27,076 bases of DNA. Origin: an uncultured Pirellulales bacterium. Its GTDB lineage: Bacteria; Planctomycetota; Phycisphaerae; Sedimentisphaerales; Anaerobacaceae. Both the position numbers and the translations under genes were made by a program. A model generated the notes under the pieces. That model did not search any database and had not been told where the DNA came from. It saw only the letters and a program-made list of their open reading frames with translations. Of the stretch, positions 1 through 27,076 are shown one piece after another (positions within the stretch are counted from its first letter, which is position 1; each line of letters starts with the position of its first letter). Location of the stretch: assembly GCA_964586995.1 (NCBI GenBank), contig CAZPJZ010000001.1:1-27076 (forward strand). Direction: 5' to 3'.

Positions 1-1908
1 GACGAGCAGGCGGCGCGCTTCGGTGATGTGATGTTCGCTGGCTGTAGCGAAGTCTGGAGAACAGGCAAAGGTTAGTACCGTACCCTTGCCGAGCCGGTTT
101 ACCAGGATGGCCGGGCCGACGGGAGAATCGGCGCTCATCGGCCAGTCTGTGCCTTCCTTGCCCTGAAGCTGGCGGGTTGTCCGATACGGCTGAAGCAGTT
201 CTCCAACAGGCTTGGCCGACCCTGGCTGGAACACTCCCGCCAGCCCCTTGACCAAGAAAGGCCACTTGGCGGGAATACCGTGATGCAATTGCCGTTCCTC
301 GTCGGAGTCCTCGGAATCCGCCCCAAATCTTACCCAGTTATCCAGCGAATCGAGCTTGCGCACAAACTTTGCTCCGATGAGTTCTTCGAGCGAGGATGTT
401 TTCGACAGAATTCCCATCCAGTCATAGCAGCCGGTCAGCCCCGTGACAATCAGGTTGCCTCCGTCTTTCACATAGCGGAGTAGCAGTGCTGCCTCCTTGT
501 CCGATACGATGCCGGCGTTCGGTAGCAGGACGATAGGTACCCGCTTGAGTGTCTCGATGGTCGTATTTTCATCAAGTACAACGCTCCAGGGGATGTGCTC
601 ATAGACCAAGGCCTTGTGCGCGCCCTGGAAGGCCTGGAAATATGTTTCCGGATGGTCACGTCCGACCCAGTCACGAGTCCGGCTGCTGAAATATATTGCT
701 ACCTCGGAGATAGGCTCGTGGCCGAAGTGGGACCGTTTACTGTGGACCTCTTTGAAAGCCTTGCCGATACGCTGGTACGCCACCGGGTCAAGCCAGCCGT
801 CAAAGCCGGTCTTATCTACAATCGTCACGAAGGCGCCATGCGATAGCAGGGTTAGAAGCTCCCAACGTATATCGTTGAGCGGCCGTGTCGTCTGATCGTG
901 ATACATCCGGACCCCTCGCTGCATGGCTACCTGAAACGGCAGGCCGGGTGTGGAGGCCCTGTAGAACTCGGCGTTCAGTCCGACGGTCAGCGCGCTAAAG
1001 CCCCAAACACCCGTCTCGCCCGTAACAAAGTCTGCGTTGCCGGCGTGCTGTACCGGCCGCTGGCCAACCTCCCAAGAAAACGGTGGATTGCCGTGGTAGT
1101 TGAAGTCCACCGTAGCGTTTGGATTGAGATTCTTGATATGACTATAAAGAGCCTTCTCGAACCGCTCGCTTGTGGCGTAGCGAAACTCGAGCATCCGGTC
1201 CCAGTCCTCATCCCAGGTCACAGCCTTGGGCATTGCTCGTCCGTATTTATTCTTGAACTTCTTGCGGCAGTGCTCGCACCAACACCCGTACGGTGGGCCG
1301 AAGCCCTGATCCATCATGTCGATGTGAAGGCCCGCAATCCCATAAGCTAATTGTTCGGCGACAATGGTCTTCATTACATCCAGATAGCTGGAGTTGTAAC
1401 AGAATCGGTCGATGCCGTTGCCCTGATAGTCTTGCATCTGCAACTCCGGGTGCTCTTTTAGAAAATGGCCGCCTTGCTGCACCACACAGTATGCAATAAC
1501 CGGCATTCTGTGCTTTCTCGCCTCTTCCACCGTCTCTTGCAGCGCATCCCTGTTGCCAAGTCCTGGGGCCTTTGGCAGCAGCTTCGAGTCGTAATAGGCG
1601 TAATCCCCATCGCGTGCCCAAATGACGAGGTAATCGCAAGTGGCCGACAAACAATGACGAACGATTTCACGTCCGTCAAACTTGCTACAGTAACGTGCAT
1701 CTTTGCGGTCGCTATGGCCAAACTGTGCGCCGGTTGGGCCAACTTCCATTCCGACCAAAGAATGTTCGTACCAGGATTCTGTGTTCTTCTTCTCTGTCTT
1801 GGGGGAAATGCCTTCGGCTGCTGCGGTTGCCCTCATGCCAGAGCCACCCAACATAGCCGCAAGGACAACCCACAGCCATGTGGTTCTCACAAGGTAAGAT
1901 GCATTCAT
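1..1908 (-). CDS. Secreted glycoside hydrolase, GHL6/GH151(alpha-L-fucosidase)-like TIM barrel plus beta-galactosidase trimerisation-like domain; 3'-partial, runs off window
   Basis: Manual translation from ATG at 1908 (AGGAG RBS upstream) gives MNASYLVRTTWLWVVLAAMLGGSGMRATAAA (signal peptide) ... FDGREIVRHCLSATCDYLVIWARDGDYAYYDSKLLPKAPGLGNRDALQETVEEARKHRMPVIAYC ... GLHIDMMDQGFGPPYGCWCEHCRKKF ... EVAIYFSSRTRDW ... PIVLLPNAGIVSDKEAALLLRYVKDGGNLIVTG. The frame continues to base 1 (EHHITEARRLLV). It is absent from the ORF track because its stop lies outside the window. Family assigned by motif resemblance only. Confidence 0.75.
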   Translation of the reverse strand, partial: MNASYLVRTTWLWVVLAAMLGGSGMRATAAAEGISPKTEKKNTESWYEHSLVGMEVGPTGAQFGHSDRKDARYCSKFDGREIVRHCLSATCDYLVIWARDGDYAYYDSKLLPKAPGLGNRDALQETVEEARKHRMPVIAYCVVQQGGHFLKEHPELQMQDYQGNGIDRFCYNSSYLDVMKTIVAEQLAYGIAGLHIDMMDQGFGPPYGCWCEHCRKKFKNKYGRAMPKAVTWDEDWDRMLEFRYATSERFEKALYSHIKNLNPNATVDFNYHGNPPFSWEVGQRPVQHAGNADFVTGETGVWGFSALTVGLNAEFYRASTPGLPFQVAMQRGVRMYHDQTTRPLNDIRWELLTLLSHGAFVTIVDKTGFDGWLDPVAYQRIGKAFKEVHSKRSHFGHEPISEVAIYFSSRTRDWVGRDHPETYFQAFQGAHKALVYEHIPWSVVLDENTTIETLKRVPIVLLPNAGIVSDKEAALLLRYVKDGGNLIVTGLTGCYDWMGILSKTSSLEELIGAKFVRKLDSLDNWVRFGADSEDSDEERQLHHGIPAKWPFLVKGLAGVFQPGSAKPVGELLQPYRTTRQLQGKEGTDWPMSADSPVGPAILVNRLGKGTVLTFACSPDFATASEHHITEARRLLV

Positions 1909-1977
1909 TCTCAGACTCCTGTTCCAACATGCTCACGGCAGCAGCTACAGTGTATCACTCTACCTTCGTGTTTGTAA

Positions 1978-2076
1978 GCACTTTGCAGACAGTGCGGTCA
2001 TAATCCCGTCTGTCAAAATAGATGCCACCACCGGGTAATTTGAGTAGCTCACAAATAGAGCAAAGTGCAATTTTGC
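1978..2076. promoter_or_regulatory. Candidate operator sites in the divergent promoter region
   Basis: gcactttgc (1978-1986) is the exact reverse complement of gcaaagtgc (2060-2068), and 2060-2076 is itself a GCAAA-N7-TTTGC dyad. The sites lie between two divergent catabolic genes. No regulator is in the window. Confidence 0.2.
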
Positions 2077-2294
2077 CCTTGATTTTTCCATATCATTCGC
2101 AAGAATAACCTGTCAGGAAGAAACGCGGAATGGTCATCGCAGAGCCCGATGTATTCGGGGGCTGCAGCCAGGTATGGAAAAAACGAGGGGCAACCTCGAT
2201 ATAGAGTTCCACGCAACACTATATCGAATAGTACGCAATGACCTGCTTGTTCGATTCCAGGGGCTGCTCGAACCCTTCTTCCGTGAGGCCGAAC

Positions 2295-3269
2295 ATGATT
2301 AACAGCAAAATAGAAGGTCTTGTTGCTGCTCCTATGACGGCATATCATCCGGATGGTACTGTGGATCTGGGCATAATTCCTTCGTATGCAGCTTTCTTAC
2401 ATTCTAACGGAGTTACCGGGGTATTTGTCAATGGCACGACGGGCGAAGGTTTTTCCCTGGCCGTTGAAGAGCGCAAAGCGATTGCCGAGAGTTGGATGAA
2501 GGCCGCACCTGGTAATTTCAAAGTCATCGTTCATGTATCGCATACGTGTGCAGTCTCAGCCTGGGACATGGCTCGCCATGCCGCGCAGATCGGCGCCTGG
2601 GGCATAGGCGAAATGGGCTCCATCTTTTACAGCCCTAACAGTGTTGAAGAACTGGCTGACTGCGCTGCACAGACTGCTGCCCAGGCTCCTGAGTTAGCCT
2701 ATTATTATTATCACATCCCGTCCATGAGCGGTGTTTGCTTTCCTATGTTAGAATTCCTCAGAGCCGCGGAACCGAAAATCCCTAAACTCGCTGGTATCAA
2801 ATACACTCACGAAGACCTTGTTGATTTTGAATTGTGCCGTGAATTCAAGGACGGCAGGTACGATATACTTTATGGACGTGACGAGACACTTCTTTGCTCG
2901 TTAGCCCTTGGTGGCCGCGGGGCTGTTGGCAGCACCTACAACATAATGGCCCCGCTTTACACTCGGCTTATTGCTGCTTTTGATTGCAGCGATCTTAATG
3001 AGGCCAGGCGTCTTCAGCGAATATCCATGAAGGTGATCGGGCTTTTGGCGGGAACGGGAAGTTTCAATTCTGCCCTGAAAGAGGTTATGAATATGATTGG
3101 ATTTAACCTGGGCGGAGTTCGCCCTCCACTTAGAAATATCGAAGCGGCGAAGATTACCAGATTAAGGACCGGCTTAAAAGAACTTGGTTTCTTTGACTTT
3201 TGTTCAAAAATGCCGTCTATTCGATCCGGCATTTCCCATATAAAACGTGACAAACGAGCTGAATTTTGA
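2295..3269 (+). CDS. nanA: N-acetylneuraminate lyase-like class I aldolase (DHDPS/NanA family, Bacteroidota-type)
   Basis: GVFVNGTTGEG, YYYHIP, Schiff-base GIKYT, DILYGRDETLL, GAVGSTYN. GIKYT fits NanA better than DapA (GIKEA). Start placed at ATG 2295 after a GTGAGG RBS rather than at 2238. Context is sialic acid catabolism. Confidence 0.8.
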   Translation: MINSKIEGLVAAPMTAYHPDGTVDLGIIPSYAAFLHSNGVTGVFVNGTTGEGFSLAVEERKAIAESWMKAAPGNFKVIVHVSHTCAVSAWDMARHAAQIGAWGIGEMGSIFYSPNSVEELADCAAQTAAQAPELAYYYYHIPSMSGVCFPMLEFLRAAEPKIPKLAGIKYTHEDLVDFELCREFKDGRYDILYGRDETLLCSLALGGRGAVGSTYNIMAPLYTRLIAAFDCSDLNEARRLQRISMKVIGLLAGTGSFNSALKEVMNMIGFNLGGVRPPLRNIEAAKITRLRTGLKELGFFDFCSKMPSIRSGISHIKRDKRAEF

Positions 3270-3425
3270 TGCTATAGAGCTTATGGGTATCACTCAGACA
3301 TAGTCGAACGAATAAGAATACCCAGCACAGGCTTTTAGCACTGCTGCGTCAGTTCGTTCACGGTCGGCTAAAACTGGTTAAGGGGGAAACGTCAGATAAG
3401 AGAACTGAAAATTAAGGATCGAAAA

Positions 3426-4571
3426 ATGAAAACGTCAGGAAGAATATTAAGTCTGATGCTTTTCAGTGCTCTGATGTTTACTGGACAGAACAGCCTTGCA
3501 CAGAAGACTGGAGATGTCAAAGATGTTGTCACCGTTGATGTACTCCCGCCGAACAGTCTGTACAAACAGGTATGGCAGCCATTCATTGCCCGATGGAAAA
3601 AGAATCACTATGTTGTTGCATACGGGCTGAAGCTGGACGGAAAGAAAGACATGGGTGACATCGTCTGTTCTATCACCAGAGATGGTGGCAAGAGCTGGAC
3701 TCCGCCCATTATTATCTTCGACCACCGGCTGCCCAACGGTACACAACGTTTCGCCTACGCCAATGCAGTCCTGTTCAGACCTGAAGGACAGAATACTATT
3801 TGGTGTTTTGCCATGCGGTGCCCCCTGTTCTACGGCGACAGTGAAGACAGTGAACTGTGTGCGGCCTATTGCTGTGATGGCGGGTTGTCATGGCAGCAGG
3901 TTGAGCTAAGGATGGGATTCCACTCCCCGCTTATTACCAATGCAGGTGTCGTTACTGTCAATGAGGCAGCGACCACTAAGTATTTACTTCCCGTACATCG
4001 TAACACAAAAAGGCATGATCCGAAGGGGGACAGGGAACAATTTGTGCTGGAAAGCACAAACCTGTTAAACTGGGAACTGGCAGGTTACATCCCCAGGCCA
4101 TCGAAGGTATGGATCCACGAAGGGAACATGGCTCAAGGTGATAATCCCGGTGAATTGAAAATTGTAATGCGGACCGCACAATACGAAAGCGATAAGCTGG
4201 CCCTTGAAATTCCCCGGGCCTACTCATCGGTAAGCAGGGACAATGGAAAGACCTGGTCGATGGCCGTCGAGGAGCCTGCCCTGTACAATACGGCTGCCAA
4301 AGGATTTTTCGGAAAGGATTCGAAGGACAGGCATATATACGTATATAACGATGATGAGAAAAGTGTCAGAAAAGGACTCTATTATGTCATAAAGGAACCA
4401 GGTGAAGATTGGTCGAAACCAAGACTCTTCTACTGGGATAACAATCGCAACAGCTATCCTACACTTCTTGAAAAAGAGCCCGGCATTTTTCTCTGTGTTT
4501 GGGACAGTTCAGATGATCCAGACATAAAAAGATCCGTAATAAGATTTGGCATTCTGGACCTTAGCAAATGA
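3426..4571 (+). CDS. Secreted exo-alpha-sialidase-like Asp-box beta-propeller (BNR repeat protein)
   Basis: N-terminal signal peptide; Asp-boxes SITRDGGKSW, AYCCDGGLSW and SVSRDNGKTW; HE, MRT and C-terminal SYP motifs at the positions of sialidase catalytic Glu/Arg/Tyr. The canonical RIP motif is absent. Confidence 0.7.
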   Translation: MKTSGRILSLMLFSALMFTGQNSLAQKTGDVKDVVTVDVLPPNSLYKQVWQPFIARWKKNHYVVAYGLKLDGKKDMGDIVCSITRDGGKSWTPPIIIFDHRLPNGTQRFAYANAVLFRPEGQNTIWCFAMRCPLFYGDSEDSELCAAYCCDGGLSWQQVELRMGFHSPLITNAGVVTVNEAATTKYLLPVHRNTKRHDPKGDREQFVLESTNLLNWELAGYIPRPSKVWIHEGNMAQGDNPGELKIVMRTAQYESDKLALEIPRAYSSVSRDNGKTWSMAVEEPALYNTAAKGFFGKDSKDRHIYVYNDDEKSVRKGLYYVIKEPGEDWSKPRLFYWDNNRNSYPTLLEKEPGIFLCVWDSSDDPDIKRSVIRFGILDLSK

Positions 4572-4623
4572 AATATCGATAGCATTAAAGGCATTGCCTT
4601 AGAAATGGCGGAAAGTTCGAATT

Positions 4624-5418
4624 ATGACGGGTAAAGAACTGAAGGATTCACTTAGGAGCGGCACAAGGGTGTATGGCACACTGATAGTAAGTACCTCTCC
4701 AAGATGGATGGATGTAATAGACCAACTGAATCTGGATTTCGTATTCATCGACACGGAACATATCGCCGTCGACAGGCAACAACTCTCCTGGATGTGTCAC
4801 GGATACACGGGAAAAGGATTGGCACCCGTGGTTCGAATCCCTGCTCCCGATCCGTATCAGGCCTGTATGGTATTGGATGGCGGTGCAAAGGGAATTGTCG
4901 CTCCGTATATCGAGTCCGTAAATGAAGTGAAACAGCTTATAGGTGCAGTGAAAAAAAGACCCTTAAAGGGGCAGAAACTGAGAGATTATTTGGAGGGGAA
5001 GAAAGGCCTGGAGCCCGTCTTGGCCGAATACATCGGACAACATAATGACGATCATGTGCTGATCCTAAACATTGAAAGCCAGCCGGCAATCGACCATTTA
5101 GATGAAATACTAAGAGTTCCGGGTTTTGACGCCGTATTGATCGGGCCACATGACCTCTCGTGTAACCTTGGCATTCCCGAACAGTATGACCATCCGAAAT
5201 TCAAGGCGGCAGTGGAAACCATCATCGAAAAGGCAAGAAAGGCAAATGTTGGTGCAGGAATTCATGCATTGTTTGAAGACAGTGTCGAAAAGGAGATAGA
5301 GTGGGCTAAGATGGGTGCTAATCTCATACTACATAGTGGTGATATCAATCGCTTCACACAAGTTATGCGTGATGATATTAATACATTGAGGACAGTATTG
5401 AACGATGATGCTAAATAA
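4624..5418 (+). CDS. HpcH/HpaI family class II (metal-dependent) pyruvate aldolase
   Basis: FIDTEH, VVRIP, LDGGAKGIVAPY, NIES and IGPHDLS carry the conserved His/Arg/Glu/Asp residues of the family. Confidence 0.9.
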   Translation: MTGKELKDSLRSGTRVYGTLIVSTSPRWMDVIDQLNLDFVFIDTEHIAVDRQQLSWMCHGYTGKGLAPVVRIPAPDPYQACMVLDGGAKGIVAPYIESVNEVKQLIGAVKKRPLKGQKLRDYLEGKKGLEPVLAEYIGQHNDDHVLILNIESQPAIDHLDEILRVPGFDAVLIGPHDLSCNLGIPEQYDHPKFKAAVETIIEKARKANVGAGIHALFEDSVEKEIEWAKMGANLILHSGDINRFTQVMRDDINTLRTVLNDDAK

Positions 5419-5548
5419 CCTCGTGCGGCAATCGATACATAGGATATGCTTGTTGGCAAGATCCTTAATAAAGCCATCGGACAAATTCTCTTTATCCGAC
5501 CAATATACCTGCCAAAGAGATAAATTGTGTCTGCCTTTTAATATTTGA

Positions 5549-8287
5549 ATGCCCATGAAGCAAAACACTGTTGCCAGATTAGTAATTTCTTCGCTTCTCA
5601 TGATTGCGTCACTTGCTGTTTCAGTCCATGCAACGGGACAAGAGATTCTGAGTTGGAGCCAGCTTGCCGAGCTGCCGCCGATAGAAGGGCAGGTGGTGCA
5701 GCCGGGGTTAGCTGGGGCTTTCTGCGGCATTCACAATGATGCTTTGATAATAGCGGGCGGGGCCAATTTCCCTCGACCTGTCTGGGAGTCGAAGAAGGTA
5801 TGGCATGATGATATCTATGTGCTCGTAAGGCAGTCCGGAGGCTCAGCCCGAGGCGATGAGTCCTATCACTGGATAACGGGTTTCAAGCTTGAAAAGCCCG
5901 TGGCCTACGGTGCTTCGGTTTCGAGCAGGCATGGAGTCGTATGTATCGGCGGCAATGATTCCGAACGGACATATTCGCAAGTCTTCCTGCTGCAATGGGA
6001 CCCGCAGAGCAAGAAAATCACAAGCACATCGCTGCCGAGTCTACCGGATATCTGTGCGTATTGCAGTGCCGCCATGATCGCAGAGACCATCTATGTGGCG
6101 GGAGGAACAGCCGGCCTGGGTCTCGAAACAGCCAAGAGGAATTTCTGGTCCCTTGATATGTCAAGACTCAATGATCCAGGCTCGTTCAAATGGGAACAGG
6201 TTCCTGCTTGGCCGGGGCCGTCTCGGGCGTTTGCAATCGCGGTAGCACAGCACAACGGAACAACTGATTGTCTCTACGTCATAAGCGGTCGCCGGATAAA
6301 TACCGAGGAGGAAAGTAATCCACAGGTGCAGTTTCTCACGGATGTATATGAATTTGCGCCGACGAACTATGAACCGGAAAAATACAATCCGCAAACCGGC
6401 ACCTATACGGGCAAAGTGAATCCCTGGCGAAAACGCAAAGATGTTCCTCGGTGTGTCATGGCCGGTACCGCTATAAGTGTGGGACAAAGCCATATTGTGG
6501 TGCTTGCCGGCGACGACGGCAGGTTCTATTACGAGGTCGATGAACTAAAAGACGAGCATCCTGGTTTTCCAAACGAAGCGCTGCTGTATCATACGATCAC
6601 CGATACATGGACAAGCGCCGGTTCCATTCCGGTCAATCATGTGACCACCACAGCCGTTCGTTGGGGGAACAACCCGGCACGTGATCCAATAATTATTCCA
6701 AGCGGCGAAATTCGACCCAGAGTTCGCTCTGCGAAGGTCTGGCAGGTTTGCCTGCTTGGCAGTGGCGAGCGGTTCGGAATCATCGATTTTTCTGCGATTG
6801 GAATATATCTATCGGTCGTGATTGGTGTTGGGGTGTTCTTTTCTTTTCGCAATAAAAATTCGGATGACTTCTTCCGCGGCGGCCAGCGTGTTCCCTGGCT
6901 GGTGGCGGGATTGAGCATCTTTGCGACCATGCTCAGTTCCATCACCTTTATCGCCATTCCGGCCAAGGCCTATGCCACTAACTGGGTTTACTTTACATAT
7001 AATATGACGGCCATCGCTATTACGCCTTTTGTTATTCTGCTCTTTCTTCCGTTCTTTCGAAAGATCGATGCGACAAGTGCCTATGAATACCTTGAAAAAC
7101 GATTTAATCGCCCGGCGCGTCTTTTTGCCAGTGCGTCTTTTATTCTTTTCCAAATCGGACGAATGGCGGTCGTGATGTACTTGCCGGCGCTGGCTCTGGC
7201 GGCGATAACCCCTATGTCGGAGTATCAATGTATTCTTTTGATGGGGGTATTATGTATTATCTATTGCACGATGGGCGGGCTTCAGGCCGTCGTGTGGACC
7301 GATACCATACAGACTTGCGTTCTTCTGGGTGGGGCATTGGTCAGTCTTGCATTGATTGTTTCCCGTGTAGATGGCGGCGTTGGCGGTTTCATTTCGACCG
7401 CCGCCAGGCACGGTAAATTTCACATCATAAACTGGGATTTCTCTTCAATGAGCTTTACAACAACTGCTTTGTGGGTGGTTGTTTTGGGTGGAATCGCGCA
7501 AAACCTGGTTCCATATACATCCGATATGGCGGTCGTACAGCGGTATATGTCTGTTCCGGACATGTCCAGTGCGAAAAGGGCTATCTGGACGAATGCCATT
7601 GCCGTCCTGCCAGCCTCACTTTTGTTCTTTGGGGTCGGTACGGCGCTGTTTGTTTTTTACCGGGAGTATCCCGGCCGGCTCGATCCTGTCTTTAAGACGG
7701 ATGCCATCTTCCCGCTTTTCATCGCGCGTGAACTTCCAGCCGGTATCGCCGGCCTGGTGGTAGCCGGTATTTTTGCAGCGGCGCAATCAACGATTTCCAC
7801 GAGTATGAATAGTACCTCGACGGCCTTGGTTACAGATTTTATTCGGCCACTGAATCTCATCCAATCGGAGCGAGGATATTTGCGACTTGCCCGTGTATCG
7901 ACATTTGCCCTGGGTGTTTTGGGGACGGTTTTGGCCCTGTTGTTTGCTTCATCGAACATCAGGTCGCTGTGGGATCAGTTTATGAAGATACTTGGACTGT
8001 TTGGCGGTTCTATGTGCGGACTGTTCTGTCTGGGGATATTTACCAAAAGAGCAAATGGGCAGGGGGCAATTATTGGGGCTCTGGCAGGAGCGGCCGCAGT
8101 GTTTTTGGTAGAGCGGTATACAGGCATCCATTTCTTGCTTTATGCTTTTGTGGGGATAATGGTCTGCTGCCTGTGCGGTTATTTCGCCAGTGCAATGTTT
8201 CCAGCTTCGAAAAAATCTATTGCGGGACTGACCATCCATACGTTGAACAGATTTGAGATTATGAGAAAGAAGAGTTCGTATGAATAG
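5549..8287 (+). CDS. Fusion of a Kelch-repeat sialic acid mutarotase-like (NanM-type) domain and a sodium:solute symporter (SiaT-like)
   Basis: Signal peptide, then Kelch blades (GLAGAF, IIAGGANFP, AYGASVS, CIGG, YVAGG, WPGPSR, YVISGR, HPGFP, YHTITDTW, SGEIRPRVRS). From about residue 410 it is an SSS transporter (FFRGGQRVPW, ATMLSSITFIAIPAKAY, SAYEYLEKRF, VVWTDTIQ, DMAVVQRY, AAQSTISTSMNS). One uninterrupted 912-aa ORF; the start may be ATG 5555. Confidence 0.85.
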   Translation: MPMKQNTVARLVISSLLMIASLAVSVHATGQEILSWSQLAELPPIEGQVVQPGLAGAFCGIHNDALIIAGGANFPRPVWESKKVWHDDIYVLVRQSGGSARGDESYHWITGFKLEKPVAYGASVSSRHGVVCIGGNDSERTYSQVFLLQWDPQSKKITSTSLPSLPDICAYCSAAMIAETIYVAGGTAGLGLETAKRNFWSLDMSRLNDPGSFKWEQVPAWPGPSRAFAIAVAQHNGTTDCLYVISGRRINTEEESNPQVQFLTDVYEFAPTNYEPEKYNPQTGTYTGKVNPWRKRKDVPRCVMAGTAISVGQSHIVVLAGDDGRFYYEVDELKDEHPGFPNEALLYHTITDTWTSAGSIPVNHVTTTAVRWGNNPARDPIIIPSGEIRPRVRSAKVWQVCLLGSGERFGIIDFSAIGIYLSVVIGVGVFFSFRNKNSDDFFRGGQRVPWLVAGLSIFATMLSSITFIAIPAKAYATNWVYFTYNMTAIAITPFVILLFLPFFRKIDATSAYEYLEKRFNRPARLFASASFILFQIGRMAVVMYLPALALAAITPMSEYQCILLMGVLCIIYCTMGGLQAVVWTDTIQTCVLLGGALVSLALIVSRVDGGVGGFISTAARHGKFHIINWDFSSMSFTTTALWVVVLGGIAQNLVPYTSDMAVVQRYMSVPDMSSAKRAIWTNAIAVLPASLLFFGVGTALFVFYREYPGRLDPVFKTDAIFPLFIARELPAGIAGLVVAGIFAAAQSTISTSMNSTSTALVTDFIRPLNLIQSERGYLRLARVSTFALGVLGTVLALLFASSNIRSLWDQFMKILGLFGGSMCGLFCLGIFTKRANGQGAIIGALAGAAAVFLVERYTGIHFLLYAFVGIMVCCLCGYFASAMFPASKKSIAGLTIHTLNRFEIMRKKSSYE

Positions 8288-9812
8288 ACGCGATTTTCTC
8301 CGATTATCAGTGCTTAGCATAACATCAGTGTTTTCACGCAGGCTTATGGCATCTGAGCGTAAGCCTAATGTGCTCTTCATTGCCCTGGACGACATGAACG
8401 ATTGGATCGGTTCTTTAGGCGGATATTCAGAAAACGTGCACACACCGAATTTCGACCGTCTTGGGCGCAAGGGCGTCACATTCACCAACGCCCACAGTCC
8501 GTCGACTGTTTGCAACCCATCACGAACAGCGATAATGACCGGATTGCGGCCATCCACAACCGGCATATATAACAATGGACAATGGTGGCGGCCTGCTCTG
8601 CCTGATGTTGTGACTATGCCTGAGCACTTTCGAAAAAGCGGTTACCACGTTGAAGGCGGAGGAAAGATTTTTCACCATACGCTCGGTAACAACCCACCCG
8701 GGATTTGGGACAATTATTATCCCCAGGTTCAAGACGACCCGTGGCACTATGATTATCCCGTTCCAGGACAACATGAACCTAAGAAAGGCTTGCATTGGCC
8801 GCAAGGTTTTCCACTAAATGGTATTGAAAACGTAAGACTTGGAAAGAAACCGCCCGGTAACTACCGCTCATTTGACTGGGGCCCTTTTGACAAACCGGAT
8901 ATTCAGATGGGAGATGGTCAGATGGTCCAGTGGGCGATAGATTTTCTAAAAAGACCGCACGATAAACCGTTCTTTTTGGCCGCTGGAATTTACCGTCCGC
9001 ATCTGCCATGGTATGTCCCGAAAAAGTATTTTGATTTATATCCTTTAGATAGCATAAGACTGCCCGAGGTTAAAAGCGATGATCTGGACGATGTCCCTGC
9101 CGTAGGTAGAAAGATGGCCGAAGCTCGACATGCCGATTTCGAGCTCGTAAAGAAGGCAGGGAAATATAAAGAGGCAGTCCAGGCGTATTTGGCTTCCATC
9201 AGTTTTGCCGATGCGCTGGTTGGGCTTCTATTAGATGCTTTGGAGAAAAGCTCGTACCGAGACAATACGTTCATCGTAGTTTGGTCCGACCATGGCTGGC
9301 ATTTGGGCGAGAAGGGGGCATGGCACAAGCAGACACTTTGGGAACGAGCAACGCGCGTCCCGTTCTTTATCGTGGCGCCGCCGGTCACACAGCCTGGGTC
9401 GGTTTGTAATCACCCTGTAAACCTGATCGATATTTACCCGACACTTGTTGATTTATGTGGCTTGAAAGCAAATACGAAATTAGATGGGATCAGCCTCGTT
9501 CCACTTCTGAAAAATCCGGAAGCTGCCTGGGAGCGCCCTTCGGTCATTACGTATGAACGAGGAAACCACGCCGTCAGGTCTGAGCGATGGCGGTATATCC
9601 GCTACAATGACGGCACAGAAGAACTGTATGACCATGACAACGACCCCCACGAGTGGACGAACCTGGCAGGAGATTCAAACTTTGATTCAGCCAAGCAGAA
9701 GTTGGCGAAATGGCTCCCGAAAAGTGATGCGCCGCCGGCTCTTTCAAAGAGCGCTTACCATTTTGATCCGGATACCTACTCTTGGAGCAGGAAGGAGAAG
9801 TCACGGCAATGA
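8280..9812 (+). CDS. Cys-type sulfatase (iduronate-2-sulfatase/choline-sulfatase-like), Tat signal
   Basis: MNRRDFL twin-arginine signal; PNVLFIALDD; CNPSR-TAIMTG formylglycine motif; GIYRPHLPW; WSDHGWHLGEK. Overlaps the upstream gene by 8 nt. Confidence 0.92.
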   Translation: MNRRDFLRLSVLSITSVFSRRLMASERKPNVLFIALDDMNDWIGSLGGYSENVHTPNFDRLGRKGVTFTNAHSPSTVCNPSRTAIMTGLRPSTTGIYNNGQWWRPALPDVVTMPEHFRKSGYHVEGGGKIFHHTLGNNPPGIWDNYYPQVQDDPWHYDYPVPGQHEPKKGLHWPQGFPLNGIENVRLGKKPPGNYRSFDWGPFDKPDIQMGDGQMVQWAIDFLKRPHDKPFFLAAGIYRPHLPWYVPKKYFDLYPLDSIRLPEVKSDDLDDVPAVGRKMAEARHADFELVKKAGKYKEAVQAYLASISFADALVGLLLDALEKSSYRDNTFIVVWSDHGWHLGEKGAWHKQTLWERATRVPFFIVAPPVTQPGSVCNHPVNLIDIYPTLVDLCGLKANTKLDGISLVPLLKNPEAAWERPSVITYERGNHAVRSERWRYIRYNDGTEELYDHDNDPHEWTNLAGDSNFDSAKQKLAKWLPKSDAPPALSKSAYHFDPDTYSWSRKEKSRQ

Positions 9813-11278
9813 AAAGACGCACCTTTCTAAAGATATTGGGTATAGGAGCCTTATCACAGGCGTTTCCTGCTCTCTCATGGTCACAGAAGGCGAAAAGGCC
9901 CAACGTTCTGTTTATTGCAATCGATGATCTGCGCGGCGCCGTAGGCTGCCTGGGTGACAGGATTGCGAAAACAGCGAACATGGACAAACTGGCAAGACAC
10001 GGGACTGTTTTTCTAAACGCTTATTGTCAGCAGGCAGTGTGTAATCCGTCAAGAGCTTCCGTGATAACCGGCCTGCGCCCGGATACGCTCAAGGTGTGGG
10101 ACTTGAAAACGCATTTCCGCGAGCACCACCCGGATATTGTAACACTTCCACAATATTTCAAGCAGCATGGCTACTATACCCAGAGTTTCGGCAAGGTTCT
10201 CCACGGCCAGGGAGCGCCGTCGACGGACCCACCGAGCTGGTCGGCGGAGCCAGTCTGGGACCACTGCACCAGGCACGACCTGTATGCCCTGCCTGAAAAC
10301 CAGCCGGGCAGCGAAAACGACAAACAAGCCGCCGCAGAATGTGCAGATGTGCCGGATGAAGCCTACGTTGACGGCAAGGTGGCTGGCAAAGCAGTAAAAA
10401 AGATTGAAGAGCTCGCAGAAAATGGTAAGGCGTTCTTCCTGGCAGTAGGTTTTCGCAAACCGCATTTGCCTTGCTCTGCTCCTAAGAAATACTGGGATAT
10501 GTATAAGCGAAAAACTTTCGAGAACAATGATTGGCCAGCACTTAATAGACCAAAAGACGGGCCGGATATTGCCCTGCACAATTGGAGGGAGCTTCGAGGT
10601 TATACCGACATCCCAGACATCGGGGATGTGCCTGCGGAAAAAGCAGCCGAAGTTCGCCACGGCTATTACGCTGCTACAAGTTATACCGATGCTCAAATTG
10701 GCAAGCTGATTGATACACTTGATAGATTTGGCTTGCGAGAAAACACTATTATCTGCCTCTGGTCAGATCACGGCTTCCACCTTGGTGAGCATACCCTTTG
10801 GTGCAAAACCAGTAATTACGAATTTGATGCACGGGTACCATTGATCATATCTGCACCGCAAAAGAAGAAGGGGCAAGTCTGCAGAAAGCTGGTGGAACTC
10901 GTTGATATGTATCCTACGTTGGTTGAGTTGGCCGGATTGGCTGTACCAGGCGGTTTAGAGGGGACTTCTATGGTCCCATTGCTCGATGACCCACAGCGAG
11001 GTTGGAAAAAAGCAGCCTTCACACAGTTTCCGCGCCCGCCGTACTATAAGAAAAGTTTTGACGCTATGGGCTACTCGGTTCGCACCGAGCAGTTTCACTA
11101 TATAGAATGGATTGATGTCAAGAAAAAGCAGCCGATAGCGTCTGAGCTGTATGACCATCGTTCAGACCCTTATGAGCTTACAAATCTTGCACTGAAAAAG
11201 GAACAGCAAACGACTGTCAGGCAGCTTAGCAAACTTCTTGAGGATGGCTGGAAGACCGCATTGCCGGCAAGGAGATAA
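9809..11278 (+). CDS. Cys-type sulfatase (iduronate-2-sulfatase-like), Tat signal
   Basis: MKRRTFL signal at ATG 9809 (AAGGAG RBS, ATGA overlap with the previous stop); PNVLFIAIDD; CNPSR-ASVITG; GFRKPHLP; WSDHGFHLGEH. Confidence 0.92.
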   Translation: MKRRTFLKILGIGALSQAFPALSWSQKAKRPNVLFIAIDDLRGAVGCLGDRIAKTANMDKLARHGTVFLNAYCQQAVCNPSRASVITGLRPDTLKVWDLKTHFREHHPDIVTLPQYFKQHGYYTQSFGKVLHGQGAPSTDPPSWSAEPVWDHCTRHDLYALPENQPGSENDKQAAAECADVPDEAYVDGKVAGKAVKKIEELAENGKAFFLAVGFRKPHLPCSAPKKYWDMYKRKTFENNDWPALNRPKDGPDIALHNWRELRGYTDIPDIGDVPAEKAAEVRHGYYAATSYTDAQIGKLIDTLDRFGLRENTIICLWSDHGFHLGEHTLWCKTSNYEFDARVPLIISAPQKKKGQVCRKLVELVDMYPTLVELAGLAVPGGLEGTSMVPLLDDPQRGWKKAAFTQFPRPPYYKKSFDAMGYSVRTEQFHYIEWIDVKKKQPIASELYDHRSDPYELTNLALKKEQQTTVRQLSKLLEDGWKTALPARR

Positions 11279-11281
11279 ACA

Positions 11282-12793
11282 GTGACGCCAACAAGAAGAC
11301 AACTCATGAAATCTGCATTGGGTACGGCGATGGCCTTTGGATTCCCAGGATTATCCGGTGCACGCGAAAGAGGCCAATCAAAACCGAACATTCTGCTCAT
11401 GGTGGCAGAAGACCATGGTCTGCAGTTGAGCTGCTATGGTGATAAACATATTTCCACCCCGAATTTGGATGCCCTGGCAAAGACGGGGGTCCGATTTGAA
11501 AATACGTATGTTACCCAGGCTGGCTGCAGCCCATCAAGGGCTTCGATACTCACGGGGCAGTATCCTCACAAGAACGGCCAGATCGGCTTGGCTACACATG
11601 GTTTACGTATGTACAAAGACAACATGCCTAATCTTACAACTTATCTCAAAGGCGCTGGCTATCGAACAGAGATCATCGGAAAGATACATGTCAATCCGGA
11701 ATCTGCCTTCGTGTTCGACTTCAAGGCATTTCCAAAAAGCAATTTCAATAACCGTCCTGTAAGGCAGTTCGCCCGCTCATCTGGAGAATTCTTCCGGGCT
11801 TCGGATGAACCGTTCCTAATGTGGATAAGCTTCCCAGATGCGCATCGTCCCTTCCACGACCAGCAGGATGGTATCCCCGCCAGGTTCATGGGACCATATG
11901 ATGTTGAGACCCTGCCTATGGTTGGCGTATCTACTCGGCAGACACTCCAGACGACAGCGAGCTATTACAACTGTATGCAGCGTTTAGACGTAGCTGTTGG
12001 GATGGTTCTAAAGGAATTGGCCAATTCCGGGAAGGCTGATAACACACTTATCATCTATCTTTCAGACCACGGCCCTGATTTCCCTCGCGCGAAAAAGACA
12101 ATCCGTGAAGGCGGAAGCCGTGTGCCGATGATAATGAGATGGACGGGACATTTGCCGAAAGGGAAAGTCGAGTCTCGTTTGGTTTCCAGCCTTGACATCC
12201 TGCCGACCATACTTGAAATAGTTGGCACAAAACCACATCAAAATGATCTGGACGGCCGCTCCTTGATGCCTTTGTTCTACAAGGAATCCGCACCATGGCG
12301 AGAATACCTGTTCACCGAATTCACGTTGCACTGGCCTGAAACATATTATCCGGGTCGTGCCGTACGGGACAGCCGTTTCAAGCTTGTCCACAACCTGTTG
12401 CCTCATCGCGAAAATCCGGTATATGACATCTACCTTGTTAAACAAATGCCTAAGACGTTTACCCCCGAGGAACTCAAGGATATGCCAGAACACGTTCGGG
12501 AGGCATACAAAATTTTTCGGCAGCCTCCGGAATTCGAGTTGTATGATCTTCAAAATGATCCGTGGGAGTTTCACAACCTTGCCAAAGACTCACGCTATGT
12601 GGAACAGTTCATACGTCTGAAAAAACGCTTGGCCGAATGGCAGGAAGAAACGAATGATCCCCTGCGGCACAAGCACATCCTTGACAAATTCACAACCGAG
12701 AATGACGCCACAATGACCAGTGGAAAATATATAAGAAAGAAATCTGGGCAATGGAAGTATTCCGAATACTTCTTTGCAGGAGATGATATGTGA
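11282..12793 (+). CDS. Cys-type sulfatase (N-sulfoglucosamine sulfohydrolase/sulfamidase-like), Tat signal
   Basis: GTG start, TRRQLM signal; PNILLMVAED; CSPSR-ASILTGQYPH; DAHRPF; SDHG; FPRAK. Confidence 0.9.
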   Translation: MTPTRRQLMKSALGTAMAFGFPGLSGARERGQSKPNILLMVAEDHGLQLSCYGDKHISTPNLDALAKTGVRFENTYVTQAGCSPSRASILTGQYPHKNGQIGLATHGLRMYKDNMPNLTTYLKGAGYRTEIIGKIHVNPESAFVFDFKAFPKSNFNNRPVRQFARSSGEFFRASDEPFLMWISFPDAHRPFHDQQDGIPARFMGPYDVETLPMVGVSTRQTLQTTASYYNCMQRLDVAVGMVLKELANSGKADNTLIIYLSDHGPDFPRAKKTIREGGSRVPMIMRWTGHLPKGKVESRLVSSLDILPTILEIVGTKPHQNDLDGRSLMPLFYKESAPWREYLFTEFTLHWPETYYPGRAVRDSRFKLVHNLLPHRENPVYDIYLVKQMPKTFTPEELKDMPEHVREAYKIFRQPPEFELYDLQNDPWEFHNLAKDSRYVEQFIRLKKRLAEWQEETNDPLRHKHILDKFTTENDATMTSGKYIRKKSGQWKYSEYFFAGDDM

Positions 12794-12863
12794 AGATGAG
12801 ACCCATTTCATGTGGTCTAAGTCGTCCCCCTCTTTTGTATAGCTTAGAAGGAGAGTGACAAGT

Positions 12864-14666
12864 ATGAATAAGCTAAATAGACGCCAGTTTTTGCAGGTTG
12901 GCACGGCTTCAGGCGCGGTCTTGGTTTGGGGATCGGCAAAGAGTTCATCCAGGGCACAGCAATCCAGCAAGATAAGCACAAAAAGCGAAAGACCGAATAT
13001 TCTTTGGATATGCACCGATCAGCAGCGCTGGGACACGATTGGTGCGCTTGGAAATCATTACGTTCACACTCCCAATATTGACCGTATTGTAAACGAAGGT
13101 GTAGCGTTCGATCATGCATTCTGCACGTCGCCGATCTGCACCCCCAGCCGCGCCGGTTTCCTGACCGGCATGTATCCCTGCGCAGTCAAAGCATGTAAGA
13201 ATGGCGCGGAATTATGGGCCGAACAGGCCCCGCTCGTGACAAAGCTCTTTAGAGACATGGGTTACGTATGCGGTCTGGCCGGTAAGCTTCATCTGGCATC
13301 CGCAATGAAGAACGACAGGGAAACCCGGCCAAGAGACGATGGATATTCGGTATTTCACTATAGCCATAGTCCACATCAGGGGGGCCAGAAAAATGATTAT
13401 CTGGTATGGCTGGAGAAACGCGGCTATTCGTATAAAGACCTTGGCAAACTGGATGGCCAGGCACACGCACGCCTTCACCAGACAACGTGGTGTACCGACC
13501 GCGCCATAGATTTCATACACGCACATAAAAAGCAGCCCTGGCTTTTCAGTGTCAACATCTATGATCCTCACCCACCTTTCAACGCACCACCCTCGTATGT
13601 GTCCCGGTACGACACTTCTTCTTTGCCGGGCCCTGCATTTAGAGATTCTGATATCGAAGAGAAAGGTCGCTTCAGCAGAATCGTGCTTCAGAAGAAGCCC
13701 AGGCATTACTCGCAGTCCGATGCCAAACAGCACCAGGCTGACTATTGGGCCCAGATCGATCTTATCGACGAGAACGTGGGACGCCTCCTTTCGACGCTCG
13801 AAGAGACCGAGCAGGACAAAAGCACCGTAATCATCTTCACCGCCGACCACGGCGATATGTGCGGAGATCACGGAATCCGCGCCAAGGGCTGCCGCTTCTA
13901 TGAGGGCCTGATCAGAGTGCCGCTCATATTCTGGTCCCCAGCCCGGTTCAATAAAGGACTTGTCAGCAAGGCACTGGTCGAACTGACGGATATCGCGCCT
14001 ACTTTGCTGGATATTGTAGGAGAGCGAATTCCCAGTCGTATGCAGGGAAGAAGTCTTCTACCGATTCTTCGCGGCGAGGCGAATCCTGACAGACATCGCG
14101 AATTTGTGCGCTGCGAATTCTATGATGCGCTTGACCCAGAGGGACTGCTCCCTGCCTTTGCGACCATGATCCGAACAAGAAGTCTAAAGCTTGTCGTGTA
14201 TCACGGACACACGCTCGGCGAGCTGTTCGATCTGTCGAACGACCCAAAAGAGTTTGACAACGTGTGGGATCAGCCGGACTATGAAGAGAAGCGCCTCGTC
14301 CTTCTCAAACGTTGTTTCGATGCCACAGTCCTTGCATGCAGTGCGCAAATGCCTCTGCTTGAATCGCAATCTGGCGTTTCGGCTATGGCGGGATTGCAGG
14401 AGGGAGAAAGTGTTAGAAACGTCGGCCGTATATCGGCAGCAGGGACACGGTGGGAAACGGTGTTCCAGAGCGACTCCTACCGCATGGTGGTTGACCATAT
14501 GGGAAGGAGCTCTGCGTTGTTCGACTTGAGGAAGGATTCCGGCAAGGAATCGAATGTGTGGGGTGATGCCATGTACCGCAAGGTACGTTTTGATCTGCTC
14601 AAGAAATGTTTTGATGCCACAGTCTTTGCGATCGACACAGGGCCTCAGCGGGTGGCACGTTATTGA
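12864..14666 (+). CDS. Cys-type sulfatase (choline-sulfatase-like), Tat signal, tandemly duplicated C-terminal domain
   Basis: MNKLNRRQFL signal (ATG 12864 is better spaced from AAGGAG than GTG 12855); PNILWICTDQQR; CTPSR-AGFLTG; DPHPPF; ADHGD. Two copies of the ...LFDL..D..E..NVW....Y...R..LLK.CFDATV tail. Confidence 0.9.
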   Translation: MNKLNRRQFLQVGTASGAVLVWGSAKSSSRAQQSSKISTKSERPNILWICTDQQRWDTIGALGNHYVHTPNIDRIVNEGVAFDHAFCTSPICTPSRAGFLTGMYPCAVKACKNGAELWAEQAPLVTKLFRDMGYVCGLAGKLHLASAMKNDRETRPRDDGYSVFHYSHSPHQGGQKNDYLVWLEKRGYSYKDLGKLDGQAHARLHQTTWCTDRAIDFIHAHKKQPWLFSVNIYDPHPPFNAPPSYVSRYDTSSLPGPAFRDSDIEEKGRFSRIVLQKKPRHYSQSDAKQHQADYWAQIDLIDENVGRLLSTLEETEQDKSTVIIFTADHGDMCGDHGIRAKGCRFYEGLIRVPLIFWSPARFNKGLVSKALVELTDIAPTLLDIVGERIPSRMQGRSLLPILRGEANPDRHREFVRCEFYDALDPEGLLPAFATMIRTRSLKLVVYHGHTLGELFDLSNDPKEFDNVWDQPDYEEKRLVLLKRCFDATVLACSAQMPLLESQSGVSAMAGLQEGESVRNVGRISAAGTRWETVFQSDSYRMVVDHMGRSSALFDLRKDSGKESNVWGDAMYRKVRFDLLKKCFDATVFAIDTGPQRVARY

Positions 14667-15072
14667 GGTTCAGCAGGAGTTTCCAGGACAGGTCTTTACG
14701 ACATTTCAGCCGATATTTGTAGCTTATCTGGTAATCGGCATGCAAGACAGCCACGGGGGAGTTTAAGAGATCGGCAAGTAGAATAGCCACACCGCAGCAG
14801 GCTCCACCGGTTGTTAGTCCCACATGTAATAATGACTTACGGAGGCGAAGCGTGCTTACGGTGCAAGAGATGGTTATTGGGGCTATCGGCTGCTTGCGTC
14901 ATAAGTTATACCCATGGTGCGGCCTGATTGATGATGTTCCCATCTACGACCGGGCCAGTGACGCCGTAATAGCGATACTGTTTTGACACAGAAAGAAAAA
15001 TGGCTGCCGGCTTGAAACACTGAGAGCCTTTCTATTGGGAGTGTTGTTGGCTCAAACCCCCGACTTTTTTCA

Positions 15073-15224
15073 GTCGAGTAGACGTACTATAGCCCTCTTG
15101 GGTGGGCATGCTTTGTGTTCGCCGTTTTCCCTCTCTTTCGATTGAGGGGTGCCACAATATTCTGCCATGCAAGAGAGCTTCAACGTCCCTCACGGAACCG
15201 GACGTGCAGATTGCCCGCATCCGG
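15073..15224 (-). mobile_element. 3' remnant of a group II intron (domain V plus extended domain VI); no RT/maturase ORF
   Basis: Minus strand reads CCGGATGCGGGCAATCTGCACGTCCGGTTC (DV hairpin with 2-nt CG bulge), then GAG-GGACGT...ACGTCT-A-CTC-GAC (DVI with bulged branch A seven nt from an AC 3' end). DVI contains a 10-bp internal stem (15091-15100/15170-15179) and a GAAA-capped hairpin. Confidence 0.85.
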
Positions 15225-15356
15225 AACGTGCGAAGCAGGCCGAGGCGAGCAGACCCATTGTCGTGGTATTTTTGCCATATTCAGATTCTCCGTGATTACG
15301 TCCAATCACCGCTTTCTGTGCACTGTCCCCAGCCATTCGGGGTTGTCTCTATTATT

Positions 15357-16004
15357 CTATTGTTCAATATCATCAGGCCATCCAGATAGAATGTGTCCAA
15401 ACCAATGTGCATACTCATACCTGCTGTTGTCATCCATGTTAGTCGAGGACATATATTTAAGCCACGGATCCAAAGCTGCCGACCATCTGGATTTGCGAGT
15501 GGTCATAACTTTATATGCTTCTTGAACATAAGGACACTCAGCATAGTTACATTTGGTCACTTTTCCTAAGTACCTATCATAATAGATCCCATACCTTCCT
15601 CGCAAAATCGTAAGTTTCAGGAGAAAGGAAAGAAATGCATTGTCATGCCTTGCTTCGGGACTCCAGCGTTGCCAACTTGCATCGTTAATACCACTATAGC
15701 TTCCCGCTAACAATCGTATCTTTTCTACGTCGCCGACCGGAATGAATCCGCTTTTTAAGCGCAAGACTTCAATATCGTTGCGCCCATGGTGCGTAGCACG
15801 TCGGATATGGAACCAAGCTTCATCAGTCGGATGAGCAATGTCAATACTCCTAATTTCGCTCAGGAAACTGACGACCTTTGGCCAGAAGTCCTCAATCAAG
15901 TCTCGAAGAAAGAGCCATGTTAACGAATCGGCTCCAAGAACTAATTCATTCCATAAAGGTTGGAGCGTATGAGTTTTGGATGATATACACGAAAAAGAAC
16001 ACAT
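15357..16004 (-). CDS. Hypothetical protein; 5' end uncertain, possibly frameshifted or decayed
   Basis: 215-codon ORF in the AT-richer patch with no recognisable motif and no clear RBS. Short overlapping ORFs in the other two frames lie at its 5' end. Confidence 0.45.
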   Translation of the reverse strand: MCSFSCISSKTHTLQPLWNELVLGADSLTWLFLRDLIEDFWPKVVSFLSEIRSIDIAHPTDEAWFHIRRATHHGRNDIEVLRLKSGFIPVGDVEKIRLLAGSYSGINDASWQRWSPEARHDNAFLSFLLKLTILRGRYGIYYDRYLGKVTKCNYAECPYVQEAYKVMTTRKSRWSAALDPWLKYMSSTNMDDNSRYEYAHWFGHILSGWPDDIEQ

Positions 16005-16145
16005 AACCCAATGTCCAAATAGCGATTATTAGATACATCAACCCTTTTCTGTAGAGTGTTCATTGCTGTTAATAAGTGATATTCTCTATTGTTTATCATC
16101 CTCTATTATTCTGATGGTTCGTCAATGTTTTTCCTGTATGGTAGT

Positions 16146-16673
16146 TCAAAGCGTAGGGATACAGATGTTGTTCCTCGCCAGTTCCTGAGGGAAACCTTCT
16201 ATGCCAGCTTTCCCTTGAAGGTATTCCTCCGCCCGCGCGACTGCCCGATGGAAGTCAGATGAAGGGTCACCCTGCAAGTAGTGATTTATTACTGCTTGTC
16301 TATCTCTCGCTTTCGTGAACATTGGCTCCAAGATATGTGCGGCTATATCGGTAAATTTTTCTCTTGGGATTTTGTGGTCATGAATGCACTTCTCAATAGC
16401 AGCAAAACTCAGAGCCGCGACGGCATTTCTATAGCTTGGAGACCCCTTCAATTCGTTTCGATGAGCAAGGTAGGTTTCATTGGCTGCGACGTACATGCGC
16501 CATAGATCCTCGTCTTTTCTCACATGCGCAGTCTTGATAAGGGAGAATATTCCTGGCAAAACCACCTTCAAGATAAAAAAAATAGCTCCGACGATCGCGA
16601 GAAGAAGAAAAATTCTCAAACCGTACATCATCTTATTCCAAACAGAAGGTATATTTCCCTGCTGTTGACCCAA
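16146..16673 (-). CDS. Hypothetical protein with an N-terminal transmembrane anchor
   Basis: 175-aa ORF (TTG start; alternative ATG near 16630) with hydrophobic IFLLLAIVGAIFFILKVVLPGIFSLI followed by a helical-looking soluble region. Confidence 0.55.
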   Translation of the reverse strand: MGQQQGNIPSVWNKMMYGLRIFLLLAIVGAIFFILKVVLPGIFSLIKTAHVRKDEDLWRMYVAANETYLAHRNELKGSPSYRNAVAALSFAAIEKCIHDHKIPREKFTDIAAHILEPMFTKARDRQAVINHYLQGDPSSDFHRAVARAEEYLQGKAGIEGFPQELARNNICIPTL

Positions 16674-16776
16674 CTATTGATTATATGTTTTCCGAATAAC
16701 GAAAAACTGTCAGACTCCGAGTACTCGGCGTCCGCGTGCAGCCCATTTAATTTTTGTCGCTCGTGTAATGAATAGT

Positions 16777-16864
16777 ATTCAGCGTTCAGCGTACAGCGTT
16801 TAGGTATTATAATTCTGTCTCCTCTCTTCTGACTGCTGTCCCTTCGACTTCGCTCAGGACAAGC
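16777..16864. repeat. Heptamer arrays plus REP-like element
   Basis: attcagc-gttcagc-gtacagc-gtttagg (16777-16804), tctgtct-cctctct-tctgact-gctgtcc (16814-16841), then cccttcgacttcgctcaggacaagc (16840-16864), which resembles 17213-17237. Confidence 0.55.
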
Positions 16865-16873
16865 CTCTGTTAT

Positions 16874-17086
16874 TTATGCGCTTAGGGAAAATCTATGAGC
16901 CTTTTTCTCAACGGTTCGGATTAAATCTTGAATTGTGCCGACTTCCCTTTCTTCAAAATATGCCTCTCCGCACTGCTGGCATACCCAGGCAGGGACGTTG
17001 TCAATTGTCACATGGCAGCCATTTCTGTCAATATGCAGTGGTGCTGTCCCCTGTTTCATGATTGCCTGACAGTGAATACATTTCAT
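16874..17086 (-). CDS. YgiT-type zinc finger protein (MqsA-antitoxin N-domain-like)
   Basis: 70 aa, MKCIHC ... IDNVPAWVCQQCGEAYF: two CxxC pairs with the characteristic VPAxVCxxCGE signature. Confidence 0.85.
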   Translation of the reverse strand: MKCIHCQAIMKQGTAPLHIDRNGCHVTIDNVPAWVCQQCGEAYFEEREVGTIQDLIRTVEKKAHRFSLSA

Positions 17087-17170
17087 TTTTTTACCTGCAC
17101 TTCATAATCTTTAGGCCACTCGTTCATAGAAGGTTACAACTATCGCTCTTGTCGTAGCTGTCAATCCACG
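17083..17170 (-). pseudogene. Possible frameshifted C-terminal remnant of a DUF4258-like toxin partner
   Basis: RAIVVTFYE in one frame continues after a shift as EWPKDYEVQVKK*, whose TGA overlaps the zinc-finger ATG (ATGA). This resembles the VTxYxP..xW tails of DUF4258 proteins usually found upstream of YgiT-type genes. No intact N-terminus is present. Confidence 0.25.
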
Positions 17171-17176
17171 ACCAAT

Positions 17177-17400
17177 CCGCCTTATGTCCGGCGGGTAAAT
17201 CCTGACCGTCGCCCCATTCGGCAGACTCAGGGCAGGCGTACCGGCGACGGCTAAACGTAAAAGGGCAAAGGATATTATTGTTGTGATTGTGGGAAAAGGC
17301 AAGGAAAATCCGTCGCTCGCCGCTGGTGAGCCGTGACCCTTGCAGAATCGAGTATCGGGCATCGAGTTCCCACAGGCGGGACGAGAATATCGAATGCAGG
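17177..17400. repeat. Cluster of REP-like hairpins and heptamer arrays
   Basis: ccgcc-ttatgtcc-ggcgg hairpin; cccattcggcagactcagggcaggc (17213-17237) flanked by the inverted repeat ccgtcgcc (17206-17213)/ggcgacgg (17243-17250); aatcgag-tatcggg-catcgag (17346-17366). Confidence 0.45.
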
Positions 17401-17442
17401 ATTTCGCAGACAGACCGCATGAGCTAAAGCCCATCCTGCCTG

Positions 17443-18192
17443 TTACGTGCTGATTCGGCTCTGTTGCTTGTGGGCCTGGTTGTGGGCCTTGCGGTGCTGG
17501 TGAAGGTGCAGCTTGATGTCGATGATGGTCTTGATGAGGATCAGGACGATGAGGACGCCGGCAGGGGAGCCGATGGCGGCTGAAATAAAGCCGCCGAATA
17601 GGACCGCAAAGTGCATCACCACCACGCGTGCGTAGGGGTCACTCATCAGCTTGGCTGCTTTGGCGGTGGCGTATTCATGCTTTATCAGATAATTGTGCAC
17701 GAACGAGACGCCGTGGCTGAGAAAGAGCGCAGCGATGGCGTACTTCATTGGTGGAGTCAGGGTCGTCCAGCCGTGCATTATGACCCCGATCAGCAACTGG
17801 ACGAAGACCAGAAAGCAGGGCCAGGCGTGGCCCGTTGGAAAAACACTTTCGCCTTCGCCTTTGCCGAAGAGAAAGAAAACGAACATTCCGTGCACAGCGC
17901 AGAACCCGCCAAAGTGGACAACAAAGAAGGGAATCATAAAGAGCTTGCCCAGATGTTCGATGGGGTGGGCCACTTTCGCAGCGGCCATTTTGAGGACGTT
18001 GTAAAAGCCGATGACCAGGTTCTCGGCCCAGTAAAGTAAGACGATGTAGAAGGCGTTCCAGCCGAAGACAGCGACGCCGTAAATCGGCAGCACATTGGCA
18101 GTGACAAGCGCTACCAAAGGGACGTTGGTCAGGTGTTCTTTGTCGAGCAGCCTGGCGATAGCTTTGAGTTGTGCCGGAGATTTCTCAGCCAT
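17443..18192 (-). CDS. DUF6498-like integral membrane protein
   Basis: LVTANVLPIYGVAVFGWNAFYIVLLYWAENLVIGFYNVLKM, FFVVHFGGFCAVHG, LFLSHGVSF, PYARVVVMH, LILIKTIID; several TM segments. Start moved to ATG 18192 so it does not overlap the upstream gene. Confidence 0.7.
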   Translation of the reverse strand: MAEKSPAQLKAIARLLDKEHLTNVPLVALVTANVLPIYGVAVFGWNAFYIVLLYWAENLVIGFYNVLKMAAAKVAHPIEHLGKLFMIPFFVVHFGGFCAVHGMFVFFLFGKGEGESVFPTGHAWPCFLVFVQLLIGVIMHGWTTLTPPMKYAIAALFLSHGVSFVHNYLIKHEYATAKAAKLMSDPYARVVVMHFAVLFGGFISAAIGSPAGVLIVLILIKTIIDIKLHLHQHRKAHNQAHKQQSRIST

Positions 18193-18242
18193 GAGGGTTT
18201 TATCGTCACGCAGGTCAACTTGCTTGCTTCGAATCCATATTT

Positions 18243-20306
18243 TTAGCTGTTTATCAGTTGGTAGGCCCTGATAAGTTCGCCTACGCTCCATGCCTGGGCG
18301 ACGCAGCCTTTCGGCAGGTGGGGGCTGTCGCCATCAAATATCTCTGAGACGCTGCCCAGGCAGGCTTGCTCGGTTAGATGCGAAAGCAGCGGCTGAATGA
18401 ATTCGGCGGCCTTTTTCTTACTCGCCCGGCTGAAGCCGTTGACCTTAAGATAGGCTTCCACGAACGGTCCGATCAGCCAGGGCCAAACTGTGCCCTGGTG
18501 GTAGGCCTGGTCTCGGTCTTTCTGTGGGCCGGTGTATTTGCCCTTGTACTCGGGATGGGCGACGTTTAGTGTTCGCAGACCGTAAGGCGTGAGCAGCTCT
18601 TTGTGTACCGTATCAACAATAGAGGTTTGCTGCTGTGGCGATAACGGCGGGGCAAACCGAAGGGATACGGCAAATATCTGGTTCGGGCGAAGGCTCGCAT
18701 CGGCTGTACCATCCGGAAGGACACAATCGTTCAGGTAGCCTGCCGCTTCGTTCCAGAACAGCGAGCAGAAACTGCCGCCCACCTTTTCTGCCATAGTCTG
18801 GTAGTTGTGTGCGTGTTCGCTGTTGCGGCTGGCGTAAAAGTGGGCCAGCTCGCAAAGGCCATTATACCACAGGGCGTTGACCTCGACCGCTTTGCCGTAT
18901 CGCGGCGTAAAAGCCACGCCGTCGTACTTGGCGTCCATCCAGGTCAGTTGCGTTTCCTGGCTGCCTGCTGTCATAAGGCCGTCTGCGTCGGCGTGGATGC
19001 CGAACCGCGTGCCGTTGTGATAGGACTGGACGATCCAGCGGATGGTAGGCAGAAGCTGCTGCGTAAAGGTTTGTGAGTCGCCGCTAACATCCAGGTAGGC
19101 AAAGGCCGCGTTTATAAACCAGAGAGACGCGTCCACACTGTTAAAGAAGGCGGTGTCACTGTAATCATCAAATCGGTTAGGGATCATACCCTGGTCTGCT
19201 GCCTGCGCAAACGTGCACAGGACGGATTTTGCCTCTTCGAATCTGCTGGTTGCCAGTAATAGGCCGGGCAGAGCCACAAAGGCATCTCTGCCCCAGTCGG
19301 CGAACCATGGGAAGCCGGCCAAGACAGTGACCCGTCGCTCGTGCTCCGTGCCCCGAGCGACAATCGACGAGCGACGAGCGATGAACTGGTCTGCGGCCAG
19401 GCAGAGCACTTTGGACTTTTCATCTTTGGGTCTGGCGGCAGTAATCACTTCATTGTGATGTCTGTGCAAATCGTCCTTGACTGCATCAAGCTCGTATTGT
19501 GTATTGCGTATTGCGTATTGTGGTCTTTTTTCGCACGACGCATCACGCATTACGCATGGCGAAAGGCTCGCCCAGAAGACAACCTCGGTTGGCTCTTCTA
19601 TCCGGCACTTGAAAAAACCGGGTGTCCACAGATCCTCGCTGAAGTTCTGGCCTCTTTCCCTGTCACAACGGTAAATGAAATTGAACCACCATTGCGGGTC
19701 CTTCTCAAAAGTAGCGCCCGGACAGCTTAAAAACAGCCCGCAGCTTCCCGGTATGTCGTGGCGGACCAGCAGGCCGTCACCGAACCACGCTGAACACAAT
19801 GGCGTGTACGACCTTTGCAGACTGTGAAAGTCTCGCATACCGACAAAGGGGCGCATCACAAATTCCGCGGGGCCATCCACCCTTGTAAAGCTGTATGCTA
19901 TAGCGACCGTATCGGCATCCCGGACCAGATACAGGGATTTAGTGAGTTTGAGCTTGTTCAATTCATAACCGAAATGCACGCCGGTGTCTTGATGGAATTG
20001 CGTTAGAAAGCCAAACCCTGCCGGGGCGAATTTGTCGGGAAACTCAAAAGTTGAAAGGTTGAATATCTTCTGCTCAAGTATGACCATCTCCAGGCAGTTG
20101 GCCAGAGCCATTATCCTGTTGACCGGCGGATTGATGGCTCCTACGAGAAGTCCGTGATAGCCTCGTGTGTTGCAGCCGACAATCGTTGATGATGCGTAGC
20201 TGCCGCGCTCGTTTGTTAACAGCCATTCCTTGGTCAATAGGTCGTCGATAGCGTGGTTCCTTGTTGACGTGGACACAGTTTGTGTAGTTTTAGTCTTTTG
20301 CAGCAT
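18243..20306 (-). CDS. Glycogen debranching enzyme (amylo-alpha-1,6-glucosidase, GH133-type)
   Basis: EWLLTNERGSYASST, RGYHGLL, AGFPWFADWGRDAFVALPGL, GMIPNRF, NSVDASLWF, LTWMDAK, PRYGKAVEVNALWYN, LRPNQIFA, LLTPYGLRTL, YHQGTVWPWLIG, SEIFDG, AQAWSV. Start at ATG 20306 (GGAG upstream). Confidence 0.92.
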   Translation of the reverse strand: MLQKTKTTQTVSTSTRNHAIDDLLTKEWLLTNERGSYASSTIVGCNTRGYHGLLVGAINPPVNRIMALANCLEMVILEQKIFNLSTFEFPDKFAPAGFGFLTQFHQDTGVHFGYELNKLKLTKSLYLVRDADTVAIAYSFTRVDGPAEFVMRPFVGMRDFHSLQRSYTPLCSAWFGDGLLVRHDIPGSCGLFLSCPGATFEKDPQWWFNFIYRCDRERGQNFSEDLWTPGFFKCRIEEPTEVVFWASLSPCVMRDASCEKRPQYAIRNTQYELDAVKDDLHRHHNEVITAARPKDEKSKVLCLAADQFIARRSSIVARGTEHERRVTVLAGFPWFADWGRDAFVALPGLLLATSRFEEAKSVLCTFAQAADQGMIPNRFDDYSDTAFFNSVDASLWFINAAFAYLDVSGDSQTFTQQLLPTIRWIVQSYHNGTRFGIHADADGLMTAGSQETQLTWMDAKYDGVAFTPRYGKAVEVNALWYNGLCELAHFYASRNSEHAHNYQTMAEKVGGSFCSLFWNEAAGYLNDCVLPDGTADASLRPNQIFAVSLRFAPPLSPQQQTSIVDTVHKELLTPYGLRTLNVAHPEYKGKYTGPQKDRDQAYHQGTVWPWLIGPFVEAYLKVNGFSRASKKKAAEFIQPLLSHLTEQACLGSVSEIFDGDSPHLPKGCVAQAWSVGELIRAYQLINS
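19334..19382. repeat. Palindromic heptamer array inside the debranching-enzyme CDS
   Basis: gtcgctc-gtgctcc-gtgcccc-gagcgac-aatcgac-gagcgac-gagcgat; gtcgctc is the reverse complement of gagcgac. Confidence 0.65.
19494..19559. repeat. Palindromic heptamer array (66 nt) inside the debranching-enzyme CDS
   Basis: gtattgt-gtattgc-gtattgc-gtattgt, a 10-nt spacer, then cgcacga-cgcatca-cgcatta-cgcatgg; the two arms are imperfect reverse complements. Confidence 0.75.
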
Positions 20307-20385
20307 TAACACGGCGTTACTCCCGGGACACGACCACGATCTATAAATTGGACCTGCTCTGGGCATCAGAAGCGAGTCAGATCAT

Positions 20386-21633
20386 CTATTGTACCGTTTG
20401 CAGGTGGGGCGGGTTTTTGTTTTGCGATAGGCGGCCAAATGCGCCGTTGGAGGCTGACTGTGAACATCGGCTGTGCAGGTGGTTCAGCACGTTCATAAAG
20501 TTTATATAGGAATCGTAGGGCGAATCATAGGGATTGAAATACTTGTGCACGTCGCCGTCGGCAAAGTACTTGGTGCACATGTAGTAGAAGTGGTCCGACG
20601 CTTGCAGTCTTCGCCAGTCTGCAATGATTCTCTCGTCGCCGGTTTCTTTGATCTTTTGCTCCAGCCGATACAGCTCATGAATCGCGTTGGACTGCATCGG
20701 GTTGCCGAGCCACGCAGACAGGTCTCTTTCGGTATCCGCCCAGCTTATGATATGGGGGACATCTACCGTATCGACGGCCTCGTAACTTTGAACGACCTCG
20801 CTGGGGGTCTTAAAGTCGTTGCCGGGACGCCGCAGAACCTCTTCGGGCAACTGCCGCATGAAGTCGAATATCCCCGTATCCTCCCATTGATGCTCGCCGA
20901 ACGTCTCGTAATCCATGAACAGGTTCACTACACTGCCGCTGCCATTGATATCGCTTATCCATTTAGCGAATTTTTCTGCCGTCAAAGGCCACTCAATCCA
21001 GTTGCGGTTGGAGAACCTAAAGGCTATATCGTCGCTGAGACAGTAGTTTTTCAGCAGCAGTTTTAATTTGGTGCATCCCTTGGGGCGGTAGACAAAGTTG
21101 GGACTGCGCAGGCCTAAGATGTGGTCTGCTCCCTCGGTAATTATGGCGTCGAAGCAGCCCATCGACTCAACAAGGGCGGCCAAATCATTGTTGTATATCA
21201 GTTCCGTGTTTCTGAAGACCCGCGGCTTTTGGCCGAACAGACGCTCGGTCGTTTCGATGTGTTTGTTTACCTGATCCGCGAATTCGTTGCGCGAGTACAA
21301 AAAACTCAGACTGTGGTAGTAAGTTTCCGCCAGGAATTCGACGCAGCCGGTTTCTGCCAGCGCGTCGAAAGTGCTCATAACTTCCGGGCAGTACTGCTGG
21401 ATCTGCTCCAGCAACATGCCGGTCAAGCTGTAGGCTACTTTGAACCGACCGCCGCACCGCCGGATCAGCCTCAAGAGCAGGCGATTAGTCGGCAGATAGC
21501 ATTTGTTGGCGACCTTCCTGCAGATTGATGCGTTCTTGTAGTCGTCAAAATACCGGTCGCTGTTGTCGAATGCCGTGTAGTGTCTCAATCGTAACGGCTG
21601 ATGCACCTGAAAGTAAAAACACACCGAAGGCAT
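20386..21633 (-). CDS. Glycoside hydrolase family 57 (alpha-amylase-like)
   Basis: CFYFQVHQP (CSR1), ETYYHSL, FRNTEL (nucleophile Glu), DYETFGEH (acid/base Asp), LQASDHFYYM. Start at ATG 21633 or GTG 21642. Confidence 0.92.
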   Translation of the reverse strand: MPSVCFYFQVHQPLRLRHYTAFDNSDRYFDDYKNASICRKVANKCYLPTNRLLLRLIRRCGGRFKVAYSLTGMLLEQIQQYCPEVMSTFDALAETGCVEFLAETYYHSLSFLYSRNEFADQVNKHIETTERLFGQKPRVFRNTELIYNNDLAALVESMGCFDAIITEGADHILGLRSPNFVYRPKGCTKLKLLLKNYCLSDDIAFRFSNRNWIEWPLTAEKFAKWISDINGSGSVVNLFMDYETFGEHQWEDTGIFDFMRQLPEEVLRRPGNDFKTPSEVVQSYEAVDTVDVPHIISWADTERDLSAWLGNPMQSNAIHELYRLEQKIKETGDERIIADWRRLQASDHFYYMCTKYFADGDVHKYFNPYDSPYDSYINFMNVLNHLHSRCSQSASNGAFGRLSQNKNPPHLQTVQ

Positions 21634-21703
21634 TTCTGGCACGGACTTAAAAGCTCAGTGTTGAATCCATCGTCTTGGCGTTTTCTCTTTTTGGGACCTT
21701 CCA

Positions 21704-22993
21704 TCAAACCGCAGCCAGCATTTCTTCATAGATTCTTGCGCATTTGGCTGCGGAATCTTGCCAGCGTAGTTTTCGTACCTCAAAGTTGCCGTGCTGCCGC
21801 AGCGTAACCCCCAAGGGCGGATATTTCAGCACGGCGATAATCTTGTTGGCCATCTCATCAATGTCCCAGAAGTCTACTTTCAAGGCGTGTCTGAGCACTT
21901 CCGAGACGCCGCTTTGCTTGCTTATGATGACCGGCACATCGTTGCCCAAGGCCTCCAGAGGTGCGATGCCGAACGGCTCCGATACGGAGGGCATCACGTA
22001 CAGATCAGCCATCCTATATATCCGGCGAACGTCCTCGCCTCGTAGGAATCCGGTGAAGAGCACCTTGTGGCCGATACCCAGTTGGGCAGCCAGCTCGATT
22101 GCACGGTGCATCATGTCCCCGGAGCCGGCCATGACGAACTTGACGTTGTCCATGACTTCGAGGACTTTCCTGGCGGCGGCGAGGAAATACTCCGGGCCCT
22201 TTTGCATGGTAATGCGGCCCAGGAACAGGACGATTTTCTCGTCTTTGCCGATGATGTTTTCGGCCAGGGCCGCATTGGAGTTTTGTTCCACGCCATTATA
22301 GACCACTTCGACCTTTTCGCGGCTAATACCATACCGGCTAATAATGATACTGCGTGTGTACTGGCTGACCGCAATGACCTTGTCGGCTCTTTCCATGCCC
22401 CTTCTCTCGATGTCGTAAATCATTTGATTGACATGTTCGCCGCTGCGGTCGAATTCTGTGGAGTGCACGTGGACAATGAGCGGTCTTTGGCTCAGTTCCG
22501 CCACGGCAACTGCCGCCGGAAACGTCATCCAGTCGTGAGCGTGAACGACATCAAAATCCTCATCTTGGGCCAATTCACTGGCCAAAATGGCGTAACGGTT
22601 GACCTCCGTGTACATGTCACCACTGTAGTCGATGCTTCCCATAGACTCGATGGGCCAGCCGATCCGGCTGGCAAGGGCTTCTCGCTTGCGTCTGAGGGCT
22701 TCTTCGATCCGCTGTTGGTGAGCGTGTGGGGTCGAATACGGCTGCAATGTTGAGGCAATCGTGCGAAAGGTCACGTTTTTTAGCTGGCTGAGTTGAAGCG
22801 TGTCTGCTGTGATCTCGCCGCCAGGGCTTAACACCCTTACGTGGCTGGCATATCGTCCGTCGACCGCCCTTGGCAGAACGAACGTTATTGTTATGCCCAG
22901 CTCGCCCATGGCCTTGGTAAGCCCATAACAAGCCGTACCCAGCCCCCCACTGATGAACGGAGGAAACTCCCATCCTAACATGAAGACTTTCAT
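21704..22993 (-). CDS. GT4-family glycosyltransferase (putative glycogen/alpha-glucan synthase)
   Basis: MLGWEFPPFISGGLG, HAHDWMT, HVHSTEFDRSG, FLGRITMQKGP, PSVSEPFGIAPLEA; GGAGG RBS. Clustered with GH57 and the debranching enzyme. Confidence 0.92.
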   Translation of the reverse strand: MKVFMLGWEFPPFISGGLGTACYGLTKAMGELGITITFVLPRAVDGRYASHVRVLSPGGEITADTLQLSQLKNVTFRTIASTLQPYSTPHAHQQRIEEALRRKREALASRIGWPIESMGSIDYSGDMYTEVNRYAILASELAQDEDFDVVHAHDWMTFPAAVAVAELSQRPLIVHVHSTEFDRSGEHVNQMIYDIERRGMERADKVIAVSQYTRSIIISRYGISREKVEVVYNGVEQNSNAALAENIIGKDEKIVLFLGRITMQKGPEYFLAAARKVLEVMDNVKFVMAGSGDMMHRAIELAAQLGIGHKVLFTGFLRGEDVRRIYRMADLYVMPSVSEPFGIAPLEALGNDVPVIISKQSGVSEVLRHALKVDFWDIDEMANKIIAVLKYPPLGVTLRQHGNFEVRKLRWQDSAAKCARIYEEMLAAV

Positions 22994-23558
22994 ATAGTCC
23001 TCCGCGGGCTCTGTGTCATAACTGTCCTTTCACGCAGGGCTTAACGCTCGGCTCTTTCCGGCCGTGAACTCGATCAGCAGTTTGCTCCAAGGTCCTCCCG
23101 TATATGAACCTTGATTATGATTCGCTGTCGAGCACGTTATCGGCAAGAACCCTTTTACCCTTAACTGCGCGCGGGCAAAAAAAGATGCGTTCGCCCAAGC
23201 TGCTATTTATATCATCGGGATTTTGGGTAAAATAAGTTCAACAAATTTTGCTCAAAACGTAGCTTTTGGTACTGTGAATCCGGATTTTATAGGCCATAAC
23301 CGGATTGGAAAAGGCTCTCAACGCCGCCTTTTGCCCCTGCCTTCAGGGTAGCACCGTCGGCTCGGCCAACCCAAAGCCAACCAGACGGTAAACCGCAGCG
23401 GGCGCCAAGCAATAATCTCGTTGCAGAACTGGTTACATCACGCTACAAAACGGGCTGAACTAAACCTTTTCGCGGTTCAGGAATTGAAACGGCCTGCGTC
23501 AAACAAGGTTACCGCCAGCCCAATGCGTGCCACCGAACGACGTTCGTCGAGAGCCGGC

Positions 23559-23744
23559 CTATAAATCCTGTGCTCTGACCGTGCTGCGACGGTTGGCTTT
23601 TGTTCGGACAACGGCAGCATCGAGCATCGAGTAAACACGTTCACTAATTGCTCCGAGAGCCTCCGATGACGTCATCATCTTTTTGCTCTTGATGTACGCC
23701 TTCACTTTGCTTGCCACGATCAAAGGTTCTCTCTTTTTTGCCAT
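23559..23744 (-). CDS. Bacterial singlet histone-fold protein (Bd0055/face-to-face-type histone)
   Basis: 61 aa MAKKREPLIVASKVKAYIKSKKMMTSSEALGAISERVYSMLDAAVVRTKANRRSTVRAQDL after a GGAGG RBS. It has the LIVxSKVK alpha1 start, the MxTS loop, a long alpha2 and the RxTVxxxD histone clamp, matching the Bdellovibrio/Leptospira histones as I recall them. Confidence 0.85.
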   Translation of the reverse strand: MAKKREPLIVASKVKAYIKSKKMMTSSEALGAISERVYSMLDAAVVRTKANRRSTVRAQDL

Positions 23745-23823
23745 TCCGCAAATCCTCCCTGTCAAAATTTAAACCTTGTAGGCCGGCACCAATCCTTCGG
23801 TCCGGCACGCTATTAGAGTCCTT

Positions 23824-23852
23824 ATTACACAAACCCATAGCATTTTCAACAA
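23824..23852 (-). promoter_or_regulatory. Candidate sigma70-type promoter for the histone gene
   Basis: Minus strand TTGTTG-17 nt-TGTAAT in an AT-rich stretch, with the -10 element about 80 nt upstream of the ATG. Confidence 0.3.
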
Positions 23853-24055
23853 AAAAATGCGCCCAAATGCTAAATTTTTGTGTTAATAGCGCCGATAGGC
23901 ACAACAAGGATCAAGTAAGGTCCGACCGGCAAACAGTGTTCTTTCTGGTTGGCGGTTTCTTGAGCTGAACGGCTCAGATGGTTTATTGTGACCAGGCCTT
24001 TCACACGGCCCGTTCCTGAGCAGCGGTTCAAGTCGCTTTTGGTTGGAGGAATAAA

Positions 24056-24376
24056 ATGGCAAAGCGCTCGAAGAAAGGTCATAAATCACAGGCCAGACTG
24101 CAAGGATTTGTGGTCGTTGCTTTTGCCAAGGATTGGGAGCAGGCCAGAGACTATGAGACTGTGCTCAAAGTCAACGATATCCCCGCCGTTATCAGCTCAC
24201 AAGAGGAATGCCCGGCGGGTACTAAGGAGATTGCCGTAATGGTTCCCGAGGATTGCCTTGATGAAGCACACGTCATAATCGAGTCGCAGAACGCTTATGA
24301 CGACTTCTATGATTTTGCCATGGAAGAGGAACATGACGCTGATTTCGGCAGCGACCTTTTCGAGGATGATTTTTGA
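24056..24376 (+). CDS. DUF2007-like (putative signal-transducing) small protein with a basic N-terminus and an acidic C-terminal tail
   Basis: GGAGG RBS; EQARDYETVLKVNDIPAV ... IAVMVPEDCLDEAHVII resembles the DUF2007 core. The last 25 residues contain 12 D/E. Confidence 0.6.
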   Translation: MAKRSKKGHKSQARLQGFVVVAFAKDWEQARDYETVLKVNDIPAVISSQEECPAGTKEIAVMVPEDCLDEAHVIIESQNAYDDFYDFAMEEEHDADFGSDLFEDDF

Positions 24377-24489
24377 GCTTCAGTCTTTCAGGCCTGTACA
24401 AGTCAGCGGCGTCCAAGTACGGCTGACCGGCTTGGCGGAGTGAGGCTTGGCTGAGAGGTGAGCACAGTAAGACTGTGGGGTGGATAGAA

Positions 24490-24816
24490 ATGGGTGCAGA
24501 AAATCTGCCAGAACGACGCGGTCATAGAGACCGTAGGCATAGTGTGGTTGACAGGCGATTGGGGTTGGACCGCCGACGTGGTCCCGGAAGGCGCAGAACG
24601 GATGAGCGAAAGTCCGCGGAAGAGGGACAGATGTCGGACGAACAGTTCGAGTTCCTCATGGCGGTTGACGAGTACAAGAGAAGAAACGCCAGGCCGTTTC
24701 CGACCTGGACGGAGGTTCTCGAGGTCATAAAGGCCCTCGGCTACCGCAAAGTGGCTGAGCCCCAGCCGCTCCAGCAGTTCAAGAAAAAGCCCGAACAGGA
24801 CAAAGTGCCAGTGTGA
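24490..24816 (+). CDS. Conserved hypothetical protein, Arg-rich (D/E/G)RR-repeat N-terminus, planctomycete-type
   Basis: [34 protein letters not shown] followed by [34 protein letters not shown], a motif I recall from planctomycete hypothetical proteins. Start at ATG 24490 or GTG 24475. Confidence 0.7.
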
Positions 24817-25024
24817 TATGCCCCGAGGGGATCCCACCTCTGAGCCACGGGGGGCGCACACTGCCATAAGGTCCAAAGTCGGTTCGGCTTTTACATTTTA
24901 GAAAAAGATGGTTGTTTTTGCCTCGGCTTTTTCCTATCATATTGGGGTAAGTCCGGTCGAGTAGACCGGAGATAGTAGCTCTGGCCGGCCACAGGTAAGC
25001 CAATGCTGAAAGGCCCACGAAGGG

Positions 25025-26050
25025 ATGGCAGATAAGCGCGACGAGTCGGCCTGGTTCATGACGGGCTCATTGGTCGTTCTTGCAGCGGTAGCTTTAGCCG
25101 TCGTGCTGCACTACACCAGCAAGGTGATGATTCCCTTTGTGTTGGCCGTATTCGTTGTTTCGCTTGTCTCGCCCATTCTGGACTTTCAGATACTCCGTCT
25201 CAAATTCCCGCGCCCGATTGCAGTACTAATAACCTTTCTCTTTGTGATTGTCATTATTGCCGTTCTTTGCCTGGCGGTCACGCAGGTGGTTCAGACGATT
25301 GTGGCCACCGTGTATGAGTATAGCGACAGCCTTGCTGACCTCACCAAAAAAGCATTTGACAAAATGGGTGAATGGGGCGAGGAATTCAATCAAGAAAGAG
25401 TTGTCGGTGATCTGCGAAACAGGATCCCGGCGCTTGTGACGACCACACTTAGCACGGTCTTTGGCTTGCTGTGGAACGTTACTCTTGTTCTAATCATGGT
25501 GATTTTCCTTCTGGCAGGACGTAATCCGCACGTGGTTCGCTCAGGGGTGTACGCTGATATGGACCGCCAGATTCGCCGGTACATTGCCATCAAGATCGCA
25601 GTCTCCGCGCTGACCGGGTTCTTAGTCTGGGGCTGCTTAAGGTTGATTGATTTGGAGCTGGCGGCTGTCTTCGGAATCCTGGCGTTTGTGCTGAATTTCA
25701 TTCCAAACATCGGCTCGGTAATCTCCACCCTCCTGCCGATTCCTATCGCCGCTGCCCAGTTTCAAAGCCCATGGGCCCTGATCTATCTGGTGGCTGTGCC
25801 CGGTACGATTCAGATGGTGGTCGGCAATGTGCTCGAGCCCAAGGTGATGGGCGAAGGATTGAATTTGCACCCGATAACCATTTTGCTGGCACTTTCTTTC
25901 TGGGGCCTGCTCTGGGGGATAGGCGGCATGTTTCTGGCCGTACCTCTGACCGGCATTCTAAGGATCATCCTGATGCAATTTGAGACGCTTCGGCCGATCG
26001 GGAATTTGCTTGTCGGAGAACTGCCCGGCTCCCAGCCGCCCTCTGCTTAA
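25025..26050 (+). CDS. AI-2E family transporter (PerM/TqsA-like)
   Basis: VMIPFVLAVF, RYIAIK, FGILAFVLNFIPNIGS, GNVLEPKVMG, LHP, FWGLLWGIGGMFLAVPLT; multiple TM helices. Confidence 0.92.
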   Translation: MADKRDESAWFMTGSLVVLAAVALAVVLHYTSKVMIPFVLAVFVVSLVSPILDFQILRLKFPRPIAVLITFLFVIVIIAVLCLAVTQVVQTIVATVYEYSDSLADLTKKAFDKMGEWGEEFNQERVVGDLRNRIPALVTTTLSTVFGLLWNVTLVLIMVIFLLAGRNPHVVRSGVYADMDRQIRRYIAIKIAVSALTGFLVWGCLRLIDLELAAVFGILAFVLNFIPNIGSVISTLLPIPIAAAQFQSPWALIYLVAVPGTIQMVVGNVLEPKVMGEGLNLHPITILLALSFWGLLWGIGGMFLAVPLTGILRIILMQFETLRPIGNLLVGELPGSQPPSA

Positions 26051-26205
26051 TTCGGCGAATATCATTGACATTCGCAGCACATCGTGGCATCATGGATTAC
26101 CGTTGCATCGCGGTCCGTGTATTGGCCAGCGAATATCGGGCCAATGCTCGTTCGACGTTGGCGCTGCCGTCAAAATGAAGGTGAATTCAAAGAAGGAGAG
26201 AGCTG

Positions 26206-27076
26206 ATGCAGAATGACGAAATTTCCCGAAGAGATTTCATGCGTAGTACTTCGCTGGCCGCTGCCGCAGCAGTTTCCGGTGGGTTGGTCGGCCGGGGGCA
26301 CGCCGCCGCAAAGTCGGCACAGACATCTAAGATTCTCAACTATCACCACAATATGCATTACCGCCGGCTGGGCAAGACAAACCTGATGATTTCCGAGGTC
26401 AGCCTCGGCGGCCACTGGAAGAATCGCAACGCCGGCAGGTATTGGGACCACTTCGCCAATGAGCAAGTGCCTGACGACGTCGCACAGAACCGAACTGAAG
26501 TCATAAGTGCTTGCATCGACTGCGGCATCAACTATCTGGACATAACCACCGCTGCCGAATGCCTCAGCTACGGCGTGGCCCTGAAGGGACGCCGCGACAA
26601 AATGTACGTCGGCGCGGATATTCATAACCTGGGACCCAGGAATTCGGCGTTCTGCAACGTCGAGTCGCAGAGCCACAACGTCGATACCTGCCTGCGTCTG
26701 CTCCAGACTGATTACCTGGACATCTGGCGGCCCCAGGCTAAAATGGACGGCTCCAATACGGATGCCGAAGTGGAGTCTTTGATCGAAACTTTCCAGAAGC
26801 TGCATAAGGCCGGTAAGGTGCGGCATCTCGGCATGTCGTCTCATTCCCGTCCCTGGTTCGAGCACGTCATCAACAAGTATCCAGAGTTCGAGATGATAAT
26901 CTTCCCCTGCAGCGCCAAGACCCGAGAAAAAGCTAAACCTCCGACAAGACAGAACGTCGAAGAGGTCAATCCGGGCCACGGCTCCGACCAGACCCAGAGT
27001 ATCTTCAAGACGGTTAAGCAGCGGGACGTCGGAGTGGTGACCATCAAGCCCTACTTCGGCGGCAGCCTCTTCGAAA
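26206..27076 (+). CDS. Tat-signal aldo/keto reductase-fold protein; 3'-partial, runs off window
   Basis: ATG 26206 after AAGGAG: MQNDEISRRDFMRSTSLAAAAA (Tat) ... MHYRRLGKTNLMISEVSLGG ... GINYLD ... LRLLQTDYLD ... GKVRHLGMSSH ... DVGVVTIKPYFGG. Not in the ORF track because there is no stop in the window. Confidence 0.85.
   Translation, partial: MQNDEISRRDFMRSTSLAAAAAVSGGLVGRGHAAAKSAQTSKILNYHHNMHYRRLGKTNLMISEVSLGGHWKNRNAGRYWDHFANEQVPDDVAQNRTEVISACIDCGINYLDITTAAECLSYGVALKGRRDKMYVGADIHNLGPRNSAFCNVESQSHNVDTCLRLLQTDYLDIWRPQAKMDGSNTDAEVESLIETFQKLHKAGKVRHLGMSSHSRPWFEHVINKYPEFEMIIFPCSAKTREKAKPPTRQNVEEVNPGHGSDQTQSIFKTVKQRDVGVVTIKPYFGGSLFE

Follow-up and report, generated by a model that had tools for sequence, protein, structure and literature searches.

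Which substrate does an operon serve that joins genes for sialic acid uptake and cleavage to four sulfatase genes, and do all of its parts act on one glycan? We addressed this question for a stretch of 27,076 nucleotides (the window), which represents one complete contig (C1) of a metagenome-assembled genome (MAG) of an uncultured Pirellulales bacterium, consisting of 547 contigs and being 74.55% complete. The initial annotation had proposed a system that desulfates and imports a modified nonulosonate instead of following the textbook Neu5Ac route. Judging from homology and gene order, we consider it somewhat probable that the locus serves foraging on sulfated sialoglycans and carries, in addition, two cassette genes directed at another ulosonic acid. 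Of the earlier proposal, the linkage of sulfatases to nan genes held and a second catabolic branch stayed plausible, whereas the argument from absent genes, the assignment of transporter and lyase to a substrate other than Neu5Ac and the desulfation of the nonulosonate did not.

Organization of the locus

The inventory of nine genes in the initial annotation was reproduced in full, coordinates included, by the ORF list and Pfam. Eight of them (2238-14666) lie tightly packed on the same strand, separated in order by 156, 52 and 130 nt, an 8-nt overlap, a second overlap, 3 nt and 61 nt. The GC content of this cluster is 0.496 versus 0.542 for the genome, corresponding to about the 1st percentile among 60 windows of 12.4 kb. 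The operon is probably composite and horizontally acquired.

The remaining gene (1..1908, (-) strand) is cut by the contig end and transcribed divergently from the array. It encodes an exported glycosidase-like protein with Pfam matches to GHL6 (2.3e-09) and Glyco_hydro_42M (1.2e-08), and its GC content is 0.559 compared to the 0.496 of the cluster. This glycosidase had been listed as a component of the system. We compared 18 related loci, 13 of them annotated, and since no counterpart of the gene was found in any of the 18, we did not count it; it probably lies outside the system.

Lyase and transporter resemble known sialic acid proteins

The first gene of the array (2238..3269, (+)) encodes a NanA/NAL-like class I aldolase (DHDPS, 7.3e-41), whose true start is probably the internal methionine at residue 20. 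Its top PDB sequence matches are N-acetylneuraminate lyases (NALs), namely 6h4e (7e-57), 5afd (2.6e-53) and 6arh (7.8e-53), and the segments GTTGEG, GIK with the Schiff-base lysine, and RDE...GSTYN are kept in the alignments. At 130.1 bits, the protein scores below the NCBIfam equivalog cut-off of 281. Its closest solved relatives are genuine NALs, and the core appears ordinary.

SiaF (5549..8287, (+); 912 aa) fuses a periplasmic NanM (Kelch) mutarotase (NANM, 1.2e-35) to an SSS sodium:sialic acid symporter (SSF, 1.7e-42). The SSS half matches SiaT (5nv9) with 1.6e-113, the next transporter type following at 5.2e-57, and the SiaT carboxylate ligands S60, T63 and R135 are retained. Nine of ten SiaT-equivalent pocket positions are identical between the window protein and SiaF proteins encoded beside AGE. 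The equivalent of SiaT Gly81 sets the window apart from other SiaF proteins, being Tyr solely in the window, L001 and L002 but Val in the seven others examined. A further difference is the 8-nt overlap between the end of siaF and the start of the sulfatase 1 gene, pointing to translational coupling. The fusion belongs to the ST5 sialic acid transporters, namely to their SiaF clade (Severi et al. 2021, PMC8461474), with which it shares a leader peptide, an N-terminal NanM domain fused to the SSS and a nan context. The accessible text of that paper places the clade in Planctomycetes, Verrucomicrobia and Bacteroidetes and describes SiaF itself as biochemically uncharacterised.

NanA adjoins the same transporter in L001, L002, L004, L010 and L014 (tblastn), and a DHDPS gene does so in L003, L005 and L017 (Pfam). 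SiaF relatives also occur in textbook GntR-NanA-AGE clusters, with AGE adjacent to SiaF in L004, L008 and L010 and GntR in L001, L004 and L010. A Bacteroides-type nan cluster consists of a NanL lyase, a NanE-II/AGE epimerase, a transporter and RokA, according to the part of a review available to us (PMC10017367). The window is like it in placing a Neu5Ac-lyase homologue beside a dedicated sialic acid transporter, and the likeness extends in relatives to AGE flanking the transporter (L004, L008, L010) and to GntR (L004, L010). It differs in lacking AGE, a ROK kinase and a regulator, in using an SSS fusion instead of an MFS transporter, and in the four appended sulfatase genes. The closeness of the lyase to true NALs, together with a pocket that matches clade members beside AGE or GntR at all but one position, speaks against the claim that the locus departs from the textbook Neu5Ac route.

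Sialic acid genes elsewhere in the genome

That claim had leaned on missing genes, and indeed Pfam and NCBIfam revealed no recognisable nanE, nanK, nagA, regulator or esterase in the window. However, the window comprises just one contig, in full, of an incomplete and fragmented MAG, so that genes missing from it prove little; NagA (324.7 bits) is encoded on another contig, and a canonical, strong GH33 sialidase on a further one of 5 kb that is not linked to the window and otherwise carries unrelated genes. This weakens any inference from their absence. Orthologues of NanE, ROK kinase and NanE-II were not found in this 74.55%-complete MAG, nor was NanE on the complete chromosome of the relative holding L002, which is in line with the earlier proposal. 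The sole AGE-family gene of the genome is 23-27% identical to nan-cluster AGEs; the AGE of the L002 relative is 72% identical to it, and the two span 23-31% identity to nan-cluster AGEs. Because no NanE, ROK or NanE-II orthologue is found, the textbook continuation beyond NanA is without support from this genome.

Four sulfatases resembling backbone sulfatases

Sulfatase 1 (8280..9812, (+); Sulfatase 5e-47) is S1_7-like, carries a CNPSR motif and an RRDFL N-terminus, and best matches 6hhm (2.2e-64) and iduronate-2-sulfatase (7.4e-44). Sulfatase 2 (9782..11278, (+); 3.4e-49), likewise S1_7-like with CNPSR, likely starts at the ATG at 9809 (MKRRTFLK) and matches 6hhm (1.5e-101) and iduronate-2-sulfatase 5fql (1.6e-71). 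The S1_8-like sulfatase 3 (11282..12793, (+); 1.2e-47; CSPSR) matches human N-sulfoglucosamine sulfohydrolase 4mhx (9.2e-54) and S1_8A 9bb9 (1.6e-48); S1_8A-C are galactose-2-sulfate sulfohydrolases (bioRxiv 10.1101/2025.01.09.632246). To sulfatase 4 (12855..14666, (+); 2.9e-46; CTPSR), which has a C-terminal extension of ~120 aa, no subfamily was given, its PDB matches being tied between 4upi (7e-49), GlcNAc-6-sulfatase 5g2v (3.1e-48) and 6hr5 (2.4e-47). In the translations, the C-x-P-S-R motif is present in all four proteins, as is a Tat-like N-terminus containing RR, and we predict them to be Tat-exported formylglycine enzymes. Six FGE matches are found elsewhere in the same genome.

The substrates of the nearest characterised relatives are xylose-2S, iduronate-2S, galactose-2S and GlcN-sulfate, not sialic acid. 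The sulfatases resemble backbone 2-O/N-sulfatases rather than sialate sulfatases, and nothing in the analysis supports the earlier claim that the nonulosonate itself is desulfated. That the sulfatases act on the nonulosonate, e.g., on 8-O- or 9-O-sulfated Neu5Ac/Neu5Gc, and that a modified nonulosonate is imported in place of the Neu5Ac route, seems to us very improbable. In its favour, a 2023 review (PMC10017367) states that desulfation of sulfated sialic acid has not been reported for any microbial sulfatase, so that such an activity would need an unassigned enzyme; sulfatase 4 is without a clear characterised relative. The suggested translational coupling of siaF and sulfatase 1, the order of the sulfatases behind siaF kept in L001, L009 and L015, the Tyr at the Gly81 position and the missing NanE, ROK and NanE-II orthologues would also fit. 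Against this, sulfatases 1-3 are closest to S1_7 and S1_8 enzymes, whose targets are the 2-positions of xylose, iduronate, galactose or glucosamine, nine of the ten pocket positions conform to SiaF proteins beside AGE and the lyase to genuine NALs, and gene absence in a MAG of this completeness is weak evidence.

Linkage of sulfatases to SiaF

The genome contains 37 Sulfatase matches in 3.01 Mb, often in small groups, a density that predicts ~0.08 for a stretch of 6.4 kb. The array of four in the window, the largest sulfatase cluster assembled in the genome, exceeds chance. Orthologues of all four (82-87% identity) are found in conserved order behind the same transporter in L001, L002, L009 and L015, and in the distant L014, SiaF is flanked by sulfatases unrelated to these four, together with GH33 and esterase genes. 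The co-occurrence in relatives, for which the initial annotation had suggested a synteny check, is thus borne out. Among the 13 annotated loci, a sulfatase is present in six (L001, L002, L003 at the edge, L009, L014 and L015); none lies beside SiaF in L004, L008, L010, L012 and L013. The linkage is real, but not universal, and with SiaF identities of 86-91% the four close loci may represent repeated counts of a single lineage or a single mobile block.

The sulfatases could instead be mere neighbours, targeting an unrelated algal or GAG-like polymer and connected to an ordinary pair of Neu5Ac uptake genes only through a common acquired island or promoter. Sugars of ulvan, carrageenan and GAGs are the substrates of their relatives, so that they could serve another polymer than the nan genes do. 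The five loci with SiaF and no sulfatase, the scatter of sulfatase groups across the genome and the differing flanks of the window and L002 agree with this, and a mobile mosaic is suggested by the block's low GC content together with an integrase fragment located upstream of its L001 counterpart. We nonetheless judge such a separation unlikely, as the combination recurs independently in L014, sulfatases are again present in L052, L056, L073 and L128, among other metagenome loci, and the siaF-to-sulfatase junctions overlap or measure 3 nt.

With mucin O-glycan and GAG foraging by Bacteroides and Akkermansia, which employs sialidases and S1 sulfatases, the locus would share exported sulfatases that unblock exo-glycosidases on sulfated, sialylated glycans of host type. 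Its S1_7/S1_8 (position-2) relatives differ from the 3S-Gal and 6S-GlcNAc enzymes that the available portion of PMC10017367 gives for colonic mucin. Further differences are that the related records are titled environmental MAGs, and that sulfatases and nan genes share a single operon here.

A GH33-fold protein and an aldolase form a conserved cassette

Two genes sit between nanA and siaF. The first (3426..4571, (+)) encodes an exported "weak BNR" protein (BNR_2, 1.6e-15) with a hydrophobic N-terminus in its translation. Its AF2 model (pLDDT 90.4) matched 2vvz with Z 36.7 and an rmsd of 3.2 over 335 residues. All matches with Z >30 are sialidases or KDNases except 5hx0 (Dfer_1899, a protein of unknown function, Z 32.7), 3h6j (a putative neuraminidase) and 6qzh (a chemokine-receptor chimera with a sialidase insert). 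Like S. pneumoniae NanA (2vvz) and A. fumigatus KDNase (4m4n), the protein has a six-bladed propeller with Asp-boxes, an acid/base Asp, the Glu/Tyr nucleophile pair and triad arginines two and three (D75, E232, R249, R315 and Y344 in the profile map). These five positions are invariant in 27/27 weak-BNR members. Unlike in those enzymes, the R-I-P arginine is replaced by W50, itself invariant in all 27, the buttressing Glu is Asp (D360), identity to solved sialidases is 10-18%, and the gene is usually accompanied by one for a class II aldolase instead of NanA. An alternative position, 48, holds Lys in 13 members, Arg in 10 and Gln, as in the window, in four. The "sialidase-like" label holds for the fold, but an invariant first triad arginine is lacking, and the GH33-fold protein is not a canonical sialidase.

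The second gene (4624..5418, (+)) encodes a cytoplasmic HpcH/HpaI class II (metal-dependent) pyruvate aldolase (HpcH_HpaI, 3.2e-23), matching 3qz6 (3.3e-27), YfaU 2vws (5.1e-27) and GarL 1dxe (2.6e-21). It belongs to the same fold family as YfaU/RhmA, GarL and HpaI, and His, Arg, Glu and Asp positions, which we take to be catalytic and metal-binding, are retained in the alignment to 3qz6. Its 96-99 bits lie below every NCBIfam equivalog cut-off (369-441), so that it is none of the named HpcH/HpaI enzymes, from which its conserved partner, an exported GH33-fold protein, also distinguishes it.

We surveyed 72 metagenome loci with a weak-BNR gene, 68 of which have a downstream ORF; here, as in the annotated related loci, ORFs were called by a simple longest-ORF script and not by a gene finder. 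HpcH lies immediately 3' in 19/68, and an HpcH or RraA-like aldolase within two genes in 26/72. GH33-like genes co-reside in 28 of the 72 loci, sulfatases in 23, SiaF in nine and NanA in merely four. Weak-BNR and HpcH proteins co-diverge (Spearman rho 0.91, 21 pairs). In L059 and L085 the cassette has a SASA sialate O-acetylesterase as neighbour, in L046 a free NanM. Other neighbours are transketolase (directly upstream in five loci), D-2-hydroxyacid dehydrogenase (six loci), and IlvD/EDD and enolase-superfamily dehydratases (several loci), all of which sialic acid biology leaves unexplained.

These last neighbours would suit a cassette unconnected with ulosonic acids, in which the propeller serves glycosidase action on, or binding of, a neutral sugar (rhamnose, fucose, arabinose) and HpcH a non-phosphorylative sugar-acid route, for example from 2-keto-3-deoxy-L-rhamnonate to pyruvate and lactaldehyde. 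HpcH has the 2-keto-3-deoxy-L-rhamnonate aldolase YfaU among its highest-ranking relatives in NCBIfam and the PDB, the GH93 arabinanase 3a72 also fits the fold (Z 29.3), the first triad arginine is not conserved, and NanA is rare around the cassette. We hold this to be quite unlikely given the invariant catalytic pair, acid/base Asp and two arginines, the sialidase and KDNase matches at Z >30 with their three exceptions, and the GH33-like, SiaF, SASA and NanM neighbours. The conserved two-gene cassette is the novel part of the locus and may degrade another sugar resembling sialic acid. A branch for an ulosonic acid not handled by NanA, as previously proposed, is hence plausible for this cassette, but the NanA/SiaF core looks ordinary.

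Proposed function

In the favoured reading, FGE-matured, Tat-exported sulfatases would remove backbone sulfate esters outside the cytoplasm, opening the way for exo-glycosidases. Sialidases would free the terminal acid; in this genome the canonical GH33 gene lies on a separate contig, and relatives carry one within the cluster. By homology and following the published proposal, the NanM domain of SiaF would convert the alpha-anomer for import by the SiaT-like sodium symporter, and NanA would split the imported acid into pyruvate and ManNAc. The weak-BNR protein may release a second 3-deoxy-2-ulosonic acid for cleavage by HpcH, KDN being the leading candidate and Pse/Leg-type or Kdo-type acids the alternatives.

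The locus consists mostly of known parts; the weak-BNR/HpcH enzyme pair is unstudied. The extracellular polymers (EPS) of anaerobic and aerobic granular sludge, described in the available text of PMC10483923 as sulfated, rich in Pse/Leg and KDN and containing less Neu5Ac, are a possible substrate. Overall, the operon would let this sulfatase-rich bacterium feed on sulfated glycoconjugates capped with sialic-type acids.

Gene content and layout of the cluster

ORF calling combined with a Pfam scan places eight closely packed genes on the plus strand of the window. They encode a DHDPS/NanA-family protein (2238-3269), a BNR_2 protein referred to here as weak-BNR (3426-4571), an HpcH/HpaI aldolase (4624-5418), a 912-residue fusion of a NanM (Kelch) domain and an SSS transporter (SiaF, 5549-8287) and four Sulfatase-family proteins (Sulf1-4, 8280-14666). 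A truncated, divergent GHL6/GH42M protein precedes them on the minus strand at 1-1908. Every gene named in the initial annotation was present. The siaF and Sulf1 genes overlap by 8 nt, and Sulf2 and Sulf3 are separated by a gap of 3 nt. A promoter and terminator scan of positions 1-17500 returned 16 and 20 sites, respectively, versus 19.1 and 16.8 expected from shuffled sequences. As these uninformative counts lie near the shuffle expectation, it is the gene spacing alone that points to an operon. A gathering scan against Rfam gave no match in the window, and ARAGORN found no tRNA.

The window is the entire contig C1 of a MAG of 3.01 Mb in 547 contigs. Arguments from absent genes carry limited weight, since the window is one contig of a MAG that is 74.55% complete. 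Between about 15 and 27 kb, the remaining part of the window carries genes that Pfam assigns to glycogen metabolism, to a DUF6498 protein and to an AI-2E transporter, none of them related to the nan/sulfatase cluster. On the minus strand at 17443-22993, the DUF6498 gene is followed by an ordinary-looking glycogen-type cluster comprising a GDE amylo-alpha-1,6-glucosidase (18243-20366), a GH57 protein (20386-21642) and a GT4/GT5 glycogen-synthase-like gene (21704-22993). Three further minus-strand ORFs, at 15357-16004 (215 aa), 16146-16673 (175 aa) and 26170-26979 (269 aa), are without a Pfam or NCBIfam match and are located in a stretch of lower GC content (0.452 at 15-17 kb).

Lyase and transporter form a sialic-acid module

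For the NanA-family lyase, the top 33 PDB matches are all named N-acetylneuraminate lyase, with 6h4e as the best (7e-57) and 5afd and 6arh also present. The GTTGEG motif, the Schiff-base lysine (K of GIK) and the sugar-binding segment RDE...GSTYN are kept in these alignments. The protein scores below the NCBIfam equivalog cut-offs (130.1 bits versus 281 for NF003164 and 116.3 versus 382 for TIGR00683), models that derive from other NAL clades than the window lyase.

SiaF contains the Pfam domains NANM and SSF and, on inspection of the translation, a hydrophobic N-terminus. Within the ST5 transporters, the fusion falls in the SiaF clade, whose published description assigns it to Bacteroidetes, Planctomycetes and Verrucomicrobia and names it as still awaiting detailed characterisation (PMC8461474). 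In that description, a NanM domain with a leader peptide lies N-terminal to the SSS domain, and the window protein has the same arrangement. Its SSS half matches SiaT, a structurally solved SSS sialic-acid symporter (5nv9), at 1.6e-113, and the next transporter type at 5.2e-57. Residues Ser60, Thr63 and Arg135, given as ligands of the Neu5Ac carboxylate in the SiaT study (PMC5931594), are retained in the alignment. The SiaT positions T58, F78, G81, Q82, F243, N247 and Q250 are substituted in SiaF, uniformly across ten SiaF sequences barring G81 and Q250. The equivalent of Gln250 is Ile solely in the SiaF of L014, a distant relative locus. The equivalent of Gly81, in the N-acetyl pocket, is residue 484 of the window SiaF (codon at about 6998-7000); a Tyr occupies it in the window and in the loci L001 and L002, whereas the seven other SiaF compared, including that of the sulfatase-linked L014, have Val. 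We rejected these pocket changes as a general sign of a substrate other than Neu5Ac, because SiaF proteins linked to AGE-type epimerases carry them too. As a core, lyase and transporter make up a sialic-acid module of a known type.

SiaF loci in other genomes and linkage to sulfatases

SiaF relatives were sought in one genome per species, resulting in 18 loci. All of these were compared by tblastn, and 13 were annotated with our own ORF caller and Pfam. SiaF is adjoined by a NanA/DHDPS gene in L001, L002, L003, L004, L005, L010, L014 and L017, by a GntR regulator in L001, L004 and L010, by an AGE-type GlcNAc 2-epimerase in L004, L008 and L010, and by a strong GH33-type BNR_2 protein in L001, L002, L005, L009, L013, L014 and L015. 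With these neighbours, SiaF is normally the centre of textbook Bacteroides-style nan clusters. In L017:2255-4977, from a Lentisphaeraceae MAG, NanM and the SSS transporter (456 aa each) are separate, overlapping adjacent ORFs beside a DHDPS gene, representing either the ancestral state before fusion or a fusion split by a frameshift.

In L001, L009 and L015 the transporter gene is followed by orthologues of Sulf1-4 in unchanged order (82-87% identity, tblastn), and in L002 by a single one. The distant L014, whose SiaF is 57% identical, has the gene order GH33, sulfatase, GH16, sulfatase, esterase, SiaF, NanA. FGE-domain genes occur in L005 and L013. No sulfatase was found in L004, L008, L010, L012 or L013 using our ORF caller and Pfam. 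Co-occurrence of sulfatases with nan genes in relatives, which the initial annotation had expected if the two belonged to one system, is thus real but not universal: L001, L002, L009, L015 and L014 show it and five SiaF loci do not.

The SiaF proteins of L001, L002, L009 and L015 are 86-91% identical to that of the window, and the corresponding MAG titles name Pirellulales, Phycisphaerales, Sedimentisphaerales and Sumerlaeota. These four loci may represent one lineage or one mobile block. Such high identity across orders and phyla reflects either a block moving between lineages or mislabelled bins. The flanks of the window and of L002 are unlike. The GC content of the cluster (2238-14666) is 0.496 versus 0.542 for the genome, which places it near the 1st percentile among 60 segments of 12.4 kb, and is lowest in the HpcH (0.459) and weak-BNR (0.476) genes; the low value suggests horizontal acquisition. 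A phage-integrase fragment is located upstream of the L001 block, at 2897-3460.

Sulfatase families and their solved relatives

All four sulfatases match Pfam Sulfatase at E values of 5e-47 to 3.4e-49. Inspection of the translations revealed an RR-containing N-terminus on each protein and the maturation motifs CNPSR, CNPSR, CSPSR and CTPSR for Sulf1 to Sulf4 in order. The genome contains 37 Sulfatase matches and six FGE-sulfatase matches. By fold, C/S-x-P-x-R motif and genomic matches to the maturation enzyme, Sulf1-4 are predicted S1 formylglycine-dependent sulfatases.

Subfamily placement is tentative and follows the nearest solved relatives. Sulf1 and Sulf2 are closest to 6hhm (1.5e-101 for Sulf2) and human iduronate-2-sulfatase (IDS), and Sulf3 to human N-sulfoglucosamine sulfohydrolase (SGSH) and S1_8A; for Sulf4, several relatives are tied and none is clearly nearest. 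Of these relatives, 6HHM is an S1_7 endo-2-sulfo-xylose ulvan sulfatase (PMC9096561) and S1_8A-C are galactose-2-sulfate sulfohydrolases (bioRxiv 10.1101/2025.01.09.632246). The specificities of the solved relatives of Sulf1-3 are for backbone sugars, which would by homology direct these enzymes to the glycan backbone. Desulfation of the sialic acid itself, as initially proposed, is unsupported. A 2023 review knows of no microbial sulfatase active on sulfated sialic acid (PMC10017367), and nothing in the sequences suggests that Sulf1-4 are the first.

ManNAc-processing genes and the unlinked sialidase

Neither NanE nor a ROK kinase was found in the 74.55%-complete genome. NagA is present above cut-off (324.7 bits), together with a Glucosamine_iso fragment at a contig end. 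One AGE-family gene exists, which we considered as the closing gene of a Bacteroides-type route and withdrew, as its identity to AGEs from the nan clusters of relatives is just 23-27%; those share 39-71% identity among themselves. A 72% identical orthologue of this gene is found in the complete chromosome of the relative G401, which holds L002, and in that chromosome NanE was not found and AGEs are distant only. The argument of the initial annotation, from missing genes to a departure from the textbook Neu5Ac route, thus holds in a weaker form: on the evidence of an incomplete MAG and distant AGE homologues, no gene is assigned to ManNAc processing in this clade.

The sole canonical GH33 sialidase of the genome (C207:1236-2450; YRIP motif, BNR_2 2.5e-42) is encoded on a 5-kb contig next to genes for a zinc-ribbon protein, LemA and an M48 peptidase, with no nan gene among them.

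The weak-BNR protein has a sialidase fold and an altered arginine triad

The weak-BNR family, with members of about 380 residues, gave 662 matches at E <= 1e-3 among 1943 candidates. A set of 26 aligned relatives is 52-77% identical to the window protein, and named family members span several phyla. Public databases label the protein "exo-alpha-sialidase", and the ESM Atlas offers automatic "sialidase" names only. The window sequence alone has no significant match among PDB sequences (best E 0.14), and the family profile has weak matches only (best 5.1e-07). The AF2 model (pLDDT 90.4) shows a sialidase-type six-bladed beta-propeller. Comparison by VIA aligned it with 2vvz, pneumococcal NanA, at Z 36.7 (rmsd 3.2 over 335 residues), with 8gn6 at Z 35.5 and with a fungal KDNase at Z 30.5. 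The E value from Foldseek was 1.6e-14.

Residues were mapped by aligning the weak-BNR profile against a set of five canonical GH33 proteins encoded in these loci (hhalign, probability 96.8). The acid/base Asp (D84 in canonical GH33) corresponds to D75, the nucleophile pair E250 and Y358 to E232 and Y344, the second and third Arg (R266 and R330) to R249 and R315, and the buttressing Glu (E374) to D360. Y344, E232 and D75 are invariant in 27 of 27 members. The first Arg, R59 of the R-I-P motif, falls on W50, which is likewise invariant, as are R192, R369 and R373, any of which may be a candidate to take the place of the first Arg in space. HMMER instead places this Arg about two residues upstream of W50, in a column of 13 K, 10 R and 4 Q (n = 27) with Q in the window protein. 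Since the first Arg is replaced by W50 or falls in a K/R/Q column, the sialidase Arg triad is not intact under either alignment. Judged by sequence and model, weak-BNR has the propeller and the Tyr/Glu/Asp set of GH33 and lacks the complete carboxylate-binding triad, so that any sialidase activity is putative.

Weak-BNR and HpcH form a recurrent cassette

The HpcH aldolase belongs to its family by Pfam (3.2e-23) and PDB matches, and scores 96-99 bits against four equivalog models, RhmA, HpaI and GarL among them, with cut-offs of 369-441, so that none of these named specificities is assigned to it. A metagenome scan with the weak-BNR family alignment yielded 79 loci, 72 of them with a weak-BNR ORF. 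HpcH lies immediately downstream on the same strand in 19 of the 68 loci that have a downstream ORF. Within two genes of weak-BNR, HpcH occurs in 23 of 72 loci, an RraA-like aldolase in 7 and either of them in 26. Anywhere in the locus, a GH33-like protein was found in 28/72, a sulfatase in 23/72, SiaF in 9/72 and NanA in 4/72. Across 21 pairs, the identity of weak-BNR and that of HpcH to their window counterparts rise and fall together (Spearman 0.91), a value inflated by near-duplicate loci and kinship. Replacement of HpcH by the RraA-like aldolase, a non-orthologous displacement considered from L046 and L047, was weakened as both often flank weak-BNR together (L063, L069, L101).

Among 400 other sampled genomes of the window's phylum, four carry the weak-BNR family (E <= 1e-30); in two of these an RraA-like aldolase lies beside it, and one of the two also has a free NanM. 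None of 401 sampled genomes of the phylum of genome G406 gave a match (E <= 1e-40), nor did G406-G409, an empty sample to which we attach no weight.

A Pfam scan covering 83 of the 146 unlabelled cassette neighbours identified D-2-hydroxyacid dehydrogenases (L088, L090, L092, L110, L111, L117), IlvD/EDD and enolase-superfamily dehydratases, MFS transporters and esterases, including a SASA sialate O-acetylesterase in L059 and L085. A full-length transketolase lies directly upstream of weak-BNR in L055:3023-5053, L056:5954-7981, L059:7391-9397, L061:621-2630 and L060:3-683, an arrangement with no explanation in sialic-acid biology. A propeller resembling the N-terminal domain of BT_1020 (weak Pfam match), a protein of the rhamnogalacturonan-II ulosaric-acid hydrolase type, adjoins the cassette in L015:2825-4147, with phmmer-level relatives in L059, L085, L086, L089, L094 and L099.

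The favoured reading of the cassette is the release, and then cleavage, of a second 3-deoxy-2-ulosonic acid; its neighbours encoding transketolase, dehydrogenases and dehydratases would suit a neutral-sugar or sugar-acid route about equally well. For the ulosonic acid, KDN would be the leading candidate, given the sialidase-like fold with most catalytic residues, a partner aldolase other than NanA, and the prominence of KDN and Pse/Leg in sludge EPS; in sulfated granular-sludge EPS, these are the dominant nonulosonic acids (PMC10483923).

Discussion

In the best-supported account, the locus is a composite operon serving glycoconjugates that are both sulfated and sialylated, in which extracytoplasmic sulfatases would act first, SiaF would take up the sialic acid and NanA would cleave it. 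The conserved cassette would be inserted into this scheme. We regard it as possible, if rather doubtful, that weak-BNR and the co-diverging HpcH constitute an undescribed route for a 3-deoxy-2-ulosonic acid other than Neu5Ac (KDN or Pse/Leg-type), in which a GH33-derived glycosidase would release the sugar and a metal-dependent class II aldolase, distinct from NanA, would cleave it. The initial reading is partly supported: a system for sulfated sialoglycans holds as a locus type, and a non-canonical nonulosonic acid is possible by way of the cassette, but not on the argument originally made for it. The component families are known; the arrangement and the cassette are a new variation on them. 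In a literature search of sources outside subscription journals, we found no description of the weak-BNR/HpcH pair or of this combination of genes, and we know of no genes assigned to bacterial KDN or Pse/Leg catabolism.

Sialic-acid use has been studied mostly in host-associated bacteria. Records related to the window's SiaF carry titles of uncultured environmental MAGs from Planctomycetota, Hydrogenedentota, Sumerlaeota and Lentisphaeraceae, and EPS of granular sludge has been described as both sialylated and sulfated (PMC10483923). If confirmed, an operon coupling the still-uncharacterised SiaF to exported sulfatases would provide a genetic handle on the recycling of sialylated and sulfated EPS or animal-type glycans. 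As weak-BNR lacks a defining catalytic Arg and NanA accompanies it in 4 of 72 loci, "exo-alpha-sialidase" is either mis-annotated at scale or an entry to an unknown ulosonic-acid pathway. Should the proposed cassette route hold true, it would be plugged into the SiaF/NanA/sulfatase operon, giving two parallel ulosonic-acid branches in one locus for a sulfated glycan.

Follow-up and report, generated by a model that had tools for sequence, protein, structure and literature searches.

The window analysed here, a stretch of 27,076 nucleotides from an uncultured Pirellulales bacterium, exhibits on its minus strand an intact ORF corresponding to a glycogen debranching enzyme (GDE) family protein. 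The full ORF is 707 aa long, and its start codon is probably Met21 (window position 20306), which yields a protein of 687 aa. Pfam assigns residues 46-262 to GDE_N and residues 324-700 to GDE_C; between the two lies a complete hairpin element built of heptamers. No intein or intron signatures were seen in this gene. The features are as follows:

18243-20366, minus strand: glycogen debranching enzyme family protein (GDE_N + GDE_C), intact ORF
19492-19562, minus (mRNA) strand: complete heptamer-hairpin element of 71 nt, its extent taken from the family consensus
19532-19562, minus strand: 5' arm of the element in the mRNA sense, TCG followed by four TNNTGCG units
19523-19531, minus strand: A-rich hairpin loop, AAAAAAGAC in the mRNA sense
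19493-19520, minus strand: 3' arm of the element in the mRNA sense, four CAATACG units, one of them being CAATACA
19326-19385, minus strand: second, unrelated heptamer hairpin of the same gene, TCGCTCG units ... CGAGCGAC, peptide IARRSSIVARGTEHERRVT, ORF residues 329-347

In the mRNA sense the element reads TCG-CCATGCG-TAATGCG-TGATGCG-TCGTGCG-AAAAAAGAC-CA-CAATACG-CAATACG-CAATACA-CAATACG-A. Its coding part (19494-19562) comprises 23 codons, the first for Ser, and is read as SPCVMRDASCEKRPQYAIRNTQY at ORF residues 269-291, in the linker of GDE_N and GDE_C. An earlier note, made from the letters of the window, had described an in-frame element of four plus four units at the junction of the N-terminal and catalytic domains. 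The placement and the unit count hold, and its 66 nt and 22 codons become 71 nt and 23 codons, with 3 nt more at the high-coordinate end.

The imperfect heptamer hairpin of that note is confirmed. Tandem Repeats Finder (TRF) detects CGTATTG (4.0 copies, 90% matches) at 19493-19520 and ACGCATC (2.9 copies) at 19538-19557, and the arms form an imperfect inverted repeat (12 nt, 92% complementarity). The predicted fold has -17 kcal/mol for the plus strand of the DNA (z = -2.95) and -27.5 kcal/mol for the sense RNA (z = -3.5), each equalled by only 1 of 200 shuffles. Every unit of the 5' arm differs from TATTGCG, the perfect complement, at two of seven positions, and each heptamer pair consists of five Watson-Crick pairs and a 2x2 mismatch; this asymmetry is common to all Planctomycetota copies described below. 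The 3'-arm peptide has a 7-aa period, QYAIRNT, encoded by three CAATACG units in three phases. The whole peptide exhibits two Cys residues spaced by eight (C-x7-C), nearly invariant across copies. With up to two mismatches, GTATTGCGTATTG occurs four times in the window (0.49 expected), a count reached in none of 100 shuffles.

Other candidates in the window were rejected. Three intergenic pieces (17185-17265, 16815-16885 and 16765-16815) fold no better than shuffles and exhibit a resemblance at the peptide level only, and a heptamer run at 23616-23631 lies inside a small minus-strand ORF (23559-23765). By its position, this ORF corresponds to the conserved 61-aa gene of orthologous loci.

In an AlphaFold2 (AF2) model of the enzyme, the fold is a glycoside hydrolase (GH) type beta-sandwich plus an (alpha/alpha)6 domain. 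The element is largely coil with pLDDT <50 (residues 252-268 of P0001), between a strand (240-250) and a helix (273-291). Where the earlier note expected a surface loop, the model has a predicted disordered loop in the inter-domain hinge. A sequence search of the PDB matched eukaryotic GDE C-terminal domains only, and therefore no solved structure covers the linker. The second hairpin (19326-19385) sits in a second variable loop of the enzyme and, in the source metagenomes, belongs to the high-copy repeats, with a peak word depth of about 5-32 times that of its flanks.

An assembly artefact had been named at the outset as a possible refutation, and an assembly or binning origin, through the collapse of a repeat or its splicing into the gene, was considered here. 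The element sequence is indeed a repeat, at which the X3 and X4 run assemblies are interrupted. However, Logan contigs of two independent runs (X1 and X2, 4298 nt each) span 19200-19900 and cross the element; over this span they differ from the window at just two bases (19523 G>T, 19525 C>T), which lie in the hairpin loop and turn EKRPQ into EKKTQ. The contigs exhibit no length variant, although contigs cannot reveal rare variants. Orthologues from independent studies and sources (JGI, ENA, NCBI) also carry the element at the same codon position. Since two independent run assemblies span it, the element is not an assembly artefact, an explanation to which we assign a negligible probability.

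A dispersed family in coding sequences

An exact search for the two-arm pattern returned 16 copies in GTDB species genomes (15 in Planctomycetota, one in Omnitrophota) and 36 in metagenome contigs. These amount to about 50 near-identical copies, almost all from Planctomycetota MAGs and sediment metagenomes; all come from MAGs or metagenomes, seen in loci of 8-22 kb around the matches. The copies have in common an idiosyncratic third unit, TGATGCG, and a loop beginning with GCGAAAA. Related elements in other coding sequences, which the earlier note had proposed to look for, are indeed present: at least 19 unrelated host genes carry the element in frame, open throughout and free of stops. Hosts confirmed by Pfam are GDE, PurQ-type GATase_5, polyprenyl synthase, MnmE, a PBP transpeptidase, ATP synthase alpha/beta, a radical SAM/SPASM protein, three Mur ligases (MurC/E/F), LexA, NAD synthase (NadE), PS decarboxylase, LpxK and TruA. 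In LexA and NadE the element again occupies an inter-domain linker.

Some 90% of the copies are located within long ORFs, in the sense orientation. The strand bias (18 of 19 host genes, P = 4e-5) is accompanied by a frame bias: frame A, SSCVVRDASCEK..NTQYAIRNTQY, is used in 14 of the 19 (P = 7e-7 against 1/5). Frame A has a GRAVY of -0.93 and frame B one of -1.12; in the antisense frames it ranges from +0.49 to -0.17. The lone antisense case is found in an ORF without a Pfam match, between hydrophobic stretches that by eye are transmembrane segments.

No direct duplication of a target site flanks any of the about 50 copies, and no gene associated with the copies was seen at the loci examined. 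Viral contigs yielded no copy of the element, and there is therefore no sign of phage carriage. A 12-sequence profile (A4) of the element and its flanks found only spurious ORFs of up to 77 aa on heptamer arrays, and no host proteins. Some copies hold smaller repeats: PRLRSGQA in P0010, PRPRSGQA in L247, and PS[AT]SL..G (PSASLGTG) in P0020, P0144, P0196 and L235. The loop of P0227 contains a second heptamer hairpin.

These data bear on the notion that slippage or duplication within the linker produced a gene-specific, microsatellite-like expansion instead of a dispersed element. Heptamer arrays are common in these genomes: 1.4 Mb contain 191 arrays of at least 18 nt with many different units, 77 of them having an inverted partner within 60 nt. 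A comparison of enrichment across array periods 4-12 was confounded by array length, and we therefore state only that heptamer arrays and inverted pairs are common. The slippage-like steps in arm length described below and the minimal form LSSCEKKTQYDIEAI in P0113 also agree with local slippage. However, the near-identical copies in unrelated genes, with the odd TGATGCG and the shared loop start, contradict it, as do contigs of the same metagenomes that carry the element between unrelated flanks. A composite variant with PS[AT]SL..G within the 5' arm, recurring in GDE, TruA and MurF, likewise argues against a gene-specific origin, which we regard as very improbable.

Linker replacement and conservation among orthologues

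We compared 120 GDE orthologues and 120 TruA orthologues. Among the former, 94 lack the heptamer-element signature at the site; this count relies on a pattern and overlooks a few copies that are degenerate or nested. The element appears in at least eight separate clades of the GDE tree, each with close sisters that lack it. In every clade a 23-24-codon element stands in place of the whole ancestral linker of 11-17 aa, with identical boundaries. The earlier expectation of a simple insertion of 22 codons thus fails: many orthologues do lack the element, but their gap is only about 8-12 aa instead of about 22, because the whole linker is replaced. For instance, L087 and L042 are about 91% identical across the gene, yet 72 nt of element in one stand where the other has the 48-nt linker typical of the clade. 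Other repeat families occupy the same linker site in other GDE orthologues. In TruA, whose basal form is 246 aa long with the turn TAEDK, about 38 of the 120 orthologues carry the element.

Among six GDE orthologues the element DNA is 84.5% identical, compared with 68% for the upstream coding flank (49% at third codon positions) and 56% for the downstream flank. Since the element is more conserved than its host gene at the DNA level and patchily distributed over the orthologue tree, it is, on these sequence comparisons, not an old relic. The TruA copies exhibit arms better conserved than the hairpin loop, whose sequence and length vary freely. Arms of one or four units are found in GDE (P0034, P0095, P0113) and TruA (P0125, P0126, P0140, P0142), and the differences among orthologues always amount to three heptamers (21 nt, 7 aa), which preserves the frame. 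A phase-variable contingency locus was considered and rejected, given that the orthologues differ only by such three-unit steps and that the X1 and X2 contigs agree in length.

The conservation of the arms could also mean that the hairpin is kept for a function of the nucleic acid, such as a transcription pause or attenuator, mRNA stability or processing, protein binding, or a recombination or replication signal, the peptide being a by-product. Besides the excess of arm identity over that of the flanks and the persistence of the TruA arms around a changing loop, the pairing of 93.9% of stem cells in 26 copies and a fold better than shuffles (z about -3) point in this direction. However, compensatory changes were found in none of 24 pairs, no better than in shuffles, and variation only breaks pairs. 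The sense RNA has a mean of -26.1 kcal/mol against -28.2 kcal/mol for the antisense, and folds better in only 14 of 44 copies. The element resides in unrelated housekeeping genes that share no regulatory logic, Rfam returns only a chance match to NEAT1_2 below threshold, and a recent spread predicts high conservation equally well. A nucleic-acid function thus appears unlikely. RNA stability is also rejected as the cause of the strand bias, which is better explained by the encoded peptide, the sense RNA being no more stable than the antisense.

Short hairpins inside protein-coding sequence are also known from the byp elements of Magnusiomyces (yeast) mitochondria and the coding gap of T4 gene 60, which remain untranslated and are under no need to preserve the frame. 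A comparable bypassing of the element by the ribosome, or its removal from RNA or protein, would suit a compact hairpin whose peptide has no predicted structure. The element differs from these systems in that it keeps its frame, its lack of stops and its hydrophilicity. In a skipped segment, selection would maintain neither the uninterrupted frame seen in the 19 host genes counted, nor the 21-nt steps between arm variants in GDE and TruA, nor the strong bias to hydrophilic frames, and we therefore hold this explanation to be highly unlikely.

If the element is translated, the peptide might have been co-opted, either as a redox or metal site (C-x7-C) or as a flexible hinge tuning domain movement. 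The two nearly invariant Cys residues, the conservation of the peptide among GDE orthologues of 69-80% identity and the repeated occupation of inter-domain hinges (GDE, LexA, NadE) are consistent with this. On the other hand, about 14 unrelated proteins contain the same peptide, and its conservation therefore tracks the DNA element. Close sister orthologues lack the peptide, other repeat families take its place at the same site, and it is predicted to be disordered. Co-option is accordingly improbable, and the domestication suggested in the earlier note is not supported.

Comparison with known repeats

In-frame palindromic repeats are best known from Rickettsia, where they raised the question whether selfish DNA seeds new protein segments. 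The Rickettsia palindromic elements (RPE) are dispersed short palindromes of roughly 100-150 nt, many of them in frame in unrelated and often essential genes, read through as an extra, probably surface-exposed peptide and patchy among orthologues. They were reportedly described by Ogata and colleagues in 2000 and by Claverie and Ogata in 2003, and are also cited in PMC3733652. The present element is likewise a dispersed palindrome, in frame in at least 19 unrelated intact ORFs and patchy in orthologues. It differs in being about 70 nt long, in consisting of two tandem heptamer arrays whereas RPEs are of unique sequence, in the 21-nt steps of its arms and in replacing the GDE linker instead of simply adding to it. 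Its hosts are free-living sediment Planctomycetota (and one Omnitrophota), whereas RPEs belong to obligate intracellular alpha-proteobacteria. According to a passage in PMC3733652, an RPE interrupts a tRNA pseudouridine synthase gene of R. conorii; for the present element, TruA is among the hosts. The RPE analogy drawn in the earlier note thus stands for a dispersed in-frame heptamer palindrome forming a disordered loop at a domain junction, and falls for simple insertion, while domestication is not supported. The best reading is a new family that acts like RPEs and is set apart from them by lineage and make-up.

REP/BIME sequences, including GTAG- and CGTC-tagged REPs, can lie wholly within ORFs of known proteins and exhibit G-T pairs in their stems (Di Nocera et al. 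2013, PMC3733652), and REPs have been reported in Planctomycetes (PMC3733652). They resemble the present family as high-copy imperfect palindromes, and the element starts with T-CGTC-G, although CGTC recurs at every unit junction of an element of about 70 nt with a 7-nt period. REPs are single palindromes of 20-40 bp that for the most part lie outside genes, downstream of them, and are linked to RAYT (Y1 HUH) transposases, in contrast to the longer, heptamer-periodic and mostly genic, sense-strand element. A predominantly extragenic REP is rejected given the share of copies inside long ORFs. A MITE is rejected as well, since no target-site duplication flanks any of the about 50 copies and arms plus loop make up the whole element.

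Cyanobacterial heptamer arrays (STRR), in work said to be by Elhai and colleagues (2008, Genome Res), form hairpins that host small dispersed repeats. The likeness to the Nostoc STRR extends to inverted tandem heptamer arrays forming a hairpin and to very small repeats nested in it, here PRLRSGQA and PSASLGTG. The difference resides in the units (TCGTGCG and CAATACG) and in the host phylum, Planctomycetota and not Cyanobacteria. To our knowledge, the cyanobacterial STRR examples are mainly intergenic or in RNA genes, with no frame-biased coding family.

MacGregor (2015, PMC4679880) describes intergenic direct repeats of the heptamer TAACTGA from Beggiatoaceae, Cyanobacteria and Bacteroidetes, and long SSRs rich in heptamers are cited in a passage of the same paper. 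These arrays share with our element a 7-nt period and the occurrence of one unit across distant phyla: CAATACG arrays are also found in Chloroflexota, Kiritimatiellota, Bacteroidota, Nostoc and others, usually just upstream of genes. TAACTGA arrays are direct, placed in 5' regions and built of a unit with stop codons, whereas the Planctomycetota family is a two-arm hairpin of fixed asymmetric sequence within genes. The earlier note knew of no account of such coding elements in this lineage, and the literature that could be searched, which leaves out most subscription journals, yielded none either.

Proposed history

On sequence comparisons, we propose with a probability of about 0.78 that the segment 19492-19562 belongs to a dispersed family of non-autonomous palindromic repeats and is a copy that is selfish, translated and carried as a tolerated passenger loop. 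The home of the family is best explained as uncultured Planctomycetota (records labelled Sedimentisphaerales, Phycisphaerae or "Pirellulales"). The element would be transcribed and translated together with the debranching enzyme as a hydrophilic, disordered loop of 23 residues at the hinge that joins the N-terminal beta-sandwich to the (alpha/alpha)6 catalytic domain, a passenger and no functional part of the enzyme. Copies at new sites may arise by copy-and-paste or by templated repair, leaving no target-site duplication. From the frame bias we infer selection for tolerated copies: those with no stops, a length that is a multiple of three, a hydrophilic frame and a site in a permissive loop or inter-domain linker would be retained. 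The arms would lengthen and shorten by replication slippage, with only the 21-nt (7-aa) steps surviving in genes, the pattern seen among the orthologues.

In GDE, the linker allele bearing the element most likely spread by homologous recombination; alternatively, it may have been re-created during repair, with deletion of the old linker. Two observations sit uneasily with a selfish passenger. Identical boundaries and the loss of the old linker in at least eight clades misfit simple random insertion, and the much higher conservation of the arms than of the loop and the flanking coding sequence would also fit selection on a DNA or RNA hairpin.

A more far-reaching version is possible but doubtful: that Planctomycetota and their neighbours harbour an undescribed class of "coding-adapted" mobile hairpins, still active and represented by this family, including the following steps of spread and loop generation. 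The divergence of the 5' arm from the perfect complement may fall on precisely those two positions of each heptamer by which the hydrophobic SYCVLRIAYCE becomes the hydrophilic SSCVVRDASCE. Such a hydrophilic read-through would allow the element to colonise loops and hinges of essential proteins. It might spread by a dedicated mechanism recognising hairpins or heptamers, or by break repair templated on ectopic copies. If this mechanism could replace existing linkers, the element would generate new protein loops.

Implications

At the practical level, these elements break short-read assemblies and distort marker-gene alignments and trees in the lineages concerned, and mini-ORFs of the QYAIRNT type inflate the number of "hypothetical protein" calls. 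For the biology of the family, the finding places RPE-like behaviour in free-living, uncultured sediment Planctomycetota and in a much simpler, more tractable element that consists of two heptamer arrays with a loop. Its rules are clear: one strand, one or two frames, 21-nt arm steps, and sites at hinges and turns. Natural pairs of orthologues with and without it exist that are about 90% identical, and several different repeat families can occupy the sites. The element thus lends itself to the study of how disordered loops are tolerated and acquired by proteins, how heptamer hairpins are mobilised, and why 7-nt arrays recur across phyla.

Structure of the element and its host gene

The heptamer-hairpin element lies within an ORF encoding a glycogen debranching enzyme family protein (GDE). 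The features concerned are as follows.

18243-20366, minus strand: host ORF
19492-19562, minus strand: whole element, in mRNA sense TCG-CCATGCG-TAATGCG-TGATGCG-TCGTGCG-AAAAAAGAC-CA-(CAATACG)x4-A
19493-19520, plus strand: first array, CGTATTG x4 (TRF)
19538-19557, plus strand: second array, ACGCATC x2.9 (TRF)
19326-19385, minus strand, GDE gene: second, unrelated heptamer hairpin, TCGCTCG units / CGAGCGAC
2238-14666: DHDPS-family lyase, BNR sialidase-like protein, HpcH aldolase, NanM-Kelch/SSF symporter fusion, four tandem sulfatases

The CGTATTG and ACGCATC arrays form an imperfect inverted repeat, which folds better than dinucleotide shuffles both as single-stranded DNA (z = -2.95) and as sense RNA (-27.5 kcal/mol, z = -3.5). 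Allowing up to 2 mismatches, the 13-mer GTATTGCGTATTG is present 4 times across the window where 0.49 are expected, and no shuffle gives as many. The earlier note had placed the element at 19494-19559, correct within 3-4 nt. Its coding part corresponds to ORF residues 269-291 (SPCVMRDASCEKRPQYAIRNTQY), where three CAATACG units, each in another of the three phases, generate the 7-aa period QYAIRNT.

Pfam identifies GDE_N (residues 46-262) and GDE_C (residues 324-700) in the host ORF; its twin in the database begins at Met21, for a length of 687 aa. The nearest named relatives are MAGs labelled Planctomycetota, Phycisphaerae, Sedimentisphaerales or (binchicken) Pirellulales; the best species-representative genome exhibits 65% identity only. 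The gene belongs to a conserved glycogen cluster (GT4/GT5 glycosyltransferase, GH57, GDE, DUF6498). Elsewhere in the window are four sulfatases and sialic-acid genes, and the genes at 2238-14666 look like a sulfated-glycan/sialic-acid utilisation cluster of the kind typical of these Planctomycetota.

An AF2 model (120 sequences, pTM 0.85) exhibits a beta-sandwich plus an (alpha/alpha)6 fold, the architecture of GH94, GH63, GH116 and GDE enzymes. Most of the element is modelled as coil with pLDDT <50 (residues 252-268 of the orthologue P0001), between a strand (240-250) and a helix (273-291). A sequence search returned no solved structure covering this linker.

The element is real DNA. The region is present in four sediment-metagenome runs, all from one study. 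Logan contigs of two runs (4298 nt each) span 19200-19900 and differ by only two substitutions (19523 G>T, 19525 C>T), both within the hairpin loop. The assemblies of the other two are broken at the element, as expected of a repeat. Additional contigs match only 19501-19549 within unrelated flanks, and therefore represent other copies.

Replacement of a variable linker in GDE

By eye, 12 of 120 GDE orthologues carry the full element at the same site (P0001, P0004, P0009, P0010, P0011, P0019, P0020, P0026, P0029, P0030, P0048, P0058). Three carry forms shorter by exactly 7 aa, or three heptamers (P0034, P0044, P0095), and P0113 has a minimal form, LSSCEKKTQYDIEAI. By pattern rather than by eye, the set divides into 12 full and 2 short elements, 12 members of the AVAGT family and 94 orthologues with none of these; this count overlooks a small number of degenerate or nested copies. 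In most orthologues the conserved motifs W-A-x-L-S and D-I-x-A-V are joined by an unrelated, clade-specific linker of 11-17 aa. The orthologues most closely related to the window's own protein (P0002, P0003, P0005-18) have other repeat families there, among them AVAGTPALSLSNGATDP and AERLAVAGTATD arrays. Five loci (L081, L085-L088) preserve the element codon for codon in their DNA. In the GTDB representative L001, the linker (~6330-6430) reads LSSYVTRNA followed by a masked N run at the element position.

In a neighbour-joining tree (664 gap-poor columns) the distribution is patchy: at least 8 separate clades contain the element, every one with close element-free sisters. In every with/without sister pair the whole linker is exchanged for the element at identical boundaries. 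The clearest pair is locus L087 (protein P0029) and locus L042 (P0106), with ~91% DNA identity over the gene and 93-95% beside the site; L087 has 72 nt of element where L042 has the clade-typical 48 nt (GSSGKFAADAGELKA). The gap is therefore 8-12 aa rather than the ~22 aa predicted, and the event is a replacement: of the in-frame insertion proposed earlier, the frame holds and the plain insertion does not. A further difference between these two proteins (87% identity) is an 8-aa block, RDPALREP; P0052 and P0056 have a similar one, apparently at an equivalent position of the gene.

A dispersed family with preferred frame and strand

CAATACG arrays occur in many phyla, mostly directly upstream of genes, and are often matched on the other side by an array of near-perfect complementarity. 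Arrays of 3-28 units (loci L089-L168) were seen in Chloroflexota (many Anaerolineae), Kiritimatiellota (Pontiella), Bacteroidota, Omnitrophota, Nostoc, Burkholderia and a Methanosarcinales MAG. At L105 (~7000-7100) and L130 (~7150-7230) the element is in frame immediately upstream of a GFTLTEL prepilin-type motif (e.g. MRNASRVMRTKLDTRNTQYAIRNTSSGFTLTELIIV), and may be part of the signal/leader peptide, or 5' UTR, of type IV pilin-like genes.

The two-arm form, searched with the pattern GCGTRATGCGTCNTGCGA...CGCAATACGCAATAC, yielded 16 copies in GTDB species genomes (15 Planctomycetota, 1 Omnitrophota), 36 in metagenome contigs and none in viral contigs. The family consensus is TCG-TCGTGCG-TCGTGCG-TGATGCG-TCGTGCG-AAAAA..-ACG-(CAATACG)x4-A. 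The odd third unit is common to all copies, as is a 5' arm departing from perfect complementarity at 2/7 positions; no target-site duplication is visible around them. About 90% lie inside long ORFs. The Pfam-confirmed hosts are:

GDE, PurQ-type amidotransferase, polyprenyl synthase, MnmE, ATP synthase alpha/beta
radical SAM/SPASM protein, three Mur ligases, PS decarboxylase, LpxK, TruA
PBP transpeptidase: two copies within one protein
LexA: linker between DNA-binding and S24 domains
NAD synthase: linker between CN_hydrolase and NAD_synthase

Two copies or partial copies occur at different sites of single proteins, ASCVVRDAYREKGNPSNAIRDTQYAIRE and SSCVVRDASCEKENTQYAIRNTQY in the PBP of L258, and HINTQYAIHNTQYE plus one full copy in the MurE of L234.

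Over independent host genes (n=19), 14 use frame A (SSCV[VM]RDASCEK..NTQYAIRNTQY, GRAVY -0.93) and frame B (TRRASCVMRRAKN.RNTQYAIRNT, GRAVY -1.12) accounts for 4; a TGA codon shuts frame C. In antisense the reading is hydrophobic, VLRIAYCVLRLFFARR..., and was seen once, in a ~680-aa ORF lacking a Pfam match, flanked by hydrophobic stretches that by eye are transmembrane segments. Binomial probabilities are 7e-7 for frame and 4e-5 for strand.

TruA provides a second case. The basal protein (246 aa) has a five-residue turn, TAEDK; at this turn the element is inserted almost cleanly in ~38 of 120 orthologues. Arms are conserved in these copies, with 1 or 4 units each, the same 21-nt steps of three heptamers as in GDE; the hairpin loop is expanded and freely variable. 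A composite variant with PS[AT]SL..G within the 5' arm is found in GDE (P0020), TruA (P0144, P0196) and MurF (L235), which argues for the copying of whole variant elements between genes.

Conservation of the hairpin

Among GDE orthologues the element is 84.5% conserved, against 68% for the surrounding coding sequence (third codon positions, 49%). This excess, together with arms that outlast the loop in TruA, makes constraint at the DNA or RNA level possible. However, although 93.9% of stem cells are paired (26 copies), no stem pair of these copies exhibits compensatory changes, the shuffle control being equal; the sense RNA is no more stable than the antisense RNA, and Rfam gives no match. We consider that the high conservation mainly reflects recent or repeated acquisition and homogenisation driven by slippage.

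Other small repeats

The 19326-19385 hairpin encodes IARRSSIVARGTEHERRVT in a second variable loop, just ahead of the conserved LAGFPWF motif; orthologue peptides of its family include RATSHERR / EPRATSH. Its word depth in the source metagenomes peaks at ~5-32 times the flanks, and this family is therefore far more abundant than that of 19492-19562.

The minus strand of intergenic ~17190-17260 (between 16673 and 17443) reads ...RLAVAGTPALSLPNGATV... and matches the peptide AVAGTPALSLSNGATDP, which orthologues P0005-P0018 have in frame at the GDE linker site. A second family of small repeats is apparently represented here, intergenic in the window and coding in orthologues; the stretch folds no better than shuffles. 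Intergenic ~16838-16870 and 16778-16800 contain CCCTTCGACTTCGCTCAGGACAAGCC, a 'FDFAQDK / LRSGQA'-type sequence adjoined by a TTCAGCG x3.3 heptamer array. A related peptide, PRLRSGQA, sits within two copies of the heptamer element, those of P0010 and of an LpxK (L247). Other short inserts are DTRCWMLDAR...IENRAS, KPLGRRADD, GTPLRGNQ and, in an MnmE, HGLPARERHGQDGHAT. Together with the RDPALREP block, the many short inserts suggest several small repeat families in proteins of these lineages.

Relation to known elements

Intragenic REPs and Rickettsia palindromic elements (RPEs) have been described (PMC3733652), as have heptamer direct repeats (PMC4679880). By their defining features, RPE, REP and MITE families each exclude the present element; its closest anatomical likeness is to cyanobacterial heptamer hairpins. 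We found nothing on such elements in Planctomycetota in the searchable literature, which leaves most subscription journals outside its scope. The core idea of the earlier note, a selfish palindromic repeat read through as protein with RPE-like behaviour, is borne out. The element is probably translated and neutral for the enzyme; its arms would change length by slippage, and it would spread by recombination or a repair-templated process.

Follow-up and report, generated by a model that had tools for sequence, protein, structure and literature searches.

The window, by which we mean the whole 27,076-nucleotide stretch of DNA analysed here, encodes on its reverse strand (23559-23744) a small basic protein which, judged by its sequence, is a tail-less bacterial singlet histone homologous to the α3 histones of solved structure, and whose motifs support its placement in the face-to-face (FtF) subgroup of the α3-truncated histones. 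We assign a probability of about 0.8 to this family membership taken jointly with a tetrameric, DNA-wrapping mechanism. Our confidence in the α3/FtF family alone, which comes from the sequence, is higher than this figure, and that in the protein being a DNA-wrapping tetramer and a major nucleoid protein, which comes from analogy, is lower.

The coding sequence was defined from its translation, its PDB matches, the structural model and the ratio of nonsynonymous to synonymous change, and comprises 61 codons (MAKKREPLIVASKVKAYIKSKKMMTSSEALGAISERVYSMLDAAVVRTKANRRSTVRAQDL) followed by TAG at 23561-23559. The product has a mass of 6.8 kDa, a pI of 10.55 and a net charge of +9, with 14 lysine and arginine against 5 aspartate and glutamate residues. 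The initial annotation had described a 61-residue basic histone-like protein at this place, and its coordinates, its start and all the motifs quoted for it were found to be present. Searches of the PDB with the single sequence (phmmer) and with a profile built from 48 homologues identified HLp of Leptospira perolatii (9QT0), a tetrameric and DNA-wrapping histone, as the best match among solved structures (phmmer E-value 1.8e-15 over residues 4-60; profile 1.7e-24; BLASTP 65.9 bits). The dimeric HBb/Bd0055 (8CMP, 8FVX; phmmer 5e-5, profile 1.5e-8, BLASTP 39.3 bits) and the archaeal face-to-face histone HTkC (9F2C; 6.6e-3, 5.7e-6 and 32.7 bits, respectively) were also matched, and nucleosomal histones gave no significant match by sequence with either phmmer or the 48-homologue profile. 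Thus both Bd0055 and the Leptospira histone, against which a search had been proposed, were recovered, and the description as a prokaryotic singlet histone agrees with these matches and with the fold comparison.

AlphaFold2 modelling of the monomer from the 48-sequence alignment predicted one helix at residues 5-22, a second at 26-50 and a turn at 58-60, at moderate confidence (mean pLDDT 80, pTM 0.46). The modelled chain has the helix-loop-long helix-loop-helix pattern of the histone fold, as had been anticipated for it. The top nine Foldseek matches in the PDB were all to HLp (probability 1.00), HBb and HTkC, and those that followed were eukaryotic H4/H2B and other histone-fold chains. Superposition of the monomer model on HLp was loose (TM 0.55-0.60, rmsd 8.6 Å, Foldseek E-value 1.2e-3), as is expected because the model is an isolated chain of an obligate dimer. 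We take the predicted fold as corroboration, and not as strong structural proof, of the histone identity. The RxTxxxxD motif with its R-D clamp is present in the protein as R53-S-T55-V-R-A-Q-D60.

The α3-truncated histones have an α3 of 3-4 residues and an α2 that is 4-5 residues shorter than the nucleosomal one (Schwab et al. 2024, PMC11390915). The window protein stops one residue past D60, its modelled α3 is the single turn 58-60 and its modelled α2 has 25 residues, which agrees with the earlier remark that it possesses almost no α3 helix. From this short C-terminus the initial annotation had also proposed the FtF tetramer class; the class stands, but the reason does not, as a truncated α3 is common to FtF and HBb-type bacterial dimer histones (PMC11390915, PMC12701072). 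What defines FtF histones is a torus-shaped tetramer together with the conserved HMM-logo residues R48, N52, R54, T56 and D61, the first two of which are absent from HBb-type bacterial dimer histones (Schwab et al. 2024, PMC11390915). The window histone carries the corresponding signature R-x3-N-x-R-x-T-x4-D at R47, N51, R53, T55 and D60, with a spacing identical to that published, and all five residues are invariant in the 48 homologues, whereas HBb carries S and D at the first two positions. As the R47/N51 motif is present and invariant, the window histone is assigned to the FtF class. Among 154 sequences (the query, three solved histones and 150 family representatives), the signature was found in 120, including the query and HLp, and HBb showed RxTxxxxD only. 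By BLASTP, 134 of the 150 family representatives were closer to HLp, as is the window histone itself by about 30 bits.

The tetramer of HLp is held by a network in which R49, S52 and N53 face R55, T61 and F63, and bacterial FtF histones with a predicted tetramer conserve R49/N53/R55 (Hu et al. 2025, PMC12701072). When the HLp contacts were mapped on a pairwise alignment, in which the window residue number equals the number in that paper minus 2 (checked by residue identity), the triad was found to be kept as R47/N51/R53 and the RD clamp as R53-D60, and the dimer-core positions were all hydrophobic. Three of the six hydrogen-bonding residues of the HLp tetramer differ (S52 to A50, T61 to Q59 and F63 to L61), and each of the three replacements is nearly invariant within the clade, as judged from the 48 homologues. 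These substitutions would be compatible with an HBb/Bd0055-type dimer that bends or coats DNA and forms no wrapping tetramer, a reading we consider unlikely. It also draws on the significant match to HBb, on the truncated α2 and α3, SK motif and RD clamp that are common to both classes, and on the occurrence of bacterial dimer histones in Planctomycetota too (PMC11390915). However, bacterial dimers are by definition without the R47/N51 pair, which in the window histone is present and invariant, the match to HLp is the better one, and HBb has S and D at these very positions; the window histone neither lacks the pair nor clusters with HBb. The sequence thus supports an FtF histone, which would be expected to form a tetramer.

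For this FtF histone a mode of action can be proposed by analogy with HLp. Two monomers would pair head to tail into a histone-fold dimer through their crossed α2 helices, and two such dimers would meet face to face to complete a ring-shaped homotetramer, the closure running through the C-terminal end of α2, loop L2 and the one-turn α3 (R47, N51, R53 and the C-terminus). In HLp nine residues contact the DNA backbone, namely A13, S14, K15, K17, K21, T27, G29, T56 and T57 (PMC12701072). Seven of them are identical in the window histone (A11, S12, K13, K15, K19, T25 and T55), and of the remaining two, the change from T56 to S54 is conservative and that from G29 to S27 is a difference. A continuous basic rim formed by A11-S12-K13, K15, K19, T25 and S54-T55 may hold the DNA backbone independently of its sequence, with roughly 60 bp of DNA wrapped around the ring, as shown for HLp. 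The conserved HLp contacts and the net charge of +9 suggest that the window histone may bind and wrap DNA in this way. It would act as a nucleoid-associated, chromatin-organising protein, and may be abundant or have a global role in the nucleoid. Bd0055 and the L. interrogans histone have been shown to be major nucleoid proteins, and the strong Shine-Dalgarno sequence, the conserved promoter-like block with A/T tracts and the presence of the gene in at least 435 species-level genomes are indirect signs that the window histone may be one as well.

HLp (PDB 9QT0/9QT1/9QT2; Hu et al. 2025, PMC12701072), which has the orthologue LA_2458 in L. interrogans, is the closest characterised relative and shares 56% identity with the window histone over 54 aligned residues. 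The two belong to the same length class (63 and 61 residues) and both end one residue past the clamp aspartate. They differ in their phyla, in the N-terminal segment, which is 2 residues shorter in the window histone, and in the three peripheral tetramer contacts at A50, Q59 and L61. The histones of Sedimentisphaera are 66% identical to the window protein in the fold region, but carry an N-terminal tail of about 43 residues rich in Lys, Thr and Ala (AKKT repeats), whereas the window protein is tail-less. HBb of Bdellovibrio bacteriovorus (8CMP, 8FVX, 9EZZ) is 40% identical over 52 residues and shares the α3-truncated family, the SK motif, RxTxxxxD and the short α2, but it is strictly dimeric, bends rather than wraps DNA and has S and D at the FtF interface. 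HTkC of Thermococcus kodakarensis is likewise a torus-forming tetrameric α3 histone, matched at the fold level with a probability of 0.98, but its identity is only about 30-32%, it belongs to the archaeal cluster and it has E at the position of N51. HMfB and H4/H2B have the same histone fold and the same RxTxxxxD/RD clamp and are matched at the fold level only, H4 chains for example with a TM of about 0.52 over 34 residues. Nucleosomal histones have a longer α2 and an α3 of about 10 residues, and their tetramers are joined by a single four-helix bundle, unlike the FtF ring with its two interfaces (PMC12701072).

The mechanical ORF list opens the histone frame at TTG 23765, giving 68 residues, just as the initial annotation had pointed out. 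A Shine-Dalgarno sequence GGAGG (23754-23758, minus strand, within AGGGAGGAT) lies 9 nt 5' of ATG 23744, as befits the strong ribosome-binding site reported earlier, and 68 of 70 orthologous leaders have GGAG at the same place. As the GGAGG would fall inside the extension from TTG 23765, that start is disfavoured. All 48 aligned homologues begin with MAKK or MAKT, nearly all of them are 61-62 residues long, and no upstream in-frame alternative start exists in 42 of 71 orthologous loci. The true start, as read from these sequences, is ATG 23744. [quoted passage not shown]

Further upstream, a -10-like element TGTAATAA (23822-23829, minus strand), which may be read as TGTAAT (23829-23824) or TAATAA (23827-23822), shows the highest conservation of any block in the upstream alignment. 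The -35-like element TTGAAA (23844-23849, minus strand) is TTGCAA in most orthologues, and this hexamer was found in 43 loci with a column conservation of at least 90%. TGTAAT or TATAAT stands 14-15 nt past a TTGCAA-type hexamer in 48 of 71 loci (15 nt in 41 and 14 nt in 7). This pair is preceded by a block of A/T tracts, CAAAAATTTAGCATTT...ATTTTTTTG (23850-23880, minus strand), which across the 71 orthologous upstream regions takes the form CAAAAATTTAGCA...ATTTTTTTG with a column conservation of 80-99% and appears UP-element-like, or may possibly be an operator. The candidate promoter which the initial annotation had ascribed to the gene is backed by the conserved TTGCAA-N15-TGTAAT block that follows the A/T tracts and probably acts as the promoter of the histone gene, but a consensus sigma-70/terminator scan flagged neither a promoter nor a terminator on the minus strand for this gene.

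In most orthologous loci the histone gene is directly followed by a canonical terminator with a GC hairpin and a T-run, AAGCCGTTCCGC...GCGGAACGGCTTTTTTT. Folding of the window places a weak terminator-like hairpin, CUGAACC-GCGAAAA-GGUUUAG within a larger stem and then GUUUUG, at 23445-23480 (minus strand). Compared with most of the 80 related loci, the terminator thus appears degenerate within 23445-23500, where a weaker hairpin followed by GUUUUG is left. Between the histone gene and that of the glycosyltransferase lies a spacer of 565 bp (22994-23558, minus strand), which contains, at about 23300-23160 on the same strand, a second strongly conserved block of A/T tracts with TTGAAC and a TATAAT-like element, similar in style to the histone promoter-like block. 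Together with a conserved leader of about 190 nt, it probably provides the glycogen operon with its promoter and 5' UTR. With a promoter-like block of its own, a terminator, and the second promoter-like block before the glycosyltransferase (GT4) gene, the histone gene looks monocistronic, that is, a transcription unit of its own.

Folding of the predicted 5' leader in the window also gave a hairpin at 23782-23806 (minus strand) in which GCCGGACCGA pairs with UUGGU-G-GCCGG around an AGGA loop. The 8-bp helix was named by hand and its support is moderate. Across 70 leaders, 74% of its cells pair, against 24-52% in slid controls; the observed pairing was reached in none of 500 shuffles, and double changes were found in 7 of the 8 pairs. 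GGA lies inside the hairpin loop in 54 of the 70 leaders (AAGGAT in 26), and the hairpin is most often situated about 28-42 nt upstream of the Shine-Dalgarno GGA; in the 80 related loci it precedes the histone ATG by about 45-75 nt. Its stability is unremarkable (z-score -0.7), single-sequence folds being no more stable than shuffles, and RNAalifold predicted no consensus structure on the 70 leaders. Rfam gave no match, either in the whole window at the gathering threshold or in 22900-24100 at E≤1, and a tRNA scan found none. The GGA-loop hairpin is reminiscent of two-site CsrA-type targets, or of a stem-loop that stabilises the mRNA at its 5' end.

The gene stands in a conserved setting, with orf106 and then orf113 diverging from it on one side and the GT4, GH57 and debranching enzyme genes following it on the other, and this order is kept in 66-79 of 80 loci. 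Such conservation would suit a protein with the histone fold whose role is local and not architectural, for instance as a specific regulator of the glycogen operon or of the divergent small genes, which we hold to be very unlikely. All 80 loci are of a single lineage, and protein identity of 60-90% extends over the entire block, so that we read the synteny as one of descent and not as evidence of a functional link. Moreover, the histone gene is equipped with a conserved promoter-like block and, in most loci, with a canonical terminator of its own, and a second conserved promoter-like block stands before the GT4 gene. The hlp gene of Leptospira lies in a quite different neighbourhood (SMC, MAP and DUF350), whereas the window histone adjoins glycogen genes, and the contacts that the protein shares with HLp are made to the DNA backbone. 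The glycogen genes and the acidic orf106 had been considered as functional partners by synteny and were rejected as unsupported, given that the loci are of one lineage and the block is conserved as a whole. A chromatin-organising role remains the preferred reading of the protein. Each locus, in the window and the 80 flanking regions, has one histone gene, and no second histone gene, HU or CsrA was found in any of them.

The neighbouring orf106 (24056-24376, plus strand; 106 residues) is divergent from the histone gene in 76 of the 80 related loci, and its product begins with a basic N-terminus and ends in a C-terminal tail, DDFYDFAMEEEHDADFGSDLFEDDF, that is very acidic and rich in aromatic residues. 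It showed a sub-threshold DUF2007-like match (E-value 0.034) and no sequence match in the PDB. A role as a partner of the histone would be purely speculative, since inheritance alone may account for the synteny. In orf113 (24475-24816, plus strand) only the C-terminal 61 or so residues are conserved, in 73 of 80 loci, and its true start is probably at 24631; it is called at 61 residues by JGI and at 113 by ENA. Its upstream part is an Arg-rich stretch of DRR repeats, and it matched no Pfam family. On the other side, a glycogen/α-glucan cluster spans 17443-22993 on the minus strand and consists of a starch-synthase-like glycosyltransferase of GT4/GT5 type (21704-22993), an enzyme of family GH57 (20386-21642), a glycogen debranching enzyme in which both GDE_N and GDE_C are present (18243-20366) and a DUF6498 membrane protein (17443-18291), whose gene overlaps that of the debranching enzyme by about 50 nt.

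Comparison of the histone coding sequence with 71 orthologous ones gave a pS of 0.75, a pN of 0.09 and a pN/pS of 0.12. Synonymous change is near saturation across the orthologues, and the low ratio indicates a real gene under strong purifying selection. In the alignment of 48 homologues, 25 columns are invariant, and 1639 database proteins match the window histone at E≤1e-3. Most of these copies are labelled 'hypothetical protein' and some are called at 66-85 residues. Pfam and NCBIfam scans of the protein returned no match even at E≤10, because of which the family is invisible to routine annotation; the gene is indeed easily missed or given a wrong start, as had been stated at the outset. 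That the frame is a chance ORF, or a histone-fold relic without DNA binding like the DUF1931 pseudodimers, is scarcely credible: its shortness, the missing Pfam/NCBIfam match and the name 'DUF1931 domain-containing protein' given to HLp by its PDB depositors would allow it, but the pN/pS, the near-saturated synonymous change and the invariant columns speak against it, a chance ORF being effectively refuted, and the protein is a singlet of 61 residues and not a doublet, with no Pfam match, a net charge of +9 and the DNA-contact residues of HLp retained.

The closest proteins are 80-93% identical to the window histone, nearly all of 61 residues, and come from metagenome-assembled Planctomycetota (Phycisphaerae, Sedimentisphaerales); among the closest homologues aligned, the identity is 79-93%. 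When 185,579 species-representative genomes were scanned with two peptide patterns, 435 proved to encode a close relative, and the best 80 of these 435 carry Planctomycetota, Phycisphaerae, Phycisphaerales, Sedimentisphaerales, Anaerohalosphaeraceae or 'uncultured Pirellulales' labels. The nearest contigs, JGI 3300033991 and ENA ERZ27315314, share 88% nucleotide identity over 9.4 kb. The wider family (E≤1e-3) falls into 257 clusters at 50% clustering and includes natural doublets and N-terminally extended forms. Of the 41 cluster representatives with an extension of at least 20 residues, 19 have at least 25% Lys/Arg, and the others look like mis-called starts. N-terminal tails 20-100 residues long and reminiscent of linker-histone tails were observed in many relatives; they consist of Lys-rich repeats of the AKK(A/T)P type, as in P0123, P0148, P0160, P0167 and the two Sedimentisphaera proteins, or of S/T/R-rich repeats in P0151. 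Natural doublets of about 120-128 residues also occur among the relatives, for example P0136, P0146 and P0147.

Histone-fold genes have been reported in 1.86% of bacterial genomes, with a 'notable phylogenetic persistence' in Planctomycetota (Hocher et al. 2023), a phylum which is among the four bacterial phyla where FtF histones concentrate (Schwab et al. 2024, PMC11390915; Hu et al. 2025, PMC12701072). Supplementary Table 1 of Hocher et al. 2023 lists proteins of Phycisphaerae bacterium SG8_4 (KPK45077.1) and SM1_79 (KPL22212.1), together with the 100-residue histones of the cultured Sedimentisphaera cyanobacteriorum (AQQ09326.1) and S. salicampi (ARN56793.1). In the parts of the supplements of Schwab 2024 and Hu 2025 that were available to us, no Phycisphaerae or Sedimentisphaera entries were found. 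KPK45077.1 is an orthologue of the window histone, because it is identical to the histone of one of the 80 loci (L075), which lies between the same neighbours and shows 79% identity with the window protein. The novelty attached to the gene by the initial annotation was thus overstated: orthologues from the same lineage were already catalogued, and the window histone confirms and slightly extends the published surveys.

The current understanding of bacterial histones is unchanged by the window histone, although the feature is a rare one and lends itself well to experiments. Throughout the whole order the family is extremely conserved, in its residues as well as in its expression signals, and its members escape Pfam and NCBIfam, so that in annotation they usually stand under an uninformative label and sometimes with a wrong start. 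To our knowledge, only HBb and HLp have been characterised among bacterial histones, and we know of no planctomycete histone that has been studied experimentally. Cultured Sedimentisphaera, in which the same core bears a tail, offers a tractable system for histone-based chromatin in this phylum. A bolder proposal would make the histone the principal and essential chromatin protein of Sedimentisphaerales, controlled by its leader hairpin in a CsrA-like manner and furnished with H1-like tails in related lineages; that all of this holds together seems distinctly unlikely. If it did, the GGA-loop hairpin and the Shine-Dalgarno GGA would constitute a CsrA-type two-site target that sets the histone level post-transcriptionally and couples nucleoid compaction to carbon status, and the H1-like tails, Lys-rich and N-terminal, would serve to tune the shared core in related lineages.

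At a distance from the histone gene, the window also carries a cluster for the utilisation of sulfated/sialylated glycans (2238-14666, plus strand). It encodes a DHDPS-family (NanA-like) lyase, a BNR sialidase-like protein and an HpcH/HpaI aldolase, a 912-residue fusion of an N-acetylneuraminate-epimerase-like Kelch part with a sodium:solute symporter (5549-8287, plus strand), and four consecutive sulfatases (8280-14666, plus strand).
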